Assembly: GCA_947259585.1 (NCBI GenBank)
Contig: CAMYMV010000009.1
Span: forward strand, 40,658-104,657
Direction of reading: 5' to 3'
DNA length: 64,000 bases
DNA from: an uncultured Gemmatimonadales bacterium
GTDB taxonomy: Bacteria; Gemmatimonadota; Gemmatimonadetes; Palauibacterales; Palauibacteraceae
The notes beneath the pieces were generated by a model, which saw only the letters and a list, made by a program, of their open reading frames with translations, did no database searches and had not been told where the DNA came from. A program made the position numbers and the translations under genes. Positions within the stretch are counted from its first letter, which is position 1; every line of letters starts with the position of its first letter. Shown here one piece after another: positions 1 to 64,000 of this stretch.

Positions 1-572
1 AGGTGAGGGCGCCTCTTGAGCAGTAGCGGGTGCAGGCGGCTGAGGGCGAAGCCGGAGCTGAGCCAAGCCATCTGGCCTGCCACCGGCCAGATGGACGGAC
101 GCGCCAGCAGAGCCTCGTGGCTGAAGGCCAGCGAATCCTCGGCCTCGGCGAGTCCTGCCTCCAGGAGCTTTGCGCGGCGGAGCATTCGATCCAGCTCGTA
201 GCGGGTACCGTAGGTCTCCTGGGCAAGGTCGGGCCGGAGGCGGAAGAACTCCTCCCGCTCGTTGTCGATCGGAGCGGGCCCGCCCACGCCTACCTCCTGA
301 ATCTCCGGATCGAGGAGAGGCAGGCCGGCGAGCAGGCGAAAGCGCTCTTCGCGGACGGCTAGATCGTCGAGTGCCTCGTCCAACGCGCCGGCGCGCTCGT
401 CAAGAGCTTCGACGCCGGATGCCAGGAGGCGGTTCTCGGTGCGGAGGCGGAGAATCTCGAGTTGGCGTGCCGCCTGTCCGGTGGCAAACGCGAGGCCCAC
501 CAGGCCAGCGATCGCGAGGACCGCAATGGCCGCAGCGACGCCGAGCACCGTGCGGCGGCGAATGCGCAACAT
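1..572 (-). CDS. M23-family peptidoglycan metallopeptidase, N-terminal part (open at left edge)
   Basis: Own minus-strand translation from ATG at 572 gives MLRIRRRTVLGVAAAIAVLAIAGLVG (membrane anchor), a coiled-coil-like stretch, then PSIWPVAGQMAWLSSGFALSRLHPLL, which matches the start of the M23 catalytic block. The frame stays open to base 1, so it is absent from the ORF track. Confidence 0.7.
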   Translation of the reverse strand, partial: MLRIRRRTVLGVAAAIAVLAIAGLVGLAFATGQAARQLEILRLRTENRLLASGVEALDERAGALDEALDDLAVREERFRLLAGLPLLDPEIQEVGVGGPAPIDNEREEFFRLRPDLAQETYGTRYELDRMLRRAKLLEAGLAEAEDSLAFSHEALLARPSIWPVAGQMAWLSSGFALSRLHPLLLKRRPH

Positions 573-834
573 CCGAACCCTTTCGACACCCTCGGGAACG
601 AGCTGAAAGGACCAGGAATCGGCCTTCAGCAAGCGCCAAAGCTTGTCCGATTCCGTGCTGCGCTTTTCCTTCTGAAAGAACTCCAGCTGCAAGTGCGACC
701 GCCGCAATATAAGGAACCTCGATCCGCCCGATCGAAGGGCTCGACCAGGCTGCCGCAGGCGCCGTGAGGCTATCGCCTGCCCGGTGGTCTGTCAAGCTCG
801 CGGCCCACGCTCCGGGAACCTCCGATTCGCGCCC

Positions 835-895
835 GAACTCCGCGACGTCAGCTCGCTGCCCGGCGGCCCGGATCACGCCTGAACTCCGCGACGTC
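835..895. repeat. Two copies of a 15-nt direct repeat GAACTCCGCGACGTC (835-849, 881-895)
   Basis: Exact 15-nt match read in the intergenic space between the metG stop (925) and the M23 gene start (572). Each copy contains the GACGTC palindrome. Confidence 0.6.
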
Positions 896-924
896 GGCCC
901 TCGGGCTCGGGCGGGATCCAAGCA

Positions 925-2478
925 TCACTCCTCGGGCTCGTAGCGCGGAAAGAGCGGAGGACCCTTCCGGACCTCGAGCCGTGTCGTCGGGGCCGCCTCC
1001 TCCCGTGAAGCGCCCTCCGGAGGGACCGCCGCTTCTGCGTGGCTCGGCAGGCCCTCCCCGCCGCCCATGCGGAGCCAGATCTCGGCCGCCTTGTCCGGCA
1101 TGAAGGGGCCCAGCATCGCCGCTACGCCACGCAGGCAGCGCACGAGCGAGCCGAGCGCGGCGTCCAGCCTCTCCGCGGCGGCCTCCCCTTCCTTGGCCAG
1201 CTGCCAGGGCTGGACCTCGTCGATGTAGACGTTGGCGCGCCTCACGAGTCCGAAGATCTCCTTCAGTCCCTCGTTCAGCAGATGGCCCTGCATCCGCTCG
1301 TGGTAGCTCGCGGCGAAGGAGATACGGGCCTCGTCGAGCGGCGTTTCGGCGCCCGGCGGGACCGAGCCCTGGCGATACTTGTGGACCATGGCAGCCGTGC
1401 GGCTTACCAGGTTGCCGAGGTCGTTCGCGAGCTCCGCGTTGTAGCGCTGGTCGAATCGAGCCAGGAGCTCGGAGGCCGATGCGAAGTCTCGATCGCCGTC
1501 CCAGGGTGCCTCCCGCACCAGGAAGTAACGGAACGCGTCGGTGCCGTGGCGATCGATGAGCTCGTCCAGGTCCAGCTCCGAGCCGGCGTCCTTGGAGATC
1601 TTGCCCCCCGAGACGCTCACGAAGCCGTGCGCCCACACCGTCCTGGGCAGCTCGACGCCCGCGGACATCAGCATCGCAGGCCAGATCACGCAGTGAAAAC
1701 GGGTGATGTCCTTCCCGATGATGTGCAGCATCGCGGGCCACCACCGCGTGTAGCCCTCGTCCGGATAGCCCGTCGCGGAAAGGTAGTTCGTGAGCGCATC
1801 GATCCAGACGTACACCGTGTGATCGTCGGCGCCCGGAAACGGAATGCCCCAGGGGAGCCGTGAGCGGGAGGCGGAGATGTCGTCGAGCCCGCCCTCCAGG
1901 AGACGGAGGATCTCGTTGCGCCTGCTCTTCGGTTGGACGAACTCCGGGTGCTCCTCCAGGTGGCGCAGCAGCGGGTCGCGGTAGCGCGAAAGGCGAAAGA
2001 ACCAGTTCTCCTCTTCCGTCCATGTGATCTCACGCTTCGGGTGATACGGGCACCGCCCGTCGACCAGCTCCTCCTCCTTGCGAAAGCGCTCGCAGCGCAC
2101 GCAGTAATAGCCCGTATAGCGGTCGACGTAGAGGTCACCGGAGGCCTTCATGCCCTCCACGATGGCCTCCACTGCTCGGTGATGTCTCTTCTCGGTCGTC
2201 CGGATGAAGTCGTCGTTCGAGATCTCGAGCCGCCGCCAGACGCCCGCCCAGAGCTCGGCGAGCTCGTCCACGAACGCCTGGGTCTCCGTCTCCCGGCGCT
2301 CGGCCTCCTCCGCGATGCCCTGGCCGTGCTCGTCCATCCCGATCACGAAGTGGACGTCGTCCCCGAGGGCCCTTCGGTACCGCGCGATTACATCCGCGCC
2401 GACCTTCTCGAACGCGTGGCCCGCGTGCGGCTCGCCGTTCGCGTAGTCGATCGCCGTGGTGAGGTAGAAGCGGGTCAT
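925..2478 (-). CDS. metG: Methionyl-tRNA synthetase
   Basis: 517 aa. N-terminus is MTRFYLTTAIDYANGEPHAGHAFEKVGADVIARY (HIGH-type motif). A KMSKS-type motif (GGKISKDAG) is present, and overall class I MetRS architecture holds. Confidence 0.96.
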   Translation of the reverse strand: MTRFYLTTAIDYANGEPHAGHAFEKVGADVIARYRRALGDDVHFVIGMDEHGQGIAEEAERRETETQAFVDELAELWAGVWRRLEISNDDFIRTTEKRHHRAVEAIVEGMKASGDLYVDRYTGYYCVRCERFRKEEELVDGRCPYHPKREITWTEEENWFFRLSRYRDPLLRHLEEHPEFVQPKSRRNEILRLLEGGLDDISASRSRLPWGIPFPGADDHTVYVWIDALTNYLSATGYPDEGYTRWWPAMLHIIGKDITRFHCVIWPAMLMSAGVELPRTVWAHGFVSVSGGKISKDAGSELDLDELIDRHGTDAFRYFLVREAPWDGDRDFASASELLARFDQRYNAELANDLGNLVSRTAAMVHKYRQGSVPPGAETPLDEARISFAASYHERMQGHLLNEGLKEIFGLVRRANVYIDEVQPWQLAKEGEAAAERLDAALGSLVRCLRGVAAMLGPFMPDKAAEIWLRMGGGEGLPSHAEAAVPPEGASREEAAPTTRLEVRKGPPLFPRYEPEE

Positions 2479-2517
2479 GGCTCTCGTGTCGTGCTGTCCG
2501 GGTGGTGGAGCGGGCTC

Positions 2518-3225
2518 TCAGGCGATCGGCGGGCTGTCGCGGCGGCGTTCCTCTCCCCGACGGCCGCGAAGCGCCTTGGACTCCTGCTTGAGCTCCTCGA
2601 GCGCCACCGTGCGCAGCTGCCCGCTCCGATCCCGAAGCGAGACGGTCTCCTTGAGAAGGTTCCAGTCGGTGACCTGTTCCGGGCCGCGGGACGTCTCGAG
2701 CGTCTGGCCGACGCGCGGGAATCGCTTCTTGCCCTGAACGTAGAGCTCGTGTTCGTAGCGCAGGCAGTTCATCAGACGCCCGCAAGCACCCGAGATCTGG
2801 GCCGGGTTCAGGGACAATCCCTGGTCCTTCGCCAGCTGAAGCGTCACTGGCTGTATCTCCGGTAGCCACATCCGGCAGCAGAGCTCGCGGCCGCACCGTC
2901 CAAGCCCTCCCAGCCTCCTCGCCTCATCACGAACCCCGATCTGACGGAGCTCGATCCTGGTGCGGAAGGTGCGCGCCATGTCCCTGACGAGCGCCCGGAA
3001 GTCGACGCGTTTGTCGGCGGTGAAGAAGACAGTCAGCTTGTTGCGGTCCCACTGCCACTCGGCTTCGCTCACCTTCATCTTGAGCTTGTGCGTCTTCACG
3101 AGCTCGCGGGTCCGGCGGCGAACCTGGTCCTCTTCGTCTCTCAGCTGTTGAGAGCGCAGCACGTCGGCGGGCGATGCCCGCCGGATGACGCGCTTCTCGG
3201 GCGGAATCACGCGTCGGTCGCCCAC
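2518..3225 (-). CDS. PSP1 C-terminal domain protein (RicT/YaaT-like)
   Basis: KLTVFFTADKRVDFRALVRDMARTFRTRIELRQIGVRDEARRLGGLGRCGRELCC is collinear with the PSP1 core of B. subtilis YaaT. The N-terminus is uncertain (see noticed_but_rejected). Confidence 0.85.
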   Translation of the reverse strand: MGDRRVIPPEKRVIRRASPADVLRSQQLRDEEDQVRRRTRELVKTHKLKMKVSEAEWQWDRNKLTVFFTADKRVDFRALVRDMARTFRTRIELRQIGVRDEARRLGGLGRCGRELCCRMWLPEIQPVTLQLAKDQGLSLNPAQISGACGRLMNCLRYEHELYVQGKKRFPRVGQTLETSRGPEQVTDWNLLKETVSLRDRSGQLRTVALEELKQESKALRGRRGEERRRDSPPIA

Positions 3226-3490
3226 CTCGTCGCAGCCGCCGCCGCAGGTGGCGCTGGCTCCGTCCTGAGGCCCTTGAAGCGAACCAGAACGATCTGCAGC
3301 TCCGTCTGGCCGGTGGGCCGCGGCGACTCCAGGGACGGCTGACTCGGTCCTCCGGTGCGTACGGGCGTTGGTCCGGCCGCGCTCGAGACGTCGGCCACGG
3401 GCGTCGGGTCGGCCACGGGAATCGGCCTTACCCGCTTCGGCCTGACCGGCTTCGGGCGGTCCGGCGGGTGGTCGGGCGAACCGTTGCGGC

Positions 3491-4342
3491 TCATTCGGTC
3501 GGCACCTCTTCCCACCGGCCCATGCCGTAGTACTTCTCTCGCCGCGAGAGGACGAGCTCTTCGACGTCTATCGCGCGGAGCTCATCCAGATGGCGAGCCA
3601 GGGCCTCGCCCAGGTGCTCGGCCGCACCGCCGGGGTCGACGTGCGCGCCTCCGGCCGGCTCGGAGACCAGCTCATCGATGACCCCGAGGTCGAGCAGATC
3701 GGTGGCCGTGAGCTTGAGCGCCTCCGCGGCGCGCTCCGCCTCGTCGCGGCTCCGCCAGAGGATCGCGGCACATCCCTCGGGCGAGATCACCGAGTAGATC
3801 GCGTTCTCCAGCATGAGGACCCGGTCGGCCACGGCGATGCCCAGGGCTCCACCGCTTCCTCCCTCGCCGATCACGCAGCTGATGATCGGCGTCCGGAGCC
3901 CGGCCATGACGAACAGGTTGCGGGCGATCGCCTCCGCCTGACCTCTCTCCTCGGCGCCGATTCCGGGATAGGCGCCCTGCGTGTCGACGAAGGTGACGAC
4001 AGGCTTGCCGAATTTCTCGGCCATCCGCATAAGCCGCTCCGCCTTGCGGTACCCTTCGGGGTGGGGAGAGCCGAAGTTCCGGTGCACGTTCTCCTTCATG
4101 TCCCGGCCCTTCTGTTGCCCGATCACCATGACGCTGCGGCCGCGGAAGTTCGCCCACCCTCCCACGATCGCCGGATCGTCACGGAAGTTCCGGTCTCCGT
4201 GAAGCTCGATGAACTCCGAGAAGAGGTCGCTCACGTAGTCGATCGTGAACGGGCGCTCCTGGTGCCGGGCCAGCTTCACGCGCTCGTAGCGGGAGAGACC
4301 CGCGGCCGCCTCCGGCCGCTCGAGGTTCGCGTTTTCCTCCAT
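3491..4342 (-). CDS. accA: Acetyl-CoA carboxylase carboxyltransferase alpha subunit
   Basis: [51 protein letters not shown]...[21 protein letters not shown] trimmed the start to the ATG at 4342, which is preceded by AAGGAGG. The track start at 4516 would overlap dnaE. Confidence 0.93.
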
Positions 4343-4386
4343 CTCCCGCGCCTCCTTGGTCGTGTTCTCCGCCGTATCGCGCCCGG

Positions 4387-7300
4387 TCAGTCGCGCGCCA
4401 GGTGCACGTGATCGTTGCCCAGGAGCGAGCGGAGATCCGCCAGCAGGTCGGCGTTCGGCGACACCCGAAGAGACGAGGAGAAGCACGGGGTAGCGCCGTT
4501 GCCGGCTTTCCTCCATTCGACCAGCAGCGGACCGCTCCCGGGCGATTCCTCCACCAGGGAGCGGACCCGATCGAACACGTCGGACCCCGGTGGCATCTCC
4601 TGATCGAGCTCGATGCGGATTCCCACCTGACCGGATCGCCGCACCTCCGCCAGAGGCGCAACCGAATCTACAAAGATGGGAGGGTCTTCCTCGTCACGCG
4701 AACGGCCGGAGACCGTGCCCTCGATAAGCACCGGCGCATCCTGGGTGAGCAGGTCACGGTACTTCATCCAGGTATCCCCGAAGACGAGGGCAGTGGCCGT
4801 TCCGTGGTAGTCCTCGATCGTGAGCCGGCACCACTCTCGTCCGTCGCGGCGAGAGGCGCGCACCGTAGCGTCGGTCACGACACAGGCGACCTCCACCTTG
4901 CGGTCCTTCAGCTCCGAGAGCTTCACGGCGTGCGCCTCGAGGGCGTACAGGTTGACCAGGTCCCGATACCGGTCGAGCGGGTGGCCGGACGTGTAGTAGC
5001 CGATCACCTTCTTCTCCCGCTGCAGCCGCTCCCGCTCGCCCCACGGCGGCACGTCGGGCAATGGAGGATCGGGCCGCTTGGCCGGTCCCTCGCCGAACAG
5101 CGTCGTCTGTCCCGCCGCTTCCTCGCGCTGACGCGCCTGTGCCTCGGAGAGCGCGGCGTCGAGACCGGCGATCAGCGCCGCCCGGTCTCCCAGGGCGTCC
5201 AGGGCGCCGGATTCGACCAGCGCCTCGAGCACGCGGCGGTTGTTGAGCCTGAGGTCGATGCGGCGGCAGAAGTCGCAGAGCGATGCGAACTCCCCCTCTT
5301 CCCGCGCCTCGATGATGTTCTTGATGGCGGAGAAGCCGACGCCCTTGATCGCGCCCAGTCCGAAGCGGATCTCGTCGTTGTCGACCACCGTAAAGCGATA
5401 CTTCGACTCGTTCACGCTGGGCGGCAGCACCTCGATCCCCAGGCTGCGCGTCTCCGCTATGTACCCGACGACCGCGTCCGTGCTGTCGATCTGCGAGGAG
5501 AGCAGGGCGGCCATGAACTCCGCCGGGTGGTGCGCTTTCAGCCAGGCGGTCCGGTAGGAGAGGATCGCATAGGCGACGCTGTGCGCCTTCGGGAAGCCGT
5601 AGCGGCCGAAAGTCTGGATGAGATCCGCGATCTCGCGCGCCTTTCGCTTGGCGAGTCCCTTCGCCGCCGCTCGCGCCACGAAGTCGTCAAGCACTCGCTT
5701 CGTGAGCTCGGCGTCCTTCTTCCCGACCGCTTTCCGGAGGACGTCCGCCTCGGCGAGCGAGAAGTCTGCCAGCAGGTTGGCCACCCGCATCACCTGCTCC
5801 TGGTAGGTGATGACGCCATACGTTGGCTCCAGCAGCTCCACCAGATCGGGGTGCGGGTAGGCGACGGGCTCGAAGCCGCGCTTGCGGCGGATGAAGACGT
5901 CCGTCATCCCGCTGTCCAGAGGGCCGGGTCGGATGAGCGCGTTCACGGCGATCAGGTCGTCGAAGCGGTCGCACCGCATCGCTCGAAGCTTGTCGGTTCC
6001 GAGCGAGGACTCGAACTGGAAGACGCCCGACGTCCCGCCGCTGGCCAGCATCTCGTAGACCGCCGGATCGTCCAGGCCCATCTCGTCCCAGTCGACTTCG
6101 CCGCCCTTCTCCCGGATGGCATCGGCGGCGTACTGGATCACCGTGAGGGTGCGGAGGCCGAGGAAGTCCATCTTCAGCATCCCCACGTCCTCGAGCGCGT
6201 TCATGTCGAACTGCGTGATGACCGTGGTCTCGGAGCTCTTTCCGTTCTTCGCGTCCCTGCAGACGGGCACGTAGTCCTCGAGCGGACCAGGGGCGATCAC
6301 CACGCCCGCGGCGTGAACGGAGCTGTGGCGGGAGAGCCCTTCGATGCGAGCCGCGTAGTCGAGGAGCTTCCGCGTGCGCGGGTCCGACTCGTAGGCCTCC
6401 TTGAGCTCGAGCACCTTCTCGATCGCCTCTTCGATGCCGAGCGAGTATCCCGGTCCGCTGGGGATCAGCTTGGCGAGCCGGTCCGTGTCGGCGGGTGAGA
6501 AGCCGAGGACCCGGCCCACGTCCCGCACGACGGCGCGGGCCTTCATCGTGCCGAAGGTGATGATCTGTCCCACCGAGCGGTTGCCGTACTTCTCCCGCAC
6601 GTAATCGATCACCTCGCCCCTACGCTCGTAGCAGAAGTCGATGTCGATGTCCGGCATCGAGATCCGGTCCGGGTTGAGGAAGCGCTCGAACAGAAGGTCG
6701 AACTCGAGCGGGTCCACATCCGTCACCTGGAGCGCGTACGCCACCAGCGAGCCGGCCGACGAGCCCCGGCCCGGACCCACGGGAATGCCTCGCTCGCGTG
6801 CCGCCCGGATGAAGTCCCAGACAATGAGGAAGTAGCCGGCGTATCCGGTTCGCTCGATGACATCGAGCTCGTACTCCATCCGCTCCCGCGCAGCGTCGGG
6901 GAGCGGGTCCCCGTAGCGCCTGCGAGCTCCTTCCTCGACGAGGTGCCTGAGGTAGGCCGTGTCGTCGTCGAACAGCTCTGGAAGATGGAAGTTGGGCAGG
7001 TAGTACCGCCGCTCGAACTGGACCTCGCACCTCTCCGCCAGGACGAGCGTGTTCTCAAGCACGCCGGGTCGGTCGGGGAAGAGCGTCCCCATCTCCTCGG
7101 GCGACTTGAAGTAGCTCTCCTCGCCGTGGAAGCGCAGCCGGTTGGGGTCTTCCTTGTCCTTGCCCGTGCCGATGCAGAGAAGGGTGTCGTGAGCGTCGGC
7201 ATCCTCGCGGCGCAGATAGTGCGCGTCGTTGGTGGCGACGACCCCCAGCCCGAGCTCGTCGGCCAGCTGGAAGATCCCGTCGTTGACCTCGGCCTGACCC

Positions 7301-7845
7301 GGAATGCCGTGGTTCTGGACCTCCAGCCAATACCGGTCGGGCCCGAACACTCGCGCATACCACTCGGCGGTAGCGCGAGCCTCCTCGATGCGACCTAGTT
7401 GCAGATACTTGGGCACCTCACCCGAGAGGCAGGCGCTGAGCACGATCAGACCTTCCGAGTGCTCCTCCAGCACCTCGTGGTCGATGCGGGGGCGCCTGTA
7501 GAAGCCCTCCATGTACCCGATCGAGGAGAGGCAGACGAGGTTGCGGTATCCCTGTTTGTCGGCTGCGAGCAGTACGAGATGAGCGTACTCCGCGGGTGCG
7601 TTCGGTGGCTTGACCCGGACGCGACGGTCTCCGTACGCCACGTAGGCCTCGCACCCGATGATCGGCCGGATCCCGGCCTTCCTGGCCTTCTTCTGGAAGG
7701 TCCACGCCCCGAACAGGTTGCCGTGGTCGGTGAGAGCGAGGGCGGGCATCCCCAGGTCGACGGCGCGGTCGATTAGCGCGTCGATCCGGTTCGCGCCGTC
7801 GAGTAGCGAATACTCGCTATGCGTGTGGAGATGAACGAACGACAC
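4387..7845 (-). CDS. dnaE: DNA polymerase III alpha subunit
   Basis: PHP domain ([16 protein letters not shown]), the polymerase core and an OB fold are present. The likely start is the GTG at 7845, overlapping the upstream TAG by one base (TAGTG coupling). The track ORF extends to 7989. Confidence 0.96.
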
Positions 7846-8912
7846 TAAGGGCTCGCCGTCGATTCCGCCGGGCAGGTGAACGAACTCAGTATCTGCTCCA
7901 GCTGAATCATGTATTCGTATTTCGGCTTTCGTGGCGCATACAGAAACGCATCGATGAACACGGTCTTGTCGGGGCAGCCCACGAGCCAACTTATGTAGGG
8001 GCCCGCCGCCGGAAACGTACCCTCATCCACCCAGGTGCCGGTCACCTCCAGCCCCTCCCGTCCGGAGATCCGGAAGGCTCGAGGTTCCTTCCCGGAGGGC
8101 TCGATCCGCTGGGGAACGTTGTAGTGCACGCTGTCGATCGCAGCCCGCCAGTCGAGCGCCACCTCCTCCGTGAGCTCCACCAGGCGGGGCCGCCAGGTGA
8201 TGAGGAGCGACCGGATCAGCTCGCTCGGGTCGGGGTTGTCGTTTCGGAGAATCACCACGGTATCTCGAGGACCCTCCCGGATGACGAACCGGTACACCTT
8301 GGGGACCTGAATGCTGAAGCCGAATCGGGCGCCGAGCGAGTCGGCCACCACGGAGTCCACTCCGCTCACGAACATTCGCTCCAAAACCCACACTCGATAT
8401 CGAGCGTCGATCACGTCGATCAGCTCCGGCAGGGTCCTCAGCCATGTCTCAGCCTCCTGACCTGCCTCCGCCACGACGACGGTGACGAGCTGTCCCCTCG
8501 CCCATACATCCGACGCCGTGAACGTCGATGGCGCCTCGGCCGTGATGCCTGCCTCCTCCGCTGCCGCCTGCACGAGCGGGCTCTCGACGGTTCCCAGCAC
8601 GATCACCTGTCGGAAGACGACGAGATCACCGAGCTCGGGGCTCGCGGGGTCGACGTGCGAGACGTTGAACTTCTTCTCTTCCCTGGTGGTGAGGATCGTC
8701 GGCTCGAGGACGGCGTACGTGCTGTCCTCCACCTCGGCCCAGACGTCGCCAGACGCGACCAGGATCAGGCTCGTGGCCTCGCCCCAGGCCGCGGGCTTGC
8801 TGCATGCCGCTGCCAGGATGACGGCGATCACGGCGGCGAAGGTCGCCGTGGCCCGGCGGGTCGAGGCCGGGAGGCTGGAAGCGCGAGGCTTGGGGGGACT
8901 GGCGTTTCGCAT
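7845..8912 (-). CDS. Lipoprotein of unknown function (possibly DUF4837-like)
   Basis: Signal peptide with lipobox (AVILAAAC). 355 aa, translationally coupled to dnaE. The family assignment is from memory only. Confidence 0.75.
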   Translation of the reverse strand: MRNASPPKPRASSLPASTRRATATFAAVIAVILAAACSKPAAWGEATSLILVASGDVWAEVEDSTYAVLEPTILTTREEKKFNVSHVDPASPELGDLVVFRQVIVLGTVESPLVQAAAEEAGITAEAPSTFTASDVWARGQLVTVVVAEAGQEAETWLRTLPELIDVIDARYRVWVLERMFVSGVDSVVADSLGARFGFSIQVPKVYRFVIREGPRDTVVILRNDNPDPSELIRSLLITWRPRLVELTEEVALDWRAAIDSVHYNVPQRIEPSGKEPRAFRISGREGLEVTGTWVDEGTFPAAGPYISWLVGCPDKTVFIDAFLYAPRKPKYEYMIQLEQILSSFTCPAESTASP

Positions 8913-9086
8913 CGTGGAATGAAACGTAAGCTGGCAGCGTGGGGCGCAGCAAACCCCGTCCGGTCACGCGCCTCCGGGCTGTTTTCCGGACGTTCCGCAG
9001 AGGCCACGGCACGATCTTGACAGCCGGGCCAACCCCTATTAATAAGCGGCAAAGAGCCCGAGACGGTTATTCTTCTGGAGGTTACG

Positions 9087-9317
9087 GTGCTTTCTCAGCT
9101 GGCCGCCTTTTCGTTTCCAGACCCGGTCTGTCAGGAGCCTCAATGGGAGGCCGAGGACGAAGAGTGGGACGATGATCTGGACGATGATCTCGATGACGAT
9201 GAGGAGTGGGACGACGATCTCGAAGATCTCGACGACGACGAAGAGTGGGACGATCTGGATGACGATCTCGATGAAGACGAGGACTGGGACTACGGCGAGG
9301 AAGACGAGCTCGGTTGA
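9087..9317 (+). CDS. Hyper-acidic Trp-Asp/Glu repeat protein (76 aa)
   Basis: GTG start 5 nt after GGAGG. There are four tandem units of EEWDD(D)L(D/E)DLDDD, about 39-42 nt each at the DNA level. It ends 22 nt before the methyltransferase gene. Confidence 0.6.
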   Translation: MLSQLAAFSFPDPVCQEPQWEAEDEEWDDDLDDDLDDDEEWDDDLEDLDDDEEWDDLDDDLDEDEDWDYGEEDELG

Positions 9318-9338
9318 GCGGCGGGAACGGTCTGGCCT

Positions 9339-9980
9339 GTGACCTGCGCTCACTGCTGCGATGCGGAAAAGCTCTTCAACGACCGACGCGCGAAGCGAGA
9401 GCTCCGCAAGTACCGCCGGAAGGGTCCCGACAAGTCGACCCGCCTCCTCATCGATGCGCTTCTGGGGCCGGAGACCGCCGGAAGCTCACTGCTCGACATA
9501 GGTGGCGGTGTCGGGGCGATCCAGCACGCGTCGGCGGACGCCGGCGCCTCCGCGATCACGGCGGCGGATGCATCGGAAGCGTACGTGCAGGTCTGCCGAA
9601 CCGAGGCGGAGCGGCGGGGCTACGTGGACCGCGCCGGCTACCACGTCGGCGATTTCATCGAGATGGCGGAGGGTCTCCCGGACGCGGACGTCGTGACCCT
9701 GGACAGGGTCGTCTGCTGCTACCCGGACATGCCCCGGCTCATCGGAGCCTCCGCGGAGAAGGCCGGCCGGCTTTACGGGCTCGTCTTCCCCAGGCGCCGG
9801 TGGCCGGTGCGCGCCGTGATCGCTGCCATGAACGTGTTCGAGTCCTTGAAGAGGACCACCTTCCGAGTATTCGTCCATCCTCCCGAGGAGATCGAGGCGG
9901 CCGTGCGGGCGGCCGGCTTCGAGCGGGCGCACGATGCGAAGACGTTCGTCTGGCAGGTGAGAGTCTACTCCCGGGCCTGA
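9339..9980 (+). CDS. Class I SAM-dependent methyltransferase
   Basis: N-terminus is Cys-rich (CAHCCD). Motif I is LLDIGGGVGAI, and the remainder has a Rossmann-fold pattern. Confidence 0.85.
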   Translation: MTCAHCCDAEKLFNDRRAKRELRKYRRKGPDKSTRLLIDALLGPETAGSSLLDIGGGVGAIQHASADAGASAITAADASEAYVQVCRTEAERRGYVDRAGYHVGDFIEMAEGLPDADVVTLDRVVCCYPDMPRLIGASAEKAGRLYGLVFPRRRWPVRAVIAAMNVFESLKRTTFRVFVHPPEEIEAAVRAAGFERAHDAKTFVWQVRVYSRA

Positions 9981-10152
9981 GCCGGCCGCTCCGCGCGGTG
10001 GCCCCGGCTAGCGGTCCGGCGCCGCCGGCCGACCTTGACTCCGCCCGAGCGGGTTGGATAACGTTCGCCTCCCGGCGCGCAGCAGAGCGGTTCCCTCCCG
10101 GCGAACGCCTCGTGCCGAACTGGGTAGGATATCTCTCCGCACGCCCGACTGC

Positions 10153-10195
10153 GGGCTCGTAGCTCAGCCTGGTTAGAGCGCACGCCTGATAAGCG
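10153..10195 (+). pseudogene. tRNA-Ile(GAU) 5' fragment (acceptor, D-arm, anticodon arm up to 3 nt of the 3' stem)
   Basis: GGGCTCG-TA-GCTC-AGCCTGGTTA-GAGC-G-CACGC-CTGATAA-GCG. No variable loop or T-arm follows, so the tRNA structure ends here. Confidence 0.75.
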
Positions 10196-10322
10196 AGCCA
10201 GAGATCCGCCCGTTTCCGGCTAATCCCCGCAGTCTAGGGCCTTCTTACGGATCAGCCCCGGAAGCCGAAATGCGGTTTCCGGGGCCTTTCCGTATCCCAA
10301 CAGCCCCAGCAACAGCCCCAGC
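10184..10322 (+). repeat. 139-bp direct repeat, copy A (starts inside the tRNA-Ile anticodon stem-loop)
   Basis: Ungapped manual alignment to 13756-13894 gives 119/139 identical bases. It contains the hairpin CCCCGGAA-N13-TTCCGGGG (10256-10284), the long-range pair ATCCG/CGGAT, and a terminal AACAGCCCCAGC x2. Confidence 0.85.
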
Positions 10323-10409
10323 CTTATCCGCTGCCTCAATTATCTAATTCTAGATGCGAGCAGGGGCGGCCCCGAAGGAAGCAGTGGAAGGCTCAGTTCG
10401 GCGGGTTCA

Positions 10410-10607
10410 TCAGTTCGGGAAGTCCATCCGTCGCATGATCTCCATGTAGCGGGGATCCTCCCGCACGGGGTCCCATAGATGCTCCACATTCTGATACGGC
10501 ATGTTGGGGTCGCGGGCGTCGTAGCCTCTTGCGAGCCAATCGAGGGCCCGATCGTAATCTCCGGCCTCTAAGAACTGAATCGCGACGTCGAGCGGCGCCA
10601 CATACAT
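10410..10607 (-). pseudogene. C-terminal remnant of a TPR-type protein
   Basis: The 65-aa ORF (LEAGDYDRALDWLARGYDARDPNMPYQNVEHLWDPVREDPRYMEIMRRMDFP) looks like only the last repeat and tail of larger TPR proteins. No N-terminal body is present upstream. Confidence 0.5.
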
Positions 10608-10619
10608 GATCTCGGCGCT

Positions 10620-10659
10620 GGGCCGGGTGTTCTGTTGAATTCAAATCCACCCGGGCCCA
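10620..10659 (+). other. tRNA 3'-end-like minihelix (T-loop TTCAAAT, CCACC, acceptor CGGGCCC, discriminator A)
   Basis: GGGCCGGGTG...TTCAAATCCACCCGGGCCCA. The acceptor 3' strand can pair with GGGCTCG at 10153 with one G-U pair. It lies on the same strand as the 5' fragment, about 440 bp away. Confidence 0.5.
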
Positions 10660-11022
10660 CTGCTCCACAACCTCATGAGATGCTGTCAGTTACTACCTGC
10701 AGCACCTCTCTCTGGATCTTGCCTTTTGGGCCCGTACTGTCGATTCAGCCACCGGTCCGAACCAGCTCGAAGGGCGCGCCTCCGCTCCAGGGCAGCTCGC
10801 ATCGTCTCCTGCTCCCAAGCCCGAGAAGCCGTCCGGCCCGGTGTACGCGCGTGCAGCGCGCCGCGCCGAAGTCCGTCGCTCGCAGGCTCCGGGCCCGATC
10901 CCTAGCTTCATGGGCCGGGACTCGGCCCGGACCGCTCCGGAGGCGCGGCGATCCGACGACCCTTCGGACCCCGCGGACGCCGGAGCGGCCGTTCAACCGT
11001 CCATCGGGAGGGCACTGCCGTT

Positions 11023-13752
11023 ATGAACGACCTGCCGGACTTCCAGCGCCGCAAGGGCGCGTCGGACAAGATCGACCTCGGCTCGGTCGACGTCGACCGG
11101 ATCCGCCGGCTGATGCGCTGGGGGCTCTGGGTACTGGGGCTGATCCTGGTGTGGGCGGGGCTGAGCTGGTCGCGGGGGTTCTACACCGACTGGCTCTGGT
11201 TCCGCGAGCTCGGGTACGAGGCGGTGCTGGTCGAGATCGTGACGACCCGGGTCGTCCTCTTCGCGCTGGCGGTCGTCCTCTTCCTGGGCATGGGGTTCCT
11301 CGGCCTGCGTGCCGTGGCCCGCTCCAGCGACCGGCCGCCGCTGCCTGACGCGCCGCTCGAGGCGCTGGACTACCACTTCCTCCACAAGTTTCTGGTCCGG
11401 GGCGCGGCCGCGGTCGTTCTCCTGGCCGCGGTCCTCCTGGGCCTGCACGCCGCGTCGGAGTGGGAAACGGTGCTGCTCGCCCTGAACGCGGTCCCGTTCG
11501 GCGAGTCGGACCCGATCTTCGGCCGGGACTTCTCCTTTTACATCTTCACGCTTCCGGCCCTGCGCCTGGCGCACGGCTGGCTCCTGGCCGCGGTCGTGGG
11601 CCTCGGGCTGATCCTCGTCGGCTTCCACTACGTGACGGGCAACCTTCGGGGCGATGCGGCGTGGCTCGGGGCCGGGGCGCGGAAGCGGCTGGCGGCCCTG
11701 GGCGCGGCGATCTTCCTGCTCATCGCGGTCGGACACTGGCTGGGGCGCTACGAGCTGCTGTTTTCGCCCACCGGGACGGTGTTCGGCGTCGGCTACACCG
11801 ACGAGCACGTGCACCTGCCGGGCCGCACGCTGCTGGCCGTTGTCGCGGCGGCGACCGCCGGGTTCGTGTTCGTCGGCGGCGTCTTCTCCCGCGGGCGTCG
11901 GTGGATCTTGTGGCCCGTTGTCGGCTGGTCCGCCGTGTGGATCCTGGTGGGGATCGCTGCGCCTGCGGCGGTCCAGCGGCTGCGCGTGGAGCCGGGCGAG
12001 CTGGCGCTGGAGCGGGAGTACCTGGCCAGCAACATCGAGTTCACGCGCCGGGCCTTCGGGCTCGAAGGCCTGGCGTCGCGCGACCATCCGGCCCGCGGCG
12101 CGATCGAGGGGGAGACGGTCGCCGGCAACCGCGGGACGATCCGGAACATCCGGCTCTGGGACGAGGGCCCGCTGCTCCAGAGCTACAACCAGATCCAGTT
12201 CTTCCGCCTCTACTACGACTTCCTGGCCGTGCACACCGACCGCTACACGGTGGACGGCGAGCTGCGCCAGGTGATGCTCGCCACGCGCGAGTTGTCGGCC
12301 GAAAAGCTCCCATCCGAGGCGCAGCGCTGGGTGAACCGGCGCCTCCAGTTCACCCACGGCTACGGCGTGGCGATGAGCCCCGTGACCGAGGTCCAGGCCG
12401 GCGGGCGACCCGCCTTCCTGATCCGCGACGTCCCGCCGGTCGGCCGGATCCCGCTCGAGCGTCCCGAGATCTACTACGGCCTCCGGAGCCTGGACTTCGT
12501 GATCGCGCGCACGGGGATGCAGGAGTTCAACTACCCGGGGCCGGACGGACCCGAGTACATCCGCTACGAGGGGGGCGGCGGCGTGCGGGTGAGCTCGCTC
12601 TTCCGGCGGCTGCTGTACGCCTGGCAGTTCGGCGACCTGAACATACTGATCACCGGCGAGGTGGGGCCGGAGAGCCGCATCCAGTACCGCCGGACGGTGG
12701 CCGAGCGCGTGGGCGCGATCGCCCCGTTCCTGATGCGGGACCGCGAGGCGTACGCGGTGGTCGGCGACGGCCGGGTGTCCTGGATCCAGGACGCCTACAC
12801 GGTCACGCACCGCTACCCCTACGCGACGAGGTGGGACCACCGGTTCAACTACATCCGGAACAGCGTGAAGGCGGTGGTGGACGCCTACGACGGGAGCGTG
12901 GACTTCTACGTCTTCGATCCCGACGACCCGCTTGTCCGCACCTACCGGGCCATCTTCCCCGGGCTCTTCAAGCCGCGGGAGGCGATGCCGGAGCACCTGC
13001 GCGCGCACGTCCGGGTACCCCTGGACCTGTTCACCGTGCAGACGCAGATGCTGCTCCAGTACCACATGCGGGACCCGGTCGTCTTCTACAACAAGGAGGA
13101 CCAGTGGGACGTGCCGGTCCAGACCTCCTTCGGCAGCTCGGCACCCCTCCGGCCCTACTACATCGTGGCCCGGCTGCCGGGCGAGGAGGCCGAAGAGTTC
13201 CTGCTGATCCAGCCGTTCACGCCCGACAACCGGCATAACCTGGTGGGGTGGATGGCGGCCCGGAACGATGGTGAGCACTACGGCGAGCGGATCCTGTTCC
13301 GGTTCCCGACGGGGCGGCACGTGGACGGCCCCAACCAGATCGAGGCGCGAATCGACAACGACGCGGTGATCTCCGAGCAGTTCACGCTGTGGGGTCAGGT
13401 GGGCTCGGAGGTGATGCGGGGGATCCTGCTGGTCATCCCGATGGGGGACGCCATCCTCTACGCCGAGCCGGTCTTCTTGAAGCCGGAGACCCTGGAGTTC
13501 CCGGAGCTCCGCCGCATCATCCTGGCCGACGCCCGTCAGGTGGTCATGCACCAGACGCTCGACGCCTCCGTCGCCGCGCTGATCGGGGAGCTACCCGCGG
13601 TCGCGCCGGTCGCCGAGGCCGCCGTGCCGGGGCCGGAGGCGGCCGCAGCCCGGGCGGACCCGGAGCTCGTGGACCGGGTCCGCGAGGAGCTCCGCGCGAC
13701 GATCGAGAGGCTCCAGGAGCTGCTGGACCGGCTGGAGGGAGGCGGCGGGTGA
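11023..13752 (+). CDS. UPF0182-family large membrane protein
   Basis: 909 aa. The N-terminal part has multiple TM helices, followed by a large soluble region. Typical family blocks are present (WLWFRELGY, RLWDEGPLLQSYNQIQ, FTHGYGVAMSPV, YAEPVFL). Confidence 0.88.
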   Translation: MNDLPDFQRRKGASDKIDLGSVDVDRIRRLMRWGLWVLGLILVWAGLSWSRGFYTDWLWFRELGYEAVLVEIVTTRVVLFALAVVLFLGMGFLGLRAVARSSDRPPLPDAPLEALDYHFLHKFLVRGAAAVVLLAAVLLGLHAASEWETVLLALNAVPFGESDPIFGRDFSFYIFTLPALRLAHGWLLAAVVGLGLILVGFHYVTGNLRGDAAWLGAGARKRLAALGAAIFLLIAVGHWLGRYELLFSPTGTVFGVGYTDEHVHLPGRTLLAVVAAATAGFVFVGGVFSRGRRWILWPVVGWSAVWILVGIAAPAAVQRLRVEPGELALEREYLASNIEFTRRAFGLEGLASRDHPARGAIEGETVAGNRGTIRNIRLWDEGPLLQSYNQIQFFRLYYDFLAVHTDRYTVDGELRQVMLATRELSAEKLPSEAQRWVNRRLQFTHGYGVAMSPVTEVQAGGRPAFLIRDVPPVGRIPLERPEIYYGLRSLDFVIARTGMQEFNYPGPDGPEYIRYEGGGGVRVSSLFRRLLYAWQFGDLNILITGEVGPESRIQYRRTVAERVGAIAPFLMRDREAYAVVGDGRVSWIQDAYTVTHRYPYATRWDHRFNYIRNSVKAVVDAYDGSVDFYVFDPDDPLVRTYRAIFPGLFKPREAMPEHLRAHVRVPLDLFTVQTQMLLQYHMRDPVVFYNKEDQWDVPVQTSFGSSAPLRPYYIVARLPGEEAEEFLLIQPFTPDNRHNLVGWMAARNDGEHYGERILFRFPTGRHVDGPNQIEARIDNDAVISEQFTLWGQVGSEVMRGILLVIPMGDAILYAEPVFLKPETLEFPELRRIILADARQVVMHQTLDASVAALIGELPAVAPVAEAAVPGPEAAAARADPELVDRVREELRATIERLQELLDRLEGGGG

Positions 13753-13755
13753 GGT

Positions 13756-13894
13756 GCCTGATAAGCGAGCCAGAGGTCCGCCCATTTCCGGCTATAGCCC
13801 GTAGTTTCGCGGCTTCTTGCGGATCAGCCTCGGAAGCCGAAATGCTGTTTTCGGGGTTTTCCCGGATCTGAACAGCCCCAGCAACAGCCCCAGC
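13756..13894 (+). repeat. 139-bp direct repeat, copy B
   Basis: See copy A. It begins 4 nt after the UPF0182 stop codon. Confidence 0.85.
13828..13860 (+). terminator. Intrinsic-terminator-like hairpin inside repeat copy B
   Basis: CCTCGGAA-N13-TTTCGGGG followed by TTTT, about 76 nt after the UPF0182 stop. Differences from copy A keep the pairing intact through G-U wobbles. Confidence 0.55.
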
Positions 13895-14034
13895 TCGACA
13901 CGGGCTACTAGGAAGAAGTCGCGCTTACGTAGCCCCCCAGCTCAAGCCTGCTCGCCGGGAATCGATCCTCGGGCATACCTCGCTGAATCGGTCCGTCACC
14001 ACCTGCTTGCAAAACATATGGCCTAGGGCCCGAT

Positions 14035-14116
14035 TTCCGCACCATATGCGTACTTCTGCGGAATAGTCCGCATAAGGTGCGGACCTCGTTCAGCGTTTCC
14101 GCACCTGGTACGGACC
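14035..14116. repeat. Cluster of (T/G)TCCGCA / TGCGGA(A/C) heptamers
   Basis: TTCCGCA 14035-41, TGCGGAA 14057-63, GTCCGCA 14066-72, TGCGGAC 14078-84, TTCCGCA 14097-103. The middle pair forms a perfect 7-bp hairpin with a 5-nt loop. Confidence 0.6.
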
Positions 14117-14158
14117 GAACCTGGAGAGGAAACATGGAGAGGGGGGCGGTGCGAGAAA

Positions 14159-14623
14159 CTAGGGAGTTACGATCCCATCCGGTGAGACACTGAACGCCAA
14201 CCCAGGCTCGATTCCGGTGCCCGGAGTGTCGACGACGCGGGTCAGCGTGACTCCATTAGCCATTACTCCCTGCGTCGAGGCACCGGTCGGGTTCTGAGCG
14301 CACACGTTCGGATCGGAGATGCGTATCCTCTGCTCGTTGGCGGTGGGAACGTTTTGGAAGGTGATCTCCCAGCGATTCGCGCCTTCGATCTGCATGTTGA
14401 ATCGGGTGAAGTTGCTCCAGCCGGGATGAATGTGCGTTTGGCCCACTCCCTGAACGCAGTTTGAGAATTGCTGAGCAACGGCTGGGTCAATCTCCGTAGC
14501 AGCCACGTAGACGAACTGCACCGTTGCCAGGCTCGGCACGGCGGGTCCGGCAGGCTCGTCACTCCCGCACGCCGCCAGTAGGAGCATCGTCCCCAGCAAG
14601 ACCCGCCTCTTGAGTAATCTCAT
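14159..14623 (-). CDS. Lipoprotein, unknown function
   Basis: MRLLKRRVLLGTMLLLAACGS lipobox. I chose the start at the internal Met (14623) rather than 14650. Confidence 0.65.
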   Translation of the reverse strand: MRLLKRRVLLGTMLLLAACGSDEPAGPAVPSLATVQFVYVAATEIDPAVAQQFSNCVQGVGQTHIHPGWSNFTRFNMQIEGANRWEITFQNVPTANEQRIRISDPNVCAQNPTGASTQGVMANGVTLTRVVDTPGTGIEPGLAFSVSPDGIVTP

Positions 14624-14827
14624 CGCATCTGAACAACGTCTCAGTCGCAACTAACCCGCACGACTGAGCCCGACGAGACTTCATTCCGAGTTCTCGGGCA
14701 TTCGAACCAGCAGGCTAGCACCTAGCATGCGGGCTAGGGGAACTCTGCGTATGAAGCCTATTGTTGCCGCATGACGCTCTCTCTTCCCAACCTTATCCTG
14801 CTAGCCGGGTCGGACCGGATCTGACCG

Positions 14828-15472
14828 TCACATTGACCCAATAGCTAGGTAGGAAAACCCCCAGTACAGCTCCTGCATGGCAAATCCTTCCGCGTATATG
14901 CCTAACGATTCCCATGGGTGTCGGTTGGCGAGATCAAGCGTGACGCCGAATGGCTGCATCGTCAGCACCGCGAAACGGACCAGCCACATCGGTGCGCGGT
15001 CGGGCATCTTGAAGTCGAGGATGACGAATCGGCCGCCCGGTGCCAGGACGACCACACCGCGCCGGATCACATCGTCGAACTCGGGCACGAGGGTGAGCGC
15101 GAATGTTGACAGGACACCGTTGACTTGGTCAGGGAAGACGTACGCGGCCGCGTCGGTCCGAACGAGCTCGACGTTGGCCCACCCTTTCCGGCGAACCCGT
15201 TCTTTTGCCTCAGCGAGCATCGCGTCGGTCATGTCAACGCCGATGACGCGGCCCGTTGGCCCCACAGCGCGCTGCAGCAGCTTGAAGTTTAGGCCAGTGC
15301 CGCAGCCGATCTCGACCACGGTGTCGCCTGGCTGAAGCCCCAATGAATCTATGGCGCGTTTGCGATAGGCCTGCTCCCTGAAGCCGATCAGGTAGTACAG
15401 ATTGGCGGTAAGGTCGTACCGCTCCGCCCTTCGGCGGTACAGGTCCACGATCTCCTTTGCAGTCAGTGCCAT
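14828..15472 (-). CDS. Class I SAM-dependent methyltransferase
   Basis: VVEIGCGTGLNF is motif I, followed by VIGVDMTDAML and LAPGGRFVILDF. The start is set at MALTAKE (15472), just after the upstream stop at 15477. Confidence 0.85.
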   Translation of the reverse strand: MALTAKEIVDLYRRRAERYDLTANLYYLIGFREQAYRKRAIDSLGLQPGDTVVEIGCGTGLNFKLLQRAVGPTGRVIGVDMTDAMLAEAKERVRRKGWANVELVRTDAAAYVFPDQVNGVLSTFALTLVPEFDDVIRRGVVVLAPGGRFVILDFKMPDRAPMWLVRFAVLTMQPFGVTLDLANRHPWESLGIYAEGFAMQELYWGFSYLAIGSM

Positions 15473-15476
15473 TTGT

Positions 15477-15743
15477 CTACGGAGTCGCCTGTCCCCAGCG
15501 CCGCCAGAGCACGTTGTAGATCGGAGTGAAGATGAGCCCTGTGTAGACGCCGTACAGGAATGACTCCACGAGTCCGATGACAAAGCCGAGGGGCGTCAGC
15601 CAGCGGAAGCCCGGTAGGGTCTCCTCCAGGAAACCCGTCATGTGGAGCGACTCCGGCACGACCAAACCATAGAGCACGCAGACCACGAAGGTGACGGCCC
15701 CGAACAGACCGAGCGACCAGGTAACGATCTTAATGTTGAGCAT
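15477..15743 (-). CDS. Small two-TM membrane protein (DUF5676-like; assignment uncertain)
   Basis: MLNIKIVTWSLGLFGAVTFVVCVLYGLVV...; the ATG at 15743 is preceded by GAGGAG. The longer track ORF (to 15923) overlaps the next gene. Confidence 0.65.
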   Translation of the reverse strand: MLNIKIVTWSLGLFGAVTFVVCVLYGLVVPESLHMTGFLEETLPGFRWLTPLGFVIGLVESFLYGVYTGLIFTPIYNVLWRRWGQATP

Positions 15744-15771
15744 CGATTCACTCCTCTCATGTTTCGGGTGA

Positions 15772-15936
15772 TCACTCCCGGCCCGTTTCCGCGCCTCCAC
15801 TCCCGGGGTGCCCTCCGTGACCACCGTGTCCATGGCCACCGCCGCCGTGACAGCCATGCCCATGGCCCCCCACGTGCATCCAGACGAAGAGCACGAGGAT
15901 CGCGACCCAAAACCAGTTCTCACGCAGCCAGTCCAT
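15772..15936 (-). CDS. DUF2933-like small membrane protein with His/Gly-rich tail (54 aa; below the ORF-track cutoff)
   Basis: Own translation gives MDWLRENWFWVAILVLFVWMHVGGHGHGCHGGGGHGHGGHGGHPGSGGAETGRE. The ATG at 15936 is preceded by GGAGGGAG. Confidence 0.7.
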   Translation of the reverse strand: MDWLRENWFWVAILVLFVWMHVGGHGHGCHGGGGHGHGGHGGHPGSGGAETGRE

Positions 15937-15955
15937 CGCCATCTCCCTCCGTCAT

Positions 15956-16618
15956 CTAGGATCGAGCACGCAGCGTCGCTGGCCTGCTACGCTCGCTGCG
16001 CCGAGGTACGAATGCCGGAACGCGCTTGGCGTAGGCCTCGTATGCTCCGCCGAAGAGGTCGATCATCTCCTGTTCTTCCCGCATCGCCAGGCGGTAGTAC
16101 GCCCACGTCAACAGGGGCCACATGGTCAGCGTGAGCGCCGTCGGCCATTGCACGAGCATGCCCACAGTGATGAGAAAGAGGCCTGAGTACTGCGGGTGGC
16201 GCACCCGGGCGTACGTTCCATCCGTTACGAGTTCACCCCTCGAGGCGTGGATCTGCTGCCAGGCCCTCCACATGATCCACAGACCAGTGAGCATCAGGAA
16301 CGCGCCGACCTGACAGATGACAAGGGTAGCCCAGACGGGGAGGCCGAAGAGAGTGGCGAGTAGGTGTCCCTCCAAGTGGCCATACGGGCTACCGGTGGGC
16401 AAACCGATGCCCAGGACGCCGCTGAGCAGGTAGATGGTGAGCGGGAAGCCATACATTTCGGCGAACAGAGCCACGATGAACGCCGAGAACACGCCCAACG
16501 ACCGCCACTCCGCCGTTCGCTGGGGGCGCAGCAGCCCGATGGCGAACACGCCGAAGAACAGTACGTTGAGGATGACCATCCCCCACAGTCCGTAGTCGTA
16601 AGAGCCTCCTCCGGGCAT
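15956..16618 (-). CDS. Isoprenylcysteine carboxyl methyltransferase (ICMT) family membrane protein, CzcN/NccN-like
   Basis: LVTDGTYARVRHPQYSGLFLITVGMLVQWPT...AMREEQEMIDLFGGAYEAYAKRVPAFVP is the ICMT/PEMT signature region. Confidence 0.85.
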   Translation of the reverse strand: MPGGGSYDYGLWGMVILNVLFFGVFAIGLLRPQRTAEWRSLGVFSAFIVALFAEMYGFPLTIYLLSGVLGIGLPTGSPYGHLEGHLLATLFGLPVWATLVICQVGAFLMLTGLWIMWRAWQQIHASRGELVTDGTYARVRHPQYSGLFLITVGMLVQWPTALTLTMWPLLTWAYYRLAMREEQEMIDLFGGAYEAYAKRVPAFVPRRSERSRPATLRARS

Positions 16619-16687
16619 CGCGTCTCCCTCCAGCTGTCGCTTCTGATCCTCACCGGTTGACCGACCGGCAGCCGATCGTCGCGTTTC

Positions 16688-16743
16688 AATCTCGGAGGAG
16701 GCGCGTAAAGCGACCGTGAAGACAGCGTGAAGGTTTGTTTAGT
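16688..16743 (-). promoter_or_regulatory. Island operator/promoter site J (drives 16618->14828 operon)
   Basis: Minus strand reads CTAAAC-N4-CTTCAC-N5-CTTCAC-N5-CTTTAC-N11-GAGATT. Confidence 0.6.
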
Positions 16744-16804
16744 GAGGTAGCGGGGTCTGTTGCGAGCATGCTGATCTGCAGTAGGCAGCTGGATATAGGA
16801 TCTG

Positions 16805-16859
16805 GTTAAGGTTTCTTCACCCAGCTTTTAGCAAGCCTTCACGGGCAAGGGCGTACGAT
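16805..16859 (+). promoter_or_regulatory. Island operator/promoter site A (Rieske gene)
   Basis: GTTAAG-N4-CTTCAC-N5-TTTTAG-N5-CTTCAC-N11-TACGAT. Confidence 0.65.
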
Positions 16860-16937
16860 CCGATGCAAGGCTCCGGACCTAGCTGGGCCAGTGTGCCGCT
16901 CGGTCGTCGTCACCCTCTCTCAAGGAAGTCTTGAAAG

Positions 16938-17432
16938 TTGGCTGGAATGCCTACCGACAGATTGGGCAGGGACCAGAAAGGATCCCGCCGGAGGACCTCG
17001 AACCCAGGGCGGAGGAGGTTCATCAACTGGCTGCTCGGCACGAGCGCCGGTGGGCTCATGCTGGCTGTGCTCTATCCGGTCGTTCGGTACGTGATCCCTC
17101 CGGCCTCCGCAGAATCCGCAGCCCGTTCAGTCGCTCTCGACCTCGCAGCTGACGAGATTGAGCCGAACACTGGACAGATCTTCCGGTTCGGTACCGCCCC
17201 TGGCATCCTCGTCCGAACGCCGGCTGGGGAGCTGCGTGCGTTCTCAGCGGTCTGCACGCACCTCGCGTGCACCGTCCAGTATAGACCTGACCTGAGCCAC
17301 ATCTGGTGCGCCTGCCACAACGGCCATTTCGATCTGAACGGAATCAACATCGCTGGCCCGCACCCACGCCCGTTGGACTCGTACAGCGTCAAGGTCGGAG
17401 ACAGGCGGATTGTGGTATCGAAGGGGGACTGA
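16938..17432 (+). CDS. Rieske [2Fe-2S] protein with twin-arginine signal
   Basis: RRRFINWLLGTSAGG (Tat-like signal), plus CTHLAC...CACHNGHF (CxH...CxxH Rieske ligands). Confidence 0.88.
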   Translation: MAGMPTDRLGRDQKGSRRRTSNPGRRRFINWLLGTSAGGLMLAVLYPVVRYVIPPASAESAARSVALDLAADEIEPNTGQIFRFGTAPGILVRTPAGELRAFSAVCTHLACTVQYRPDLSHIWCACHNGHFDLNGINIAGPHPRPLDSYSVKVGDRRIVVSKGD

Positions 17433-17497
17433 AGACCGTCGTTCACCGCATCTAGGGCCGTCTCGGCACCACCCATGCTGTCTCCCTGACACACCCT

Positions 17498-17552
17498 CTT
17501 AAGAAACCTTAACGCTGTCTTCAGGCGGACTTAACGAGATTTCGTCTACGCT
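17498..17552 (+). promoter_or_regulatory. Island operator/promoter site B (TonB-DUF411-YHS operon)
   Basis: CTTAAG-N4-CTTAAC-N5-CTTCAG-N5-CTTAAC-N11-TACGCT. Confidence 0.65.
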
Positions 17553-17651
17553 GTCTGAGAAATGGGTGTCCTGATGTTCAGCCGTCCAGGTGACCAATCC
17601 GCAAGTAGCGGCGAATGGGAGCCGCCGGCCGATCGTCGGGAGGAGGTTTGA

Positions 17652-18329
17652 ATGACGACGTCGACCGACAGGGGAGACAGAGATCTCCCCGAAAGCGCCA
17701 ACGATACATTCAAGCGGCAGCAGTCCAACTTGGTGAGCCTGGGCCTGATTGTAGCTGTTGCTGTTCACTTCGCCTTCTTCACGCTGTTTCCGCGTCTGCA
17801 CGCTGCAGATCTGTCGGGTCGCGACGGGGAGATCGAGGCGGTACAGCTCCCGCCGGAAGTTCGGATACCGCCTCCGCCCCAGCAGGTCGCCCGGCCCGCG
17901 ACGCCAAAGGTCGCTGCGGCGGAAGTGAACGAAGACGTGACGATCGCACCCACCACGTTCGATGCGAATCCGGCAGAGAACCTCCCGCCGCCCCCGAGGG
18001 CCGGGACCTCTCCGGACGATCGGCCCACCTTCATTCCCTACGACACGCCGCCCAGGCTGCTTAACCCGGATGAGATCCGGAAGGCGCTGGCGCGCCTCTA
18101 TCCCGACCGGCTCCGTGAGGCAGGGGTCGAAGGCGCGGTGGTTCTCTGGATCTTCATCGACTCGAGGGGAGAGGTGCGGAAGTCGCACGTCCAAAGCGGC
18201 AGCGGCTACGACGCGATGGACAAGGTGGCCCAGGAGATCGTCGGGCGAATGCGGTTTACCCCGGCCAAGAACCGGGATAAGACGACGCCGGTATGGGTCG
18301 CTCAGAGAGTCGCCTTCGAAGTCGGGTGA
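17652..18329 (+). CDS. TonB-family energy transducer (C-terminal TonB domain)
   Basis: N-terminal TM helix, a Pro-rich linker (PPEVRIPPPPQQV), and a TonB_C-like end (AVVLWIFIDSRGEVRKSHVQSGSGYDAMDKVAQEIVGRMRFTPA). Confidence 0.8.
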   Translation: MTTSTDRGDRDLPESANDTFKRQQSNLVSLGLIVAVAVHFAFFTLFPRLHAADLSGRDGEIEAVQLPPEVRIPPPPQQVARPATPKVAAAEVNEDVTIAPTTFDANPAENLPPPPRAGTSPDDRPTFIPYDTPPRLLNPDEIRKALARLYPDRLREAGVEGAVVLWIFIDSRGEVRKSHVQSGSGYDAMDKVAQEIVGRMRFTPAKNRDKTTPVWVAQRVAFEVG

Positions 18330-18370
18330 CTCTCGTGTTGCAGGACGAGAAAACCAACAGGAGTCGTGTG

Positions 18371-18859
18371 ATGAAAAACAGGAACATTGTCGGAATCGGG
18401 ACCGCCCTTGCCATCGCGGCCGTAGTCGGCGCGTTCACATTGCTGTCTTCGGGCCAGAAGATCGCAGCAGGCCCCTCGCTCTCGGAGGAAGGGCCCGAGA
18501 TCCTGGTCTACAAGGGGCCGCAGTGCGGTTGCTGCGACAAGTGGGCCGAGCACCTCGAGGAAGCCGGCTTGAAGGTGACCGTAGAGGAAATCGAGAACCT
18601 TCACCCCATCAAAGCCAAGTACGGCATCAGGCCGGAGCTTTCCTCTTGTCACACGGCGGTCGTCGAGGGCTATGCGATCGAGGGACACGTCCCGGCAGAT
18701 GAGATCCTTCGCCTGCTGGAAGAGCGTCCCGAAGTCGCAGGACTCACGGTACCCGGCATGCCGATCGGCTCTCCGGGGATGGAGGAAGGACCGGCGGAGG
18801 CCTACGAAGTCCTGACGTTCGATTCATCTGGTAATACAGCAGTTTTCGCTAAGCGCTGA
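18371..18859 (+). CDS. DUF411 (CopG-type) periplasmic metal-binding protein
   Basis: YKGPQCGCCDKWAEHL...CHTAVVEGYAIEGHVPADEILRLL...VPGMPIGSPGME. The start is at MKNRN (18371). Confidence 0.88.
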   Translation: MKNRNIVGIGTALAIAAVVGAFTLLSSGQKIAAGPSLSEEGPEILVYKGPQCGCCDKWAEHLEEAGLKVTVEEIENLHPIKAKYGIRPELSSCHTAVVEGYAIEGHVPADEILRLLEERPEVAGLTVPGMPIGSPGMEEGPAEAYEVLTFDSSGNTAVFAKR

Positions 18860-19035
18860 GGATCTGTGGGAGGCGTCGCGTCCAGCTTCTTGAACCGGGC
18901 GCTCCGAGGGCGTCACCCGGTGCGAGCTGGAACGCGTCGCCTCTCCAGCAACCTGGGGCAACCCGGAACCGAAGCGTCGGTGGACAGGAGGAGGTGACTT
19001 CCGTCGCTCAGGTGCCGAAAGGAGGATCAGGAGCC

Positions 19036-19695
19036 ATGCAGATACGAGACCCGGTATGCGGTATGAGTTTCGACCGCGAGGAAGCTGTCGCTGTCGTGGA
19101 GCAAGCGGGGGAGGATTATCGCTTCTGCTCCCCCGGCTGCGCGGAGGCATTTGCGCAAGATCCTGACCGGTTCATCGAAATCCAGGAGTCTCTGCCCGTC
19201 GATCAGCCTCTTAGCGACCGCTTCCGTGGGCGGCTCGACGACCCGGATGAGATAGGTGCCACCGAGCCCCTCTCGACCACGTGTCCGATCTGCGGAGTGG
19301 AAACAGGGGTGGCACGTGTCTGCCAGACGGAACTCGGTTCGCTCGGGTTGGTCGAGCTCGAGACGATGGTGCGTAACGAGTGGCGGCGCCGCATGGGCAG
19401 CGAAGCCTACCGAAGGCCACATCCACGATCGCTGATCAGGTCGCTGGTCGTATATGCGCTTGCGCCGGAGAGTTTGGCGCGACGAATGACCGCTGAGAAC
19501 GAGGTGTGGAGTGAGGTTGCCATGCTCGAGTCCTGGGGCCTTAGCAGACAGGCTATGAGGGCTGAGTTGCAGGAATTGATGCAGGCAACCCTGGATGTCT
19601 TGGCGGACAACTGCGCCGAAGTCGATGAAAGCCGGGCGATCCTGGACCCGATCGAGAGGATGCTCGAAGAGACACTCAGCTGGCCGCCTGCGTAG
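19036..19695 (+). CDS. YHS/TRASH-domain protein with about 150-aa unknown C-terminal domain
   Basis: MQIRDPVCGMSFDREEAVAVVEQAGEDYRFCSPGCAEAFAQDPDRF. The ATG at 19036 follows AAAGGAGGA. Confidence 0.8.
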   Translation: MQIRDPVCGMSFDREEAVAVVEQAGEDYRFCSPGCAEAFAQDPDRFIEIQESLPVDQPLSDRFRGRLDDPDEIGATEPLSTTCPICGVETGVARVCQTELGSLGLVELETMVRNEWRRRMGSEAYRRPHPRSLIRSLVVYALAPESLARRMTAENEVWSEVAMLESWGLSRQAMRAELQELMQATLDVLADNCAEVDESRAILDPIERMLEETLSWPPA

Positions 19696-19813
19696 CAGGA
19701 ACCACTGTCGGCCCGGCCCCGAGATGCCGGCTGTCGCACCTATCCTTACCTAGCGGTACCGCCGCCCAGATCCCCGAAGTCGATCTAGGCCGTCTACTCC
19801 GTAATCCAGGCTA

Positions 19814-19868
19814 GTTAAGGTTTCTTCACTCGACTTTAAGCCGGCCTTCACGCGTACCCTCCCATAGT
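19814..19868 (+). promoter_or_regulatory. Island operator/promoter site C
   Basis: GTTAAG-N4-CTTCAC-N5-TTTAAG-N5-CTTCAC-N11-CATAGT. Confidence 0.65.
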
Positions 19869-19900
19869 TGCACCCGAAAGCATAGGCGAACCGCAGCAAG

Positions 19901-20644
19901 GTGGGTGGAATGATCCCGGATTCCTACGTCTGGTTGGTATGGTCCAGCGCGTTCCTCATCCCGTGGGCTCTTCTCTATATCGCGTTCGCGCTTCATCGGC
20001 GAGTGATGATCTGGGCCAGCCTCTTCACCATGCCGTTTGGGCTGACGGAGCCGCTGTTCGTTCCCGAATATTGGAGCCCGCCGAGCCTCTTCGACCTTGC
20101 CCGGCGTACGGGATTCGATATCGAGAGCCTCATCTTTTGCTTTGGGATCGGCGGAATCGGCGCAGTGCTCTACAACGTGCTCACACGGCGGGCAGCGGCG
20201 CCCGTGGAAGCCTGCGAGCGGGAGCACCGGCACCACCGGTTTCATCGCTGGGCTCTGGCGGCTCCCTTCATGGCATTCCCCGTCCTCTATCTGCTGCCGT
20301 GGAACCCTATCTATCCAAGCATCGCGGCGATGTTGATCGGAGCCGCCGCGACGACTTGGTGTCGCCCCGACTTGAAACGCAACACGATCGTGGGAGGCGT
20401 TCTCTTCCTCGCGTACTACTCCGTCTTCCTGTTGGGCCTGGAGGTGTCCGCTCCCGAATACATCGAGCGAGTGTGGAATCTGGATGCCCTGACCGGCGTT
20501 CGCCTGTGGGTCTTCCCCCTCGAAGAGCTGTTGTTCGCCATCGCCTTCGGAGCCTACTGGGCTGGGGTCTATGAGCATTTCACGTGGAAACGATCCAGTG
20601 AGACGACGACGGCGGCAACGGCGGTGCCAAGTGGAGCTCCGTGA
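19901..20644 (+). CDS. Polytopic membrane protein, family not recognised (weak resemblance to lycopene-cyclase-domain proteins)
   Basis: 247 aa with about 7 hydrophobic segments. It is a single-gene unit behind site C. Confidence 0.6.
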   Translation: MGGMIPDSYVWLVWSSAFLIPWALLYIAFALHRRVMIWASLFTMPFGLTEPLFVPEYWSPPSLFDLARRTGFDIESLIFCFGIGGIGAVLYNVLTRRAAAPVEACEREHRHHRFHRWALAAPFMAFPVLYLLPWNPIYPSIAAMLIGAAATTWCRPDLKRNTIVGGVLFLAYYSVFLLGLEVSAPEYIERVWNLDALTGVRLWVFPLEELLFAIAFGAYWAGVYEHFTWKRSSETTTAATAVPSGAP

Positions 20645-20665
20645 GCAGCCTTTGCCCGGTCGCTT

Positions 20666-20721
20666 CATAAAGATGTCTTCACGGCAGCTTCAGGCGGTCT
20701 TTAATGCGCACTCACTATCCT
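20666..20721 (+). promoter_or_regulatory. Island operator/promoter site D (copA operon)
   Basis: CATAAA-N5-CTTCAC-N5-CTTCAG-N5-CTTTAA-N11-TATCCT. Confidence 0.65.
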
Positions 20722-20814
20722 GATGTTGAACGCGGCAGGCCCTTAAGGAGAGCCGACTGTGGGAAACGAATTCCCAAGGGGCCCTCAGTCGCACGACAGA
20801 CGATCGAAGGAGCA

Positions 20815-21444
20815 ATGGAAATGACCAAGATGACACGAGGCTTCCTGTCTGTAGTGACGGTAGCCCTTCTGACCGTTCCGGCAGTCCTGTCGGCGCAGGA
20901 GCAGGAGCACAAGCACGGAAAGGAAGCAGGAAAGCAGGAGGCGAGCAGCATGCGGGGCCCGCATGGGGCTCACGCGCAGGGCCAGATGATGGGAATGATG
21001 TCGCAGATGGGCATGGGTGCGATGGGACGAAACCCTGCGATGCTTCTCGCACAAAAGGACGCGCTCGGTCTGTCGGACGACCAGGTGGAGCGCATCAAAG
21101 CGGTCCAGGAGCAGCTGGCAGGAACTCATAAGTCTCACATGAGTGAGATGCGCCCCATTCACCAGGCTCTGATGGAAGCCCAGCAGTCCGACGATCCCGA
21201 CACTGGACAGATCGAGTCACTTCTCGAGCAAATGGCGCAGGGCCACATTCAGCTCCACATGGAGATGTTCCGCTTGGGCGGAGAGGCGCTGGATGTGCTG
21301 ACTCCCGAGCAGCGGGCGAACGCGCGCTACGGGATGAAGATGATGATGAAGCATATGAAGCGACCGATGAGCGGGTGCGGGATGGGCATGATGTCGGGCG
21401 GCATGCAGCAGGAAACGCCAGAGCACGGAGGTGACTCGTCATGA
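20815..21444 (+). CDS. Periplasmic Met/His-rich Spy/CpxP/ZraP-like protein
   Basis: Signal peptide, then MMGMMSQMGMGAMG and MKMMMKHMKRPMSGCGMGMMSGGM tracts, and LTxxQ-like motifs (LSDDQVERIK, LTPEQRANAR). The ATG at 20815 follows GAAGGAG. Confidence 0.75.
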   Translation: MEMTKMTRGFLSVVTVALLTVPAVLSAQEQEHKHGKEAGKQEASSMRGPHGAHAQGQMMGMMSQMGMGAMGRNPAMLLAQKDALGLSDDQVERIKAVQEQLAGTHKSHMSEMRPIHQALMEAQQSDDPDTGQIESLLEQMAQGHIQLHMEMFRLGGEALDVLTPEQRANARYGMKMMMKHMKRPMSGCGMGMMSGGMQQETPEHGGDSS

Positions 21445-21632
21445 GGTTCTGGCCGCGAAAGGGAGACCTCACCGATCGGCCGCCCCTCGTCACCTGTCCG
21501 ATCTGCAACATGACTTTTCGGTCGGACAAGGCGGCGGCGACGGCGAAGCGCGGTAGCTGGATCTACTACTTCTGTACGGAGGCGTGCCTTCGGCAGTTCG
21601 AGGAAGATCCCGCGCGCTACGCGAAGGGATAA
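21441..21632 (+). CDS. YHS/TRASH-domain small protein
   Basis: MRFWPRK...CPICNMTF...YYFCTEACLRQFEEDPARY. Its start overlaps the upstream stop (ATGA). Confidence 0.8.
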   Translation: MRFWPRKGDLTDRPPLVTCPICNMTFRSDKAAATAKRGSWIYYFCTEACLRQFEEDPARYAKG

Positions 21633-21649
21633 GGGGCGGAGGAGGGTGC

Positions 21650-22351
21650 ATGGACCCCGCCGTACAGATCGTACGCGCGTACCTCCAGCTCAACGGGTAC
21701 TTCACGATCTGCGAGTTCCCGGTCGTAGAGCGGTCGGTGAGGGGAGGGCGTTACAGCGCCGCAACGGACATTGACGTCCTAGCGCTTCGCTTTCCCCACG
21801 CGGCCCACGAGATCCACGTCCGACCACCAGGAAAAGGACGAACGACCGGGCCTCATCGACCCGAACAGACGGTACACTTGGACGCCGATCCGGCCTTGAG
21901 GATTCCCGACGACAGGCTCGACATGATCATAGGAGAGGTGAAGCATGGGCGCGCGGAAGCGAACCCCCGACTTCTCGATCCGCTCGTCCTTGAAACCGCC
22001 ATCTCGCGAACCGGCTGCTGCCCTCCAGCTGCGGTCCGGAGGACCGTGGAACGGCTTGCACGGCAGGGACACGCCGAACTCGATCACGGTGACGGCCTAA
22101 GGTGTCGCGTGCGACTGATGGCCTTCGGTGGGGTCGCATCTGGCGGTGGCAAGGTCGAAGTGATGCGTCTTCAGCACGCGGCCGGGTTCATCCACAAGCA
22201 CCTATGGAAGTACGATCGCGAGCTGAAGCCGGCGCGCTTCGGGGATCCGATGGTCGACCTCTTCCAGCTGTTTCAAAAGCTTGGTCTGTTCGCCGGCGAG
22301 CAAGGCGGCACCCGGATGGCTGCGGGCAATCATGGAGGAGGTCAACCATGA
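21650..22351 (+). CDS. PD-(D/E)xK nuclease-fold protein, unknown function
   Basis: VRAYLQLNGYFT..E..ATDIDVLA...MIIGEVKHG follows the E / D / ExK pattern of YraN/NucS-type folds. The ATG at 21650 follows GGAGGAGGG, and the 3' end overlaps the next gene by ATGA. Confidence 0.6.
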   Translation: MDPAVQIVRAYLQLNGYFTICEFPVVERSVRGGRYSAATDIDVLALRFPHAAHEIHVRPPGKGRTTGPHRPEQTVHLDADPALRIPDDRLDMIIGEVKHGRAEANPRLLDPLVLETAISRTGCCPPAAVRRTVERLARQGHAELDHGDGLRCRVRLMAFGGVASGGGKVEVMRLQHAAGFIHKHLWKYDRELKPARFGDPMVDLFQLFQKLGLFAGEQGGTRMAAGNHGGGQP

Positions 22352-22881
22352 GTGTCGCCCGCGATCGCGACTCTGAGTCGCGCGGGTGTCGCGTCTGCCT
22401 CGTCGTTTCCGGGCTCTCGTGCGCCGGTGAAACCGCCTCGATCGAGCGCCGGCTGTCGGCTCTGGACGGAGTACGGAGAGCCACCATCAGTCCGCTTCGG
22501 GACCGCGTTTACGTGGATGTCGAGCGGCTTGTGCAAGTGGAAGGAGTTGTCGAGCGCCTGGAGCACCTCGGTCATCCGGTAGACAGCGGTCTCTTGCAGG
22601 TCACGACGTGGATAGCGGGCTCAGCGGAACGGCTCGACCAGCTGAGAGAACGACTTCTCGCATTGAACCACGTCGTCTACTGCCATGCGTTCGGACCGAC
22701 GGGACGGCTGGATTTGGGCCTCGAGCTTCGAGGGGAGTGGAAGATAGCGGCACATGAGATATGCCGGCTTCTGTGCCAAGCCGCCGGCGAGCGCGAGCCG
22801 ATTCTGCCAGCCGACCAGGCTGCAGCTCGTTCGCCCGAGATCACCCCGACGCGACGGGAAGGAGGAATGCGGACACCTTGA
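22348..22881 (+). CDS. HMA-like (ferredoxin-fold) protein with degenerate metal site
   Basis: [29 protein letters not shown] has the position and spacing of GMTCxxC, but the second Cys is replaced. The gene is coupled on both sides (ATGA, TTGA). Confidence 0.6.
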
Positions 22882-25379
22882 ACGATACCAATGGCTTGAG
22901 CTCTCGGATCAACATCTCGGATGCCGTACAGGACGCTGCCAACGCCGAGCTTTCCGTGCTCGGAATGACATGCGCTCACTGCTCAACCGCAATCGAGGAG
23001 ACGGTGAGCGCGATCGACGGAGTCCGTGCCGTCCACGCGAACGCCACTTCCGGCGTGGTCCACGTCGCCTATGAACCGTCACGGACCAGGATCGGGGCGA
23101 TCGTCGAGGCGGTGGAGCGGTCCGGATACCGAGTTGGCCGTGAGACGCTCCGTGTGCCGATCGATGGGATTCACTGCGCGAGCTGCGTGACGCCAATCGA
23201 GGAGGCGCTGACCGCTGCCCATGGCGTGCTAGACGCCACAGTGAGCCCAGCGACCGAGACCGCCACCGTGGATTACCTGCCGAGCGTGGCCGATTTCGGA
23301 TCGATCGAGGCGGCCATCGAATCTGCCGGCTACCGTGCGCACAACGGCTTGAAACAAGAGGAGCCGGATCGGGAAGCAGCCGACCGCGAGGCGGAGTATC
23401 GGTCGCTGATGCGGAAGTTCTGGTTCGCAGCGATCATCTCCGTCCCGGTGCTGGCTACAGCCTACCCGGAATTCGTGCCTGGATTATCGGGCCTCAGCCG
23501 GACCACGGTCCGATGGATTTGGGCGGTGGACGCGCTGCTCGCGCTCGCTGTGCTTCTCTACTCGGGCCGGCACTTCATCACAGGAGCCGTGGCTTCGTTC
23601 CGCCGCCGGTCGGCGGACATGAACACCCTCATCGCGATCGGCACCGGAGCTGCCTGGCTGTACTCCGTCGTGGCGATCGCCGTGCCGACACTTTTCCCAG
23701 AAGGTACCGCGGAGGCGTTCTTCGATGTAACAGCCGTGGTCATCGCCCTCGTCGTGCTCGGGCAGGCCCTCGAGGTGCGAGCCAAAGGCCGAACCTCCGC
23801 CGCAATTCGCAAGCTGCTCGATCTCCAGGCGAAGACCGCCCGCGTCATCCGGGATGGGGTGGAGGTGGATATCCCGGTGGAAGAGGTAGAAGTCGACGAC
23901 GTCGTGGTCATCCGGCCTGGCGAGAAAGTGCCGGTCGATGGGACGGTCACCGAGGGGGCGAGCGCGATCGATGAGTCGATGGTCACGGGAGAGAGCATCC
24001 CGGTAGAGAAAGGTCCGGGAGATCCGGTAATCGGGGCGACGATCAACCGGGCCGGCAGTCTGAAGTTCAAGGCCACGAAGGTGGGCAAGGACACAGCCCT
24101 CGCACAGATCGTCAAGATGGTACGGGACGCACAAGGTTCGAAGGCGCCGATTGCGCGGACCGTGGATGTCGTGTCGAGCTACTTCGTCCCGGCCGTCATG
24201 ATAGTGGCCCTGCTGGCCTTCGGGGCCTGGTACACCTTCGGGCCAAGCCCGCAGCTCACGTACGCCATCGTCGTTGCAGTCACCGTTCTGATCATCGCGT
24301 GCCCCTGTGCTCTCGGTCTCGCCACTCCGATGTCGCTCATGGTCGGGGTCGGAAAGGCAGCCGAAAAGGGTGTGCTCATTCGGAACGGAGAGGCACTGCA
24401 GGCCTCTCGCGCCCTAAACGCCGTCATCCTGGACAAGACGGGGACTATCACCAAGGGGCAGCCCGAACTGACCGACGTGCTCACGAGTGACGGTTTCGCG
24501 GAGATCGACGTGCTACGGCTCGCCGCCTCCGCCGAGCGTCGCTCCGAGCATCCGCTAGGAGAGGCGATCGTACGGGCGGCACAGGCGCGAGAACTCGAGC
24601 TGGCAGAGCCCGAAGGCTTTAAGGCGATCGCGGGCCATGGGATCGAAGCGACCGTCGAAGAAAGGTCGATACTGCTCGGCAACCGGAAGCTCATGACCGA
24701 CCGAGACATCGACTTCGGCCCGATGGCGGAGGGGCTGACGCGGCTATCCGACGAGGGAAAGACCGCCATGTTCCTGGCGATTGACGGTCGACCGGCCGGG
24801 ATCGTAGCGGTCGCCGATACACTGAAGGACGACTCGTCCGCAGCCGTAGCGGCCCTCCATCGGCTGGGACTCGAAGTGGTCATGCTGACCGGCGACAACC
24901 AGCGGACCGCTCAGGCGATCGCGAGCCAGGTAGGGATCGAGCGGGTGTTGGCCGAAGTCCTTCCGGAGGAGAAGGCAGCGCAGGTTCAGAAGCTTCAGGC
25001 GGAGGGCAAGAGAGTCGCGATGGTGGGAGACGGAATCAACGATGCTCCGGCCCTAGCGCAAGCAGACGTGGGGATCGCAATCGGGACGGGCACGGACGTG
25101 GCGATCGAAGCCGCTGACGTCACTCTGGTAGGCGGCAGCCTAACAGGCGTCGTGCTCGCCATCGATGTTTCCAAGAGAACGTTCCGCAACATCAAGCAGA
25201 ATCTGGTCGGGGCGTTCGGCTACAACACGCTGGGTATCCCGATCGCGGCAGGCGTTCTCTATCCCGCCTTCGGCACGCTCCTCTCCCCCCTCATCGCCGG
25301 CGCCGCGATGGCATTCAGCTCCGTCACCGTGGTGACGAACGCGAACCGCCTGCGTCGCTACCGGCCTCGAGAAGCGTAG
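22878..25379 (+). CDS. copA: Copper-translocating P1B-type ATPase with two N-terminal HMA domains
   Basis: GMTCAHC and GIHCASC HMA motifs, [25 protein letters not shown]. The start is proposed at the TTG at 22878 (AAGGAGGAA upstream, TTGA overlap). The track start at 22761 overlaps the previous gene. Confidence 0.93.
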
Positions 25380-25410
25380 AGCCGAACTTACAAACCATAC
25401 GAGGTGACGC

Positions 25411-25785
25411 ATGTCAGTGGACATAATCTTGGTCGACCTCGCGGTAATCGTCGCCATCGCATGGGTCGCTTGGTACTTCTGGCTTTCTGAGAAAGAGGCT
25501 GTGAGAGCGGTGGCTGCGAGCGGCGCACAGGAGGTCATGATCCGCGTGAAGGGCGGCTACGACCCGGACGTCATAGTCGTAGACAGTGGCCGTCCCGTAC
25601 GGCTGCACTTCGATCGTCAAGAGACGGCGTCCTGCAGCGAGATGGTTGTTTTCCCCGACTTCGATGTCTCGCGGCGGCTGCCGGAAGGTGAGCTCGTCAC
25701 GATCGAGCTCACGCCAGAGACTCCTGGCGAGTACGAGTTCTCCTGTCAGATGGGAATGTTGCGTGGTCGGCTGATCGCTAATTGA
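25411..25785 (+). CDS. Membrane-anchored cupredoxin-like domain protein (ATPase-associated type)
   Basis: N-terminal TM helix, then VMIRVKGGYDPDVIVVDSGRPVRLHF..CSEMVVFPDF...GEYEFSCQMGMLRGRLI. Confidence 0.8.
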   Translation: MSVDIILVDLAVIVAIAWVAWYFWLSEKEAVRAVAASGAQEVMIRVKGGYDPDVIVVDSGRPVRLHFDRQETASCSEMVVFPDFDVSRRLPEGELVTIELTPETPGEYEFSCQMGMLRGRLIAN

Positions 25786-25842
25786 GCGTTCGATTCTCCT
25801 GCGCTGGCGGCGTTAAAGAAGGACCGGCGGAAAGAGGCGTGA

Positions 25843-26583
25843 ATGCCGACTGCACCTACCACACAGGACGTGGTTCGCAGCGCCCACTGCGGGACTGGAG
25901 GGTCTGCCGCGCTGTTAGTCGAAACCACTCGGCGGCAGGATCTTCTGCGCGGCGTCTGGAAGGAGAATCCCGTCCTCGTTCAGCTTCTGGGCCTGTGCCC
26001 GGCGCTGGCCGTCACGAATACCGTGCGAAACGGCTTCGCCATGGGGCTCGCAACGGCCTTCGTACTCGTAAGCTCGAGTTTCTTCGTGTCGAGTCTCAAA
26101 CGTCTGATCCCACACGAGGCCCGCATTTCGTCCTTCGTGCTGATCATCGCCACCTTCGTGACCGTCGTCGACATCTTCATGGCGGCGATGGTGCCGGATG
26201 TTTCGAAGGCCCTCGGGCCTTTCGTCCCCCTCATCGTGGTCAACTGCATGATCCTCGGGCGACAGGAGGCGTTTGCGAGTCGCCGGCCAGTTCGCCGTTC
26301 GGTGCTTGACGCCACGGGTACCTCGACAGGCTTTCTCATTGCTCTGCTACTGATGGGCGGCTTTAGGGAGTTGATGGGAAGTGGGAGCCTGCTGGGCGTG
26401 CGGGTCATGCCCCATAACTTCGAGCCGTGGGTCATCATGGTCCTGCCGCCCGGCGGTTTCTTCACCCTGGGCTTCATCCTGCTTGCACTGAGTTGGACTC
26501 GGCTGCGAAAAGCAGAGACTGGCCGCATGACAAGACCGCGCCGATGGCCCCATGGCGTGCTGACCGAAAGGAGAGCAGCCTGA
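25843..26583 (+). CDS. RnfE/NqrD-family membrane subunit (orphan)
   Basis: WKENPVLVQLLGLCPALAVT...PFVPLIVVNCMILGRQEAFA is collinear with E. coli RsxE as I recall it. Confidence 0.88.
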   Translation: MPTAPTTQDVVRSAHCGTGGSAALLVETTRRQDLLRGVWKENPVLVQLLGLCPALAVTNTVRNGFAMGLATAFVLVSSSFFVSSLKRLIPHEARISSFVLIIATFVTVVDIFMAAMVPDVSKALGPFVPLIVVNCMILGRQEAFASRRPVRRSVLDATGTSTGFLIALLLMGGFRELMGSGSLLGVRVMPHNFEPWVIMVLPPGGFFTLGFILLALSWTRLRKAETGRMTRPRRWPHGVLTERRAA

Positions 26584-27158
26584 TGGGTGAGCTGTTCGCC
26601 ATATTCATCTCGGCATCGTTGGTCAACAACTTCGTCCTGGCGTACTTCGTGGGTCTCTGCCCGTTCTTTGGAGTTTCGAGGCAGGTATCCACCGCCGTCA
26701 GGATGGGCGGCGCGGTGACAGCCGTGATGCTCCTCACGTCCCTGGCCGTCTCCTTCCTGGAGGCTTTCCTACTGCCGCCCGTGCCTTTCCTTCGGCTCAT
26801 TTCGTACATCGTGGTTATCGCTTCGCTTGTACAGATCCTCGAGATGGCGGTCAAGAAGCTGAGCCCCGTGCTGTTCAGGGAGCTAGGGATCTTCTTGCCG
26901 CTCATTACGACGAACTGTGCCATTCTCTATCTGGGTCTGTTCCAGTACGCGCGCGGCTACGACTTCCTGCAAGGGATCTTCTTCGCGTTGGGAGCTGGAG
27001 CGGGCTTCACGCTCGCGCTCGTGCTAATGGCATCCATCCGACAGGGATCGGAGCTCGCTTCCGTTCCTGCCATCGCCCGGGACATGGGATTCGCGCTCAT
27101 CGTAGCCGGCAGCCTGTCTCTCGCGTTCATGGGTTTCTCCGGACTCTTCTCATCATGA
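26583..27158 (+). CDS. RnfA/NqrE-family membrane subunit (orphan)
   Basis: SLVNNFVLAYFVGLCPFFGVS...GIFLPLITTNCAILYLG...SLAFMGFSGLF. The ATG overlaps the upstream TGA (TGATG). Confidence 0.88.
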   Translation: MGELFAIFISASLVNNFVLAYFVGLCPFFGVSRQVSTAVRMGGAVTAVMLLTSLAVSFLEAFLLPPVPFLRLISYIVVIASLVQILEMAVKKLSPVLFRELGIFLPLITTNCAILYLGLFQYARGYDFLQGIFFALGAGAGFTLALVLMASIRQGSELASVPAIARDMGFALIVAGSLSLAFMGFSGLFSS

Positions 27159-27177
27159 ATCGCCGGCACGCCGCTCT

Positions 27178-27534
27178 ATGAAAGCGCCGTATCTCGGGAT
27201 CGTCTTCCTCGGCATCGTCGCAATTTTGAACGCGGCGATGATGATCGGGATGAGCCACATGATGGGCTCCCGTCGACCGACCTCTACCAAGGCCGAACCG
27301 TACGAATCCGGCATCCCGCCGCTCGGGGGAACTCGAGAACGATACTCGGTGAGTTTCTACATGGTAGCCGTGCTCTTCATCATCTTCGATATCGAAACGA
27401 TCTTCTTGATCCCGTGGGCGGTTGTGTTCCGGGGCCTGCCTCTGGGAGGGTTCCTCGCGATGATCCTCTTCCTGGCCGTCCTGGGTGTCGGTCTCGTGTA
27501 CGCCTGGAAGAAGGGAGCTCTCGAGTGGGACTGA
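27178..27534 (+). CDS. NuoA/ND3-family subunit (orphan)
   Basis: KAEPYESGIPPLGGTRERYSVSFYMVAVLFIIFDIETIFLIPWAVVF...GLVYAWKKGALEW. Confidence 0.88.
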   Translation: MKAPYLGIVFLGIVAILNAAMMIGMSHMMGSRRPTSTKAEPYESGIPPLGGTRERYSVSFYMVAVLFIIFDIETIFLIPWAVVFRGLPLGGFLAMILFLAVLGVGLVYAWKKGALEWD

Positions 27535-27722
27535 CCGGCACTCTAGGCCGTTCACCTGTTACCGATGGCTGCCGCCCCTTGACGTGGATATCGCGCACGC
27601 CCTCCTCCGCCTGACCCACTTCGTAAGCTGCAGCATCGCCAAGTAGAAGCCGATCCTTGCCGCCAGCGCTCGCTGGCGTGTCGGGAGCCCCTCTCACCGC
27701 GCATGGCTCGCCTCGACGTTTC

Positions 27723-27777
27723 GTGAACATGTCTTCATGCCAGCTTTAGCGGCGCTTTAGGGAGCGGGACGTATCGT
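27723..27777 (+). promoter_or_regulatory. Island operator/promoter site E
   Basis: GTGAAC-N4-CTTCAT-N5-CTTTAG-N5-CTTTAG-N11-TATCGT. Confidence 0.65.
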
Positions 27778-27867
27778 GTGGTCGGGCGGGATGCCGTTAC
27801 TGACAGGAAGGGCGCCCGGGAGAGGAAAGCCAAAGAGGAGCCCGAGCGGTTCAGACCGGAGGATACT

Positions 27868-28185
27868 ATGAAACAGGGGAAGATCGAGCTGGTTGGGGCT
27901 CTGGTGACCGTCACCGCCGCCAACCCGTTGCGCGCAGATCCAACGACGAGGGTGAATTCGATGAGGTTCTGGTCCCGGAAGCCGGCGCCCGAAGGTGAAG
28001 AGCGTCCAGCGAAGGTGACGGACCCAGTCTGCGGGATGGCCTTGGACAGGGAGAAGGCCGTGGCCACCGTCATCCTCCGCGACCGGACCGTCTACTTCTG
28101 CTCGAAGGCCTGCCAGCGACAGTTCGAGGAAGACCCCAACCAGTACCTCAATCTGCAATCTGCGAGGTCGGCACGTAAGGGCTGA
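27868..28185 (+). CDS. YHS/TRASH-domain protein
   Basis: MRFWSRKP...VTDPVCGMALDREKAVATVILRDRTVYFCSKACQRQFEEDPNQY. The ATG at 27868 follows GGAGGAT; an alternative start is the internal MRFW. Confidence 0.8.
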   Translation: MKQGKIELVGALVTVTAANPLRADPTTRVNSMRFWSRKPAPEGEERPAKVTDPVCGMALDREKAVATVILRDRTVYFCSKACQRQFEEDPNQYLNLQSARSARKG

Positions 28186-28188
28186 ACG

Positions 28189-29529
28189 ATGGAAACAGCG
28201 CCAAACACGAGACATGTCGAAGGCTTTGATCGTGGGTTGGGCGAGGTGCGGGCTGGACGCCGCGAATGGGACATCATCGTTGCTGGGGCAGGGCCGGCCG
28301 GTAGTCGTGCCGCCGAGTTACTCGCAGAGCACGGAGCCTCGGTCCTGATGCTTGACCCGAAGGCGCCGTGGGAGAAGCCGTGCGGAGGGGGGCTTACGGC
28401 AGCGGCGCTGCGCAACACTCCGGAGCTGAGAGAGCTCGCCTCTGGTGGGGACACCATTCGCGAGGTACTCGTGATCGCGCCGAGTGGCGCCAGCGTCGTT
28501 CTTCCGATCCGCGATCCGTACGTGACGGTGAGCCGGCTCAGGCTCTCGCAATGGGGACTCGAACGTGCGGAAGCAGCCGGTGCGGTGTTCCTGAGGGCTT
28601 CGGTTCGCTCGGCCAATCGGGATGCCGGCGGATGGAGCATCACCGACTCTGAAGGCGGGGTCCATAGTGGCCACAGGCTCATCGCCGCAGACGGAGCCAA
28701 CAGCAGACTAAGGCGTGTGCTCGCTCCAGGCCTTCGGCCGGAGCTGGCTCCGGTCCGAGTGTCCTACCCGGAAAGCGGAGCCCCCGAAGGGAGGGCCGTT
28801 CTGCTCTTTCTCGCTGCCGCGGAGGGATACCTGTGGGACTTCCCGCACCCCGAGCGTCATTCCGTTGGAATCGGGGTTCTAGCACGAACTTTCGGGCGCG
28901 ACGCGCTCGACGAGGCGATCGCCCAGTACAGACTGGCTGAGAGCGGCGAGTCCGGCGTTGCCGAGCACCGAGGCGCCGTGATCGCCACCTCCCGTTGGTT
29001 CAGCGGTTCGTTCGACCAGCTCGGCGGCCACGACTACGCGTTGCTCGGAGACGCCGCCGGCCTGGCAGATCCCGCGACTGGCGAAGGGATCGACTACGCT
29101 TGCCGTTCAGCGAGCCTCGCTGCGCGAGCGTTTAGCCGGGACGGAGGATTCGAGCGATACCCGACCGCTGTTCGAGCGGAGTTTGGCAAGGAGATCCGGC
29201 GGTCACGTCGTCTGAGGGAGAAGCTCTATCGGCCGGCAGTTGCGGATCGACTCGTGCGGTGGGCACGGCGCTCACCCAGAGGTGCGCTCGTATTGATGTC
29301 CCTGTTTGATGCGGTAAATGAGCATCGGTCACTTCGCCGCGGAGTCGCGCATGGGTTTCTCTCTCGGATCCCACCGCACCATCCAGCCCGCCGTGTGTGC
29401 GCCTGCCCGGACGGAGATAGCGAACTGGCGCCGCTGCCCGACCCGGCTCACCGGGCGCGTGGTCTCGACACCAGCACCGGAAGGGCGTCGGCCGATAGTG
29501 CCAATGCGCAAGGAGAGTCATGCGCGTAA
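28189..29529 (+). CDS. FAD-dependent oxidoreductase, geranylgeranyl-reductase family
   Basis: WDIIVAGAGPAGSRAAELLAEHGASVLMLDPKAPWEKPCGGGLT (dinucleotide-binding motif plus the family CGGG block). Confidence 0.82.
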   Translation: METAPNTRHVEGFDRGLGEVRAGRREWDIIVAGAGPAGSRAAELLAEHGASVLMLDPKAPWEKPCGGGLTAAALRNTPELRELASGGDTIREVLVIAPSGASVVLPIRDPYVTVSRLRLSQWGLERAEAAGAVFLRASVRSANRDAGGWSITDSEGGVHSGHRLIAADGANSRLRRVLAPGLRPELAPVRVSYPESGAPEGRAVLLFLAAAEGYLWDFPHPERHSVGIGVLARTFGRDALDEAIAQYRLAESGESGVAEHRGAVIATSRWFSGSFDQLGGHDYALLGDAAGLADPATGEGIDYACRSASLAARAFSRDGGFERYPTAVRAEFGKEIRRSRRLREKLYRPAVADRLVRWARRSPRGALVLMSLFDAVNEHRSLRRGVAHGFLSRIPPHHPARRVCACPDGDSELAPLPDPAHRARGLDTSTGRASADSANAQGESCA

Positions 29530-29597
29530 CGCCAGGGCGCATGACGAGCGCACAAGGCAAGCATGCCCAACAGGCAGTCCAGAGAAGGAGGCACGCA

Positions 29598-30119
29598 ATG
29601 ACCGCGGGGATCACAGGGTCGTCACACAACGGAGATCGGTGCTGCGAGCCTTCTCGCGACCAACTGGCAGAATACGCGCCCGGTCGGCCGGAGATGCAGC
29701 GAATCGAGCTCTCGCTCAGCGGGCTACGGGATACGAACGCTGCGTCCAAGCTAGCGACGCATTTCCGGCAGCTGGCCGGTGTCCGCTCAGCAATGGCCAA
29801 CCCCATCTCCAGTCGCCTGCTGGTGGAGTTCAACCCAACCGAGAAGAGCGTGGAAGACGTTGTACGATCAGCTGAGGTGCAGGAACCCGACGTGGGTCGA
29901 GCCATGGCCCGTTGGCATATTCGGATGCCGGAGTTCGACTGCGATCGGTGCGCCCGCCTCGTGGAAGAAGACGTCAAGGCCGTGGCCGGCGTTGAAGGAG
30001 TAACCTGGAATGCGGCTGTCAGGTGCCTCACGGTCGAATACACGCCACGGCGGCTTGTAGCTGCCGCTGTGAGGGCTGCTCTGGTGACGCGTCACCCTCA
30101 TGGTTCCGAGTGCCGGTGA
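29598..30119 (+). CDS. Tandem HMA-like domain protein (first domain lacks Cys, second has CDRC)
   Basis: RIELSLSGLRDTNAASKLATHFRQLAGV (no CxxC) and HIRMPEFDCDRCARLVEEDVKAVAGV. The ATG at 29598 follows GAAGGAGG. Confidence 0.6.
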   Translation: MTAGITGSSHNGDRCCEPSRDQLAEYAPGRPEMQRIELSLSGLRDTNAASKLATHFRQLAGVRSAMANPISSRLLVEFNPTEKSVEDVVRSAEVQEPDVGRAMARWHIRMPEFDCDRCARLVEEDVKAVAGVEGVTWNAAVRCLTVEYTPRRLVAAAVRAALVTRHPHGSECR

Positions 30120-30206
30120 CGCACGAATCAGGAAGGGGGGAGATCAATGCAGGCTCGAGATCCGGAACGCTGCCTGCGCTTTGATCGAGCACCTGCCGTC
30201 ACGGCG

Positions 30207-30725
30207 TCAGGGCCGGTCGTAGGGGATGAAGCCCACCAGGAGGATAGCCAGGCCGACGATGATGTTGTTAGAGGCCAGTCCGTGCCCGAGGTGGAGTGGG
30301 ACCAGGAACGCCCCCACTGTGAGCCACAGGCCTAAGAGCGTAGCCAGACTGCCCCGGACCCGCCGCCTCCGCACGAGGGATATCCCTGCGGAGGTAACGG
30401 CAACTCCCGCCAGGAGGTCCGACCAGCCAACGAATTGGTGCATGGGAGCTAACGCCGCGACGGCTATAGTCCACGCGCCGAATAGTCCGATGACCCACCG
30501 CTCGGGGCACATTCCCGAACCGTGCCGACCCGCAAAGCGCTGACGCCCCTCGTCTTGGACGGCGTCAGGGTCACGTTCAGGAGATGCATACCAGTCAGGA
30601 TGTCTCGCGAAATGTTGCCTACACGGCTCGGAGCAGAAGTCGTACGTCTTTCCCTTGTAGGTGAAGGTTGCGAATGCATCGTCCTCTTCGATTGTCATCC
30701 CACATACGACGTCTCGCACAAGCAT
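30207..30725 (-). CDS. YHS/TRASH domain fused to a four-TM (SPW-repeat-like) membrane domain
   Basis: MLVRDVVCGMTIEEDDAFATFTYKGKTYDFCSEPCRQHFARHPDWY, followed by hydrophobic repeats. The ATG at 30725 follows GGAGGA. Confidence 0.75.
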   Translation of the reverse strand: MLVRDVVCGMTIEEDDAFATFTYKGKTYDFCSEPCRQHFARHPDWYASPERDPDAVQDEGRQRFAGRHGSGMCPERWVIGLFGAWTIAVAALAPMHQFVGWSDLLAGVAVTSAGISLVRRRRVRGSLATLLGLWLTVGAFLVPLHLGHGLASNNIIVGLAILLVGFIPYDRP

Positions 30726-30813
30726 CGATCCTCCACTTGCTGTATGGCTCACTCCTAACGACCGGCTCAACGCGTGCTTTTCCAAGCCGCAGAGCTGGAC
30801 AGAAACGCGAGGG

Positions 30814-31683
30814 TCAATTGGCTCGCAGCACGAGCCCGATCGCGACCAGCGCGAGGCCAATTCCAGTTGCCTCCATGCCTCCAACGCGTTCTCCAAAGAA
30901 GATGGAGGCGAGGGCTAGCCCAACGACCGGGACGAGAAAGAGCAATAGGCTAAGCCGTCCCACGTCCTCTCTCTGCACGAGCCAATACCACAGGGCGAGA
31001 GCGAACGCGGTCCCGACGACGGCGAGAAAGACCAACAGAACCAAGAAGGTCGCGCTCCACTGGATCGCCGAGCCGGATTCCACAGCGGCGGAGAGGAGCA
31101 GAAGCGGTGGGGTCCCGAGCAGCAGCTGCCATGCCGTCACGGGCAAGACGGCGTTGCCCACGTCCAGACGCTTGAGGAGGACACTGGAGCTGGCCGCCCC
31201 TCCGGCGGCAAGCAGAGGAAGAAGGGCTGCTACGACGCCGGCCCGAGCCGGGTCCGTCACCGCAGGCCAGGCGATGAGGCTTACCCCGACCGTGCCGAGG
31301 GCGAGCGCTGTCAACTTCACGCGGGAGATCGGCTCTCCGAGAGCGACCGCCGCCAGCAGGATGACCATGAGAGGCCCCGTATTGCCGAGAACAGAGGAGA
31401 TTCCGGCCCCGGTGCGGCCAGGGCTGAGGAACATCGCTGCGTAGGCAGCGAAGGTACCGATCCCGGCGAGGAGGAGAATCCCGGCCCGGTAGCGCCGGGG
31501 CGGGAGCACCGGCTGGCGCGCGGCGAAGAGTACGACCAGCAGCGTTGCACCCCCGATGCCTGCCCTGAGCCCGGCAAAGCGAAGCGGCGGAGCGAACGAC
31601 AGCCCCGCTTTGATAGCGGAGTAGCACAGGGCATAGATGGGGACTAGGGCGAGTGCAAGTACCAGGCGGCTGCGCGAGCTCAT
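30814..31683 (-). CDS. EamA/DMT-family transporter
   Basis: Ten hydrophobic segments in a duplicated EamA pattern. I chose the start at MSSRSRLVLALAL. Confidence 0.8.
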   Translation of the reverse strand: MSSRSRLVLALALVPIYALCYSAIKAGLSFAPPLRFAGLRAGIGGATLLVVLFAARQPVLPPRRYRAGILLLAGIGTFAAYAAMFLSPGRTGAGISSVLGNTGPLMVILLAAVALGEPISRVKLTALALGTVGVSLIAWPAVTDPARAGVVAALLPLLAAGGAASSSVLLKRLDVGNAVLPVTAWQLLLGTPPLLLLSAAVESGSAIQWSATFLVLLVFLAVVGTAFALALWYWLVQREDVGRLSLLLFLVPVVGLALASIFFGERVGGMEATGIGLALVAIGLVLRAN

Positions 31684-31908
31684 CTGAGCCGCTCGTCCGG
31701 GACGTTGTAGATCGTTCGTAACCGCCTGCAACTCTGATTGATAGGACGGCTCGCCGTCTTAAGATTCTTGCTGCCCTCGACGCCGGTCTCCTACGTCTCC
31801 TCTCGGCTGAGCCGCGCCCGCAGCGGGGCAGACGCACCGTCGTCAGGACGACAGCCGGTTCCACGCCAATTGTGGTTCAACACGGGCTAGCCTTGCGCTC
31901 TGAGCCTC

Positions 31909-31963
31909 AGGCTAGGGAAGGGCGTGTTAAGTCAACCACAAATCGAGGTTAAGATTCGTTCAC
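31909..31963 (-). promoter_or_regulatory. Island operator/promoter site F-prime (EamA / YHS-membrane operon)
   Basis: Minus strand reads GTGAAC-N4-CTTAAC-N5-TTTGTG-N5-CTTAAC-N11-TAGCCT. Confidence 0.6.
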
Positions 31964-31990
31964 AGGTGCCTGGCCCCGCGCCTTTGCTTT

Positions 31991-32045
31991 CCTAAGAAAT
32001 CTTATGACGTCCTTCAGGTCCCCTTAACAGCGATCCTCCTACAGT
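31991..32045 (+). promoter_or_regulatory. Island operator/promoter site F (YHS-SHOCT unit)
   Basis: CCTAAG-N4-CTTATG-N5-CTTCAG-N5-CTTAAC-N11-TACAGT. Confidence 0.65.
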
Positions 32046-32134
32046 AGGGGTGTGCGAGCACGACGATGCAGCGCCGGTATCGGCCGACGTGAGCAACCGG
32101 ACGGTCGCCGACGACGAACTCCTGGAGGTACTCG

Positions 32135-32326
32135 ATGACTCTGCGAGACGAGGTGTGCGGGATGACGATCACAGAAGATCAAGTCGCTGCATCCTTCCAG
32201 TTCCAGGGCAGGAGGTACCACTTCTGCTCGGACCGCTGCAGACGACACTTCGAGGAACACCCGGGCTGGTACGTTCCGCTGAATAAGGACGAGGAAGGAG
32301 GCGATGGAGGGGGTGAGAGAGGCTAG
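32135..32326 (+). CDS. YHS/TRASH-domain small protein
   Basis: MTLRDEVCGMTITEDQVAASFQFQGRRYHFCSDRCRRHFEEHPGWY. Confidence 0.82.
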   Translation: MTLRDEVCGMTITEDQVAASFQFQGRRYHFCSDRCRRHFEEHPGWYVPLNKDEEGGDGGGERG

Positions 32327-32362
32327 CGGGACAGTGACGATGACAGAAAGGAGACAGAGACC

Positions 32363-32671
32363 ATGGCTGCGACCACGGCTTTGATAGCTACCACTGCGGC
32401 GTTGGATGCGCTGGCCAGTCAGGCAACGGGTGGTCACGGAGGCTGGATGGACCATTTGCTCGATGGATCCTGGGCGCCAGGCATGTTCTGGGTGTTCTTC
32501 TGGGCCGGCCTTCTGGTTGTCGTGACCGCGGCGACCTTGTGGCTCATGGACGAACGCGTGTCGCGGGTACGTAAGGCGGAGGAGGACGCGCTCGAGATCC
32601 TGAAAAGACGATACGCGCGCGGCGAGATAGACAATCGGGAGTACAGCGAGAAAAAAAGGGGTCTCGCCTAG
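32363..32671 (+). CDS. Membrane-anchored SHOCT-domain protein
   Basis: TM helix (MFWVFFWAGLLVVVTAATLWL), then EILKRRYARGEIDNREYSEKKRGL. The start is uncertain. Confidence 0.7.
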   Translation: MAATTALIATTAALDALASQATGGHGGWMDHLLDGSWAPGMFWVFFWAGLLVVVTAATLWLMDERVSRVRKAEEDALEILKRRYARGEIDNREYSEKKRGLA

Positions 32672-32749
32672 GCTTGCCCGCAGTGCAGAGGCTAAAGAGC
32701 CAAATGAGATGCTGAGATCTCAGATATGCGAAAGAGGGAGGTGTAGACC

Positions 32750-32927
32750 ATGGTTGCGACCACGGCTCTCATTGCCGGCGGCCTTCTGGTTATTGTGACG
32801 GCAGTGACATTGTTGGCGACGAACGCGTGTCAGGGTAGGTCAGCCGAAGGAGGGAAGACTCAAAAACCTAAGGAGACGATACGCCCTTGGCGAGAACTAC
32901 AATCAGGGTTTCAAGGACCTGGTTTAG
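32750..32927 (+). pseudogene. Tandem paralogue of the SHOCT gene carrying a 1-nt frameshift
   Basis: DNA alignment to 32363-32671: between the shared GAACGCGTGTC and AGACGATACGC blocks the spacing is 43 nt in the first copy and 42 nt here. The SHOCT end (RRYALGENYNQGFKDLV*) is therefore in a different frame from the TM start. Confidence 0.55.
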
Positions 32928-34411
32928 GCTTGCCTGGCAGCGCGGATCGGGTCCGAATCTCCAACGCCGACCGCCCCTCCAGCGGCGGGTGTGGATGCCG
33001 GCATCCTCAACTCGAAGGTCGTGCCTGATCCGTTCGCACCACGGACGGAGACCGTGCCCCCGTGGCCTTCGACGATCGCCTTCACGATGGAGAGCCCAAG
33101 GCCAGAGCCGGGGCCAGCCCGCCGTCCAGCTTCGCCACGTGAGAAACGATCGAAGAGTTGAGCCTGCTCTTCGGCGGGGATGCCCGGCCCACTGTCCGAC
33201 ACCTCGATCACGACGTCTCCAGCCTCCCCTTCGTGGACTGCAAGGCGGATTCTCCCTCCGCTCGCGGCATACTTGACCGCGTTGTCCACGAGGTTGCCGA
33301 GCGCCCGCTCGATAAGGACCTGGTCTGCCTGCATCATGAGATCGATCTCCGCCTCCACATCGATCTCTGTCCCTGCAGACTTGGCCGCTCCACGGTACCT
33401 AGTGGCAGCCTTCTGAAGTAGTGCCGAGACTTGCAAGGGCTCGAGCACGGGCGCCAACCCGCCGCTTTCCCCGCGGGCAAGCATGATCAAATCGTCCGCG
33501 AGGGCTGATACGCTCTTCACGTCTTCGAGACTCTGCTCGAGAATGGCTTCATACTCCTCCAACGATCGGCGTCGACGTAGCGCGACTTCAACGTCGCCCC
33601 TGAGGACCGTTAGAGGCGTGCGGATCTCGTGCCCGACATCCGCGATGAAGCTACGCTGGGCCTCGAACGCCTCGTCGATCCGAGCAAGCATCGAATTGAG
33701 AACCGTAACCAGCCGTTCCATCTCGACGGTCTCGGCCGCAGCGTCGATGCGATGTTCATCTCCCGTCATCTCGATTCTCTCGGCCTGCTGGATCGTCTCC
33801 ATGACAGGCCGAACTGCGGAGCCTGCGAGCCACCAACCGAGCAGGAAGCTCACGCCAGTACCTAGCAGCGCGAGCACACCGAGCAGGTTTCGAAAGGTTG
33901 CTAGGACCTCGTACGCCTGCTCGGTCGAGACGATGACCTGAAGGAGATGGAGCTCGTGCTGCGGGCCCACGAGTCCGAGAGGATATAGTATGCCGCGGTA
34001 CCGTTCGCCCTCCCAATGGGTGTCGAACAGCTCGAGTTCCCCGGTGTTGACGACTCGCCACCGGAGCCGCTGGCTCAGAGGGAGGTCTTGCTCTCTGAGA
34101 TTGCGGGTACGCAGTACCGGTGCTCCCTCGTTGCTCCAGATCTGCGCGAAACGCTTCAGGACGGTTTCGGTACCCGGGCCAGCGGTTAGGAACAGTTCAT
34201 CGTGAAAATGAACCGTGCTGTCGGCCGAGGCTGCCGCGCCCGAGGCCTCGATAGACGCCAGACGCAGAAGCGTGCTGTCGATCTGAGCGAGCAGGAGATT
34301 GCGAAGCACGAGGTAGCCCACTGACGAGCCGATAACGGCCACCGCCAGGACGGCCAGGCCAAACCGGATGGCAAGTTTCCCTCGGAAGGAGCGCCGGAGC
34401 GCATTGATCAT
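32924..34411 (-). CDS. Heavy-metal-type sensor histidine kinase (CusS-like)
   Basis: Two TM helices flank a periplasmic domain. HAMP domain, H-box FIADVGHEIRTPLT, and HATPase_c blocks (NLVDNAVKY, DSGPGI, GSGLGLSIV) follow. Confidence 0.9.
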   Translation of the reverse strand: MINALRRSFRGKLAIRFGLAVLAVAVIGSSVGYLVLRNLLLAQIDSTLLRLASIEASGAAASADSTVHFHDELFLTAGPGTETVLKRFAQIWSNEGAPVLRTRNLREQDLPLSQRLRWRVVNTGELELFDTHWEGERYRGILYPLGLVGPQHELHLLQVIVSTEQAYEVLATFRNLLGVLALLGTGVSFLLGWWLAGSAVRPVMETIQQAERIEMTGDEHRIDAAAETVEMERLVTVLNSMLARIDEAFEAQRSFIADVGHEIRTPLTVLRGDVEVALRRRRSLEEYEAILEQSLEDVKSVSALADDLIMLARGESGGLAPVLEPLQVSALLQKAATRYRGAAKSAGTEIDVEAEIDLMMQADQVLIERALGNLVDNAVKYAASGGRIRLAVHEGEAGDVVIEVSDSGPGIPAEEQAQLFDRFSRGEAGRRAGPGSGLGLSIVKAIVEGHGGTVSVRGANGSGTTFELRMPASTPAAGGAVGVGDSDPIRAARQA

Positions 34412-35085
34412 TTCTCGACCCGACCGAGCCTGAAGCCGACGCCCCGCACGGTGAAGATGATCCTCTCTCGATCTCCCTCCTCGAGCTTCTTACGCAGGTT
34501 AGCCACGTGAACGTCTACTAGGTTCGTGCCTGGGTCGAAGCTCATGCCCCAGACGCGGTCCAGAAGCTCGAGGCGCTTTACGACCTGTCCCGGCTTTCTG
34601 ATCAGCGATTCCAAGAGCTTGAACTCGGTGGGCGTGAGGTCTATTGGGTTTCCCGCCCGTCGGACCTCGTGCAAGAGGCGGTCGAGCTCGACGTCCTCGA
34701 ATCGAAGCGTGCCCTCACCGATTGGCGCAGCGCGTCGTGCGAGCGCCCGAACCCGGGCCAGCAACTCCTCAAAATCGAACGGCTTGGTGAGATAGTCGTC
34801 CGCACCGACATCCAATCCGTGAACGACATCCTCTCGGGAGTCCCGCGCGGTGAGCATGAGGATCGGCGTGGAGTTTCCCTCCGCTCGCAGCTCGGACGTC
34901 ACGTGATACCCGCTCTTCTGGGGCATCATTACGTCGAGAACGAGCACGTCGTACTCGGTTACGTGCGCAAGCGCCACCGCTTCCACGCCGTCGCGAGCCA
35001 GATCAACAACGTGGCCTTCTTCCTTGAGTCCCTTGAGGACGAAGCGTGCCACACGAGCATCGTCCTCAGCCAATAAGATCTTCAT
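34408..35085 (-). CDS. OmpR-family response regulator (CusR/CopR-like)
   Basis: MKILLAEDD...DVLVLDVMMP...ILMLTARD...GADDYLTKPF, plus a winged-helix C-terminus (RVWGMSFDPGTNLVDVHVANLRKKL). It overlaps the kinase gene by 4 nt. Confidence 0.92.
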   Translation of the reverse strand: MKILLAEDDARVARFVLKGLKEEGHVVDLARDGVEAVALAHVTEYDVLVLDVMMPQKSGYHVTSELRAEGNSTPILMLTARDSREDVVHGLDVGADDYLTKPFDFEELLARVRALARRAAPIGEGTLRFEDVELDRLLHEVRRAGNPIDLTPTEFKLLESLIRKPGQVVKRLELLDRVWGMSFDPGTNLVDVHVANLRKKLEEGDRERIIFTVRGVGFRLGRVEK

Positions 35086-35199
35086 AAGTTATGAAACCGG
35101 CTCCTCTTACCGAGCTGAATCTACACCACACCTGGCCTATCGAGTTCTAATACCCCCTCCCAAGCGGCGGGTGCGGCGGGACACCATCCCGTTCTCAGC

Positions 35200-35254
35200 C
35201 TCAAGAGATCTTAACGAAAGCTTTGCGAAATCTTAAGAGTGACTTCCGCACCTT
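35200..35254 (+). promoter_or_regulatory. Island operator/promoter site G (weak -10)
   Basis: CTCAAG-N4-CTTAAC-N5-CTTTGC-N5-CTTAAG-N11-CACCTT. It lies about 370 nt upstream of the first gene start (35622). Confidence 0.5.
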
Positions 35255-35621
35255 GGAGTCGTTCGGTGCGGGGGGCACGCGCTGTCGGCGCGTTTACTCT
35301 CGCTCATGCTCGGTCGACGATTGGTCATTTGTGGCTGATCTGCGGGTTGAGGCTGACGTGAGAAGGAATGAGAGTTTTGGCGACAGCGGTCTACCGACTT
35401 CGAGTAGATCTTCGACAAGTGCCGGAGGGGGCCGAACGGGCCACATCTCACTGCCCCCCGCAGAGAGACCCTCCGGCCACCCTCCCCCCGAGAAGAACCT
35501 CACACCAGGGCCGATCTGTCGGAACGCAGCTTCCGTCGGTTCCCAAACTAGGCTTCCGAAGCAACGCGACGACTCAGTCGCCGCGGTGTGCCGGCAGCGG
35601 ACCGGCCGTAGAGGAGGAGCG

Positions 35622-36524
35622 ATGAAACTTGGAGTACGCGTTGGAGCGGCGGCTATGCTTGGGGGCACAGGCCTCTGGGGATGCGCTGGGGCGGACAACC
35701 CTACCGCCCTCGCCGACCTCGATCCTCAAGCGGACATCGAGATCCATGCCGATCGGGTGGAGACGTTCGACGAGGTGGAAGTGCACGTCCGGCTCACCGA
35801 GGGTGGCGGGCCCATGCACATGAACAGCGTGCATCTCGAGATCGAGCATGCCCTCGGCGGACCGCTTCGAGTCGTCGAGATGGAGGCGGCCGGAGATGAG
35901 TACGAGGCCCACGTGATGTTCTACGAGGACGGAGAGCACCACCTCCACCTGATGGGCGTGCCGGAGCGACATCGATTAGCAACCGAGATCGCGGAGGCGG
36001 AGGTCCAGGTCCACCGACAGCATACGGTTATCGGACCCTACTGGGTCGAGCTGGCCATGGCGCCCGCTCCCGCAATCGAGAACCTGCCTGCCGACATTTA
36101 CCTCCTTGTTTACGACCTGCACGACGACGGCCCGGGCGACCTGGTGGAAGGGCTGGAGCTTTCCGCAGAGATGCACACGCCATTCGGCCGCGAGTTGCCT
36201 CTGAGGTTCACCGAGCTGGCCCACGGCGAGTATGCGGCGAGATACGCGTTCGGAGCTTCGGGCGAGTACGACATGCACGTCGAGGTCTCCCTCGCGCAGG
36301 ACGAGGCAGAGGACGAGCACGCCGATGACGAGCATGCAGAGGATGAGCACGAGGCGGAGGACGAGCACACCGATAACGAGCGCGAGGAGGGAGACGAGCA
36401 TGCCGATGACGAGCATGCGGAAGACGAACATGCTGAGGGTGAGTTCCATATCCCGGTTCTGAGCTCGGATTCGGAAGGCGCTGAGAGTGACGGAACCGAC
36501 GCTGGAGGCGGTCATGGACATTGA
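35622..36524 (+). CDS. Lipoprotein with two Ig-like/YtkA-like repeats and a His/Asp/Glu-rich tail
   Basis: MKLGVRVGAAAMLGGTGLWGCAG lipobox. Two similar modules (...YEAHVMFYEDGEHHLHLMG / ...YAARYAFGASGEYDMHVEV) are followed by the tail DEAEDEHADDEHAEDEHEAEDEHTDNEREEGDEHADDEHAEDEHAEGEFH...GGGHGH. The ATG at 35622 follows GAGGAGGAG. Confidence 0.75.
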   Translation: MKLGVRVGAAAMLGGTGLWGCAGADNPTALADLDPQADIEIHADRVETFDEVEVHVRLTEGGGPMHMNSVHLEIEHALGGPLRVVEMEAAGDEYEAHVMFYEDGEHHLHLMGVPERHRLATEIAEAEVQVHRQHTVIGPYWVELAMAPAPAIENLPADIYLLVYDLHDDGPGDLVEGLELSAEMHTPFGRELPLRFTELAHGEYAARYAFGASGEYDMHVEVSLAQDEAEDEHADDEHAEDEHEAEDEHTDNEREEGDEHADDEHAEDEHAEGEFHIPVLSSDSEGAESDGTDAGGGHGH

Positions 36525-37674
36525 TGATCTGGCCAAGAGACTGAGGTTCCTGCTTGTGGCCGGGGCCGCCGCGATTGCGCTGTGCGGCCTGCCCCAGACC
36601 GCTTCAGCGCAGGAAACAGACGAAGAGGAAGAGGAAGAAGAACAGCCTGTCTTGCCCTCGACCGCTTTCGTGCTCAGCGGCTATGGGACGGTGGGCTGGT
36701 CCGCGTCCTCTGAGGAAGGGGGAGGGAATCTGTTCACGGCGAACTTCAATCCGATTTTCCTCTTCCAGTTCGAGGATCGTTTCCTGTTCGAGGCGGAGTT
36801 TGAATTCGAGCTCCAAGGCGGCGTGACGGAGACCGGGCTCGAGTACGCTCAGTTGGACGTCATTGCTACGGACTTCCTCGTGTTTGTGGGCGGCAAGTTT
36901 CTCCTTCCCTTTAACGTCTTCGGGGAGCGGCTTCACCCGACCTGGATCAACAAATTTCCGACATCCCCTCCGATCTACGGGCACCACATCTCGGGTTTCG
37001 GTGCCGATCCGCTCCTTCCGATCCTGTCCGACCTTGGTCTCATGGCGAGGGCCGCCGCGACGCCAGGTAGATGGTTGTTGGGCGGCAGCGCGTATATCTC
37101 CCAGGGTCCCGCGCTCGAAGAGCACGAAGAGGAAGAGGGCGGCGAAGAGCACGCTGATGAGGAGCTCCCGGAAATCGGCTTTCCAGGCTCATCCGGCGAC
37201 AACAACAAGAACAAATCCCTCGGACTACGCCTCGATTTCGCGCTTCCCCCCTGGATGGAGGTCAACTTCTCCGTCCTCAACGGGGATTATGATGAAGAAG
37301 GACTTCTGGATTTCACTGCGTACGGGGTGTCGGCGGAAGCCCGGACCAGCGGGTTCGAGGTCCGCGGCGAATTCATTCAGACTCGCCAGGAGATCGAGAC
37401 GGAGGAGGGATTCCCTGAACTGGTCCGAAACGGGTTCTACGCCCAGGCTGCCTATCGCTGGTGGAATTTCGAGCCCGTTCTTCGCTGGACTCAGATCTTC
37501 AACTCGGAGTTGGAGGGTGAGAAGGAGGAGGACGGCGCCCGACAGATGGGCTTCGGTTTGAACTACTGGCTCACGGCTTCCATTGCAATCATGGCCGGGT
37601 ACGAACTGAACCGAGAATCCGGGCTCCCATTGGATAACGACCGCTTCGTCATTCACGCCGCATACGGCTTCTAG
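36514..37674 (+). CDS. Outer-membrane beta-barrel (porin-like) protein
   Basis: Signal peptide (ALCGLPQTASAQ) and an acidic N-terminus (ETDEEEEEEEQ). The sequence has an alternating amphipathic pattern and ends in the aromatic terminus HAAYGF. Confidence 0.7.
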   Translation: MDIDDLAKRLRFLLVAGAAAIALCGLPQTASAQETDEEEEEEEQPVLPSTAFVLSGYGTVGWSASSEEGGGNLFTANFNPIFLFQFEDRFLFEAEFEFELQGGVTETGLEYAQLDVIATDFLVFVGGKFLLPFNVFGERLHPTWINKFPTSPPIYGHHISGFGADPLLPILSDLGLMARAAATPGRWLLGGSAYISQGPALEEHEEEEGGEEHADEELPEIGFPGSSGDNNKNKSLGLRLDFALPPWMEVNFSVLNGDYDEEGLLDFTAYGVSAEARTSGFEVRGEFIQTRQEIETEEGFPELVRNGFYAQAAYRWWNFEPVLRWTQIFNSELEGEKEEDGARQMGFGLNYWLTASIAIMAGYELNRESGLPLDNDRFVIHAAYGF

Positions 37675-37682
37675 GAGGGACG

Positions 37683-38114
37683 ATGGCATTTGACCAGATA
37701 AGAACGAAGAGTCGCCTTCTTCTGCTCGCGGCGGTCTGCAGCCCGCTGCTGGTGGCCAACGATGCGACGGCGCAGGCAGTGGATCCCATGCTGGTGGCAG
37801 AAGGCGCGGCCATGTACGGCGCTACGTGTGCGCGCTGCCACTACGCGCGCTCTCCGCTAGAGCGGTCGGACCGTCAGTGGGTTGTCATCATGAACCATAT
37901 GCGCGTTAGGGCAAACCTTACGGGCCAGCAGACCCGTAAGGTTCTGGCATTTCTGATGGCAACGAACGGCCAGCCTTCCCCTGGGCAGCAGGCCTCGTCT
38001 ACGGCGCGGGACGAGGAGGGGGAGCGAACGGCGGCCGGTGATGGCCAAGTCGAGCGACACGCGGCTGAGACAGCTAGTCGACGACGTTTCCAAGGAACCG
38101 CAGGTCCGCGATAG
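37683..38114 (+). CDS. c-type cytochrome-like protein (single CxxCH)
   Basis: Signal peptide plus the CARCH heme-binding motif. The ATG follows GGAGGGA. Confidence 0.7.
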   Translation: MAFDQIRTKSRLLLLAAVCSPLLVANDATAQAVDPMLVAEGAAMYGATCARCHYARSPLERSDRQWVVIMNHMRVRANLTGQQTRKVLAFLMATNGQPSPGQQASSTARDEEGERTAAGDGQVERHAAETASRRRFQGTAGPR

Positions 38115-38159
38115 CGGGCCTGAGAGGCTTAGAGCTCATGGGAGGAGGTTGAGATCCCT

Positions 38160-38645
38160 TTGCTTCGCAAGCGACGACATCTTTTGACGATACCCGTCCT
38201 TGGACTGGTAGCTCCTTCGGCGATTATGGGGAGCGTCCTGTTTAGAGACTACTCGGAGACGCATTGGCGCGAGTCCGCCACGTCTCTGACCACGGCACCG
38301 GCCGGATCTCGCACTGGTGTGGGCGCGCTCCGGAGTGCGAGTGAGAGTATTCTGCATTTAGTCGGAAAGAACGGCGAAGAGGTATTCAAGCGCCAGTGTG
38401 CCGTCTGCCATGGAGACACGGGCCGGGGCGACGGCCCGGCTTCCGCGGCGCTCAGACCGAAGCCGGCCGATTTGACCGATTCCGAGAAAATGGGTGAGTA
38501 CACCCAGGGGAAGTTGGTGGCGGTGATCGGCAAGGGGAAAGGCATGATGCCGGCCTTCGGCGCCGTCTTGAGCCCGGAGGATCTTGAGGATGTCGCGGGC
38601 TATGTGCACTCACTTTCTGAAGGCGAGGAAACCGGGGATAAGTAG
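38160..38645 (+). CDS. Class I c-type cytochrome
   Basis: GEEVFKRQCAVCHGDTGRGDGPA...GKGMMPAFG...LSPEDLEDVAGYV. The TTG start follows GGGAGGAGG. Confidence 0.82.
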   Translation: MLRKRRHLLTIPVLGLVAPSAIMGSVLFRDYSETHWRESATSLTTAPAGSRTGVGALRSASESILHLVGKNGEEVFKRQCAVCHGDTGRGDGPASAALRPKPADLTDSEKMGEYTQGKLVAVIGKGKGMMPAFGAVLSPEDLEDVAGYVHSLSEGEETGDK

Positions 38646-38687
38646 AGATCCTCACGCACAGCTAAGCAGGAGAAGAGGAGGGCTGAC

Positions 38688-39179
38688 ATGTGGCGGAACG
38701 ATCGTGCCGGCGTTGGACTGTTGGCACTCCGGCTAGGGCTTGGCTTTGTTTTTGTCGCCCATGGTTGGGTCAAGCTGTTTGGGGGCCAGATCTCGTTCAT
38801 ACAGGACATGCTGGAGATCGTAGGCGTTACGTTGCCCGATCCCTTGCTGGTCTTGGTTGCAGTCGTAGAGCTCCTGGGCGGGCTGGCGCTGATTAGCGGT
38901 TTGTTGGCGAGACCGTTCGCCGCAGTGCTTGCAGCTGAAATGTTGATCACCGTCGCCTTGTTCCACGCAGGGCAAGGCTTTTTCATCGTCGCACTTCCCA
39001 ACGCGCCACTAGCCTACGGGTTTGAGTTTCACGTGGCCTTGATCAGTGGCCTCATCTGTATCGCCTTGGCCGGTCCCGGAGCTTTGGCTCTCAGTTCCCG
39101 CGTCGCGCGTGCTGCCACTAGCGCTGAGGCAACGCCCACGGCTCAGAGTAAAGAGACCCGCGATGCTTCCGGCGCTTGA
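38688..39179 (+). CDS. DoxX-family membrane protein
   Basis: VGLLALRLGLGFVFVAHGWVKLFGG plus four TM helices. Confidence 0.85.
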   Translation: MWRNDRAGVGLLALRLGLGFVFVAHGWVKLFGGQISFIQDMLEIVGVTLPDPLLVLVAVVELLGGLALISGLLARPFAAVLAAEMLITVALFHAGQGFFIVALPNAPLAYGFEFHVALISGLICIALAGPGALALSSRVARAATSAEATPTAQSKETRDASGA

Positions 39180-39604
39180 CTGCAAGGCTCTCGAAATGGT
39201 GATCCGGGAGGAGCTTGCAGACGAGCCGCATTCCGCCTGAAACCGCAAGAAAAACACCGTCCATCAGATTTGGCCAGCACCCGCAGTGCCGCGCATCTCC
39301 GCACAATTGAGAAGCAAGACGCTGACGGTATCGGTAGCCGGCCAGGCCTCCGCAAGCGACTCTGAGGGCAAGACTGGAATTACTCCTGAAATGACGAATC
39401 GACGAGAAGGCCTGTCGCTCGCCAGCTGGTGGAACCGGCCAGATCCGACGAGATCATCATCGAGCGACGGCGAAGCAGCCTCGAGTGGGGCGTCATTGGG
39501 CTCGTGATCGGACTGGCGGCGGGTCTGGGTCTCTGCTTGCTACGTCAGGATCCTGCGTCGTCATGAAGCCACGATCGGTGGCTGAAGAAACGAGCGAGAG
39601 ATGG

Positions 39605-39658
39605 GTGAAGAAATCTTATGCTTCGATTGCGAAAAACTTTAGGGGTCCGGGCTAGCTT
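39605..39658 (+). promoter_or_regulatory. Island operator/promoter site H (RND efflux operon)
   Basis: GTGAAG-N4-CTTATG-N5-ATTGCG-N5-CTTTAG-N10-TAGCTT. Confidence 0.6.
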
Positions 39659-39764
39659 GTGGCGAAGTACCACACGGACTCGAACCTACGCTCGCCAGAA
39701 CGAGAAACGCCGGAGCGGACGGAGAGCTCTACGAGATGATGATCGACGAAAGAACAATCGGCGC

Positions 39765-41042
39765 ATGAAAGCTGCGCGCATTCTGCAGGCCTTCTTGCCC
39801 CTGGCCGTTACGGCTGCCCTTCAGGCCGGTCCCGGTATCTCGCAGACTACCGCCGGTCACTTGTCGGTCGACGAGGCCGTGTCCCTCGCCAGGGAAGCGA
39901 ATCCCGCACTCAGGGCCGCGAGGATGCGTGCGGATGCGGCAGCCGAGCGGATACCCCAGGCAGGCGCACTGCCGAATCCGACCCTTGGTTTTGGGCTCGT
40001 CAACCGCCAGTTCGCGGACTTCGGGTCGACCGAAGAGCGCATGCTACAGAACCGCTTCGAGATCTCTCAGAGGTTCCCGTGGCCTGGGACGTTGAGCTCC
40101 TCGAAGGACCGGGCGGAGCACCTCTCCGTGGCTAGCGATCTAGAGATGGAGGAAACCGAGCAGGCGCTGATCGCTCGGGTCAAGACGGTCTACTACCGAC
40201 TCGCTTTCATGGATCGGGCGCTCGAGATCATGGAGGAGACGCGCGAGCTGCTGCGCGAGTTCCTGGATGTTTCCTCGACGCTCTACTCGGTGGGTGAGGG
40301 CCTGCAGCAGGACGTGCTTCAGGCTCAGGTCGCTGTCGCTTCCATGACCGAGGACATCACGGTAGTGGAGCAGGACCGTCTCGCCATGGCGGCTCGCCTC
40401 AACGCACTGCTGGGGAGAGATGCGACGATTCCGATTGGCGACCTCGATCTACCTCCACCGGGTGGTCAACTTCCGCCTCCTGACACGCTCATGGCTCTCG
40501 CCGACGTGCAGCGTCCTGCACTCAGCGCGGCCCGGGAGAGGGCGCTGGCCGCGGAGGCGGGATACCGTGCCGCCAAAAGGTCGATCTACCCTGACTTCGC
40601 GCTGCTCTTCGCTTACGGGCAGCGGCCCGAGTTCAACGACCTGGCCACAATCATGATCGGGATCAGCCTTCCGCTTTGGGCTGGCAGCAGCCAGCTGCCC
40701 CAGCGTCGCGAGATGCTGGCCATGCAGGCCATGGAAGAAGCGAGGGCGATCGATCTCTACAACGAGACGTTCGCCCGAATAGCAGAGCTCAGGGCCGAGG
40801 CGGAGCGCGACCGACGGCTGGTATCGCTCTACGACACATCGGTTCTTCCGCAGGCGCGGGCGGCCGTCGAATCGGCGCTCTCCGCGTATCGCGTGGGAAA
40901 AGTCGACTTCATGACGCTGGTACAAAACGAACTTACGGTGAACCGCTTCGAGATCGAAGGGGTTCGTCTGGCGGCTGACTACCAACGGGCTTTGGCTGAG
41001 CTCGAGGCTCTCGTAGCAGCCGATCTAGGAGGTGCACAATGA
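39765..41042 (+). CDS. TolC-family outer-membrane efflux protein (CusC/CzcC-like)
   Basis: Signal peptide MKAARILQAFLPLAVTAAL, then two OEP repeats. The start is trimmed to the ATG at 39765. Confidence 0.88.
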   Translation: MKAARILQAFLPLAVTAALQAGPGISQTTAGHLSVDEAVSLAREANPALRAARMRADAAAERIPQAGALPNPTLGFGLVNRQFADFGSTEERMLQNRFEISQRFPWPGTLSSSKDRAEHLSVASDLEMEETEQALIARVKTVYYRLAFMDRALEIMEETRELLREFLDVSSTLYSVGEGLQQDVLQAQVAVASMTEDITVVEQDRLAMAARLNALLGRDATIPIGDLDLPPPGGQLPPPDTLMALADVQRPALSAARERALAAEAGYRAAKRSIYPDFALLFAYGQRPEFNDLATIMIGISLPLWAGSSQLPQRREMLAMQAMEEARAIDLYNETFARIAELRAEAERDRRLVSLYDTSVLPQARAAVESALSAYRVGKVDFMTLVQNELTVNRFEIEGVRLAADYQRALAELEALVAADLGGAQ

Positions 41043-42328
41043 GGTGGTTCCCGAACCGCCAGCTGAGGTATTCAGTAGGCCTGATCCTGATATTCGTGCT
41101 GAGCGCGGCTTGCGGCGAAGGCGATGCTTCTCAGATCGGAGAGGCCTCGGGAGAGCAGGGCACCGGTACGGCCGCGCCGGCCGAGGAGATGGATGCGGGA
41201 GCAGGCGATCGGCAGCCCGTCCACCTCTCGGCGGAGCAGGAGCGCGCACTGGGCGTCGTCTATGTCACCGTCGGTCGAGAGACGTTGACGCGATCGATCC
41301 GCACGATCGGGCGCATCGAGGCGGCCGAGCCGAACGTCGCCGACATCACACCGAAGATCGAGGGGTTCATCGAACAGCTGTTCGTGGCCACGACCGGCGA
41401 GACGGTCCGCCGGGGCCAGCGCCTTCTGACCCTCTACAGTCCTGAGCTGGTAGCCGCGCAGGAGGAGCTCCTCACGGCGCGGCGGCTCGCCGCCGGGATC
41501 GACTCCGCTGCGGGCGAATCGTGGAGGGCCGCCCGTGCGATGCTCGAGGCCTCGCGTCGTCGGCTCGTCTACTGGGACATCACGACTGAGCAGATCGACC
41601 AACTCGAGAGCACGGGAGAAGTGACGAAGACGCTTACCCTGGTGGCGCCCGTCAACGGGATTGTGCTGGAGAAGGACGTCTGGGAGGGGCAGCGGGTGAT
41701 GCCGGGGATGCGGCTCTACCGCATCGCCGATCTCACCGAGGTGTGGGTCGAGGGCGAGGTGTTCGAGCAGGACATCAAGTTCGTCGTGGAGGGCGCGCAG
41801 GCGCACATGGAAGTCGCCGCCTATCCGGGCGAGCACGTGATGGGCGTCGTGAGCTTCGTCTACCCGACCGTGGATGTGCAAAGCCGGACGAACCGGGTGC
41901 GTGTGACGGTGCCGAACCGCGATCTCCGGCTGAAGCCGGGGATGTTCGCCACGATTTTCTTCGACGTCCAGGTCGCCGACGAAGCGCTCACGGTGCCGAT
42001 GGAGGCCGTGGTCGTGACGGGCGAGCGCAACCTCGTGTTCTCGCGTGACGAGGACGGCATGCTGGAGGCTCGCGAGGTCGTGCTGGGCGCCCGGGCAGGC
42101 GAGCGGATCGCAATCCTCTCCGGTCTGTCGGAGGGTGAGCGCATCGTTGGCTCCGCCAACTTCCTCGTCGACGCGGAATCGCGCCTCGGAGGCGCCGGCG
42201 GCATGCCCGGCATGCAGCACGCCGGCCACGGGACAGTGCTCGAGTCCGAGTCGCAGGAGGCCGGCCAGCGCTCCGATACGACGGAGGCCCAGAAGCAGGG
42301 CGACGCGGAGCACCAAGACCATGATTAA
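41039..42328 (+). CDS. RND efflux periplasmic adaptor (CusB/CzcB-like)
   Basis: HlyD_D23-type pattern (LTLYSPELVAAQEELL, LVAPVNGIVLEKDV, GMFATIFF). The tail is His-rich. The gene is coupled by ATGA to the upstream gene. Confidence 0.9.
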   Translation: MRWFPNRQLRYSVGLILIFVLSAACGEGDASQIGEASGEQGTGTAAPAEEMDAGAGDRQPVHLSAEQERALGVVYVTVGRETLTRSIRTIGRIEAAEPNVADITPKIEGFIEQLFVATTGETVRRGQRLLTLYSPELVAAQEELLTARRLAAGIDSAAGESWRAARAMLEASRRRLVYWDITTEQIDQLESTGEVTKTLTLVAPVNGIVLEKDVWEGQRVMPGMRLYRIADLTEVWVEGEVFEQDIKFVVEGAQAHMEVAAYPGEHVMGVVSFVYPTVDVQSRTNRVRVTVPNRDLRLKPGMFATIFFDVQVADEALTVPMEAVVVTGERNLVFSRDEDGMLEAREVVLGARAGERIAILSGLSEGERIVGSANFLVDAESRLGGAGGMPGMQHAGHGTVLESESQEAGQRSDTTEAQKQGDAEHQDHD

Positions 42329-45300
42329 CCGCGTTATTGCCTGGTCGCTCGAGAACCGTTTCCTGGTTCTCCTGGCCACCGCCGCCGTGATAGGTGGCGG
42401 GGTCTGGGCCATGATGACCACGCCGCTGGACGCGATCCCGGACCTGTCGGACGTGCAGGTGATCGTCCAGACGGACTTCCGGGAGCAGGCTCCGGATATC
42501 GTCGAGGACCAGATCACCTACCCGATCGCCTCGGAGATGCTGAAGGTCCCCGGAGCGAGGGTGGTTCGCGGATTCTCCTTCTTCGGCCTCAGCCTCGTCT
42601 ACGTCATTTTCGAGGACGGGACCGACATCTACTGGGCTCGCTCCCGTGTGCTCGAGTACCTGAACGGGATCCGGCAGCAGCTCCCGCCGGCGGTGGAGCC
42701 TGTCCTCGGTCCGGATGCCACCGGCGTCGGCTGGGTGTTCGAGTACGTGCTGGAATCCGACAGCCTGAACCTGGCCGAGCTTCGCACCCTACAGGACTGG
42801 TACATCCGTTACCAGCTCACCGCGGTGCCCGGGGTCTCGGAGGTGGCGAGCCTGGGCGGGTTCGTGCGGCAGTATCAGGTCGAAGTGGATCCCGAGCGGC
42901 TCCGGGCGTTTGGCATCCCCGTGACGCGCGTCGCTGACGCGATCGGCGCCCACAACATCGACATCGGAGCCCGTGTGCTAGAGATGGGCGGCCGCGAATA
43001 CATGATCCGCGGCCTTGGTTACCTCGAGGGCACCGAGGACATCCGGAACGTGGCCGTGGGCGCGACGCCGAACGGTACGCCGATCCGGGTCGCCGACGTC
43101 GCCACGGTGCAGCTCGGCCCGGCCCCGAGGCGAGGCGCGGCCGATCTCGACGGTCGGGGAGAGGTCGTCGCCGGGATCGTCGTCATGCGCTTCGGGTCGG
43201 ACGCGCTCAAGACGATCGAGGCCGTGAAGGAACGGGTCGAGGAGATCAACCGCGGCCTACCCGCCGGAACGCAGCTGCGCACGGCCTACGACCGTAGCGA
43301 CCTGATACATAGGGCCATCGAGACGCTCCGCGACAAGCTGCTCGAGGAGTCCCTCATCGTGGCCGCCGTCGCAGTCGTGTTCCTCCTCCACTTCCGTTCG
43401 GCGCTCGTGGCGATCGTCACGTTGCCCGTTGGCATTCTCATCTCCTTTATCGTGATGCGCTGGATCGGCGTGAACGCGAACATCATGAGCCTCGGCGGGA
43501 TCGCGATCGCGATCGGCGCCATGGTGGACGGCGCCATCGTGATGATCGAGAACATGCACAAGCATCTGGAGCGGGCCGAGCCGGGCGCCTCGCGCTGGGA
43601 GATCGTATACGAGAGCGCCCGGCAGGTGGGACCGCCGCTCTTCTATTCGCTTCTCATCATCACGTTCAGCTTCTTGCCGGTCTTCGCGCTGGAGCAGCAG
43701 GAGGGGCGCCTTTTCAAACCGCTCGCCTACACGAAGACGTTCGCGATGGCCGGCTCCGCATTCCTGGCGATCACCCTGGTCCCGGTCCTGATGGGCTACC
43801 TGATCCGCGGCCGGGTACGTCCCGAGTCCCGAAACCCGGTGAACCGCGTCCTGCGCACGCTGTACCGACCAGTTATCCAGTTCGCGACCCGCCGTCCGTG
43901 GATCGTCGTCGGCGCTGCCGTTCTGGTCCTCGCTGCGACGGTCCTTCCCTGGCAGCGCCTGGGCAGCGAGTTCATGCCTCCTCTCCACGAGGGATCCGTG
44001 CTCTTCATGCCGACGACAGTTCCGGGCGTATCGATCGCGCAGGCGCGTGAGATCATGCGCTACCAAGACAGCGTGCTGGCTTCGTTCCCGGAAGTGGAGA
44101 CCGTGCTCGGAAAGGCGGGACGCGCCCGGACCGCGACCGATCCCGCTCCGCTCGACATGTTCGAGACCACGATCACTCTCCGGCCGAAGGAGGAGTGGCG
44201 CCCAGGCCTGACCTATAACGAGCTGATCGCGGAAATGGATCAGGCGGTCCGGATGCCGGGGGTGACGAACGCCTGGACGATGCCGATCAAGGGCCGGATC
44301 GACATGCTCGCCACGGGGGTCCGCACGCCCGTCGGCATCAAGATCTTCGGTCCCGACCTTGATTCCCTGCAGGCTCTGGGTGAGCGCGTGGAGCGGATCG
44401 TCCAGGAGGTCCCCGGCACACGGAGCGCGTTCGCCGAGCGCGGCGTCTCCGGCTACTACGTGGACATCGATGTCGACCGTATCGAGGCTTCCCGCTACGG
44501 CCTCAATGTCGGCGACATCCATAAGGCGATCATGGCTACCGTGGGCGGGATGACCGCCTCGATCACCGTCGAGGGCCGGGAGCGGTACGAAGTCAACGTC
44601 CGTTATCCACGGGAGCTGAGAGACAACCCGGAGAAGCTGCGCGAAGTGCTTATCCCGGCCATGAGCGGCGCTCAGATCCCACTAGGTCAAGTAGCGAGCA
44701 TCTCCGTGCTTCAGGGGCCGATGGCCGTGAAGACGGAGGACGCGTTCCCAGTAACCATCATCTTCGTGGACATCGGCGAGCGCGACGTGGGTGGCTACGT
44801 GCAAGAGGCTAAGCGACTCGTGAGCGATCGGCTGGTTCTGCCGGCCGGGTACACGCTCGTGTGGAGCGGTCAGTACGAGTTTATGGAGCGCGTCGCGCAG
44901 CGCATGAAGATCGTCGTTCCCGTCACACTCGGGATCATCTTCCTCCTCCTCTACCTCAACTTCCGCGGACTCGCCGAGTCGCTGATCGTCATGCTGGCGC
45001 TTCCGTTCTCCCTCGTCGGCGGCATCTGGTTCCTCTGGCTGCTGGGCTACAACACGAGCGTCGCCGTTTGGGTCGGGTTCATAGCGCTTGCTGGTGTGGC
45101 CGCCGAGACCGGCGTCGTGATGTTGATCTACCTCGACGAGGCTTTTCACCGCAGGAGCCTGGAAGGGCGCATGAGTTCGGCCAGCGACGTGGCGGAGGCG
45201 GTCAGGGAGGGGGCGCTCGAGCGCCTAAGGCCCGTCGTGATGACAGTGACGGCTATCACGGCCGGCCTCGCCCCGATCCTCTGGAGCTCGGGCACAGGCG

Positions 45301-45482
45301 CTGACGTCATGAAGCGGATCGCCTCGCCGATGGTGGGCGGCATGATCAGCGCCACGATTCTCACGCTCATCGTGATCCCCGCGATCTACCTGCTGTGGCG
45401 GTCCTGGCAGGTCAAGCGACGGCCGGAGGCGCCAGTCGAGGAAGCGCTCCGCGACGAGATGGCGCTCGTTCCGGCCGAGTAG
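42321..45482 (+). CDS. Heavy-metal efflux RND permease (CusA/CzcA family)
   Basis: MINRVIAWSLENRFLVLLAT...SLGGIAIAIGAMVDGAIVMIENM...; about 1053 aa with 12-TM RND architecture. The start at 42321 overlaps the adaptor gene's 3' end. Confidence 0.94.
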   Translation: MINRVIAWSLENRFLVLLATAAVIGGGVWAMMTTPLDAIPDLSDVQVIVQTDFREQAPDIVEDQITYPIASEMLKVPGARVVRGFSFFGLSLVYVIFEDGTDIYWARSRVLEYLNGIRQQLPPAVEPVLGPDATGVGWVFEYVLESDSLNLAELRTLQDWYIRYQLTAVPGVSEVASLGGFVRQYQVEVDPERLRAFGIPVTRVADAIGAHNIDIGARVLEMGGREYMIRGLGYLEGTEDIRNVAVGATPNGTPIRVADVATVQLGPAPRRGAADLDGRGEVVAGIVVMRFGSDALKTIEAVKERVEEINRGLPAGTQLRTAYDRSDLIHRAIETLRDKLLEESLIVAAVAVVFLLHFRSALVAIVTLPVGILISFIVMRWIGVNANIMSLGGIAIAIGAMVDGAIVMIENMHKHLERAEPGASRWEIVYESARQVGPPLFYSLLIITFSFLPVFALEQQEGRLFKPLAYTKTFAMAGSAFLAITLVPVLMGYLIRGRVRPESRNPVNRVLRTLYRPVIQFATRRPWIVVGAAVLVLAATVLPWQRLGSEFMPPLHEGSVLFMPTTVPGVSIAQAREIMRYQDSVLASFPEVETVLGKAGRARTATDPAPLDMFETTITLRPKEEWRPGLTYNELIAEMDQAVRMPGVTNAWTMPIKGRIDMLATGVRTPVGIKIFGPDLDSLQALGERVERIVQEVPGTRSAFAERGVSGYYVDIDVDRIEASRYGLNVGDIHKAIMATVGGMTASITVEGRERYEVNVRYPRELRDNPEKLREVLIPAMSGAQIPLGQVASISVLQGPMAVKTEDAFPVTIIFVDIGERDVGGYVQEAKRLVSDRLVLPAGYTLVWSGQYEFMERVAQRMKIVVPVTLGIIFLLLYLNFRGLAESLIVMLALPFSLVGGIWFLWLLGYNTSVAVWVGFIALAGVAAETGVVMLIYLDEAFHRRSLEGRMSSASDVAEAVREGALERLRPVVMTVTAITAGLAPILWSSGTGADVMKRIASPMVGGMISATILTLIVIPAIYLLWRSWQVKRRPEAPVEEALRDEMALVPAE

Positions 45483-45490
45483 GAGGACAC

Positions 45491-45862
45491 ATGACCGAAC
45501 AAGCCGCGGCCGCCACCACTCTCGTCGAGGTTCGAGCCATCGTCAGGGTCGAAATGCTAGACCGCGTGGTCCACTGCCTAAAGGACTGCGGTCTGCCGAG
45601 GCTGACCGTGCAGCGTGCGCATGCCATTGGATCGGCCGTCGACACGGCGACGATGAAGATCTCGTTCGAGGAAGGAAGCGAGTACGCGGACATGGCGATC
45701 GTGCGCTGCATCTGCGCGGCAGACCGCTGCGAAATGCTCACCGAGATCATCACCGGAGCTGCACGGACTGGCCGACCCGGCGACGGCATCGTGTCCGTCC
45801 ACCCGGTCCTGAACCTGACCAAGATCCGAACGAGCGCCGAAGGCGCTGCAGCCCTGGAATAG
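45491..45862 (+). CDS. PII-like (GlnB-fold) protein of the efflux-pump-linked subgroup
   Basis: LVEVRAIVRVEMLDRVVHCLKDCG...TGRPGDGIVSVHPVLNLTKIRT. The ATG follows TAGGAGGA. Confidence 0.75.
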   Translation: MTEQAAAATTLVEVRAIVRVEMLDRVVHCLKDCGLPRLTVQRAHAIGSAVDTATMKISFEEGSEYADMAIVRCICAADRCEMLTEIITGAARTGRPGDGIVSVHPVLNLTKIRTSAEGAAALE

Positions 45863-45906
45863 AACGGCTCACTGCGTGCTCAGGCGGGATTGAACTTGCA
45901 AGAGAT

Positions 45907-46185
45907 ATGGAGAATCAAGAAGAGAAGAGACAGGAGCTTCTGAAGCGGCTTGCAAGGATTCGCGGTCAAGTTGACGGAATCGGCCGCATGCTTGAGCAGC
46001 GGCGTGAAACAGGCGAGGTCCTGCAGCAGCTGGCCGCAGCTCGATCGGCATTGCTGAGCGCTGAGAGCGTCCTGTTCGAGGCCTATGTCGAGCGCACCGT
46101 CACGGCGGCGATCGAAGACGGAGATGCGAGAGCGGAAGCCGTCGGACGGGAGCTGGCCCTGCTCCTTCGACGCCATATGCGCTGA
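45907..46185 (+). CDS. CsoR/RcnR/FrmR-family (DUF156) regulator lacking the usual Cys/His ligands
   Basis: ELLKRLARIRGQVDGIGRMLEQRRETGEVLQQLAAARSAL is the family helix pattern. The protein contains no Cys at all. Confidence 0.75.
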   Translation: MENQEEKRQELLKRLARIRGQVDGIGRMLEQRRETGEVLQQLAAARSALLSAESVLFEAYVERTVTAAIEDGDARAEAVGRELALLLRRHMR

Positions 46186-46239
46186 GACGTGACCTGCCGA
46201 GGAAGCGTGACCTGCGTTCTGCAGACAACGAACAATCTC

Positions 46240-46294
46240 ATTAACGAATCTTGTGGTGACCTTCACGGTTCCTTGAGTCACTCAACCTTAGGAT
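46240..46294 (+). promoter_or_regulatory. Island operator/promoter site I
   Basis: ATTAAC-N4-CTTGTG-N5-CTTCAC-N5-CTTGAG-N11-TAGGAT. Confidence 0.65.
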
Positions 46295-46372
46295 GTTGAA
46301 AGAGGACGAGGGGCCAACCCTCGATAGATGGACGAACCTGCCGCTCCGGTGGCTGATTAAGGAGATATTCAG

Positions 46373-46912
46373 ATGAAACGAACTTCGGTCCTGTTGAGCA
46401 TTCCGGTGCTGTTGGCGGGTTTCGTGGGTTGCTCGAGCGACGACATTGCCGGGCCGGGCGACACCGAGACGGTGTTTCTCAGTGTAGTTCCTCAGGGAGG
46501 GAGCGTCGACGTGGCTACCGGGTCGACCGTGACAGTCAGGTTCGACCACTCGATGAATCCGGTGATGTCCGAGTACGCTGCTGTCCACGAGGGCGACCTC
46601 ACGGGTCCCGAGGTCGCAGGCATTTGGGCTTGGTCGGACAACAATATGACGCTCACTTTCACGCCGAGTCAGCCTTTCAAGCCCGCCACCACGTACATGA
46701 TTCACCTCGGCGGAGGGATGATGGACGCCGAAGGTGATCACGTGAACTTCGGTCAACATGGACCCGGGATGGGCGGTCAGTGGGCCACGGGGGACATGAT
46801 GGGCGGAGGCCACATGGGCGCCGGTCCTGGCGGGGCTCACATGGGACAAGGCTGGGAGCACCCGACGAACGGGAGCTTCGGCATGGTGTTCAGCTTCACT
46901 ACCGCCAGTTGA
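46373..46912 (+). CDS. Lipoprotein with Ig-like domain and Gly/Met/His-rich tail
   Basis: LLAGFVGCSS lipobox. The C-terminal part is GGGMMDAEGDHVNFGQHGPGMGGQWATGDMMGGGHMGAGPGGAHMGQGWEH. The ATG follows AAGGAG. Confidence 0.78.
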   Translation: MKRTSVLLSIPVLLAGFVGCSSDDIAGPGDTETVFLSVVPQGGSVDVATGSTVTVRFDHSMNPVMSEYAAVHEGDLTGPEVAGIWAWSDNNMTLTFTPSQPFKPATTYMIHLGGGMMDAEGDHVNFGQHGPGMGGQWATGDMMGGGHMGAGPGGAHMGQGWEHPTNGSFGMVFSFTTAS

Positions 46913-47046
46913 ACCCGTAGTTGGTTCAGGGTCGCCGGACCCGCGGAAACTAGCCACAGCACGCGGGACCGACGGCCTTTCTTCACCATCGCCAAGCTTT
47001 GATACTTCCCACTCTCAGACTCGCGGAGGATCCCTTGACCAACAGA

Positions 47047-47493
47047 ATGGTGCTCATTGCCGTTGCCGTATTTGCTGCTGCTCCACTCTCGGCGATGGGG
47101 CAGGAGGCTCAGGGCCCGGAGAACGTCGTTCGCGCGTTCCATGAGGCACTCGCCGCCGGCGACTCCGTGAGGGCGCTGGAGCTGCTGGCGGAGGACGTGG
47201 TGATCTACGAGTCCGGGGGAGTGGAAGCCTCACGGGAGGAGTACCGGTCGCACCACCTGCCAGCCGACATCGCGTTCGCAAGCTCGACGGAGCGAGAAGT
47301 GACTCTTGAGCGGTCAGGCAGGAGCGCTGACGTCGCGTGGGTGCTCAGCCGGTCGACGACGACCGGCACGTTCAGAGAGCAGGAGATCAACAGCATCGGG
47401 ACGGAGACGATACTGCTCGAACTTACACCCGACGGATGGCGGATCCGGCACATCCATTGGTCGAGTCGCAGAGCGTCGCCGCCGGAGGATTAG
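47047..47493 (+). CDS. Secreted NTF2-like (SnoaL/DUF4440-type) protein
   Basis: Signal peptide, then VVRAFHEALAAGDSVRALELLAEDVVIYESGG...GWRIRHIHWS. Confidence 0.7.
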   Translation: MVLIAVAVFAAAPLSAMGQEAQGPENVVRAFHEALAAGDSVRALELLAEDVVIYESGGVEASREEYRSHHLPADIAFASSTEREVTLERSGRSADVAWVLSRSTTTGTFREQEINSIGTETILLELTPDGWRIRHIHWSSRRASPPED

Positions 47494-47756
47494 ACCGGCT
47501 GGCCAATCCCCGCGGCCCGTAGCCGATCCTCGTTGGGACCACCAGTCGTGCAGCACGACGCAAGCGCTCCGTCCACCGCGACAGCAGGTACCGAGCGAAC
47601 GCCGTAGAGCTTCGCACGCCCCGCAACCCCCGGGTCCTGCATGTCCAGGACGGTCACGTCACACGAGGGACAAGCGATCTCCCCAACCAGCTGAATCGCC
47701 TGTTCGCAGACCGGGCAGCCGGCGCTGAAGATCTCCACTTCTCGCGAGTTATCCAT
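47490..47756 (-). CDS. Small thioredoxin-fold protein (Thioredoxin_3-like) with CPVC and CPSC
   Basis: VEIFSAGCPVCEQAIQLV...CPSCDVTVLDM...VRSVPAVAVDG. Confidence 0.78.
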   Translation of the reverse strand: MDNSREVEIFSAGCPVCEQAIQLVGEIACPSCDVTVLDMQDPGVAGRAKLYGVRSVPAVAVDGALASCCTTGGPNEDRLRAAGIGQPV

Positions 47757-47775
47757 TTCATACCTCCAAGTTGGG

Positions 47776-48417
47776 CTACGGCGGGTCGGCGTTCAGCAGC
47801 TCGCGGATCTTCGCCGCTAGCCGATTGACGTCGAATTGGGGCCACGGCCGATCGTACTGATCGGCGTGAGCGTCCTCCACGTGATCCGGTCTGGGGGGAC
47901 CGGACTCTTCCCATCTCGCCTCGGGACCAAAAGCCAAAAACACTCCGGCGCACGGACCCGTGAGTTCGAGCCTCTCCGTGTACGGCCCGATCACGGCTCC
48001 CTCGGTGTCCCAGTACTGGATCGCCCTTTCATCCGTGACCAGCTCGAGCACCCGGTCAATATGCTTTTCTTGCGCGCCGTTTCGCGGCACCCAAACGACG
48101 TAGGGCCGCAGGTTGGGATCGTCGTTCTTCTCGAGCAGCTTCTTCTGGACTTCGGAGGCCCCCCGAAGACATCCGCCTCATGTAGGGGCGACTAGCATGA
48201 GGACGCGGACTTTCCCGGTATCGGCGTTGAACGAGCCCCGCAGCGGCTCGGCGTACTCATCGAGTCCGATGTAGTCAGCCGCAATCGCCGGCTCGAAGGC
48301 AGTTGGGAGCTCAGCCCTGTTTTGAGCGACGTCCCCCGGTCTTAGAGAAGCCCCGAGGATGAGAGCTACGCCGACAACCGCGAGAGAAAGGAAACCGCTA
48401 CTGCCGCTGGTCTTCAT
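47776..48417 (-). CDS. Membrane-anchored TlpA/ResA-like thioredoxin-fold protein with in-frame TGA at the first redox Cys (candidate selenoprotein, UGGC)
   Basis: Track ORFs 48178..48555 and 47776..48090 are in the same frame; only the TGA at 48180-48178 interrupts them. Read-through gives ...GKVRVLMLVAPT-U-GGCLRGASEVQKKLLEKNDDPNLRPYVVWVPRNG.... A hairpin lies 3-30 nt after the TGA. The ATG at 48417 follows GGAGATG. Confidence 0.55.
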
Positions 48418-48433
48418 GGTTCCACATCTCCGG

Positions 48434-48781
48434 TCAGAGCCACTGAAGGTCTGTGGCGATATTGAGTAGCAGGGCAGCGATCCAGAGTGAGACCGACCCC
48501 CATAGAATGATCCGAGCGATGCGGGCACTCCGCGTTGAGCACGCAGGGTCGACAAACCGGGATCGTCGGTGCCTCACCCAGAAGGCGAGGGCGAGCAGCA
48601 GGAAGGAGCCGGTCAAGAGGTAGCCTCGGTACGGTTTGATTCCCGCCGCGAGAATCATCCCGTTCACGCCGAGAAGCGTGAGCGCCAACGGACCGACGCA
48701 GCATAGTCCGGCTGCGGCGCTCGCCACGGAACCAGCGACCGCTCCGAAGGCAGATCCCAAGTCGGCAGCGCGCTCCCTCAT
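48434..48781 (-). CDS. MerT-like mercury/metal transport membrane protein
   Basis: The first TM helix carries AAGLCCVGPLALTLLG (the vicinal Cys pair typical of MerT). Three TM helices in total. Confidence 0.7.
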   Translation of the reverse strand: MRERAADLGSAFGAVAGSVASAAAGLCCVGPLALTLLGVNGMILAAGIKPYRGYLLTGSFLLLALAFWVRHRRSRFVDPACSTRSARIARIILWGSVSLWIAALLLNIATDLQWL

Positions 48782-49146
48782 CCCGCTCCCTTGGTGGTTT
48801 CACGGCTATGCGCCATCCTTAAGGCTGCCATGATGACGACGACCGGCGGGGCACCGGTTAAGCGTCCATCCTCCCCCAGGTAGAGCCGGCAAGAATCGGC
48901 ATCCACCTCAACGCCATCCGTCGACACGTCCTTCCCATCGACCAGGATCGTCGGCGATGCGTAGTCGCGCGTGTAATTGGGACTTTCGCCGTGAGCCTGG
49001 TCCCATTCCTGCCACTCGGCTTCCAGTCCCGCCGTCTGGAGAGCTCTCTGCAATCGGTCGCGGGCCAGCCCAAGATTGGGACAATCGGGGGCGTAGATGA
49101 GTTCGACTTGTGCGCTCACGCTTCCAGGGCCTCCAGTATCGGGCAC
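48778..49146 (-). CDS. Thioredoxin-like-fold protein with a single CP motif, mer-operon associated
   Basis: VELIYAPDCPNLGLARDRLQRAL...YASPTILVDGKDV...SCRLY. The family is not firmly recognised. Confidence 0.55.
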   Translation of the reverse strand: MPDTGGPGSVSAQVELIYAPDCPNLGLARDRLQRALQTAGLEAEWQEWDQAHGESPNYTRDYASPTILVDGKDVSTDGVEVDADSCRLYLGEDGRLTGAPPVVVIMAALRMAHSRETTKGAG

Positions 49147-49517
49147 TCGCCCGTGGCGCGTCGGTCCCGGCAGGCATCGGCAAGCGATTCGAGGGATCGC
49201 TTCATCCGACGAAGAGCTTCGATCTTCTCATCGATATCTCGCAGCTTGATCTCTGCGTGGTGTAGGACTTCTTCGCAGTTAGATGTGGGATCTACGCGTA
49301 GCTCGAGCAGCTCGGAGATGTCATTGAGCGAGAAGCCGAGAGCCTGGGCGCGTTTGATGAAGCGGACGCGGTCCACGTTGGCTGTGCTGTATTGGCGGTA
49401 GCCACTCGGTGAGCGTTTAGGCACGGGCAGCAACCCTCGCCGCTCGTAGTATCGGATCGTCTGCACGTTCACGCTCGATCGATCGGCGACTTCTCCGATG
49501 TTCATATCAGTGGCCAT
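49116..49517 (-). CDS. merR: Hg(II)-type MerR transcriptional regulator
   Basis: HTH region MNIGEVADRSSVNVQTIRYYERRGLL. The Cys triad NCEE...ADAC-x8-CPILE matches the C82/C117/C126 spacing of Tn501-type MerR. Confidence 0.88.
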   Translation of the reverse strand: MATDMNIGEVADRSSVNVQTIRYYERRGLLPVPKRSPSGYRQYSTANVDRVRFIKRAQALGFSLNDISELLELRVDPTSNCEEVLHHAEIKLRDIDEKIEALRRMKRSLESLADACRDRRATGECPILEALEA

Positions 49518-50064
49518 GGTTTGCCTCCCACCGGTCGATCTGGTCGAGTGCCCCAGGGCAGTAATGCTCCTTCGTAGAGCGACCCGTCATCAAGGTCCAC
49601 AGATGCGGGATCGCTCGCATCTCGCAGCCCGGGGTCGCTAACAGAGCAGACAGAACGAACGAGATGCCGAGATGAGCGGAGAAGTAAGCAAGCCACGCCA
49701 GAACGAAGAGGCCGACGGGTGGTGCCCACCACGTGCCGTATACCGCGAGGTCGATGGCAAGCGCGAGAGCAGCCAACACCGCGACGACGACCTGCGGCGC
49801 TCGCCGCCAGTTCTTCGTGAGGCCGATGTTGATGACGTAGGGCGTGAGCCAGAATGCGAGGATGATAAAGAGCCACCATTCGATAGGGCTGGGAGGGGTC
49901 GTGTCGACCAGTACTATCCAGCCATACCGCAGTAGCGTGTACAGCGCCCACAGAAGCCACGCCCCGAATACGAGCCGGACGGCTCGCCCGATGAGGCCGG
50001 GCTTTCTCAGCGAACCCTGCTCTTCGAATACGGTCTTGATCTTACGGCTCGGGTGGTCAGCCAT
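49507..50064 (-). CDS. Polytopic membrane protein with C-terminal Cys pair (GCEM...HYCPGALD), unknown family
   Basis: 185 aa with 4-5 TM segments. It is the first gene behind the MerR-type promoter. Confidence 0.65.
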   Translation of the reverse strand: MADHPSRKIKTVFEEQGSLRKPGLIGRAVRLVFGAWLLWALYTLLRYGWIVLVDTTPPSPIEWWLFIILAFWLTPYVINIGLTKNWRRAPQVVVAVLAALALAIDLAVYGTWWAPPVGLFVLAWLAYFSAHLGISFVLSALLATPGCEMRAIPHLWTLMTGRSTKEHYCPGALDQIDRWEANHGH

Positions 50065-50102
50065 GCCCGTACTCCTGCCTGCGTTTGCCCACGTCCCTCA
50101 TA

Positions 50103-50133
50103 ACCTAAACCCTATACCTAGGTATAGGGTCAA
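50103..50133 (-). promoter_or_regulatory. MerR-type promoter with 19-bp spacer containing a 22-bp perfect palindrome
   Basis: Minus strand reads TTGACC (50133-50128), a 19-nt spacer, then TTAGGT (50108-50103). The palindrome ACCCTATACCTAGGTATAGGGT lies at 50109-50130. The layout is the same as the Tn501 merT promoter (TTGACT-19-TAAGGT). Confidence 0.8.
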
Positions 50134-50278
50134 GGCCGGCCGAGCCGTCTGGTCCGTCGAATGAAGGAAAGAGAGCCCCGTTGAGCGGGGCTTTGCGAGA
50201 GCTGTCTACGGACGTCGGCGGCTTGTCAGCCTGGCATTGGGACCAATCCGACGTTTGACGGAACGTGCCCGTGGCGCT

Positions 50279-50304
50279 CATATATGAATACCTGTTCATA
50301 TGTG
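50279..50304 (+). promoter_or_regulatory. ArsR/SmtB-type 12-2-12 operator
   Basis: CATATATGAATA-CC-TGTTCATATGTG has 10/12 symmetric positions. It overlaps a candidate -10 box downstream of TTGACG at 50255-50260. Confidence 0.7.
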
Positions 50305-50317
50305 GAAGGGAGGGACC

Positions 50318-50692
50318 TTGGCCAGCCAGACCATATCACGCAGGTCGTCGGCGCTCTGTGACGTTCATGTTGTGCATGAGGATGCGGTGCACGGTGCGTT
50401 ACGAGACCAGCCGGATACCGAGTCGCTCACCTATCTGGCGGACACGTTTCAAGTGCTGGCCAATCCCACGCGACTGCAGATCGTGCAGGCCCTGGCCGGC
50501 CGCGAGCTATGTGTTTGCGACTTGGCCGCCGTCGTGGACAGCAGCCAGTCGGCGGTGAGCCATCACCTCCGGCAGCTGCGCCAGATGAGGATCGTGCGAT
50601 ACAGGAAAGAGGGCCGAATGGCCTACTACCGTCTCGACGACGAGCACATTGCCGCGCTCGTACGCATCGGGCTGGATCACGTCTGTGAGTAG
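50318..50692 (+). CDS. ArsR/SmtB-family metalloregulator (CadC/CzrA-like)
   Basis: FQVLANPTRLQIVQALAGRELCVCDLAAVVDSSQSAVSHHLRQLRQMRIV. The proposed TTG start at 50318 follows GGAGGG; the track start at 50300 lies inside the operator. Confidence 0.88.
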   Translation: MASQTISRRSSALCDVHVVHEDAVHGALRDQPDTESLTYLADTFQVLANPTRLQIVQALAGRELCVCDLAAVVDSSQSAVSHHLRQLRQMRIVRYRKEGRMAYYRLDDEHIAALVRIGLDHVCE

Positions 50693-50758
50693 GCGCACCA
50701 TTCGGTGCCCACCTGCTGACCGAAACAGCTCTGCTGCCCAATACCGATACGGCGAAAG

Positions 50759-52687
50759 ATGAGCGATCGCCGCAGATCCTCACCGTGGAAGACGCCCGAG
50801 GCCGTCAGGACATACGTCTCCGGTTTCTTGTGGCTAATCGGGATCCTCATCGTTCTGGGTACCGGTTCTCCGGACATTTCCGGCTGGCTCCGGGTGCGTC
50901 TCGATGCTGCCGGGCTTGTCTTTCTGGCGGCGGCCCTGATCGGCGGGTGGAACTTCTTCCCGAAGGGCATCCGCGCCGCCCGCACGCTCAAGCTGGACAT
51001 GAACTTCCTGATGACGGTCGCCATCATCGGGGCGCTCCTGATCGGAGAGCCCCTCGAAGCGGCGGCCATCGCCTTTCTATTCTCGCTGGCGGAACTCCTT
51101 GAGCATAGCGCCGTCGTGCGCGCCCGAAACTCGATCGATGAGCTGATCCGCCTCACACCCGAGCAGGCCACGCTGGTTGAGCAGGACGGGAGCGAGAGTA
51201 CCGTCGCCGCATCAGAACTGAAGAAAGGCGCGCACGTTAGGGTGCGTCCCGGGGAAAAGGTGCCGATCGACGGACGAGTCCTGGACGGAGAATCCGCCGT
51301 GGACGAGGCCACCCTCACTGGTGAGTCCGTACCTATTCCGAAACGCGTCGGCGACCCGGTCTTCGCAAGCACACTGAATCGCGACGGCTTCCTGGAGGTG
51401 GTAGCGGTTACCGACGCGGGCGACACGGCACTTGACCGCATCGTGCGCCTCGTGCGCGAAGCTCAGACTCGTCGCTCTCCAACCGAGCAGTTCGTCACAA
51501 AGTTCGCGCGCTACTACACGCCGGCCGTGACGGTCCTAGCTGCAGTGACCATGCTGGCCCCTCCGCTCCTCGGCATGGGCTCCGCGCTCACCTGGTTCGT
51601 GCGAGGCCTCACGCTGCTCGTTATAGCCTGCCCGTGTGCCCTGGTGATCGCGACACCTGTCACGGTGGTGAGCGCCATCACGAGTGCGGCGCGGAACGGG
51701 GTGCTGATCAAGGGTGGTGAGTACCTCGAGGCCCTCGGCGGCGTCTGCGCGATGGCGTTCGACAAGACCGGGACCCTCACCTATGGAAGGCTCGAGGTGA
51801 CCGACGTCGTACCGATGTCGGGCGATACGAACGAGGATCTTCTCGGCCTGGCCGCGGTCGTGGAGGCGCGCTCCGAGCATCCGATTGCGAAAGCCATCGT
51901 CGCCCGGGTAGGCACCTCGGCCCTTCAGAATGCGTCCGATGGCGGAGCGGAGGTCACCGACTTCCGGGCTCGGCCCGGACGCGGCGTGGTGGCACGGGTC
52001 GACGGAACGGAAGTGAGGGTCGGCACTCTGGAGCTGTTCCCTGACCTGCCCGTGCCAGATCGGATGTTGGAGTTGGAGCGGCAGGGAAAGACCGTGGTGC
52101 TCGTGGGGCGCGACGGCAGAGTAGCGGGGCTTATTGCGCTGGCCGACACGCTTCGGCCGGAAGCCCCTGAAGTCCTTCGTCAACTGCGACGCCAGGGCAT
52201 ACACGAGCAGGTCATGCTCACCGGCGATCATGAGTACGTGGCGCGCGCGATCGCGGGCCGGCTCGGGGTGGACAAGGTGTTCTCGTCGCTCCTGCCCGAG
52301 GAGAAAGTCGACGCCGTAACCGAGTTGGTCGCCGACCACGAGGGCGTGGCAATGGTCGGCGACGGGGTGAACGATGCACCTGCGCTGGCTGCCTCGTCGG
52401 TCGGGATCGCGATGGGTGGAGTCGGGTCACCGGCTGCGATCGAGACGGCGGACATCGCCCTCATGGCCGACGATCTGAACATGCTGCCCTACAGCCGGCG
52501 GATCTCCAGGCTCGCGCGCCGCCTCGTTCGGTTCAATATTGGCCTCGCGCTGGGGCTCAAGCTGCTGCTCGCGGCGGGAGCGATAGGCGGCGTCGTCAGC
52601 CTCCTCGTTGCGGTGCTTGTGGGCGACATGGGAGCGAGCATCGCCGTCACCCTCAACGCGATGCGGCTGGCTCATCTCCGGCCGTGA
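50759..52687 (+). CDS. P1B-type heavy-metal ATPase without N-terminal HMA domain (probably Zn/Cd/Pb type)
   Basis: ACPCALVIATP, FDKTGTLT, GDGVNDAPALA. Metal specificity is inferred only from the ArsR/SmtB partner. Confidence 0.9.
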   Translation: MSDRRRSSPWKTPEAVRTYVSGFLWLIGILIVLGTGSPDISGWLRVRLDAAGLVFLAAALIGGWNFFPKGIRAARTLKLDMNFLMTVAIIGALLIGEPLEAAAIAFLFSLAELLEHSAVVRARNSIDELIRLTPEQATLVEQDGSESTVAASELKKGAHVRVRPGEKVPIDGRVLDGESAVDEATLTGESVPIPKRVGDPVFASTLNRDGFLEVVAVTDAGDTALDRIVRLVREAQTRRSPTEQFVTKFARYYTPAVTVLAAVTMLAPPLLGMGSALTWFVRGLTLLVIACPCALVIATPVTVVSAITSAARNGVLIKGGEYLEALGGVCAMAFDKTGTLTYGRLEVTDVVPMSGDTNEDLLGLAAVVEARSEHPIAKAIVARVGTSALQNASDGGAEVTDFRARPGRGVVARVDGTEVRVGTLELFPDLPVPDRMLELERQGKTVVLVGRDGRVAGLIALADTLRPEAPEVLRQLRRQGIHEQVMLTGDHEYVARAIAGRLGVDKVFSSLLPEEKVDAVTELVADHEGVAMVGDGVNDAPALAASSVGIAMGGVGSPAAIETADIALMADDLNMLPYSRRISRLARRLVRFNIGLALGLKLLLAAGAIGGVVSLLVAVLVGDMGASIAVTLNAMRLAHLRP

Positions 52688-52716
52688 GCGACGGATCGCG
52701 GCTGCCGAGCATCTGA

Positions 52717-53811
52717 TCATGCTCCGGACGCTCGATCCTGTACGTATGGCTCGCCTGTCTGAAGGCTCTGCCACGCCCGGGTGAGCTCGCGTCCGAGGTA
52801 CGCAGCGTGGTCTAGCCGGCTCACCAGGTCCCGCCGGATCACTTCGTCGCAGACGGCCGACGGCGTCTCTCCCGCGACCACACAGTCGATCGCCCCGTTT
52901 GATCGATAGTGCTCAGCCACGAGGCGCGAGCGGGCCCGATCGGCGTAGATCACGAAGAAACCGGCGGGATCGAGAACGACGCGGCAGGAGGCACGTGCCG
53001 CAACCGTCATCATGTAATCATGGACCGACGCCCCGTCGACCGGTCCCGGGTCTCGGGCGACCCCATGCCGGATAGTCTCCAGGATGGGAACGTCCTTCTC
53101 CTCACCGACGAGATCGGAGAGCTCGACCTGATGGAGGAAAGCCTCGACCTGATGGCGCCCGACGTTGCTGAGGATCGCACGCTTGCCCCGTGCGCCGCGA
53201 ATCCGGCCTCGTTCGTCGACGCCACCCTCGAAAAGGCTCCGCAACGATTGACCCGGCAGGTGACCGACGGCCTGGCGTGTATCCCGTCCGCAGAGAACCA
53301 GGAACCGGATGTTCGGATTGGCAAGCACGTTCCGGATGATTCGCTCGATCCCGAGATTTTCGGTACGAAGTGTCCCCGCGATAGCGAGCCCGGCGGGAGC
53401 TTCCCTCGCCAGCCGCGTAGCTAGTCCCCCGCTGTTCAGTGTGCAGACGGCAACCGGGGAGTCGAAGCGCACGAGATGGTAGTCCCCAGGAAGAGGCGGC
53501 CAACCCCTACGCTCGGGTGACGCTTCGGTAGGGCAGGCACCGGCGTTCATGTCCGCTTCGGGAAACGCCTCCGTGAAGGCATTGATGGCCAACGCCGGAA
53601 AACACACGGGGCACCCGAGGCAGTCGTACTCCTTCGGCAAGAATGCCGATCGGGCCCTGTCCAGCACTGGCGCGAGATCCTCGTCGAGAGCACTTCCTTC
53701 CATAGCCCCGACGGCATCGTGGAAGCAGCCACAGGGCTGGCACTTCCGGGCACTCACCGCCCTGTCCAGCTGGGTTCGGATCTCGGCCGATGCTCTAGGC
53801 TTTCCGTTCAT
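52717..53811 (-). CDS. Cys-rich N-domain + MtrA-like domain + DUF4346-like C-domain protein
   Basis: CQPCGCFHD...EYDCLGCPVCF; GIERIIRNVLANPNIRFLVLCGRDTRQAVGHLPGQSL (MtrA-family block); DPAGFFVIYAD...VAEHY (DUF4346-like). The start overlaps the upstream arsR 3' end. Confidence 0.7.
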   Translation of the reverse strand: MNGKPRASAEIRTQLDRAVSARKCQPCGCFHDAVGAMEGSALDEDLAPVLDRARSAFLPKEYDCLGCPVCFPALAINAFTEAFPEADMNAGACPTEASPERRGWPPLPGDYHLVRFDSPVAVCTLNSGGLATRLAREAPAGLAIAGTLRTENLGIERIIRNVLANPNIRFLVLCGRDTRQAVGHLPGQSLRSLFEGGVDERGRIRGARGKRAILSNVGRHQVEAFLHQVELSDLVGEEKDVPILETIRHGVARDPGPVDGASVHDYMMTVAARASCRVVLDPAGFFVIYADRARSRLVAEHYRSNGAIDCVVAGETPSAVCDEVIRRDLVSRLDHAAYLGRELTRAWQSLQTGEPYVQDRASGA

Positions 53812-54214
53812 CCCAGCGCCCGTTCCGTGTCGTGCGGAAGGCTTGGCGCACTAAGTCCGCAGCCGACCTATGCGGGAGCGAGTAGTAGACCATCCTGCCG
53901 TCGTTTCGCCGCCGGAGAAGCCCGAGTCGGCGAAGCTTCCGCAGGTGATGTGAGGCCGCCGAGACACTCGCGCCGAGCACGTGGGCGACGTCGCAGACGC
54001 ACAGTTCCTCGCCGTCGCTTAGGGCCTCGATGATCCGAATCCGGGACCGATCAGCGAGAGCGGCGAACACGAGGCGGACCTCCTCGACCGCACCGTCAGG
54101 GGGCGATCCCGCCCTCAGCCTCCTAACGAGATCCTCGTGGAAACACGGAACGTTGCAGAGATCCGCGGATGCACGGAGGGAGACCGGACGCGGTGCAGGT
54201 TCATTCAAATGCAT
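53795..54214 (-). CDS. ArsR/SmtB-family metalloregulator
   Basis: LADRSRIRIIEALSDGEELCVCDVAHVLGASVSAASHHLRKLRRLGLL. The N-terminal part has CNVPC. Confidence 0.88.
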   Translation of the reverse strand: MHLNEPAPRPVSLRASADLCNVPCFHEDLVRRLRAGSPPDGAVEEVRLVFAALADRSRIRIIEALSDGEELCVCDVAHVLGASVSAASHHLRKLRRLGLLRRRNDGRMVYYSLPHRSAADLVRQAFRTTRNGRWDERKA

Positions 54215-54220
54215 GTGCGA

Positions 54221-54248
54221 ATGATAGCGCCCACGGATGCACCGTCAA
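54221..54248 (-). promoter_or_regulatory. Sigma70-like promoter implying a leaderless arsR transcript
   Basis: Minus strand reads TTGACG (54248-54243), a 16-nt spacer, then TATCAT (54226-54221). The ATG begins 7 nt after the -10 box. Confidence 0.45.
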
Positions 54249-54794
54249 GACTTCGGAGACCGGGCCGACGAGTTCCTGCCGGATGGCCTCCAGGACGCCG
54301 TCACCACCTGCTCAGCACACAGGTGGCCGCACGCTCTAACTCCCGAAACGACGGGAGAACCTCCGAGAGCTCTCCAGGTTCGCTTTCCAGGTTGAGCGCG
54401 AAAACGCGGTTGGGAGCCAGTGCGCCTTCGGCCGTCCGCTATGAGGCGAGAGGCGTGTTCTTCTTGGGGTGAGGGCGGGTTTCGGCTTATATTCGGTTGT
54501 TCCCCGGGCTCGTACTCCCGAGGGCTCTTCGCTACCCGGTGGGGCTGTTCGAGGATGGAAGTGCGACCAGCCGCGCCTCGAACCCGAGGTATGCGGGCAC
54601 TGCAGACGCCAGAACACCGGGAGCTTTCCGGGTCGAGGTACCAGCCGGGGGGGGGCAGCGCGAGCCGACCGACGGGATGCTCGTGCGAGTGCCCGATGGG
54701 CCGATGAGGCGTGGGGCCGAGGCCGCTCCGGTGGAGGGGCTTGAAGGAGCACACGCTCACCGGGCGTGCGCTCCGTAGCCGTATCTCGTTGCAT

Positions 54795-54816
54795 CTCTAG
54801 ACATTACGGTCTAGAG
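54795..54816. repeat. Perfect 8-bp inverted repeat CTCTAGAC-N6-GTCTAGAG
   Basis: Read directly from the sequence. It lies 113 nt upstream of the 54929 gene, at the island / mobile-module junction. Confidence 0.7.
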
Positions 54817-54928
54817 GGGCTGTCGCCTGGGGCTGTTGGGCCCGTTTCGTGGCTTCAGGCCGGGTCACTGCTGCGCCGTGCAGGCAAGGCACCACGGCGG
54901 CACTTGTTGAGGCGCCCAGAGAGAGGAC

Positions 54929-55345
54929 GTGATGGCACCGTGTAGAGGGACGCGGGTGGACGGGAGGCCGTGCAGAGCTCCCGAGCGGATGTTGGACGCC
55001 AAGGGTCTGTGCCCTGCACATCGCCCCGGCGCAACGGAGCGGCTCCGAGAGGCAGGCAGGAAGGGGGCGGAGGTCTCTACTCGGCTCAAGCAGAAGGCGA
55101 CGGGTCTATCATCCGATGAGTTACCCCCGCTCGATTCCCCAAAAGCAGCGGCTACATGGCTTGAAGCTATTGGCCGCGCTGTAGCCTGCGGACGGCTGGC
55201 CAACCGCGACGCGGTTGCCGCAACGAAGGCGGTCCGCGAGTGGCTTAGGGCTCACGAGGCGGGTGCGGTTGCGGAGCAGGTAACTGAGCTGACGCGAAAG
55301 GTCGAAGAACTGAAGAAGGGCGGTCCACATGAGGTCGTGAAGTGA
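54929..55345 (+). CDS. Hypothetical protein with N-terminal Cys/His cluster (possible DNA-recognition/small terminase partner)
   Basis: CRGTRVDGRPCRAPE...GLCPAH. The gene overlaps the terminase start (GTGA). Function is inferred from position only. Confidence 0.5.
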   Translation: MMAPCRGTRVDGRPCRAPERMLDAKGLCPAHRPGATERLREAGRKGAEVSTRLKQKATGLSSDELPPLDSPKAAATWLEAIGRAVACGRLANRDAVAATKAVREWLRAHEAGAVAEQVTELTRKVEELKKGGPHEVVK

Positions 55346-56829
55346 CCGTCTCTGCCTCCCTCCGTCGGCTCGACGCTGAACTCGGCGATCTGATCGAACG
55401 CCACGGGCGCGGGCGGTCGTTGGACGAGTTCGCGGTCTACCGGGACGACCCGACCGGCTTCATTCGCGAGGTGCTGCATGGTGAGCCGTGGTCTCGGCAG
55501 GAGGAGATCGCGGAGGCCGTACGAGAGAGACCGCTCGTGGTGGTTCGATCCTGTAACGGGGCCGGGAAGGACTGGCTGGCCGCGAGGCTGGCTCTGTGGT
55601 GGGCCTATGCCCGACAGGGGCTCGCGCTCATCTCAGGACCGACCGAACGACAGGTGCGAGAGGTCGTGATGGGCGAGGTCGCGAGAGCGTTCCGCAAAGC
55701 TGAGGAGCTGCCGGGCGAACTGTATCAGATGGCGCTCCGGCTCGGCCGTGATCAGCGAGCCGGAATCCTGAGCTTCACCAGCACGGAGGCAAGCAAGCTC
55801 ACTGGGTTCCACGCGCCGAGGGTGCTCGCGATCCTGACCGAGGCCCAAGGCGTCGAGCCGTTCGCATGGGAGGGCCTGCTGGCGTGCGCTACGGGCTCTG
55901 AGGACCGCGTTCTCGCTGTCGGGAACCCCCTCATCCCGAGCGGCCGGTTCTTCGATGTGTCGCGGTCTGAGGGCTGGCGAGCGATCCGCATTCCGGCCAC
56001 CGATCATCCCAATCTCCTCGAAGGTCAGGAGGTGATTCCCGGCGGGGTGACGCTGGAATTCGCCGAGCGGATGGCCGCCGAGTACGGCGAGGAGTCGGGT
56101 GTCTACCGGGCGCGGGTCGAGGGCGAGTTCCCGGACGAGAGTGAGGATGCGCTGTGCGCCCGCTCATGGATCGATGCGGCCGTAGAGCGGTGGGAGTCGG
56201 GCGAGATGGAGTCGGAAGCGGACCGCGAGCCCGTGGTCTTGTCGCTCGACCCCGCGAGGTTCGGTCCCGACGCGAGCGTGCTCGTAGTGATGCAGGGTCC
56301 CATGGTCCGGGAGATCGTGTCATGGACGAAGAAGGGGCTGAACGAAACTACGGGGCGACTGCTCACGAAGCTGGACGAGGTTGGATCCGCGATCGTCGTT
56401 GTAGACGAACCGGGTCTCGGCGGCGGTGTGATCGACCGACTGGCCGAGCAGGGCGTGGATGTGGTCGCGTACAACGGTGGCAGAAGGGCCGAGCTAGTCC
56501 CCAACCCCGAACGGTTCAGGAACCGGCGTGCGGCGGCCTACTGGATGCTGAGGCAGCGGCTGGAGGACGGCGATCTTGCACTTCCACCGGATGACCGACT
56601 CGCGGACGAGCTTACGACGATCCGGTGGAAGGTGAACTCCAGCGGGCAGATTCAATTGGAGCCGAAGGACCGTGTGAGGGAGCGGTTGGGCCGGAGTCCC
56701 GACACCGCAGATGCGCTCGCGGCTGCGGTCTGGGTTCAGGTAGCGGCGTCGGCTCCCGTGCCGACTACGGAGATCGTCTGGGACCCGACAGGCATGTTTA
56801 CGCAAGCGGGCGACTGGGGGCTTACCTGA
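55342..56829 (+). CDS. Phage terminase large subunit-like protein
   Basis: P-loop VVRSCNGAGKDWLAA and Walker-B-like VLAILTEAQ. The C-terminal RNase-H-like nuclease pattern is present (VLSLDPARFGPDASVL...VVVDEPGLGGGV...SPDTADAL). Confidence 0.72.
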   Translation: MTVSASLRRLDAELGDLIERHGRGRSLDEFAVYRDDPTGFIREVLHGEPWSRQEEIAEAVRERPLVVVRSCNGAGKDWLAARLALWWAYARQGLALISGPTERQVREVVMGEVARAFRKAEELPGELYQMALRLGRDQRAGILSFTSTEASKLTGFHAPRVLAILTEAQGVEPFAWEGLLACATGSEDRVLAVGNPLIPSGRFFDVSRSEGWRAIRIPATDHPNLLEGQEVIPGGVTLEFAERMAAEYGEESGVYRARVEGEFPDESEDALCARSWIDAAVERWESGEMESEADREPVVLSLDPARFGPDASVLVVMQGPMVREIVSWTKKGLNETTGRLLTKLDEVGSAIVVVDEPGLGGGVIDRLAEQGVDVVAYNGGRRAELVPNPERFRNRRAAAYWMLRQRLEDGDLALPPDDRLADELTTIRWKVNSSGQIQLEPKDRVRERLGRSPDTADALAAAVWVQVAASAPVPTTEIVWDPTGMFTQAGDWGLT

Positions 56830-56885
56830 CGGAGGGGCGGCCCCGAAGGAACCGCCCCCACCGGGTGAGGATTCAGGGCAGGGAC

Positions 56886-57569
56886 CTAGATCAGCTGAAT
56901 CGTAAGGTTTGGGGAGGGCCCAACGAGCCAGATTGCTTGAAATCCGGCCGAGCGGGCCTGTTCCGAGTAGGCATCCCTGAAAGCATCGACAACGTCATCA
57001 AACACCAACGACGGGCAGGAGTCGGCATTTAATGCCAGCACGAGCCCTTTCGCGAGCGAAGGATGGCTCGACTTGGATGCGATCGAATCCATGAGTGCCT
57101 TAGCAGCCTCTTGCACGGTGAGTTCGATGTACCCTCGCCCTTTGGTGTTTGCGTCGCGCCAATAGGCTTCGTCTCGAAGAGCACGTACTACTTGGACTCG
57201 CAGCTCGTTTCCGTCTTGATCGAAACAGACCATATCCGCGTCTCCATCGCCGACCTCGGGCTCTCCCCAGCGGCTGCCCTGATCATTGAGGACGCGGATT
57301 AGCGTGCGCACCACACGCTCAGTGTCTTCTTCGTTCTGTGGGCTCCTCCCGGCAAGCTGTACTACGATTCCACCGCCCCGCACGTCTCCTGATGCCCCAT
57401 AGCCGTGGCGAAAGGACTCAGAGTAACCGACAACCCTTCCATCCCGCCGCGTAGTAGCCTGTGCGTAGTCGCTACCCACGCCGTCTTCCTGTAGTTGAGC
57501 CCTGACCTTCTTTCCAGCCACGTCCGCCTCCTGATGGGAGGTCCGAGCATCTATCTCCACCAGATACAC
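56886..57569 (-). CDS. Hypothetical protein
   Basis: 227 aa with coding-like composition. GDGDADMVCFD...ELRVQVVR could be a degenerate PD-(D/E)xK motif, but I cannot support this. Confidence 0.5.
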   Translation of the reverse strand: MYLVEIDARTSHQEADVAGKKVRAQLQEDGVGSDYAQATTRRDGRVVGYSESFRHGYGASGDVRGGGIVVQLAGRSPQNEEDTERVVRTLIRVLNDQGSRWGEPEVGDGDADMVCFDQDGNELRVQVVRALRDEAYWRDANTKGRGYIELTVQEAAKALMDSIASKSSHPSLAKGLVLALNADSCPSLVFDDVVDAFRDAYSEQARSAGFQAIWLVGPSPNLTIQLI

Positions 57570-57753
57570 CGGCTGCTTCGCGAAGGGTCTCCGCCGCTGA
57601 TTATGGCGGCGTCTATGGACTCTCCGGTGCCGAAGGCGTCCCCTTGGAGTTGCTCGAGGGAAGCCCTTTCAGAACCTACTTCGTTCCAAGTCTGATCCTG
57701 TTTGTGAGGACAAGATCAGGAGCGTGGAGGGGCCAGATGCGAGCGGCAGGGTG

Positions 57754-58185
57754 TTACTCCTCCAACATGTCCAGCATCCCGGTCGCTTCACCTACCTCGA
57801 TCAGGTATCCGTCGGGATCGCGCATGTAACACCGTATCTCGGGTCCACGATCGATAGGTGGCGTCAAGAACTCTGCGCCCTTCAAGCGCCACTCCTCGTA
57901 CCTCGCCCAAATGTCAGCGACTCGAATGTTCATGAAGCTGTCGGTGCGTTCAAGGTCGGTTGGTGGGGCGAGCGTTACGTCGGGCTTATCGTCCGTAGGT
58001 CCTCCGCCTGGGTTTAGGATCACCCATGAGTTGGCGAGCTTTATGATGCACGGATTCTCGGGCACCACGACCTGTCCCCCGAGGATGTCGGCATAAAATG
58101 CTCGCGAGCGCGGCACATCTTCGACTGTCCGAAAGTGGGTGAGCAGGATTCCCTGACGCGGTGCCGGGAAGTCGTCTCGTTTCAT
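57754..58185 (-). CDS. VOC (glyoxalase/bleomycin-resistance/dioxygenase) family protein
   Basis: LTHFRTVEDVPRSRAFYADILGG...FMNIRVADIWARYEEWRLKGAEF...CYMRDPDGYLIEV. Confidence 0.8.
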   Translation of the reverse strand: MKRDDFPAPRQGILLTHFRTVEDVPRSRAFYADILGGQVVVPENPCIIKLANSWVILNPGGGPTDDKPDVTLAPPTDLERTDSFMNIRVADIWARYEEWRLKGAEFLTPPIDRGPEIRCYMRDPDGYLIEVGEATGMLDMLEE

Positions 58186-58348
58186 GTTGAACTCCCTTCC
58201 CCGTTGAACACACACAAACTACCGGTAGCGGTAGGAAAGGTCCCCACCCCGACGAGGTCAGGAGCGTGGAGGGGCCGCGTACGCGCGTACGCACGTGGAT
58301 GCAGGGGGACGCACAGCGCTGAGTTCTTGCCGGAACGCAGGGTGTGAA

Positions 58349-59404
58349 TCAGTACTGCGTGAACGTCGCCTCAAACCAGGGGGTTCGGTCGTCCCTAAGC
58401 CACCTAGCCTGGAGCTGGTCACCGCTGCGAGTGAAGAGGACTCGCGTTCCGTTGGCACAATCACCGCTAATCAACTGCTGGGCAACCACGAATTCGTTGG
58501 TTCCCTGGTATTCGAGGATCAGGTCGTAGGAGCACGGCGATGCCGATTCGTAGTCCGCTGAACCAACAACTTGCCCTGGTTCCTGCACTGAATAGAACGC
58601 CAGCCTAACCGTATAGGAAGGAAATCCGGGCGGCTCGACGGTTGCCTGCCAATAGCCGACGGAAAAATAGCCAATCGGAATGTCATCAGGGGCTGGCGGA
58701 ACTGCTGGGACGGCCGGTTGCCGTGGCTCAGTGGGTGGTGGTTCAATGGGTGGCGCGGGTTCCGCTGGCTTCGGAGCTTGCTGCGCTTCTTCTAGTTCCT
58801 GCTCCAATTGAGCTTGTTGGGCAGCCTCTCGCCGCACGTTCCGGTTGTACGTCGAGGCATCATTGACACCGCTGACGATGCTCCACACCCAATTGCCAAA
58901 CCAGACGAAGGCAAAGGAGCTGGCGACAATAAACGCCCCGCTGCTCTCGTCGCAGATGTTGAAGGTGTTGTCGCAAGCGGAGCTGTACCCGGCGACCATG
59001 ACTCCGATAGACGCAAGGTGGACGGCGAGGTGGATTCCGCCATTGGTGGAGTTTCCTGCATAAAAGGACCCAACGCCCGGTATGATCGCACTCAGAATGC
59101 CAGCTAACGCCCCGCTCCTTTTCGGTAGGGTGTCCACCTGCAGAGCCAAGAGTTCGGCTCTCACCGATGCGTAGTCGTCATGGTTGAAAACGCTCGAATC
59201 GTCAAACCAGGGCGACTGTGTCTGGGCCGGTAGCGGCACGGCGGGTAGCGCTACCTGGAAGATAATCGGAAGGAATAGGGACCAGACAGGAAGTTTGCAG
59301 GAGCCATGTAAAGCCATTGTGGACCCCTCCGACCGCAAGTAATCACAGCGGGTTTTTGAGCCCGAATTGTGCCTCCATCCCCATTCTAGGTTAGGACCGC
59401 TCAA
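58349..59404 (-). CDS. Secreted/membrane hypothetical protein with Pro-rich linker
   Basis: Signal-like VWSLFLPIIFQVALPAVPLPAQ, then a Gly-rich TM pair and the linker PKPAEPAPPIEPPPTEPRQPAVPAVPPAP. The true start is probably an internal Met. Confidence 0.6.
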   Translation of the reverse strand: MSGPNLEWGWRHNSGSKTRCDYLRSEGSTMALHGSCKLPVWSLFLPIIFQVALPAVPLPAQTQSPWFDDSSVFNHDDYASVRAELLALQVDTLPKRSGALAGILSAIIPGVGSFYAGNSTNGGIHLAVHLASIGVMVAGYSSACDNTFNICDESSGAFIVASSFAFVWFGNWVWSIVSGVNDASTYNRNVRREAAQQAQLEQELEEAQQAPKPAEPAPPIEPPPTEPRQPAVPAVPPAPDDIPIGYFSVGYWQATVEPPGFPSYTVRLAFYSVQEPGQVVGSADYESASPCSYDLILEYQGTNEFVVAQQLISGDCANGTRVLFTRSGDQLQARWLRDDRTPWFEATFTQY

Positions 59405-59593
59405 CCAGCGCGTCTTGTCATGCGAATCTCGAACGTTTCTGTGGTGGAATTCCCCAAGCGGAGGCGTATGGTCGCAGCACGAGATCAGGAGGGTGAAGGG
59501 GGCGCGTGGTTACGCGCGTCCACTGGTGCCTAGATGGGCAGAATGTGGGGCTGTTAGTGTTGCCGCCGTCGGCCGGGTCATGATTACCTCCGG

Positions 59594-60238
59594 CTACACG
59601 AAGTGCTTGATGATTAGCTGCTCCGTGAAGCCAAGAATGCTCTCAACGCCTTCGCTTTGGACCGCGTCCCAACGGGCGTGGAGAGCGTCGTTGCGGAACT
59701 TTAGGTAGGACTGGGCGATGCCTACCTGCGCCCCCGTCAGGACGCCTTTGTCTTTAAGGGCCGTCAGCTCGTCAGCCAGCTTGCGTCCCGGTTCAGCGAT
59801 GTTCGTAAGATTGCCTAAGCGGCGGATCGTGTCTTCAAAAGCTGCCGCCGCGAGCACGGCAGCCACGTTCTTCGCGCTTTCACCGCTTTCGGCCAGGCTC
59901 TCACGGGACAGTTTGATTAGATCGGTGAGCACCTCTCCCGTCACGGCCCCCTGAAGGGAGCCAAGAAAACCGGCATCGATCTCGGCAATAACGTTATTGA
60001 GTGCTCCTCTTAGAGCGCCGCGATAGTGCGGGAGCGGAAGAGTGGTGTGCTTTCTAATCTTGGCGAGAGTCGTTTCAAGAGCTACCTCTTGCGGAGACTC
60101 TGGTCCGTGAAGCCGACGCAGGACCGATACGGTGCCTTGGTGCAGCTCAACGATCTCTGCATCGCTCGCTCCGCCCTCTATCGCCGCTTCTTTAGCGAGG
60201 AGTTCCTCCGCCCGCTCTCGCATCTGATCAATCTTCAT
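59594..60238 (-). CDS. HEPN-type protein (Rx4H motif; DUF4145-like)
   Basis: The C-terminal part reads GIAQSYLKFRNDALHARWD (R-N-D-A-L-H is Rx4H). I chose the start at MKIDQMRE. Confidence 0.6.
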   Translation of the reverse strand: MKIDQMRERAEELLAKEAAIEGGASDAEIVELHQGTVSVLRRLHGPESPQEVALETTLAKIRKHTTLPLPHYRGALRGALNNVIAEIDAGFLGSLQGAVTGEVLTDLIKLSRESLAESGESAKNVAAVLAAAAFEDTIRRLGNLTNIAEPGRKLADELTALKDKGVLTGAQVGIAQSYLKFRNDALHARWDAVQSEGVESILGFTEQLIIKHFV

Positions 60239-60433
60239 ATGCGTCTTAGCGATTCCTGCGGGCCGCAATCCCGTTGCCCGCCTCTGACCGCAGAGCTTGG
60301 GCGAGTAGCCCATCCAGACTCGCGATGATGATGAGGGCTTCCTCTCTCTCGGCGCGCTCAGAAGAGAGTGAGCCTCGACGGTAAGATGACCGTTGCTTCC
60401 CGACCCACCTGTCGAGCTTTGGCACCGTTCTGC

Positions 60434-61321
60434 TCATGAAGGTTTCCATAGGGTACTGATACCTGTCGGGCCGCTATGAGGCCCAATATCCGCAAGCAGC
60501 CAGACCACTCCTGCCCTCTCGCGCCAACGTTCAACTTCCTCTCTTGATCCGAAGCCGAGGGGATGATGGTGCTCCACGCGGAGTTGAGGGACAGCGAGCC
60601 GCACATCTTCTCGATCATGGAACTTGGCCTGGCCCCAATCAGTGATCTTCTCCATGCTCTCCAGGGGTTCACCTCCCTGAAAGCTGAAGACGATCCCGAC
60701 GGGTGGCCACGAGACTTCGGCAACGGCCCATCGACCGCGCCCAGTGAATAGCTCTCCGACCACACACCACGGAACGATACGGCCCGTATCAGAGATGTTT
60801 CGGTAGAGGTGAACGTCGGGAAAGTGGCCACTCAGAATCTGGTCCCGCAGGCGTGCGAACCGCCTAAGGTCTTCCCACTTCGGATTCTGTTCTGGCATTG
60901 CGCAGAGTAGCATTGCGTACATTCGCTTTATGATTCGCGCAGGATAGACATTCTCCAGATTGACAAACATCCGTCCGCGCGAATCAACGAGCCCGACTGC
61001 GTCCGCAAACTGGCGCACAAAGTCGGCGTAAGCAGAGTCTAGGCGGGCACCCAAGATGTGAGTATTACATCTCTCGCATAACGCCCTCAGCCAAAAGCCG
61101 TCCTCACTGTCCAGAACCTCGATCTCGATGTCTCTATCGTCCGAGAACCCCTTGATAAAGCTGATCTGAACGGGGCCGCGGTTAGTCGCCGCCCGCGGTG
61201 GAAGATGCTCCCTACCCTGAACATCACTCTTCAAACACAGCCTGCACTTTTGGCCGCTCACGGGGTTTGCATTTCGTTCACTCACCAGTGTGAGCCTAGG
61301 TCTCGCCGCGCTCTCGTTCAC
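60434..61321 (-). CDS. HNH-nuclease-motif protein with about 200-aa unknown C-terminal domain
   Basis: CRLCLKSDVQGREHLPPRAATN...LCERCNTH follows the CxxC...EH...CxxCN(H) layout of beta-beta-alpha-Me nucleases. Confidence 0.55.
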   Translation of the reverse strand: MNESAARPRLTLVSERNANPVSGQKCRLCLKSDVQGREHLPPRAATNRGPVQISFIKGFSDDRDIEIEVLDSEDGFWLRALCERCNTHILGARLDSAYADFVRQFADAVGLVDSRGRMFVNLENVYPARIIKRMYAMLLCAMPEQNPKWEDLRRFARLRDQILSGHFPDVHLYRNISDTGRIVPWCVVGELFTGRGRWAVAEVSWPPVGIVFSFQGGEPLESMEKITDWGQAKFHDREDVRLAVPQLRVEHHHPLGFGSREEVERWRERAGVVWLLADIGPHSGPTGISTLWKPS

Positions 61322-61423
61322 GCTGGCGGCGCTTGCGGCGTGTCATTGGCCCCGCACGTTGCCGTCGTTGCCGAGGTTTGCCAGCAGTTCGGGGAGGGTC
61401 ATGTCGGTTCTACGATAACGAGA

Positions 61424-62065
61424 TCACCATAGCGCGTCGTAGGCTTTCTCCAGCACCGCTGGATCAATCGGGGGACCGCCCGCTTCAATGACCTCGCCCT
61501 CCCAGTCCCACAACCGGCGAACCTTCGGGTCATCCGGATCGAGGCGGCTGCGGGCCGCGAGCCCCTCAAGCTCGCGTTGGACACGATTAGGGAGCCGGCC
61601 GACGATGTATTCCGAGACCTTATCCGGCCCCCACTCCAGATCGGGCGGCGGTAGGGTTGGGCGCTCCGACCTGACGGCCGCCCTGGCCGTCCGTTCGCCA
61701 CAGCCCGCTAACGCAGCAAGTAGCTGAACGGCGAGCCGACGGCGGCGCTGCCAGTAGCGTTTCTCGGATAGGCCCGACGCCTCCGCCCACAGCTCTCCAG
61801 GCGAGTGGCTGGCCAGGCTGGCTCCAGGGTGCCCGTCCTTCTTGATGACGGGGAGCCTACGGTGGGCATCGAGCCACTCCTCCGCGATCATGAGGTCCGA
61901 AGCGCGCAAGGAAGGAATGCTTTGGGGCCGACCTCTTGGTCGGCGGAAGCTGTCATCAGCGGCCGCGCGAGCCTTCTCCTCTTCGGCAATCCTGTGCAGA
62001 AGTTCGGTCTCGGCGACGCATCGCCTATGCACCGCACTCAACCGATCACACGCCGGGCATTCCAT
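61424..62065 (-). CDS. Hypothetical protein (N-terminal CxxC...C cluster)
   Basis: 213 aa, starting MECPACDRLSAVHRRC. No family recognised. Confidence 0.5.
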   Translation of the reverse strand: MECPACDRLSAVHRRCVAETELLHRIAEEEKARAAADDSFRRPRGRPQSIPSLRASDLMIAEEWLDAHRRLPVIKKDGHPGASLASHSPGELWAEASGLSEKRYWQRRRRLAVQLLAALAGCGERTARAAVRSERPTLPPPDLEWGPDKVSEYIVGRLPNRVQRELEGLAARSRLDPDDPKVRRLWDWEGEVIEAGGPPIDPAVLEKAYDALW

Positions 62066-62137
62066 TATCCTGGCACAAAATAGTCCGGTATTGTCCTCCC
62101 GGGCGAGTCAACACCCTGTAAACGGATAGGCGAAAGC

Positions 62138-62350
62138 GTGGAGACTTACATCAAAGAGACTCGATCGGCAGTGATCGGGGCGCGCGTGACTAACCAGGAC
62201 CGACACCTCCTAGAGCTTGCCGCCGAAGCCCGTGGGGCAACGCTATCCGCCTACATAGCAGACGCCGCGACTCGGGCCGCCCGGCGGGATCTCCTCGGCG
62301 CGGGCCAGGCACTGAGGGAGGAAGCATCCTTTGAGCAACAGCGACAGTGA
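62138..62350 (+). CDS. Ribbon-helix-helix protein, DUF1778/TacA-antitoxin-like
   Basis: AVIGARVTNQDRHLLELAAEARGATLSAYIADAATRAA matches the RHH pattern of DUF1778 antitoxins. Confidence 0.6.
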   Translation: METYIKETRSAVIGARVTNQDRHLLELAAEARGATLSAYIADAATRAARRDLLGAGQALREEASFEQQRQ

Positions 62351-62730
62351 CCGGGACCATGACCACTGAGGATCGCGTCGCTGGCGTGCTGCCTCGCAAC
62401 GTTCTCCAGCGATTCGAACGGTCCGTCGAAGGTGCCGACAACGCAGTCGCGGCAGTCCGCGCGCTGCGCCGTGCCGCCGCCTGCCTTCCCGTCCGCTTCA
62501 CGAGTCAACGCGACGCGCTGCGCTGGGCGTCCGAGCAGGCCCTACGCCCATTCTTCCGGGAGTTACAGGGCGACACGGCCGCGAAGGCGGCCATCTGGGC
62601 GGCACTGGATGGTCTGTGGGACGGCTCGGACAGGTCGGACAAGGATGCGAAAAACGGTAGTGATTCGCATGAGGTCACTCCTGGGCTTGAGGAGGCTGCG
62701 GCTCGGTTGCGCGCGGCGATGTTCCGATGA
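62347..62730 (+). CDS. Hypothetical protein
   Basis: 127 aa, coupled on both sides by 4-nt overlaps. It shows no GNAT toxin features. Confidence 0.5.
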   Translation: MTGTMTTEDRVAGVLPRNVLQRFERSVEGADNAVAAVRALRRAAACLPVRFTSQRDALRWASEQALRPFFRELQGDTAAKAAIWAALDGLWDGSDRSDKDAKNGSDSHEVTPGLEEAAARLRAAMFR

Positions 62731-64000
62731 TGCGTCCATCGAAGGCTACGCGCGCAGTCGGTTATGCCACCCAACAGGCTATCGAGCTTTACCGAGATCC
62801 GGACGGCGAGGCTTACGCTGACGTTCCGGGTAGCAACGGCGCGCGCCGGACGATTCGCATCCGGACGCGGGAGTTTCGCTCGTGGCTCGGCGGGATCTTC
62901 TTCGCAGAGGAAGCCAACGCGCTAGGCGGCCAGTCCGCGACGGACGCGGTGGACGTAATAGCTGCGATGGCGGTCCATGCCGGCCGGGAACGCGAGATTT
63001 TCGTGCGGATCGCCGAAGGGCCGAACGGAGAAATCTATCTGGATCTCGGCGACAATAGTTGGCAGGCGATCCGGGTCACTCCCGATGGATGGGATGCCGT
63101 CACCGAGCCTCCAGTGCGCTTCCGCCGTCCGAGAGGGCTCCGGCCGTTGCCCGTGCCGGTCCGGGGCGCTGGCGACGGGTGGGGTGCACTGCAGGCCGTG
63201 CTACATGTAGCCGGCGATCGTGATTGGACGCTCCTCGTGGCGTGGCTCATCGGGGCGCTCCACCCGTTCGGCCCGTATCCGATTCTCGGCCTCACGGGAG
63301 AGCAGGGCACGGCGAAAACCACAACGGGCCGCATCCTTCGCTCAATCATTGACCCGTCCGCCGCACCGCTCAGAAGCCCACCCCGTGAGGACCGCGACCT
63401 CGTGATCGCTGCGAAGAACTCTCATGTCGTCGCCTTCGACAACCTCTCTCGCATCCCCTACTGGTTGTCGGACGCCTTATGCAGGATCGCCACCGGCGGC
63501 GGCTACGCGGCCCGGCAGCTCTATACGGACGGTGAGGAAGTGATCTACTCCGACCGGCGGCCGATCATCCTTACGTCGATTGAAGACGTGGCCACTCGAG
63601 GCGATCTCGCGGACCGTACAATCACGGTCACGCTTCCCCTCCTGCCGGAGAAGCTGAGGCGCACCGAAGCGGACCTTGATGGCGCGATGCAGCAGATCCG
63701 CCCTGCCGTGCTGGGGGACCTGTTCGATGCTCTAGCGCTTGGGCTCCGCCGACGGGATGCTGTCGAGCTGCCACGACTCCCTCGTATGGCCGACTTCGCT
63801 GCCTGGGTGGTCGCCTGCGAGCCGGCGTTGCCGTTTACGGATGGCGCGTTCCTCCACGCCTACGAAGCCGTGCGCGAAGATATGGTCGAAACGGGCATCG
63901 AGGCGGATCCGGTCGCTACGGCCCTGCTCTACCTCGTGCGCGAAGAGGGCTCGTGGACGGGCACTGCAACAGAGTTGCTCGCCGACCTGGATCGCCGTCG
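62727..64000 (+). CDS. P-loop protein of mobile-element replication type (open at right edge)
   Basis: Own translation from the ATG at 62727 (ATGA overlap) gives MMRPSKATRAVGYATQQAIELYRD...ILGLTGEQGTAKTTTGRIL (deviant Walker A)...HVVAFDNLS (Walker-B-like). I saw no stop through 64000, so it is absent from the ORF track. Confidence 0.65.
   Translation, partial: MMRPSKATRAVGYATQQAIELYRDPDGEAYADVPGSNGARRTIRIRTREFRSWLGGIFFAEEANALGGQSATDAVDVIAAMAVHAGREREIFVRIAEGPNGEIYLDLGDNSWQAIRVTPDGWDAVTEPPVRFRRPRGLRPLPVPVRGAGDGWGALQAVLHVAGDRDWTLLVAWLIGALHPFGPYPILGLTGEQGTAKTTTGRILRSIIDPSAAPLRSPPREDRDLVIAAKNSHVVAFDNLSRIPYWLSDALCRIATGGGYAARQLYTDGEEVIYSDRRPIILTSIEDVATRGDLADRTITVTLPLLPEKLRRTEADLDGAMQQIRPAVLGDLFDALALGLRRRDAVELPRLPRMADFAAWVVACEPALPFTDGAFLHAYEAVREDMVETGIEADPVATALLYLVREEGSWTGTATELLADLDRR

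Follow-up and report, generated by a model that had tools for sequence, protein, structure and literature searches.

How a whole metal island can be placed under a single signal in the Gemmatimonadota is the question raised by this locus. The phylum is widespread in soils and sediments and has few cultured members. To our knowledge, almost nothing is known about the control of transcription in it, and a literature search found no paper on metal-sensing two-component systems or promoters of Gemmatimonadota. The window, the whole 64-kb stretch of Gemmatimonadota DNA analysed here, carries a recurring hexamer element which, according to an earlier note on this DNA, ties eleven transcription units to one regulator.

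The arrays themselves are real. A 39-bp element is present in exactly 11 copies in the window, always between genes and always aimed at the adjoining gene; all eleven sites listed in the earlier note were recovered at the same coordinates and on the same strands. Their orientation is also as proposed, as the sites lie between Pfam-supported ORFs, each facing the next gene, with J and A, and F' and F, arranged back to back. The pattern CTT-N9-TT-N8-CTTNA, taken from the sites themselves and therefore partly circular as a count, gives 11 matches against 0.09 expected in 64 kb on both strands, exactly at the array positions, and none of 100 dinucleotide shuffles yielded even 3 matches. A position weight matrix (PWM) of 39 bp built from the eleven sites, a check suggested beforehand and run here on the 64-kb window, scores them at 35-48 bits, against 17 bits (17.4) for the runner-up position, namely site G read on its reverse strand. 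In leave-one-out analysis, each omitted site ranks directly after the other ten, with the sole exception of H, which has one extra position ahead of it. In an alignment of the eleven sites, only the hexamers and the -10 box are conserved; spacers are variable, and information content is about zero between hexamers and outside the array. Isolated inverted or direct hexamer pairs, that is, partial arrays, were found nowhere else in the window.

The internal anatomy of the array differs from the first description, in which all four hexamers were direct repeats. Scored under a model built from hexamers 2-4, hexamer 1 is an inverted copy: in the window its reverse complement reaches 5.9 bits, while the direct reading has 1.3 bits (10 bp) or -4.8 bits (11 bp), and in related loci the values are 7.6 bits for the reverse complement and 2.1 (10 bp) or -1.1 bits (11 bp) for the direct reading. 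The array is composed of a 6-N4-6 inverted repeat, sTkAAs-N4-CTTmAC, with centres 10 bp apart, followed in 11-bp steps by two direct copies, yTTnAG and then CTTnAC. An invariant TT (AA in the inverted copy) and centre spacings of 10, 11 and 11 bp are found at 11/11 sites. Matches to the inverted-repeat pattern in the window fall solely at array sites. Use of the 16-bp inverted repeat by itself as a marker was abandoned, because with one mismatch it becomes too unspecific in AT-rich loci, and the full array alone is diagnostic.

Downstream of the array, the proposed TAnnnT box is visible in the columns 11 bp away, with T at 7/11, A at 10/11 and T at 10/11 sites. This box lies 10-11 bp from hexamer 4, H alone having a 10-bp spacer, and 21-22 bp from hexamer 3. 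A sigma-70 -35/-10 consensus was found at none of the nine sites within the scanned 16-36 kb, a stretch that ends short of H and I, and the promoters are therefore expected to be weak without help. The OmpR/PhoB-type layout suggested earlier agrees with these features: half-sites occupy one face of the helix, 10-11 bp separate the end of the proximal half-site from the -10 box, and the nine scanned sites are free of a -35/-10 consensus.

The units predicted to be served by the arrays were delimited mainly from Pfam matches, and their gene contents are as first described, including EamA and YHS-SHOCT genes in the correct frames. Array J (16705..16743, minus strand, 41.8 bits, predicted -10 GAGATT at 16688-16693) faces an ICMT-like gene (15956-16618; SD GGAGGGAG ahead of the ATG at 16618), DUF5676, a UbiE-type methyltransferase and ORF 14159-14650. 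On the plus strand, array A (16804..16842, 41.6 bits, predicted -10 TACGAT at 16854-16859) precedes a Rieske/PetC-like gene at 16938-17432 (Pfam Rieske). Array B (17497..17535, plus), the best site at 48.1 bits, has a predicted -10 TACGCT at 17547-17552 and is followed by TonB_C (17652-18329), DUF411 (18293-18859) and YHS (18994-19695) genes. Array C (19813..19851, plus, 40.0 bits, predicted -10 CATAGT at 19863-19868) would drive a membrane protein with a lycopene-cyclase domain (19901/19910-20644). The longer unit predicted for array D (20666..20704, plus, 41.4 bits, predicted -10 TATCCT at 20716-20721), drawn from Pfam and start candidates, opens with an LTXXQ/CpxP-like gene (~20821-21444), an HMA protein and CopA (22761-25379) and continues with a cupredoxin, two Rnf/Nqr-family subunits and a NuoA-like gene to its end at 27534. 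Array E (27722..27760, plus, 39.9 bits, predicted -10 TATCGT at 27772-27777) stands ahead of a YHS gene (~27868-28185), a geranylgeranyl-reductase-family flavoprotein (28189-29529) and an HMA protein (29520-30119), assigned with Pfam and NCBIfam.

The divergent pair F' and F required a choice of reading frame on both sides. Array F' (31926..31964, minus, 40.9 bits, predicted -10 TAGCCT at 31909-31914) is assigned the EamA transporter at 30814-31731, which has its EamA match in the correct frame, in place of ORF 30950-31864 with its low-complexity Arg/Pro translation. For array F (31990..32028, plus, 38.8 bits, predicted -10 TACAGT at 32040-32045), ORF 32050-32286 gave an implausible translation and was replaced by the YHS/TRASH gene at 32135-32326, followed by SHOCT at 32363-32671 (Pfam). 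Array G (35199..35237, plus, 38.6 bits, predicted -10 CACCTT at 35249-35254), divergent from the regulator gene, leads into a His-rich YtkA-like lipoprotein (35622-36524), a porin, an unknown ORF, a cytochrome c and DoxX, ending at ~39507. The weakest site, array H (39604..39642, plus, 35.1 bits, predicted -10 TAGCTT at 39653-39658), precedes an RND efflux unit of OEP (~39765-41042), CusB-like (41039-42328), CusA-like (to 45482) and P-II-like (45395-45862) genes. Array I (46239..46277, plus, 37.3 bits, predicted -10 TAGGAT at 46289-46294) is followed by a Met/His/Gly-rich Big_5 lipoprotein at 46373-46912, identified by Pfam and translation and with SD TAAGGAG ahead of its ATG at 46373, and probably by SnoaL/DUF4440 at 46999-47493. 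By gene content, the cargo downstream of the sites includes copper/silver efflux and sequestration functions (CopA, OEP-CusB-CusA-like, HMA, YHS, DUF411 and cupredoxin), and judged from this cargo the inducing metal is most likely Cu(I)/Ag(I). Scans of the window for tRNAs and Rfam families gave no matches, which indicates neither an integration-site tRNA nor a riboswitch in the leaders. Megablast of 16000-40900 against PLSDB returned only 60-250-bp matches, to a sphingomonad ICMT gene and a P-type ATPase, so the island does not correspond to any known plasmid-borne module.

The candidate regulator lies within the island, in a two-component operon on the minus strand (32924..35085) that encodes an OmpR-family response regulator (34408-35085) and a sensor histidine kinase (32924-34411). 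The regulator carries Response_reg (PF00072, 4.9e-29) and Trans_reg_C (PF00486, 1.5e-26) domains, and the kinase HisKA and HATPase_c. As had been claimed, no second OmpR-type regulator was found in the window; the remaining regulators detected there are one MerR and two ArsR proteins. The best NCBIfam models of both proteins belong to the heavy-metal subfamilies (TIGR01387/TIGR01386 pair), with scores below cutoff: 231 bits under 279.2 for the regulator and 261.3 bits under 292.55 for the kinase. The periplasmic domain of the kinase, residues 1-156, falls outside the match to the heavy-metal sensor model, and inspection of it for Cu-binding Met/His motifs gave nothing decisive. Against the PmrA/BasR model NF007928, the regulator scores 186 bits, under the 330-bit cutoff. 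A PDB sequence search places M. tuberculosis PhoP, MtrA, PhoB and PcoR nearest to the regulator and to its DNA-binding domain, which is closer to these than to BasR; these matches do not discriminate DNA specificity. In the window no array is aimed at the regulator's own promoter, the divergent site G, 114 bp away, being the only one nearby. Autoregulation through the reverse strand of G (17.4 bits, with GATGGT 11 nt beyond) was considered and dropped, as this feature is not conserved in locus L004.

Operators with several phased half-sites have precedents in the OmpR family. The tandem pho boxes of PhoB, the four tor boxes of TorR and the multi-repeat operators of ArcA contain between three and five half-sites phased at 10-11 bp. 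In these operators the proximal half-site stands in for the -35 element, about 10 bp ahead of the -10, and activation runs through contact with sigma-70; PhoB sites show the position and phasing of class II activation. These operators differ from the arrays in that all their repeats are direct, their half-site sequences are other ones and they answer to other signals. PmrAB, in turn, is a metal-sensing (Fe3+/Al3+) two-component system. The PmrA/BasR box, CTTAAG-N5-xTTAAT in head-to-tail orientation, has nearly the same half-site as hexamers 2-4 (CTTmAs), which also share its direct 6-N5-6 spacing (PMC3973317). However, it has two half-sites and no inverted copy, whereas the array has four with one inverted, and the NF007928 score shows that the window regulator is not a PmrA equivalog.

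The closest known case is the AgrR/CusR/CopR box, here with PmrA-like half-sites. AgrR of Cupriavidus metallidurans is an OmpR-family silver/copper regulator that binds ATKACA-N4-TGTMAT and acts as an autoregulated type II activator (PMC7380067). The likeness extends to the type II activator position, to positive autoregulation and to the control of several metal-gene promoters, some of them divergent (PMC7380067). The differences lie in the half-site (ATKACA/TGTMAT against sTkAAs/CTTmAC), in the absence of any match to the AgrR box ATKACANNNNTGTMAT in the window with up to one mismatch allowed, and in the distance between the two regulators, one from Betaproteobacteria and the other from Gemmatimonadota. 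In addition, the direct repeats of AgrR operators are imperfect and present at some operators only (PMC7380067), whereas here two occur at 11/11 sites and also in relatives. The E. coli CusR site, ATGACA-N4-TGTCAT (PMC11195947), bears on the earlier view that the element is unlike the inverted-repeat box of CusR: this stands for the half-site sequence and fails for the geometry, as hexamers 1-2 form a 6-N4-6 inverted repeat. The CusR/PcoR/CopR copper box of E. coli and Pseudomonas is likewise a palindrome for a heavy-metal OmpR-family regulator (ATGACA-N4-TGTCAT in AAAATGACAAnnTTGTCATTTT) and sits between the operon of its regulator and a divergently transcribed operon for efflux or resistance (PMC11195947), a position beside the regulator gene that site G shares. 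Its sequence is different, however, and extra direct repeats are not obligatory in it; the arrays have CTTmAC half-sites and not the ATKACA/TGTMAT (or TGACAA/TTGTCA) of the CusR/CopR/AgrR type. CusR/PcoR/CopR regulons also comprise very few targets, one or two, where at least 11 promoters are counted here, and the window regulator scores under both equivalog and subfamily cutoffs. The site type is known; this version of it and its regulon have not been described before.

The proposed link between array and regulator gains support from comparison across the phylum. The closest relatives of the regulator, at 57-76% identity, are all from Gemmatimonadota, and the window PWM finds matches of at least 18 bits at 18/34 Gemmatimonadota regulator loci against 1/45 loci of other phyla, many of which have a similar GC content. 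The remaining 16/34 loci lack such a match, and some arrays are visibly degenerate (e.g. L005, L007, L009). A scan of the non-Gemmatimonadota loci with ATKACANNNNTGTMAT gave too few matches for a comparison of half-sites between phyla, and none beside regulators. Among the relatives' sites, whose consensus is not fully independent because they were found with the window-built PWM, nAnnnT lies 10-11 nt downstream in 27/29, a feature absent from the PWM, which had no -10 box. In L001-L006, sites precede orthologues of OEP-CusBA, ICMT, LTXXQ-YHS-Rieske, HMA, DUF411, YHS and CopA, with a 32-bit site ahead of the orthologous OEP-CusBA operon in L001. A divergent arrangement beside the regulator like that of array G recurs in L004-L007, L009, L010 and L017. 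In L013, L015, L018, L020, L021, L026-L029 and L032-L034, the array ends 22-24 nt ahead of the regulator ATG, with nAGATT between them. With this spacing, transcription would begin at the start codon, which implies that in about a dozen loci the regulator is autoregulated from a leaderless transcript. Two clades, with RR-HK and HK-RR gene order, carry the motif.

The arrays are probably operators of activator-dependent, sigma-70-type promoters that lack a -35 box, bound by regulator 34408-35085 and uniting the island into one metal regulon. With a start about 7 nt past TAnnnT, the array would cover roughly -62 to -25 and so stand where a -35 element would otherwise lie. There, the OmpR/PhoB-family regulator in its phosphorylated form, with 32924-34411 as its partner kinase, may bind through its winged-helix domains, probably in the form of two dimers. 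The subunit nearest the promoter would recruit RNA polymerase, as in class II activation, and a single periplasmic signal could then turn on the whole 14-47 kb island. Binding mainly by another regulator from outside the window, such as an OmpR-family paralogue, or sharing of the operators among paralogues, seems unlikely. It draws on one MAG in which two paralogous regulators (L001 and L003) share 75-76% identity with the query and lie on different contigs, making cross-regulation possible, on a motif common to two clades of differing gene order, and on the single palindrome used by CusR, CopR and CzcR in Pseudomonas (PMC11195947). Against this stand the fixed distance of the array from this family's own gene start at about a dozen loci, its presence in the regulator's upstream intergenic region at 8 more loci counting the window, and the failure to find a second OmpR-type gene in 64 kb.

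Regarding the direction of control, we infer activation rather than repression. A repressor operator, on which the regulator or another protein lying across -60 to -25 would block RNA polymerase until relieved by metal, is distinctly improbable: the proximal half-sites do overlap the polymerase-binding region, and some OmpR-family members repress, as CopR does on pcoA2 (PMC11195947), but without a sigma-70 consensus at the nine scanned sites the promoters should be weak when unaided, position and phasing fit class II activation as in AgrR (PMC7380067), and the autoregulated leaderless promoters of relatives suit positive feedback. The strict pairing of motif and -10 box, together with the existence of metal-responsive ECF sigma factors, could recall a -35 element for an alternative (ECF-type) sigma factor with no transcription-factor site at all. 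This reading is highly implausible, as hexamers 4 and 3 lie 10-11 and 21-22 bp from the box against the 16-18 bp needed, four phased copies with one inverted do not resemble a -35 element, and the scanned ORFs of the window include no sigma-factor gene. There is next to no likelihood that the arrays lack a regulatory role and are due to chance or left over from a repeat that was duplicated or mobile. Sites A and C do share a 16-nt identical stretch, but spacers and flanks are otherwise unrelated, chance predicts 0.09 matches, and the architecture, -10 distance and start-codon distance are kept in species whose regulators are 57-76% identical; as far as sequence analysis goes, the comparative data refute it.

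The predicted regulon ties about 35 genes to one signal. In a wider and more tentative reading, the hybrid operator of one inverted and three direct half-sites would imply an asymmetric four-subunit complex, and the regulon would be unusually large and would add to efflux a set of respiratory and quinone-linked genes (Rieske, cytochrome c, Rnf/Nqr-like and NuoA-like subunits, a geranylgeranyl-reductase-family enzyme and a lycopene-cyclase-domain protein), which would suggest that the response to copper reshapes electron transport in the membrane. Many of the genes in the regulon have an unknown or unexpected role in a metal island (Rieske, Rnf/Nqr-like, NuoA-like, geranylgeranyl-reductase-family, ICMT-like, DoxX and SHOCT) and would be candidates for new copper-stress functions. 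The sister clade would make its regulator from a leaderless, autoregulated transcript. The broader picture, in which Gemmatimonadota possess their own OmpR-family metal regulators with an obligatory hybrid operator, a large regulon that reshapes electron transport and leaderless autoregulation in a sister clade, is put forward tentatively and may well prove too wide. The operator model is precise, with a -10 consensus of TAnnnT / nAGATT and a predicted start anchored by the leaderless regulator genes of relatives, and its PWM offers a means of annotating metal regulons in MAGs of this phylum. Among the regulators, half-site specificity seems to have shifted from ATKACA to CTTmAC, with no change in the 6-4-6-plus-direct-repeat geometry typical of the CusR/AgrR class. 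The recognition helix reads DVHV[AGST]NLR in the proposed Gemmatimonadota branch, against DVY[IV]RRLR in proteobacterial relatives.

Eleven intergenic stretches of the window carry the same element, a 39-bp array of four hexamers followed by a TAnnnT box, and reading of the window sequence confirmed these stretches as the earlier note had described them. The pattern CTT-N9-TT-N8-CTTNA matches exactly these eleven sites on the two strands of the 64-kb window, against a mean of 0.09 and a maximum of 2 matches in dinucleotide-preserving shuffles; since the pattern was built from the sites themselves, this count is partly circular, and less circular tests were added. A 39-bp position weight matrix gives the eleven sites 35–48 bits, while the next-best window position, which is site G on the reverse strand, reaches 17 bits. 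When each site is left out of the matrix in turn, it ranks right after the other ten, H alone having one position above it. Elsewhere in the window there is neither a lone inverted hexamer pair (0.5 in shuffles) nor a lone direct pair (0.1 in shuffles), and because pairs never stand alone, the complete array is the unit. Most of the information content resides in the hexamers, in a short A/T-rich linker (rwwT) joining hexamer 1 to hexamer 2, and in the TAnnnT box, which comes 11 bp past hexamer 4 except in site H, where the distance is 10 bp; the spacers and flanks carry close to none. Such a profile is the signature of a selected, putatively protein-binding site, not of copied repeats.

The internal layout of the array depends on how hexamer 1 is read. 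It had been taken as a fourth direct repeat, which proved wrong, as the inverted reading scores best under a model of hexamers 2–4. In the window sites, its reverse complement obtains 5.9 bits per site, compared with 1.3 bits when it is read directly at a 10-bp spacing and -4.8 bits when the spacing is 11 bp. The same preference is seen in relatives (7.6 bits inverted versus 2.1 bits direct), where the commonest half-site variant is CTTCAy and hexamer 1, nTGAAG, is its exact complement. The array is therefore written sTkAAs-N4-CTTmAC-N5-yTTnAG-N5-CTTnAC, a predicted operator layout consisting of a 6-4-6 inverted repeat and then two in-phase direct copies.

Each array is directed toward the next gene, as had been proposed, and the accompanying gene list was borne out by Pfam and NCBIfam. 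On the minus strand, site J precedes genes for an ICMT-like protein, DUF5676 and a methyltransferase, and F' precedes EamA. The remaining sites are on the plus strand: A lies upstream of Rieske; B of TonB_C, DUF411 and YHS; C of a lycopene-cyclase-domain membrane protein; D of LTXXQ, HMA, CopA, a cupredoxin, two Rnf/Nqr-family subunits and a NuoA-like protein; E of YHS, a geranylgeranyl-reductase-family flavoprotein and HMA; F of YHS and SHOCT; G of a His-rich lipoprotein, a porin, cytochrome c and DoxX; H of OEP, CusB-like, CusA-like and P-II-like proteins; and I of a Met/His-rich Big_5 lipoprotein. A Shine-Dalgarno sequence is recognisable before most downstream genes, and the likeliest starts give leaders of roughly 35–100 nt. 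After site G, the first clear gene (35622–36524) specifies a lipoprotein (MKLGV...GCAG) in which a weak YtkA-like domain is accompanied by a long, acidic tail rich in His, with DEHAEDEH repeats. The gene starts about 360 nt past the transcription start predicted for this site, which would mean a long leader or expression of the small ORF at 35368–35625 as well. The operon (35085 to 32924, minus) of the OmpR-family regulator (34408–35085) and its sensor kinase stands back to back with site G and is the sole unit of the 14–47 kb island without an array aimed at it.

The distribution of the array beyond the window was examined by scanning the regulator protein against one genome per species, which yielded 79 loci. 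The 34 closest (L001–L034, 57–76% identity) are all from Gemmatimonadota MAGs; identity in other phyla is at most 53%, and among the distant loci only L039 and a partial match, L042, come from Gemmatimonadota or close relatives. At a threshold of at least 18 bits, the window-derived matrix finds the motif in 18 of the 34 closest loci and in 1 of the 45 others, and in high-GC loci of other phyla its maxima are mostly below 7 bits. The single outside match (CCTAAAAATTCTTTAATGGTCTTTTAACGGGTTTTTAAC; L050, an Aminicenantes MAG, 2917–2955, 18.8 bits) is situated 1.5 kb downstream of a 50%-identical regulator in a locus of 68% GC overall, and may reflect chance in locally AT-rich DNA or a motif that reaches beyond the phylum. 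In the clade with kinase-then-regulator order (L011, L013, L015, L018–L021, L023, L024, L026–L030, L032–L034), the same four-hexamer array occupies the short interval upstream of the regulator gene. In the clade that shares the gene order of the window (L004–L007, L009, L010, L017), it is divergent from the regulator gene and 53–88 bp away, the same arrangement as site G. An nAnnnT box follows hexamer 4 by 10–11 nt in 27 of 29 sites in relatives, where about 6% would be expected from base composition; the matrix used on relatives left out the -10 region. Sites in L001–L006 precede orthologues of window targets, namely OEP-CusBA, ICMT, LTXXQ-YHS-Rieske, HMA, DUF411, YHS and CopA. The array near regulator relatives, together with these shared targets, indicates that motif, regulator and predicted target set travel together across the phylum.

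In twelve loci of the kinase-then-regulator clade (L013, L015, L018, L020, L021, L026–L029, L032–L034), the array ends 22–24 nt before the regulator ATG, which follows an intervening nAGATT box by 6–7 nt. This distance leaves no room for a leader, which implies that these regulator mRNAs would be leaderless and autoregulated. The same geometry independently sets the predicted transcription start about 7 nt past the -10 box. Three loci carry runs of the heptamer GTGAGCT (also GGGAGCT) between the -10 box of the autoregulated promoter and the regulator start codon (L016, 1–164; L019, about 1760–1850; L030, about 9880–9990), at the place where their sister loci have the leaderless ATG 6–7 nt past the box. 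These runs could be a variable-length tract that changes regulator expression.

With a start about 7 nt past the -10 box, the half-site centres would fall near -58, -48, -37 and -26. This corresponds to the class II arrangement known from PhoB-type activators, in line with the PhoB/OmpR-type activated promoter layout suggested earlier; at none of the nine sites within 16–36 kb did a consensus sigma-70 scan find a -35/-10 promoter. The phosphorylated regulator would bind all four half-sites, probably in the form of two dimers, and recruit RNA polymerase. The same arrangement has been described for AgrR of Cupriavidus metallidurans, a type II activator that also regulates its own expression (PMC7380067). 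The signal is probably Cu(I)/Ag(I), because the cargo includes a Cu-type P1B ATPase with HMA domains, a CusCBA-like pump, YHS, DUF411, a cupredoxin and Met/His-rich lipoproteins. Inspection of the kinase periplasmic domain gave no match to the heavy-metal sensor model and no obvious metal motif, so the identity of the metal is inferred.

The interpretation in the earlier note is largely upheld, except that it considered the element unlike the inverted repeat of CusR; with hexamer 1 inverted, the array gains a geometric kinship with the CusR box. The E. coli CusR site (AAAATGACAAnnTTGTCATTTT) and the Pseudomonas CusR/CopR site (ATTCATnnATGTAAT) are palindromes between divergent operons, and their regulons are very small (PMC11195947). 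Hexamers 2–4 resemble the PmrA box, CTTAAG-N5-xTTAAT, in half-site sequence and in 6-N5-6 direct spacing (PMC3973317). The window contains no AgrR/CusR half-site, and in their scores the regulator and kinase fall short of the curated cutoffs for the heavy-metal subfamilies and, by a wide margin, of the equivalog cutoffs for CusR, HprR and PmrA. The recognition helix reads DVHV[AGST]NLR in Gemmatimonadota regulators (the window and L001–L034) and DVY[IV]RRLR in proteobacterial relatives (45–53% identity); two arginines are lost alongside the different half-site, which fits an altered DNA specificity. The missing half-site, the sub-cutoff scores and the changed helix argue for a separate lineage that has a half-site of its own, although the array would work like an AgrR/CusR-type operator. 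Unlike that type, the two extra direct repeats are obligatory here and the predicted direct regulon is much larger. Searches found no literature on metal-sensing two-component systems or promoters of Gemmatimonadota. Operators for OmpR-family regulators at activator-dependent promoters are well known as a kind of element; the specific operator, its phylum-wide conservation, a regulon predicted to span at least 11 promoters and the predicted leaderless autoregulated regulator genes in relatives are new.

The island itself, a metal-resistance island, is set in a Gemmatimonadota chromosome segment whose housekeeping genes (metG, accA, dnaE, UPF0182) stop near 13.8 kb. It starts at about 14 kb, where GC falls from 0.65–0.70 to about 0.61–0.63; directly after UPF0182 (11023–13752), the values on the two sides are about 0.69 and about 0.61. 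The boundary is not marked by a tRNA gene, an Rfam family or a close plasmid relative, and the ORFs that were scanned include no integrase or transposase. A second metal-resistance block (48434–54214) has no arrays and encodes a MerT-like protein (48434–48781, minus), MerR (49116–49517, minus), ArsR (50300–50692) with a P-type ATPase lacking HMA domains (50759–52687), an MtrA-like/pterin-binding protein (52717–53811, minus) and a second ArsR (53795–54214, minus). Apart from the OmpR-family regulator, the regulators found in the window are this MerR and the two ArsR proteins. The long ORFs 21584–22351 (no Pfam match) and 22102–22881 (HMA), located between the LTXXQ gene and copA, overlap by 250 nt in different frames, which may represent a real overlap, a frameshift or a wrongly called start. 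The copA operon runs on through 25411–27534 with genes for the cupredoxin, for two membrane subunits of the Rnf/Nqr family and for a NuoA-like (Oxidored_q4) protein, a set of neighbours unusual for a copper ATPase. Along with the Rieske, cytochrome c and DoxX genes of other units, they hint that copper stress is connected to membrane electron transport.

Follow-up and report, generated by a model that had tools for sequence, protein, structure and literature searches.

RnfE, RnfA and NuoA paralogues behind copA and cupA in a Gemmatimonadota copper island: candidate iso-subunits for copper stress

Why should genes for single membrane subunits of Rnf and of complex I lie directly behind a copper pump? 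In the window, by which we mean the whole 64 kb stretch of Gemmatimonadota DNA that was analysed, homologues of rnfE, rnfA and nuoA follow copA and a gene for a small membrane-anchored protein with a cupredoxin fold. Do these genes provide parts for the usual complexes, or do they act on copper by themselves?

Features of the locus, in positions of the window (the start of copA was set by alignment with an 833-amino-acid orthologue in L010)
Feature	Coordinates	Strand	Description
Orphan Tat-signal Rieske/PetC protein	16938..17432	+	left-hand neighbour, common to variants
TonB_C protein	17652..18329	+	left-hand neighbour, common to variants
Copper block (7.5 kb)	18337..25822	+	missing from variant L099
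LTXXQ/CpxP-like gene	20824..21444	+	upstream of copA
YHS gene	21441..21632	+	upstream of copA
Gene for uncharacterised 233-aa protein	21650..22351	+	upstream of copA
HMA protein gene	22348..22881	+	immediately upstream of copA
copA	22878..25379	+	Cu(I)-exporting P1B-type ATPase, two HMA domains
cupA	25411..25785	+	CupA-type membrane-anchored Cu(I) chaperone; PF13473
rnfE homologue	25843..26583	+	RnfE paralogue, 246 aa; family and structure matches
rnfA homologue	26583..27158	+	RnfA paralogue, 191 aa; VGLCP and TNC cysteines
nuoA homologue	27178..27534	+	NuoA paralogue, 118 aa; PF00507
Insertion specific to the window, relative to L010	27541..30200	+	directly 3' of nuoA

An earlier note on this DNA had recognized RnfE, RnfA and NuoA homologues behind copA and a membrane-anchored cupredoxin-like gene, and Pfam and NCBIfam models and solved structures bear this out. 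The rnfE product scores 210 bits on the Rnf-Nqr family (PF02508, cutoff 23.8), and its best NCBIfam class is RnfE/RsxE (220.5 on TIGR01948, with a cutoff of 213.4 and a score of 233 for operon-encoded copies; 231.3 on NF009070, cutoff 184). It aligns end to end with the solved subunit 7zc6_E (1.7e-55). The rnfA product scores 170 bits on PF02508, has RnfA as its best class, and aligns end to end with 7zc6_A (4.9e-49); on TIGR01943 it reaches 208.3 bits against a cutoff of 229.3, and operon-encoded RnfA proteins from Gemmatimonadota also fall below this cutoff (216-223). The nuoA product scores 122.9 bits on PF00507 (cutoff 23.3) and aligns end to end with 8qby_A (7e-26). Its score against the NCBIfam equivalog cutoff is 104 versus 163, and an operon-encoded copy from the phylum scores only 109.

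The rnfE gene has an AGAGG Shine-Dalgarno sequence 5 nt upstream of its ATG, its stop overlaps the rnfA start by 1 base (TGATG, 26581-26585), and nuoA starts 19 nt past the rnfA stop. Upstream of copA, the LTXXQ, YHS, 233-aa and HMA genes (20824..22881) lie on the same strand with stops and starts that overlap or nearly so. Judging by this spacing, the nine genes from LTXXQ to nuoA probably form a single operon. Scans for consensus promoters and terminators, tRNAs and Rfam families gave nothing informative. RnfE has a 24-residue N-terminal extension with a conserved SAHCGTG motif, and a C-terminal RRWPHGV tail that is typical of the phylum. We considered the "HCG" cysteine motif of the extension as a marker of orphan copies and rejected it: P0017 carries the motif yet directly follows rnfG.

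The absence of partner Rnf or Nuo subunits from the window, also remarked on earlier, was confirmed by tblastn over the 64 kb. Queries taken from an operon locus gave no further match for rnfB, PFOR, rnfC, rnfD, rnfG or apbE, and there was no match for nuoB through nuoL. Thus, within the window, rnfE and rnfA have no rnfB/C/D/G/apbE companions and nuoA does not head a nuoA-N operon. Neither an rnfG remnant upstream of rnfE nor a nuoB remnant downstream of nuoA, which could date the capture, was found.

The three genes are paralogues of housekeeping operon genes of the Gemmatimonadota. Their products are 65-75% identical to the phylum's own copies from the rnfCDGEA-apbE and nuoA-N operons. The closest relatives of RnfE and RnfA (65-72%) are all encoded in rnfC-D-G-E-A(-apbE) operons (L001, L002, L005-L007), as are 78 of the 80 species-representative loci among the matches listed, while the closest relatives of NuoA (71-75%) are the products of the first genes of nuoABCD... 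operons. The island RnfE and RnfA form a clade of their own (bootstrap 100%), which differs by about 30% from each operon copy sampled, among the matches listed. We also considered L089 as a second member of this orphan clade. It encodes rnfE-rnfA without rnfCDG, an orphan nuoA with a divergent product, and an EamA gene that is 55% identical to the one in the window. We rejected it, as its RnfE joins the operon-encoded RnfE of L100 at 98% bootstrap and the island clade at 0-1%.

Across three lineages (dS 0.3-0.85), dN/dS is 0.105-0.15 for rnfE, 0.033-0.054 for rnfA and 0.05-0.13 for nuoA. For comparison, it is 0.08 for copA and 0.06 for cupA, and the medians for pairs of operon-encoded rnfE and rnfA are 0.128 and 0.163. 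Purifying selection on the trio is as strong as on the operon copies, which implies that rnfE, rnfA and nuoA have functional products.

In the normal complex, the RnfA-RnfE dimer passes one electron across the membrane via a [2Fe-2S] cluster that is held by four cysteines (PMC12174285). By analogy, the corresponding cysteines of the island pair are putative [2Fe-2S] ligands. LGLCP and (T/V)NC motifs had been ascribed to both proteins. All four cysteines are indeed there, with LGLCP and VNC in RnfE (window, L010 and L099) and TNC in RnfA, but the other RnfA motif reads VGLCP. RnfA has VGLCP and TTNC in all three island lineages, so the proposed check of whether orthologues keep the ligands came out in favor of conservation in all three of the diverged lineages available. 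Apart from the L to V change in RnfA, the surroundings of the ligands are unaltered. Elsewhere, at columns where 77-88 operon copies show at least 95% conservation, the island RnfE and RnfA depart from them in 5-10 clade-specific positions (8 of 94 such columns in RnfA), against a background with a mean of 1.0-1.1 and a maximum of 6 (RnfE) or 8 (RnfA). Compared with the RnfA-RnfE (NqrE-NqrD) core dimer of Rnf and Na+-NQR, then, the island pair is full-length (1e-49 to 1e-55 to 7zc6), has the four cluster cysteines and is under equal purifying selection. It differs in lacking rnfB, C, D, G and apbE within 64 kb, in its location behind copA-cupA, and in forming a separate clade with 5-10 substitutions at positions with at least 95% conservation.

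The neighbouring cupredoxin had been suggested as a possible redox partner of the pair, which the analysis does not support: the protein is a homologue of CupA with the ligands of CupA, and not a periplasmic electron carrier. It scores 74.5 bits on Cupredoxin_1 (PF13473) and has a hydrophobic N-terminal helix (residues 5-25). Its only matches among solved structures are CupA from S. pneumoniae (PDB 2mry/4f2e, E = 1.7e-23) and the cupredoxin-like metal-binding domain of CopA (4f2f, 6e-10). The bridging cysteine and the C-x-M-x-M Cu(I) ligands of CupA align with it, rather than the His-Cys-His-Met set of a blue-copper (type 1) protein, whose periplasmic location it would not share either. CupA itself is a chaperone with a membrane anchor and captures copper for CopA at the cytoplasmic membrane (PMC7558416). 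By its sequence, the island protein is a CupA-type chaperone, and its orientation, taken from CupA, would be towards the cytoplasm. Like the CupA-CopA system of S. pneumoniae, it combines an N-terminal anchor, a cupredoxin fold, and the Cys and C-x-M-x-M ligands with a copA neighbour. In contrast, the host belongs to the Gemmatimonadota, the island CopA has classical HMA domains instead of a cupredoxin-like N-terminal domain, and cupA lies downstream of copA.

Of the 43 columns with at least 95% conservation across other Gemmatimonadota NuoA proteins, the island NuoA keeps 42, including the loop between TM1 and TM2; this loop and the FDIE motif match those of operon copies exactly. The end of TM1 is rich in Met and His (AAMMIGMSHMMGS), and on the cytoplasmic side ten residues include five Met and one His. 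We rejected the Met-rich TM1 as a marker for orphan NuoA: it is part of a graded continuum across Gemmatimonadota NuoA and is not diagnostic. Each of the three types of orphan NuoA that we saw has at least 4 Met in this stretch. In L098, nuoA occurs without rnfE and is preceded by a mere 56-codon rnfA stub. L102 encodes an orphan NuoA of separate origin beside FTR1, RND efflux and P-type ATPase genes, which implies that extra NuoA copies entered metal islands more than once. With these two loci and the 42 conserved columns, NuoA does not appear to be an obligate part of a three-protein module. In summary, the island copy resembles NuoA of complex I (ND3/Nqo7) in its length of 118 aa, its 71-75% identity, and its intact PYESG...GGTRER loop and FDIE motif. 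It differs in that no nuoB or other nuo gene follows it, in the Met/His enrichment at the end of TM1, and in its setting in a metal-resistance island, where similar orphans arose independently (L102).

The island has a GC content of 0.61, versus 0.67-0.69 for the chromosomal core whose genes it borders, and it is mosaic among close relatives. Two contigs (L010 and L011) have copA through nuoA in the same order, and two more (L012 and L013) start within rnfE and carry rnfA and nuoA. Because the gene order is repeated in independently assembled contigs, it is not an assembly artefact. In L099, however, rnfE-rnfA follow a tonB-like gene by about 100 nt, without the 7.5 kb copper block, which encodes DUF411/CopG, YHS, lycopene-cyclase-like, LTXXQ, YHS, 233-aa and HMA proteins as well as CopA and CupA. 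So the described fusion to the copA-cupredoxin operon is not constant. Synteny with L010 stops 6 nt past the stop codon of nuoA, and the right-hand end of the conserved block is marked by an insertion that encodes a YHS protein, a geranylgeranyl-reductase-like flavoprotein and an HMA protein. Further lone respiratory subunits are encoded nearby: Rieske/PetC and cytochrome c in the window, and cytochrome b in L010.

The arrangement is rare. Only four contigs have this gene order with the trio complete or in part, and three short variants contain pieces of it. A pattern search across metagenomes for rnfA with nuoA behind it at the distance seen here matched only JABAOG010001321.1, which was already known. 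A scan of species-representative genomes gave no island-type copy above 70% identity among the matches listed, and searches of plasmids with NuoA and RnfE gave only ordinary nuo, nqr and rnf operons. We found no description of such a module in the literature on orphan RnfA/RnfE, PF02508 or Gemmatimonadota copper resistance.

Our leading explanation, which we put forward tentatively, is that the trio serve as iso-subunits for copper stress and fit into the cell's own Rnf and complex I. The genes were copied from the 3' part of rnfCDGEA-apbE and the 5' part of nuoA-N, and the copies lie today in a copper island that the chromosome acquired horizontally, where their co-transcription with copA-cupA is probable in this lineage. 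Under copper stress, the island subunits would be produced on top of the operon copies and would join the resident RnfB/C/D/G and NuoB-N, so that membrane subunits of Rnf and complex I would be replaced or supplemented. The [2Fe-2S] cluster of RnfA-RnfE would be alternately exposed to the periplasm, where Cu(I) arrives from CopA, and the subunits that are replaced may be sensitive to copper. We know of no documented copper sensitivity of RnfA, RnfE or NuoA, which counts against this proposal. There is a precedent in Pseudomonas aeruginosa, where isoforms of the cbb3-type oxidase arise from partially redundant operons and orphan CcoN subunits support biofilm respiration (PMC5697931, PMC10790758). 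The likeness lies in partial operons that code for one subunit of a respiratory complex (CcoN or CcoQ); the differences are that the island's complexes are Rnf and complex I, that the stress would be copper, and that hybrid assembly and induction are putative here.

Spare subunits for copper stress seem more likely to us than a role in conducting electrons to the adjacent "cupredoxin". The nearest relatives of all three proteins are operon-encoded, and their constraint (dN/dS) is equal to or below that of copA and of operon pairs. Features that depend on the complexes are retained (42 of 43 columns and the TM1-2 loop in NuoA, the RRWPHGV tail in RnfE), NuoA is not bound to RnfEA (L098, L102), and the island holds other single respiratory subunits. 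On the other hand, the clade-specific changes in RnfE and RnfA could equally signal new partners, the island copies would compete with operon-encoded RnfE and RnfA for partners, and a role as spare parts does not by itself account for how closely the genes are coupled to copA-cupA in the window and L010. Also, the great rarity might mean a lineage-specific oddity of weak benefit. The chief alternative, though somewhat unlikely, is a free-standing RnfE-RnfA heterodimer with an intramembrane [2Fe-2S] cluster, acting as a small copper redox module; this is the earlier note's idea with the geometry corrected. Such a dimer might re-reduce the cysteines of CupA, or convert Cu(II) at the membrane into Cu(I), so that CopA could export it; or it might move electrons between the cytoplasm and periplasmic partners from the island (the Rieske protein, cytochrome c or CopG). 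In its favor, the four cysteines are kept in three lineages, the pair is never split and its stop and start codons overlap or abut, copA, cupA, rnfE and rnfA follow each other with short gaps, and there is the surplus of clade-specific changes at conserved columns. Furthermore, the dimer in the normal complex is a compact transmembrane electron carrier with alternating access (PMC12174285), and CupA reduces Cu(II) in vitro, with an unknown electron donor resetting it (PMC5646241). Iron-sulfur cupric reductases are known as well, namely the iron-sulfur-fused A. fulgidus CopZ and the membrane-bound CcoG, which is encoded in the ccoGHIS cluster beside the Cu-ATPase CcoI (PMC7558416). In both, an Fe-S protein has a genetic link to a P1B ATPase that exports Cu(I), which gives a rationale for an Fe-S membrane module beside copA-cupA; however, RnfEA has no sequence relationship to either, and a cupric reductase activity of RnfEA is pure conjecture. 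Against a free-standing dimer, the window offers no RnfB- or RnfG-type protein to donate or accept electrons, the pair in L099 has no adjoining copA-cupA, and NuoA, which behaves independently, is left unaccounted for. The pair keeps the C-terminal tail and nearly all conserved residues, consistent with the old partners. To our knowledge, RnfAE has never been shown to be stable or active without RnfD, RnfG and RnfB.

We also judge it unlikely that a free-standing RnfE-RnfA heterodimer, perhaps joined by the three-helix NuoA-like protein, forms a new minimal membrane module for copper homeostasis, as either an intramembrane [2Fe-2S] relay or a four-cysteine alternating-access carrier of Cu(I). 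As a relay, it could donate or withdraw electrons when copper switches between Cu(II) and Cu(I), whether at the CupA-CopA export site or with periplasmic partners. The version in which the four-cysteine site binds Cu(I) instead of an Fe-S cluster, as a secondary carrier or membrane buffer with NuoA as an accessory, strikes us as highly improbable. A thiolate-rich site in mid-membrane, in a scaffold with inward and outward states and right behind a Cu(I) chaperone and pump, would suit it, as would the Met and His residues of TM1 in NuoA. But it is wholly inferential, the Met-rich TM1 is the extreme of a continuum, the surroundings of the cysteines are unchanged except for L to V in RnfA, and the adjacency to copA is variable. 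Finally, the island genes might be the genome's sole rnfE, rnfA and nuoA, completing ordinary complexes from split operons in an incidental copper context. Their conservation and constraint do match those of operon copies, and split loci exist (rnfE-rnfA without upstream rnfCDG in L089; apbE between rnfG and rnfE in Gemmatirosa). We nevertheless consider sole copies quite improbable, given the island's GC content and mosaicism, the divergence of about 30% from each operon copy sampled among the matches listed, and L098, which lacks rnfE and two thirds of rnfA and would have no Rnf if these were the sole copies. Also, outside metal-gene islands, nuoA headed its operon in every context examined.

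We found no description in the literature of the repeated capture of lone NuoA, RnfE, RnfA and Rieske proteins by metal islands of the Gemmatimonadota. If the RnfAE dimer stands alone, it would be an autonomous transmembrane unit for redox or metal binding, and a candidate source of the electrons that reset CupA and chaperones like it. If instead the three proteins are spare subunits, then the swapping of paralogues under metal stress would also apply to the cores of Rnf and complex I within the membrane, and the periplasm-accessible Fe-S cluster of RnfAE would be a suspected target of copper.

The RnfE, RnfA and NuoA homologues do lie behind copA without other Rnf or Nuo genes, as the earlier note had claimed. 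They end a row of nine plus-strand genes (20824-27534) that overlap or have short gaps between them, and as judged from sequence their matches to PF02508 and PF00507 are far beyond chance. Furthermore, each can be aligned over its full length to a solved subunit (RnfE with 7zc6_E, 1.7e-55; RnfA with 7zc6_A, 4.9e-49; NuoA with 8qby_A, 7e-26). Searching the 64 kb by tblastn with queries from operon loci gave no further match to rnfB, PFOR, rnfC, rnfD, rnfG, apbE, or nuoB-L. The LGLCP motif that the earlier note gave to both Rnf-like proteins is present in RnfE; RnfA has VGLCP instead. RnfE is extended at its N-terminus by 24 residues (25843-25914). This extension contains a conserved SAHCGTG motif and has a good Shine-Dalgarno sequence. 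(In related RnfE proteins from operons, the corresponding stretch is VRHAPGA or GSHCGHAG.)

Genes around the trio, with dN/dS between the window and related contigs
Feature	Position	Strand	Details	dN/dS, window vs L010	dN/dS vs more distant L099 or L098
Rieske/PetC protein	16938-17432		lone, Tat signal; motif CTHLAC...CACHNG
LTXXQ/CpxP-like	20824-21444	+
YHS	21441-21632	+
unknown gene	21650-22351	+	233 aa
HMA	22348-22881	+
copA	22878-25379	+		0.080
cupA	25411-25785	+	Cupredoxin_1 protein, 124 aa; hydrophobic helix at N-terminus	0.060
RnfE homologue	25843-26583	+	PF02508, 210 bits	0.105	0.14
RnfA homologue	26583-27158	+	PF02508, 170 bits; start overlaps rnfE stop by 1 base	0.033	0.054
NuoA homologue	27178-27534	+	PF00507, 123 bits	0.051	0.08-0.13

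The island copies are under the same constraint as operon copies. L010, a related contig that carries copA through nuoA, is collinear with the window over 17209-27540 (87.7% nucleotide identity), and collinearity breaks 6 nt past the nuoA stop. For the more distant variants L099 (rnfE-rnfA) and L098 (nuoA and an rnfA stub), dS was 0.5-0.85. Operon-encoded pairs at similar dS have median dN/dS of 0.128 (rnfE) and 0.163 (rnfA), and it is the comparison of the island values with these medians that shows equal constraint.

The surrounding island looks horizontally acquired because GC content falls from 67-69% in the first 14 kb, which holds chromosomal core genes (MetRS, AccA, DnaE, and UPF0182), to about 61% between roughly 14 and 40 kb. 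This region encodes Rieske/PetC, TonB_C, DUF411/CopG, several YHS proteins, the copA block, a CopRS-like two-component system, a YtkA-like protein, cytochrome c, DoxX, and a Cus-like RND efflux system. The efflux genes are those for an outer-membrane factor and for a CusB/HlyD-type adaptor; an AcrB-family pump comes after them, from about 42 kb, where GC climbs again. All close homologues are from Gemmatimonadota. We found no tRNA genes, nor any match to integrase families among the scanned ORFs. Relative to L010, the window has insertions at 27541-30200 (a YHS protein, a geranylgeranyl-reductase-like flavoprotein, and an HMA protein) and 30726-31990 (an EamA transporter). A cytochrome b gene that lies further downstream in L010 (18326-19348) has no counterpart in the window (around 39180-39435). 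YHS/TRASH-domain proteins are unusually many (18994-19695, 21441-21632, 27778-28185, and 30207-30896 in the window; 11204-11401 in L010); fusions to membrane segments occur in several, and one has a fused SPW domain. Unexpected in Gemmatimonadota is a protein (52717-53811, minus strand) that combines MtrA-like and pterin-binding (DUF4346) domains.

RnfE and RnfA share 65-72% identity with subunits that, in the five loci whose contexts we viewed, always lie within rnfC-D-G-E-A(-apbE) operons; among the matches listed, 78 of 80 species-representative loci have this context. NuoA is 71-75% identical to products of nuoA genes that head nuoABCD... operons. No remnants of rnfG or nuoB were found flanking the trio. 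In the tree, RnfE and RnfA of the window group with those of L010 and L099 in a separate clade (100% bootstrap) that branches from within the operon-encoded Gemmatimonadota sequences. (Some operon-type rnfCDGEA-apbE clusters, as in L050 and L067, are beside a copA on the opposite strand, and it is their RnfA that most resembles the island's. There are two MAGs with two rnf operons apiece, L021/L039 and L049/L066, and plasmid 1 of Gemmatirosa kalamazoonensis, L103, has the order rnfC-D-G-apbE-E-A.)

The trio, which the earlier note described as fused to the copA-cupredoxin operon, does not have a fixed neighborhood. In L099 (84.6% nucleotide identity), the end of a tonB-like gene is joined to the DNA just before rnfE (20 nt upstream of it), and all 7.5 kb that extend from DUF411 through cupA are absent; in L098, the same gene end is joined to nuoA preceded by only the final 56 rnfA codons. 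In L102 (11-8367), an orphan NuoA (73% identity), which by distance belongs to a different NuoA group than the island copy, is followed by FTR1, a His-rich 127-aa ORF, an outer-membrane factor, RND efflux genes, P-II, and a P-type ATPase. L089 (7989-11551) has rnfE-rnfA without rnfCDG; its neighbors are a divergent orphan nuoA and an EamA gene with 55% identity to that of the window. Since the L089 RnfE clusters with a copy encoded in an operon (98% bootstrap), this is a separate event from the island clade. From these arrangements, the lone NuoA and RnfEA copies arose more than once. L102 is also a second kind of metal island, whose ATPase has 75.6% nucleotide identity with the window's second P-type ATPase (50759-52687). 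In L089, the pair lies downstream of MMPL, LolA-like, DUF1302, and SpoIID genes and converges on the EamA gene, a 145-aa ORF, and the nuoA.

When rnfA and a following nuoA at the trio's spacing were looked for metagenome-wide, only the already known contig was returned, and there were no island-type copies among the matches listed from species-representative genomes. Our literature searches gave no account of copper resistance that involves orphan genes for RnfA/RnfE or NuoA.

The earlier note had proposed that RnfEA could be a minimal transmembrane electron conduit, with the adjacent cupredoxin domain or periplasmic Cu(II)/Cu(I) as possible partners. The only solved relatives of this cupredoxin-like protein are CupA of Streptococcus pneumoniae (E = 1.7e-23) and, from CopA of S. 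pneumoniae, the cupredoxin-like metal-binding domain; the bridging Cys and C-x-M-x-M ligands align. It is a clear CupA homologue in a Gemmatimonadota bacterium. CupA, a Cu(I) chaperone with a membrane anchor, catches copper at the cytoplasmic membrane and hands it to CopA (PMC7558416); it is no blue-copper electron carrier of the periplasm. In vitro CupA can reduce Cu(II), and no donor that would re-reduce its cysteines is known (PMC5646241). In contrast to the S. pneumoniae system, the window's CopA has classical HMA domains and lacks the cupredoxin-like N-terminal domain. Corrected in this way, the proposal becomes a free RnfEA [2Fe-2S] module for Cu(II)/Cu(I) chemistry at CupA-CopA, which we consider rather unlikely. 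In its favor, cupric reductases of the iron-sulfur type are already known in association with Cu-ATPases (CcoG; A. fulgidus CopZ; PMC7558416), and RnfE and RnfA have extra clade-specific substitutions. At columns at least 95% conserved in operon copies (88 for RnfE), island RnfE has changes at 5-7 of 92 (leave-one-out mean 1.0, maximum 6) and RnfA at 8-10 of 94 (mean 1.1, maximum 8); these are common to the island lineages and mostly conservative. All four Cys of the pair are present in every island lineage; that RnfEA is a Cys4 carrier of Cu(I) is very improbable. It is also improbable, if less so, that the trio is the only copies of a split operon.

We tentatively favor another reading, by analogy to the orphan CcoN subunits of Pseudomonas aeruginosa. 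The conservation pattern is as expected if the proteins still come into contact with their original partners, above all in NuoA, which is changed at just 1 of 43 conserved columns and has an unaltered TM1-2 loop; island RnfE keeps the phylum-typical C-terminal RRWPHGV tail. Also, NuoA behaves independently of RnfEA, and there are further lone respiratory subunits (the Rieske protein and cytochrome c in the window, and cytochrome b in L010). These observations point to the possibility that the trio are copper-stress iso-subunits, which would assemble with the resident complexes.

Follow-up and report, generated by a model that had tools for sequence, protein, structure and literature searches.

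A Putative Outer-Membrane Metal Redox Operon with an Unfused Porin-Cytochrome Pair in a Gemmatimonadales Copper Island

We identified a unit of five tightly packed genes on the plus strand (35622-39179) of a 64,000-nucleotide window, the whole stretch of DNA analysed, from an uncultured Gemmatimonadales bacterium. Flanked by a CopRS-like two-component system and a CusCBA pump, the unit probably encodes an outer-membrane metal redox module, a Cu(I) oxidase feeding the respiratory chain. Sequence comparison identifies its conserved core as a 16-strand OprP-like porin (g2) and a c-type cytochrome (g3). The full reading, that of a copper-regulated envelope operon built around a two-gene, unfused cytochrome-porin that passes electrons from Cu(I) to the respiratory chain, is offered tentatively, with what we judge to be nearly an even chance of being right; within it, we infer that the proteins form a complex, that copper is the substrate, which way electrons flow and how the operon is regulated. 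An unfused porin-cytochrome pair of Cyc2-like build in a copper-resistance setting has not been previously described.

The five genes and their products

All of the open reading frames were found at the coordinates first reported, and the initial annotation of five packed genes behind an operator (35210-35236) was verified. The first gene (g1; 35622..36524, +), preceded at 5 nt by the ribosome-binding site GGAGGAG, encodes a lipoprotein rich in His, Asp and Glu, with a signal closed by the lipobox LWGC and a composition of 26 His, 75 Asp+Glu and a single Cys. Its AF2 model contains two beta-sandwich domains (pLDDT >94). Both had been described as YtkA/FixH-like Ig modules, a description that holds for the first and fails for the second, which matches filamin-type Ig domains. 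The match of g1 itself to Pfam YtkA (22 bits) is under the cut-off of 25.9, and 53 of the 55 members of its family have a YtkA match (best 2.8e-14), with weak PCuAC, FixH or P19-type matches in a few. The C-terminus reads GGGHGH in the translation, as reported. The DEH repeats had been counted as six and assigned to a tail; there are seven (A/E)(D/E)DEH units, encoded by a 15-nt tandem array (36312..36433, +; Tandem Repeats Finder, period 15, ~7 copies), and they form a loop insertion ahead of the conserved final beta-strand (GEFHIPV). Copy number differs between close relatives and the array is absent from most of the family; the repeats are a lineage-specific insertion. Eleven His are conserved across the family, together with no Met and no Cys other than that of the lipobox. 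The conserved ligand residues are only His and Glu, a set better suited to Cu(II) or another hard metal than to Cu(I), which tells against the Cu(I) oxidase reading.

The porin gene (g2; 36514..37674, +) begins at ATG 36514, overlapping g1 by 11 nt; an upstream GTG at 36487 was rejected as the start since homologues begin at the ATG equivalent to 36514. The predicted mature N-terminus is QETDEEEEEEEQ, its poly-Glu stretch being an insertion specific to the lineage, and the barrel does end in the aromatic HAAYGF noted earlier. Although the score against Pfam Porin_4 falls under the gathering threshold, the AF2 model (pLDDT 79.6) has Foldseek matches to OmpT, OmpU, PorB, OmpC, OprP and OprO (E 1e-12 to 1e-10), and it describes a 16-strand OprP/OmpU-like porin. 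We found 314 homologues, the best 120 of 314 at 53-91% identity, and orthologues in Alteromonas, Glaciecola and Legionella. The aligned homologues all have H150 and H166, the L3 loop bears His residues conserved across phyla, and the L4 loop carries acidic, His-containing inserts. Members of the wider barrel family mostly have coiled-coil N-extensions and lack a haem domain, so coupling to a cytochrome is a trait of the subfamily.

Gaps of 8, 45 and 42 nt follow g2, g3 and g4, respectively. The monohaem c-type cytochrome g3 (37683..38114, +) has one CARCH motif, followed by HMRVR and a low-complexity tail. It aligns with the N-domain of a fused dihaem cytochrome, the usual form elsewhere in the family, and is 41% identical (E 4e-16) to a haem domain fused to a barrel in the protein P0236. 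The class I cytochrome c g4 (38160..38645, +) has CAVCH, then MMPAF, and an N-terminal hydrophobic anchor or signal. It matches Pfam Cytochrome_CBB3 (4e-14, 53 bits, cut-off 27) and shows 36% identity (E 2e-21) to the cytochrome c encoded after a fused cytochrome-porin in contig L029, and 35% identity to the barrel-fused haem domain of another protein, P0295. The last gene, g5 (38688..39179, +), encodes an integral membrane protein of the DoxX family (PF07681; 3e-18, 66.8 bits, cut-off 23.6) that scores only 37.7 bits against HvfX (cut-off 80). Motifs and Pfam matches agree with the earlier assignment of a CARCH protein, a CAVCH class I cytochrome c and DoxX after the barrel. In the one copper operon tested, DoxX was dispensable (PMC11626156).

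Conservation, gene neighbours and function

Synteny across relatives, which the initial annotation had proposed to check, came out in favour of the set: the order lipoprotein-porin-cytochrome is found again in eight other contigs of Gemmatimonadota, mostly with copper genes around it. In these relatives g1 and g2 usually overlap by 11 nt, and 8-12 nt separate g2 from g3. In a ninth contig, L022, the porin, the cytochromes and DoxX are kept and g1 is deleted, so g1 may be dispensable. The five genes do not recur as a single module, since DoxX (limited to the window, L016/L017 and L022) and the g3/g4 split are confined to the window's close lineage. Beyond the phylum, the porin-cytochrome pair is also carried on plasmids of Alteromonas, Glaciecola and Legionella; CopC, CopD and a Met-rich protein lie alongside the Alteromonas and Glaciecola orthologues, and no copper genes were seen at the Legionella locus in the stretch examined.

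The barrel has also been joined to haem in three natural fusions: P0236, with a g3-type haem domain; P0295, with a g4-type domain; and a Legionella protein, with three class I domains. The next genes in the P0236 operon (L029) encode a g4-like cytochrome c, a small ORF, COX2, COX1 and Sco. P0295 lies downstream of Rieske, cytochrome b and cytochrome c genes, with a CsoR gene two genes further on, and cytochrome b adjoins the set in L015, L016 and L018. Taken by itself, an association with cytochrome b or Rieske proteins fits either direction of electron flow. Three independent fusions, with operon links to a haem-copper oxidase and to Rieske/cytochrome b, lend real support to the redox part of the envelope metal capture and redox module suggested earlier. 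The genes could still form no functional unit at all, a stress porin merely having a lipoprotein and the housekeeping cytochromes of respiration as neighbours; every protein is a member of a large and common superfamily and several Pfam scores are sub-threshold. We regard this as very improbable, given a gene order kept over divergent contigs, usually with the 11-nt overlap, a pair kept across phyla, and those same fusions.

Downstream of g5 in the window is cusCBA (39765..45482, +), comprising cusC (39765-41042), cusB (41039-42328) and cusA (42321-45482), which together encode an RND pump for the efflux of Cu(I)/Ag(I), with OEP and HlyD_D23 domains. Neither a terminator nor a second operator was found in the g5-cusC interval. 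CusA scores 1160 bits against TIGR00914 (cut-off 701), has E. coli CusA as its top PDB match, and keeps the methionine triad, three Met aligning with E. coli M573, M623 and M672. The window also encodes a CopA-type ATPase, a cupredoxin, DUF411, YHS and CsoR proteins, and copper genes near the set in relatives include multicopper oxidase with CopB, PCYCGC proteins, DUF411 and CopA. The pump genes directly adjoin the set in the window, L001, L011, L016 and L019/L020. This arrangement would suit a cupric reductase working by reverse flow, in which electrons from quinol reach g4 and g3 by way of cytochrome b or DoxX and reduce the Cu(II) bound by g1 to Cu(I), the only form that CusCBA exports; the Cu(I) triad of CusA, the His and Glu ligands of g1, which suit Cu(II), and nearby cytochrome b or Rieske genes are consistent with it. 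We nevertheless consider it unlikely, as the outer-membrane porin would be left without a role, extra periplasmic Cu(I) would be hazardous, and the wiring of P0236 to a terminal oxidase points to oxidation of a donor. Moreover, L013, L015, L018 and L021 have the set and no cusCBA within the stretch examined.

Alternatively, the set may supply copper, the porin admitting it, g1 acting as a chaperone in the manner of CtaK or PCuAC, and the cytochromes setting its redox state for insertion into haem-copper oxidases or other copper enzymes, so that the module would serve enzyme building and not detoxification. CuA assembly is the sole experimentally known role of a YtkA protein (PMC9145763, PMC13344008). 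The weak PCuAC, FixH or P19-type matches would fit such a role, as would L013, where a CcoG-like Fer4_5 protein, COX2-like proteins and a YHS/HMBD ATPase come after the set, and the position of the P0236 fusion ahead of Sco and COX genes. However, the window unit is flanked by a heavy-metal-type two-component system on one side and by an efflux pump on the other, in a large resistance island, the multicopper oxidase/CopB, CusCBA and CsoR neighbours are marks of copper excess, and carriage on Alteromonas metal-resistance plasmids better suits resistance, so that we think a supply role improbable.

The module may also be an oxidase or reductase of another metal, for example Fe(II), the substrate of Cyc2, or else Mn or Ag; co-selection or metal cross-talk would then account for its presence in copper islands. 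The architecture and operon order of L029 match Cyc2/rus iron oxidation (PMC8406198), the His/Glu ligands of g1 are not copper-specific, and the Legionella locus lacks copper genes in the stretch examined. We find this quite unlikely: g3 is without the Cyc2 signature (PMC8406198), copper genes surround the pair in most Gemmatimonadota loci and on both Alteromonadaceae plasmids (L021 has only mercury and HMA genes beside it), and the neighbouring regulators are CopRS-like or CsoR-type.

In the Cu(I) oxidase that we prefer, g3 would act at the periplasmic face of g2, a specific outer-membrane porin, and Cu(I) would be oxidized to Cu(II) at or in the porin. Anchored g4 would relay electrons between the porin-g3 site and the inner-membrane respiratory chain, with DoxX, and cytochrome b in relatives, as likely quinone-side partners, until the electrons reach a terminal oxidase. 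The lipoprotein g1, translationally coupled to the porin, may capture copper or hand it over. A point against a Cu(I) oxidase is that a passive porin alone cannot export copper up a gradient.

Regulators, operator and leader

Divergent from the operon are genes for a CopS/CusS-like sensor histidine kinase (32924..34411, -; HisKA and HATPase_c) and a CopR/CusR-like response regulator of the OmpR family (34408..35085, -; Response_reg and Trans_reg_C). Their top NCBIfam matches are the heavy-metal sensor kinase TIGR01386 (261 bits, cut-off 293) and TIGR01387 (231 bits, cut-off 279). The OmpR-type, operator-like direct repeats CTTAA-N17-CTTAA (35210..35236, no strand assigned) include a weaker middle unit that gives an 11-bp register. 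The motif occurs five times in the window against 0.26 expected by chance, and the site is kept in 5/5 related leaders. The response regulator presumably binds this operator, and the divergent CopRS-like system probably drives expression through the TCTTAA direct repeats.

The leader that follows (35237-35621) had been put at about 370 nt and thought perhaps regulatory. It is indeed long, at 385 nt, and conserved, and contains an invariant and structured non-coding element; the leader may tune expression through its structure. Close to the presumed 5' end is a G-run block, GTTCGGTGCGGGGGGC (35261..35276, +), within which GCGGGGGGC is invariant in five relatives and complementary to a C-run at 35451-35463. 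The two runs may pair, and transcription may start near the G-run. A 61-nt Y-shaped element (35419..35479, +), consisting of a closing helix and two hairpins, is 94% identical across five loci with strongly diverged flanks, and the same fold is predicted in 5/5 loci (-34 to -39.5 kcal/mol). No frame with an upstream start codon runs through the element in all five loci, Rfam gave no match at E<=1, and matches of its covariance model R1 are confined to these five loci.

Comparison with known systems

The three-part logic of MtrCAB, PioAB/MtoAB and Geobacter Pcc recurs in the window, where a barrel of the outer membrane is encoded together with a periplasmic cytochrome and a lipoprotein of the outer membrane. 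Those systems, however, thread cytochromes of 8-12 haems through barrels of 20-26 strands, whereas here the haems number one or two and the 16-strand barrel has an L3 loop; their lipoprotein is itself a multihaem cytochrome, while g1 is haem-free. The closest likeness of g1 is to CtaK of Bacillus subtilis and the YtkA domain of YcnJ, with which it shares the PF13115 Ig fold of a lipoprotein and conserved His residues. CtaK, a YtkA lipoprotein that traffics copper (PMC9145763, PMC13344008), also has an acidic, His-rich C-terminus, EEEHSHHH, comparable to the DEH repeats and GHGH of g1 (PMC9145763). Unlike CtaK, g1 adds a second, filamin-like Ig domain, has no conserved Met, shares its operon with porin and cytochrome genes of a diderm host, and lies in a resistance island instead of beside oxidase assembly genes.

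The P0236 fusion joins barrel and haem exactly as does Cyc2, the fused cytochrome-porin of Acidithiobacillus ferrooxidans and neutrophilic iron oxidizers. The rus operon of Acidithiobacillus ferrooxidans has the order cyc2-cyc1-orf-coxBACD-rus, and the P0236 operon runs the same way (cytochrome c, small ORF, COX2, COX1). The likeness extends to the window in its combination of a 16-strand OprO/OprP-like barrel with a small monohaem c-type domain, which in Cyc2 is at the periplasmic N-terminus of the barrel (PMC8406198). In the window, by contrast, barrel and haem domain are separate genes with the haem gene downstream, and g3 lacks the Cyc2 signature PXFAR[Q/K][T/Y], with its PXL motif out of register (PMC8406198). 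Since the signature is missing, we rejected g2/g3 as a Cyc2, and the module is not Cyc2. The barrel here usually has a dihaem partner, there is a YtkA-like lipoprotein in addition, and the window's context is copper resistance rather than iron lithotrophy.

PcoA/PcoB (CopA/CopB) and CueO resemble the module in the copper-island pairing of a periplasmic redox protein with an outer-membrane barrel that carries disordered segments rich in acidic residues or His, and in the proposed oxidation of Cu(I) to Cu(II). They differ in that the redox partner here is a haem c protein and not a multicopper oxidase; g2 is a 16-strand porin, unlike PcoB/CopB, and has no match to Pfam CopB (PF05275). With its Cyc2-like build, the module may do with haem what PcoA/PcoB or CueO do. 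In L018 a multicopper oxidase and CopB adjoin the set, and because both coexist there, the porin-cytochrome and multicopper oxidase/CopB pairs are not redundant copies.

The five genes and their copper-rich surroundings

We confirmed, with small corrections, the five genes that the initial annotation had read at 35200-39179. The lipoprotein gene g1 (35622-36524, +) has a GGAGGAG ribosome-binding site 5 nt before its start, and its signal ends in LWGC. Alignment with 52 homologues sets the start of the barrel gene g2 at ATG 36514 (+), so that g2 overlaps the 3' end of g1 by 11 nt, its ATG nested in the g1 codons for His-Gly-His-stop. The cytochrome gene g3 (37683-38114, +) follows after 8 nt and has one CARCH motif and only weak Pfam cytochrome matches. 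After another 45 nt comes g4 (38160-38645, +), with clear Pfam Cytochrome_CBB3/Cytochrom_C matches (4e-14), and 42 nt beyond it g5 (38688-39179, +), a clear DoxX match (3e-18). The g4 product is a class I c-type cytochrome with CAVCH followed by MMPAF, scoring 53 bits for Cytochrome_CBB3 (cut-off 27) and 42 bits for Cytochrom_C (cut-off 21.3). For g5, we obtained 66.8 bits against DoxX PF07681 (cut-off 23.6), and 37.7 bits against the HvfX equivalog NF050144, under its cut-off of 80. DoxX proteins occur in copper operons, and one was dispensable when tested (PMC11626156).

A divergent upstream pair encodes an OmpR-type response regulator and a histidine kinase, whose best NCBIfam matches are the heavy-metal CopR/CopS subfamilies, slightly below the cut-offs. 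Downstream lie cusC, cusB, and cusA, the genes of a Cus-type Cu(I)/Ag(I) pump, in which CusA scores 1160 bits against TIGR00914 (cut-off 701), has E. coli CusA as its top PDB match, and carries three Met residues aligning with M573, M623, and M672 of E. coli CusA chain 3t51_A. The metal island spans about 14-54 kb of the window and encodes a DUF411 protein, YHS proteins, an LTXXQ protein, a CsoR-type repressor, a CopA-type ATPase with HMA domains, a cupredoxin, and an ArsR-family regulator adjoining a second P-type ATPase. Near 14000, the G+C content changes from about 0.68 to a lower level of about 0.61 that persists over the metal genes, a drop that may mark the island boundary. No tRNA genes were found in the whole window, and a search of the window for a PCYCGC-type protein was also negative.

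Several other genes of the island caught our attention. At 25411-27534, a cupredoxin directly behind the CopA-type ATPase is followed by Rnf/Nqr-type membrane subunits, and the 118-aa protein at 27178-27534 is NuoK-like by synteny with the related locus L016, where the cupredoxin/Rnf-Nqr arrangement is kept. Together, the cupredoxin, Rnf/Nqr-type, and NuoK-like genes are an odd respiratory-like set within a copper island. A gene at 52717-53811 (-) combines MtrA (tetrahydromethanopterin methyltransferase subunit A) and pterin-binding DUF4346 domains, unexpected beside metal ATPase genes. A DUF4440/SnoaL_3 protein is encoded at 46999-47493, and the same family adjoins the lipoprotein, barrel, and cytochrome genes in L011, L018, and L019 and the porin-cytochrome pair on Alteromonas plasmids, making it a recurrent partner.

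Conservation of the lipoprotein, barrel, and cytochrome

Homologue searches yielded 55 lipoprotein relatives and more than 300 barrel relatives, and those sources that carry names are mostly Gemmatimonadota. For g3, at least nine proteins were obtained. The order of lipoprotein, barrel, and cytochrome recurs in L001, L011/L012, L013/L014, L015, L016/L017, L018, L019/L020, and L021, which bears out the expected synteny in relatives. In most of these loci the lipoprotein and barrel genes overlap by 11 nt, with 9-12 nt before the cytochrome. The neighbourhoods of this set are mostly copper-related, with CusCBA in L001, L011, L016, and L019; a P-type ATPase in L013, L016, L018, and L022; a multicopper oxidase with CopB in L018; PCYCGC proteins in L013 and L015; DUF411 in L013; and cupredoxins and YHS proteins in several loci. 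In L021, only mercury and HMA genes lie beside the set.

The proposal of an envelope-spanning metal capture and redox module was thereby sharpened to a conserved core, a split cytochrome-porin of copper islands, while its reading as one five-gene unit did not hold, DoxX and the separate g3 and g4 being confined to the window, L016/L017, and L022. Elsewhere, the usual cytochrome is a single diheme protein of 203-226 aa, with an N-terminal domain containing CGRCH, RSPLE, and HMRVR in succession and a class I C-terminal domain containing ACLGCH, GPSL, and SMMP. In the window and these close relatives, g3 is the diheme N-domain alone with a low-complexity tail. We looked for a leftover of the diheme C-domain behind g3 and detected none; g4 is a class I cytochrome of another kind, closest to a second cytochrome in L015 (35% identity). 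In L022, g1 has been cleanly deleted (9925-10010): just its last ~27 nt remain between the leader element and the porin gene. L016 has genes for a cytochrome b and an Ig-anchored protein between DoxX and cusC, and the window has neither. The window's gap at 39180-39764 between DoxX and cusC looks like a deletion scar, with no remnants of those two genes after DoxX. A small Cys-rich ORF, still whole in L022, survives as a remnant at 39115-39237 (54% identity over 41 aa).

The lipoprotein scores 22.3 bits against YtkA PF13115 (cut-off 25.9), and 53 of the 55 aligned family members match at E<=0.01 (best 2.8e-14). The family keeps the lipobox Cys (54 of 55), 11 His residues, and the GHGH end, and has no conserved Met. 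An AF2 model of g1 (mean pLDDT 83.9) contains two beta-sandwich domains above 94. Both domains had been read as YtkA/FixH-like; only the first is YtkA-like, and the second matches filamin-type Ig. Similarly, what had been called a tail of six DEH repeats proved to be seven DEH units from a 15-nt tandem array (36312-36433), which the model places between the penultimate strand and the conserved final strand GEFHIPV. Because this strand returns to domain 2 after the repeats, they are a loop insertion, not a tail. Copy number differs among close relatives, and the repeats are absent from most of the family. A scan of a genome collection with g1 gave ten loci, nine of which were discarded as low-complexity DEH-repeat matches (Actinomycetota and other bacteria). 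A fold search with g1 returned generic tandem Ig domains only, and in PDB sequence searches g1, g2, and g3 matched nothing more specific than filamin, porin, and cytochrome entries of a generic kind.

The AF2 model of g2 (pLDDT 79.6) has ~16 transmembrane strands by DSSP and a 40-residue loop between strands 5 and 6. Foldseek matches include OmpT, OmpU, PorB, OmpC, OprP, and OprO at E 1e-12 to 1e-10, with OprP (2o4v) and OprO (4rjw, 4rjx) at about 1e-10. Like the 16-strand porins of Porin_4 and Porin_O_P, g2 has an infolded L3 and a C-terminal ...YGF; g2 itself scores 22.4 bits for Porin_4 (cut-off 27), and 49 of 53 family members match. The best 120 of the more than 300 relatives are 53-91% identical, which is unusually high conservation among porins. 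Conservation peaks in the strand 5-6 loop, at the L3 eyelet position (GKFLLPFGVFGERLHPTWINKFPTxPPIYGHH, with H150 and H166 invariant). In the next external loop, a conserved FPASSxDNNxxK comes after an insert that is acidic, contains His, and varies in length. The poly-Glu at the mature N-terminus of g2 is found in its closest relatives only.

The barrel and its cytochrome also extend beyond Gemmatimonadota. A search of plasmid proteins identified orthologous barrels on Alteromonas macleodii pKD02 and Glaciecola pGLAAG01 (~34-35% identity over 88-89% of the length), each preceding a diheme cytochrome (174-176 aa) whose two domains follow the same design, and each adjoining CopC, CopD, DUF4440-type proteins, and a Met-rich protein. 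These barrels keep the L3 His and the L4 loop rich in acidic residues and His. Upstream of both porins is a 118-aa PCYCPDC protein (7501-7857 in the Alteromonas/Glaciecola plasmid locus L026 and 8485-8841 in L028); the one before the Alteromonas porin was considered as a g1 relative and is unrelated to g1.

Some relatives fuse the barrel to heme domains. A 758-aa Legionella anisa protein, also from the plasmid search, has three N-terminal class I cytochrome domains and a C-terminal barrel, and the orthologous diheme cytochrome comes after it. A search of 1.8 billion representative proteins gave 288 barrel relatives at E<1e-30, most having coiled-coil N-extensions and no heme motif, and two of them, P0236 and P0295, being heme fusions. 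In P0236 (415 aa), residues 23-80 resemble g3 (41% identity, E 4e-16) and residues 103-415 resemble g2 (34% identity, E 7e-45), L3 block included. This fusion was found on two independent contigs with 37% GC. The genes downstream of it are, in order, a cytochrome c gene with 36% identity to g4 (E 2e-21), a 47-aa ORF, and COX2-like, COX1, Sco, and COX2 genes, an arrangement that matches the rus operon. P0295 (515 aa) has a g4-like heme domain (35% identity, E 2e-14), is preceded by Rieske, cytochrome b, and cytochrome c genes, and has a CsoR-type gene two genes downstream. The three fusions, each of independent origin, argue for a physical partnership between this barrel subfamily and c-type heme domains at its periplasmic N-terminus. 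They also argue for a single electron path that includes g2, g3, and g4.

Operator-like repeats and the structured leader

A CTTAA-N17-CTTAA direct repeat lies at 35210-35236, one of five matches in the window against 0.26 expected, and it is conserved in five related leaders. Its 11-bp register would suit OmpR/PhoB-type binding. Further copies are present at 17508-17534 (+), preceding TonB_C/DUF411/YHS genes, and at 31927-31953 (-) and 32001-32027 (+), both near an EamA gene. The repeat copies suggest that one response regulator may control several promoters of the island. Regulators vary by locus, with CopRS-like proteins in some and sigma-54-dependent NtrC-like proteins in others. In L001, a sigma-54-type promoter match, TGGTACGGACGTTGC, at 9907-9921 lies directly upstream of the lipoprotein gene, and a sigma-54-dependent activator is also encoded; the set thus seems to be under different regulators in different lineages. 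A scan of L021 for sigma-54 promoters gave nothing convincing.

The unusually long leader (385 nt, 35237-35621) had been suspected of being regulatory, and we found in it a conserved structured element for which such a role is a candidate. The transcription start is predicted near 35266-35270. Two blocks of the leader are invariant while their flanks diverge: a G-run at 35261-35276 and a 61-nt element at 35419-35479. Both are kept in five related loci, including one without g1. The element has the same predicted Y fold in all five sequences (-34 to -39.5 kcal/mol), its few variable positions lie in loops or form G-U pairs, and one hairpin contains a C-run complementary to the G-run farther upstream. 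A small leader ORF would be another explanation for such conservation. However, there is no reading frame that has a start codon before the conserved block in every one of the five loci, nor one that could be translated through the element in each of them, so we reject a coding explanation. An intrinsic terminator was likewise dismissed, the leader hairpin having no consistent U-tract behind it.

An Rfam scan of 34900-39700 gave no match at E<=1. A covariance model of the element, run over the window and 11 loci, detected no copies beyond the five known, and an exact 20-mer scan of metagenome contigs added one locus; across these searches, the element is confined to the window's lineage. Its copies are near-invariant. 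A function as RNA is plausible, and the element is a candidate new cis-regulatory RNA in a metal operon.

Possible function and relation to known systems

Copper is the probable substrate in view of the copper genes nearby, the CopRS-like regulators, and the YtkA-like lipoprotein. From the observed gene content, fold, synteny, and fusions, we infer the functional steps, and Cu(I) oxidation is our preferred reading because the terminal-oxidase link at the P0236 locus favors oxidation of a donor. However, the cytochrome b and Rieske links seen at other loci are compatible with either direction of electron flow. Under the preferred reading of Cu(I) oxidation, the His/Glu-only ligand set of g1 would fit Cu(II), the product.

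A broader proposal, which we consider rather doubtful, is that the g2/g3 pair and its fused and plasmid relatives may form an unrecognized outer-membrane cytochrome-porin family that oxidizes Cu(I) and passes electrons to the respiratory chain. Such a family would be to copper what the Cyc2 oxidase is to iron, and copper islands and plasmids would carry it in several phyla. Its Gemmatimonadota members would also have a YtkA-like lipoprotein of their own for copper capture, and a leader of structured RNA. We found no description of the module in the literature searched. In current models, copper is detoxified in the periplasm by multicopper oxidases (CueO, PcoA), chaperones, and Cus-type pumps; if the proposal is true, a heme-based outer-membrane module would be a new route, and a cytochrome-porin design known from iron oxidizers would have found a second use with a different metal. 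Because split and fused forms both occur in nature, the family is a good test case for coupling of a single heme to a porin, and since the family is present in cultivable Alteromonas strains, genetics is feasible. The family is also a marker of copper islands in the little-studied phylum Gemmatimonadota.

The module is best classed in relation to known porin-cytochrome and copper-oxidation systems. Mtr/Pcc conduits combine a periplasmic cytochrome of at least eight hemes with a 20-26-strand barrel, whereas g3 and g4 have one heme motif each and g2 has ~16 strands. The copper protein family PcoB/CopB (PF05275) gave no HMM match among g2 and 53 family members. The type member of the YtkA proteins, CtaK, is a lipoprotein that takes part in copper trafficking and has the tail EEEHSHHH (PMC9145763, PMC13344008). 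Conserved His and Met ligands and an acidic, His-rich C-terminal end would be expected of a YtkA-like lipoprotein; the g1 family has the conserved His residues and the GHGH end, and no conserved Met. Cyc2 is defined as a 16-strand OprO/OprP-like porin with a single-CXXCH domain fused N-terminally, with AXPXFAR[Q/K][T/Y] 5 residues upstream of CXXCH and PXL 4 residues downstream (PMC8406198). The OprO/OprP-like 16-strand porin is shared with g2, but g2 lacks CXXCH, and the monoheme g3 is a separate downstream gene; the fusion is present in P0236. The upstream Cyc2 motif is absent from g3, which reads EGAAMYGATCARCH (family consensus G-A-x-V-Y-G-x-x-C-G-R-C-H), and in CARCH-YARSPLE the Pro-Leu-Glu falls at +5 to +7, out of register with PXL. 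Lacking the defining PXFAR[Q/K][T/Y] and with PXL out of register, g3 and its barrel therefore belong to a different family of the same construction as Cyc2.
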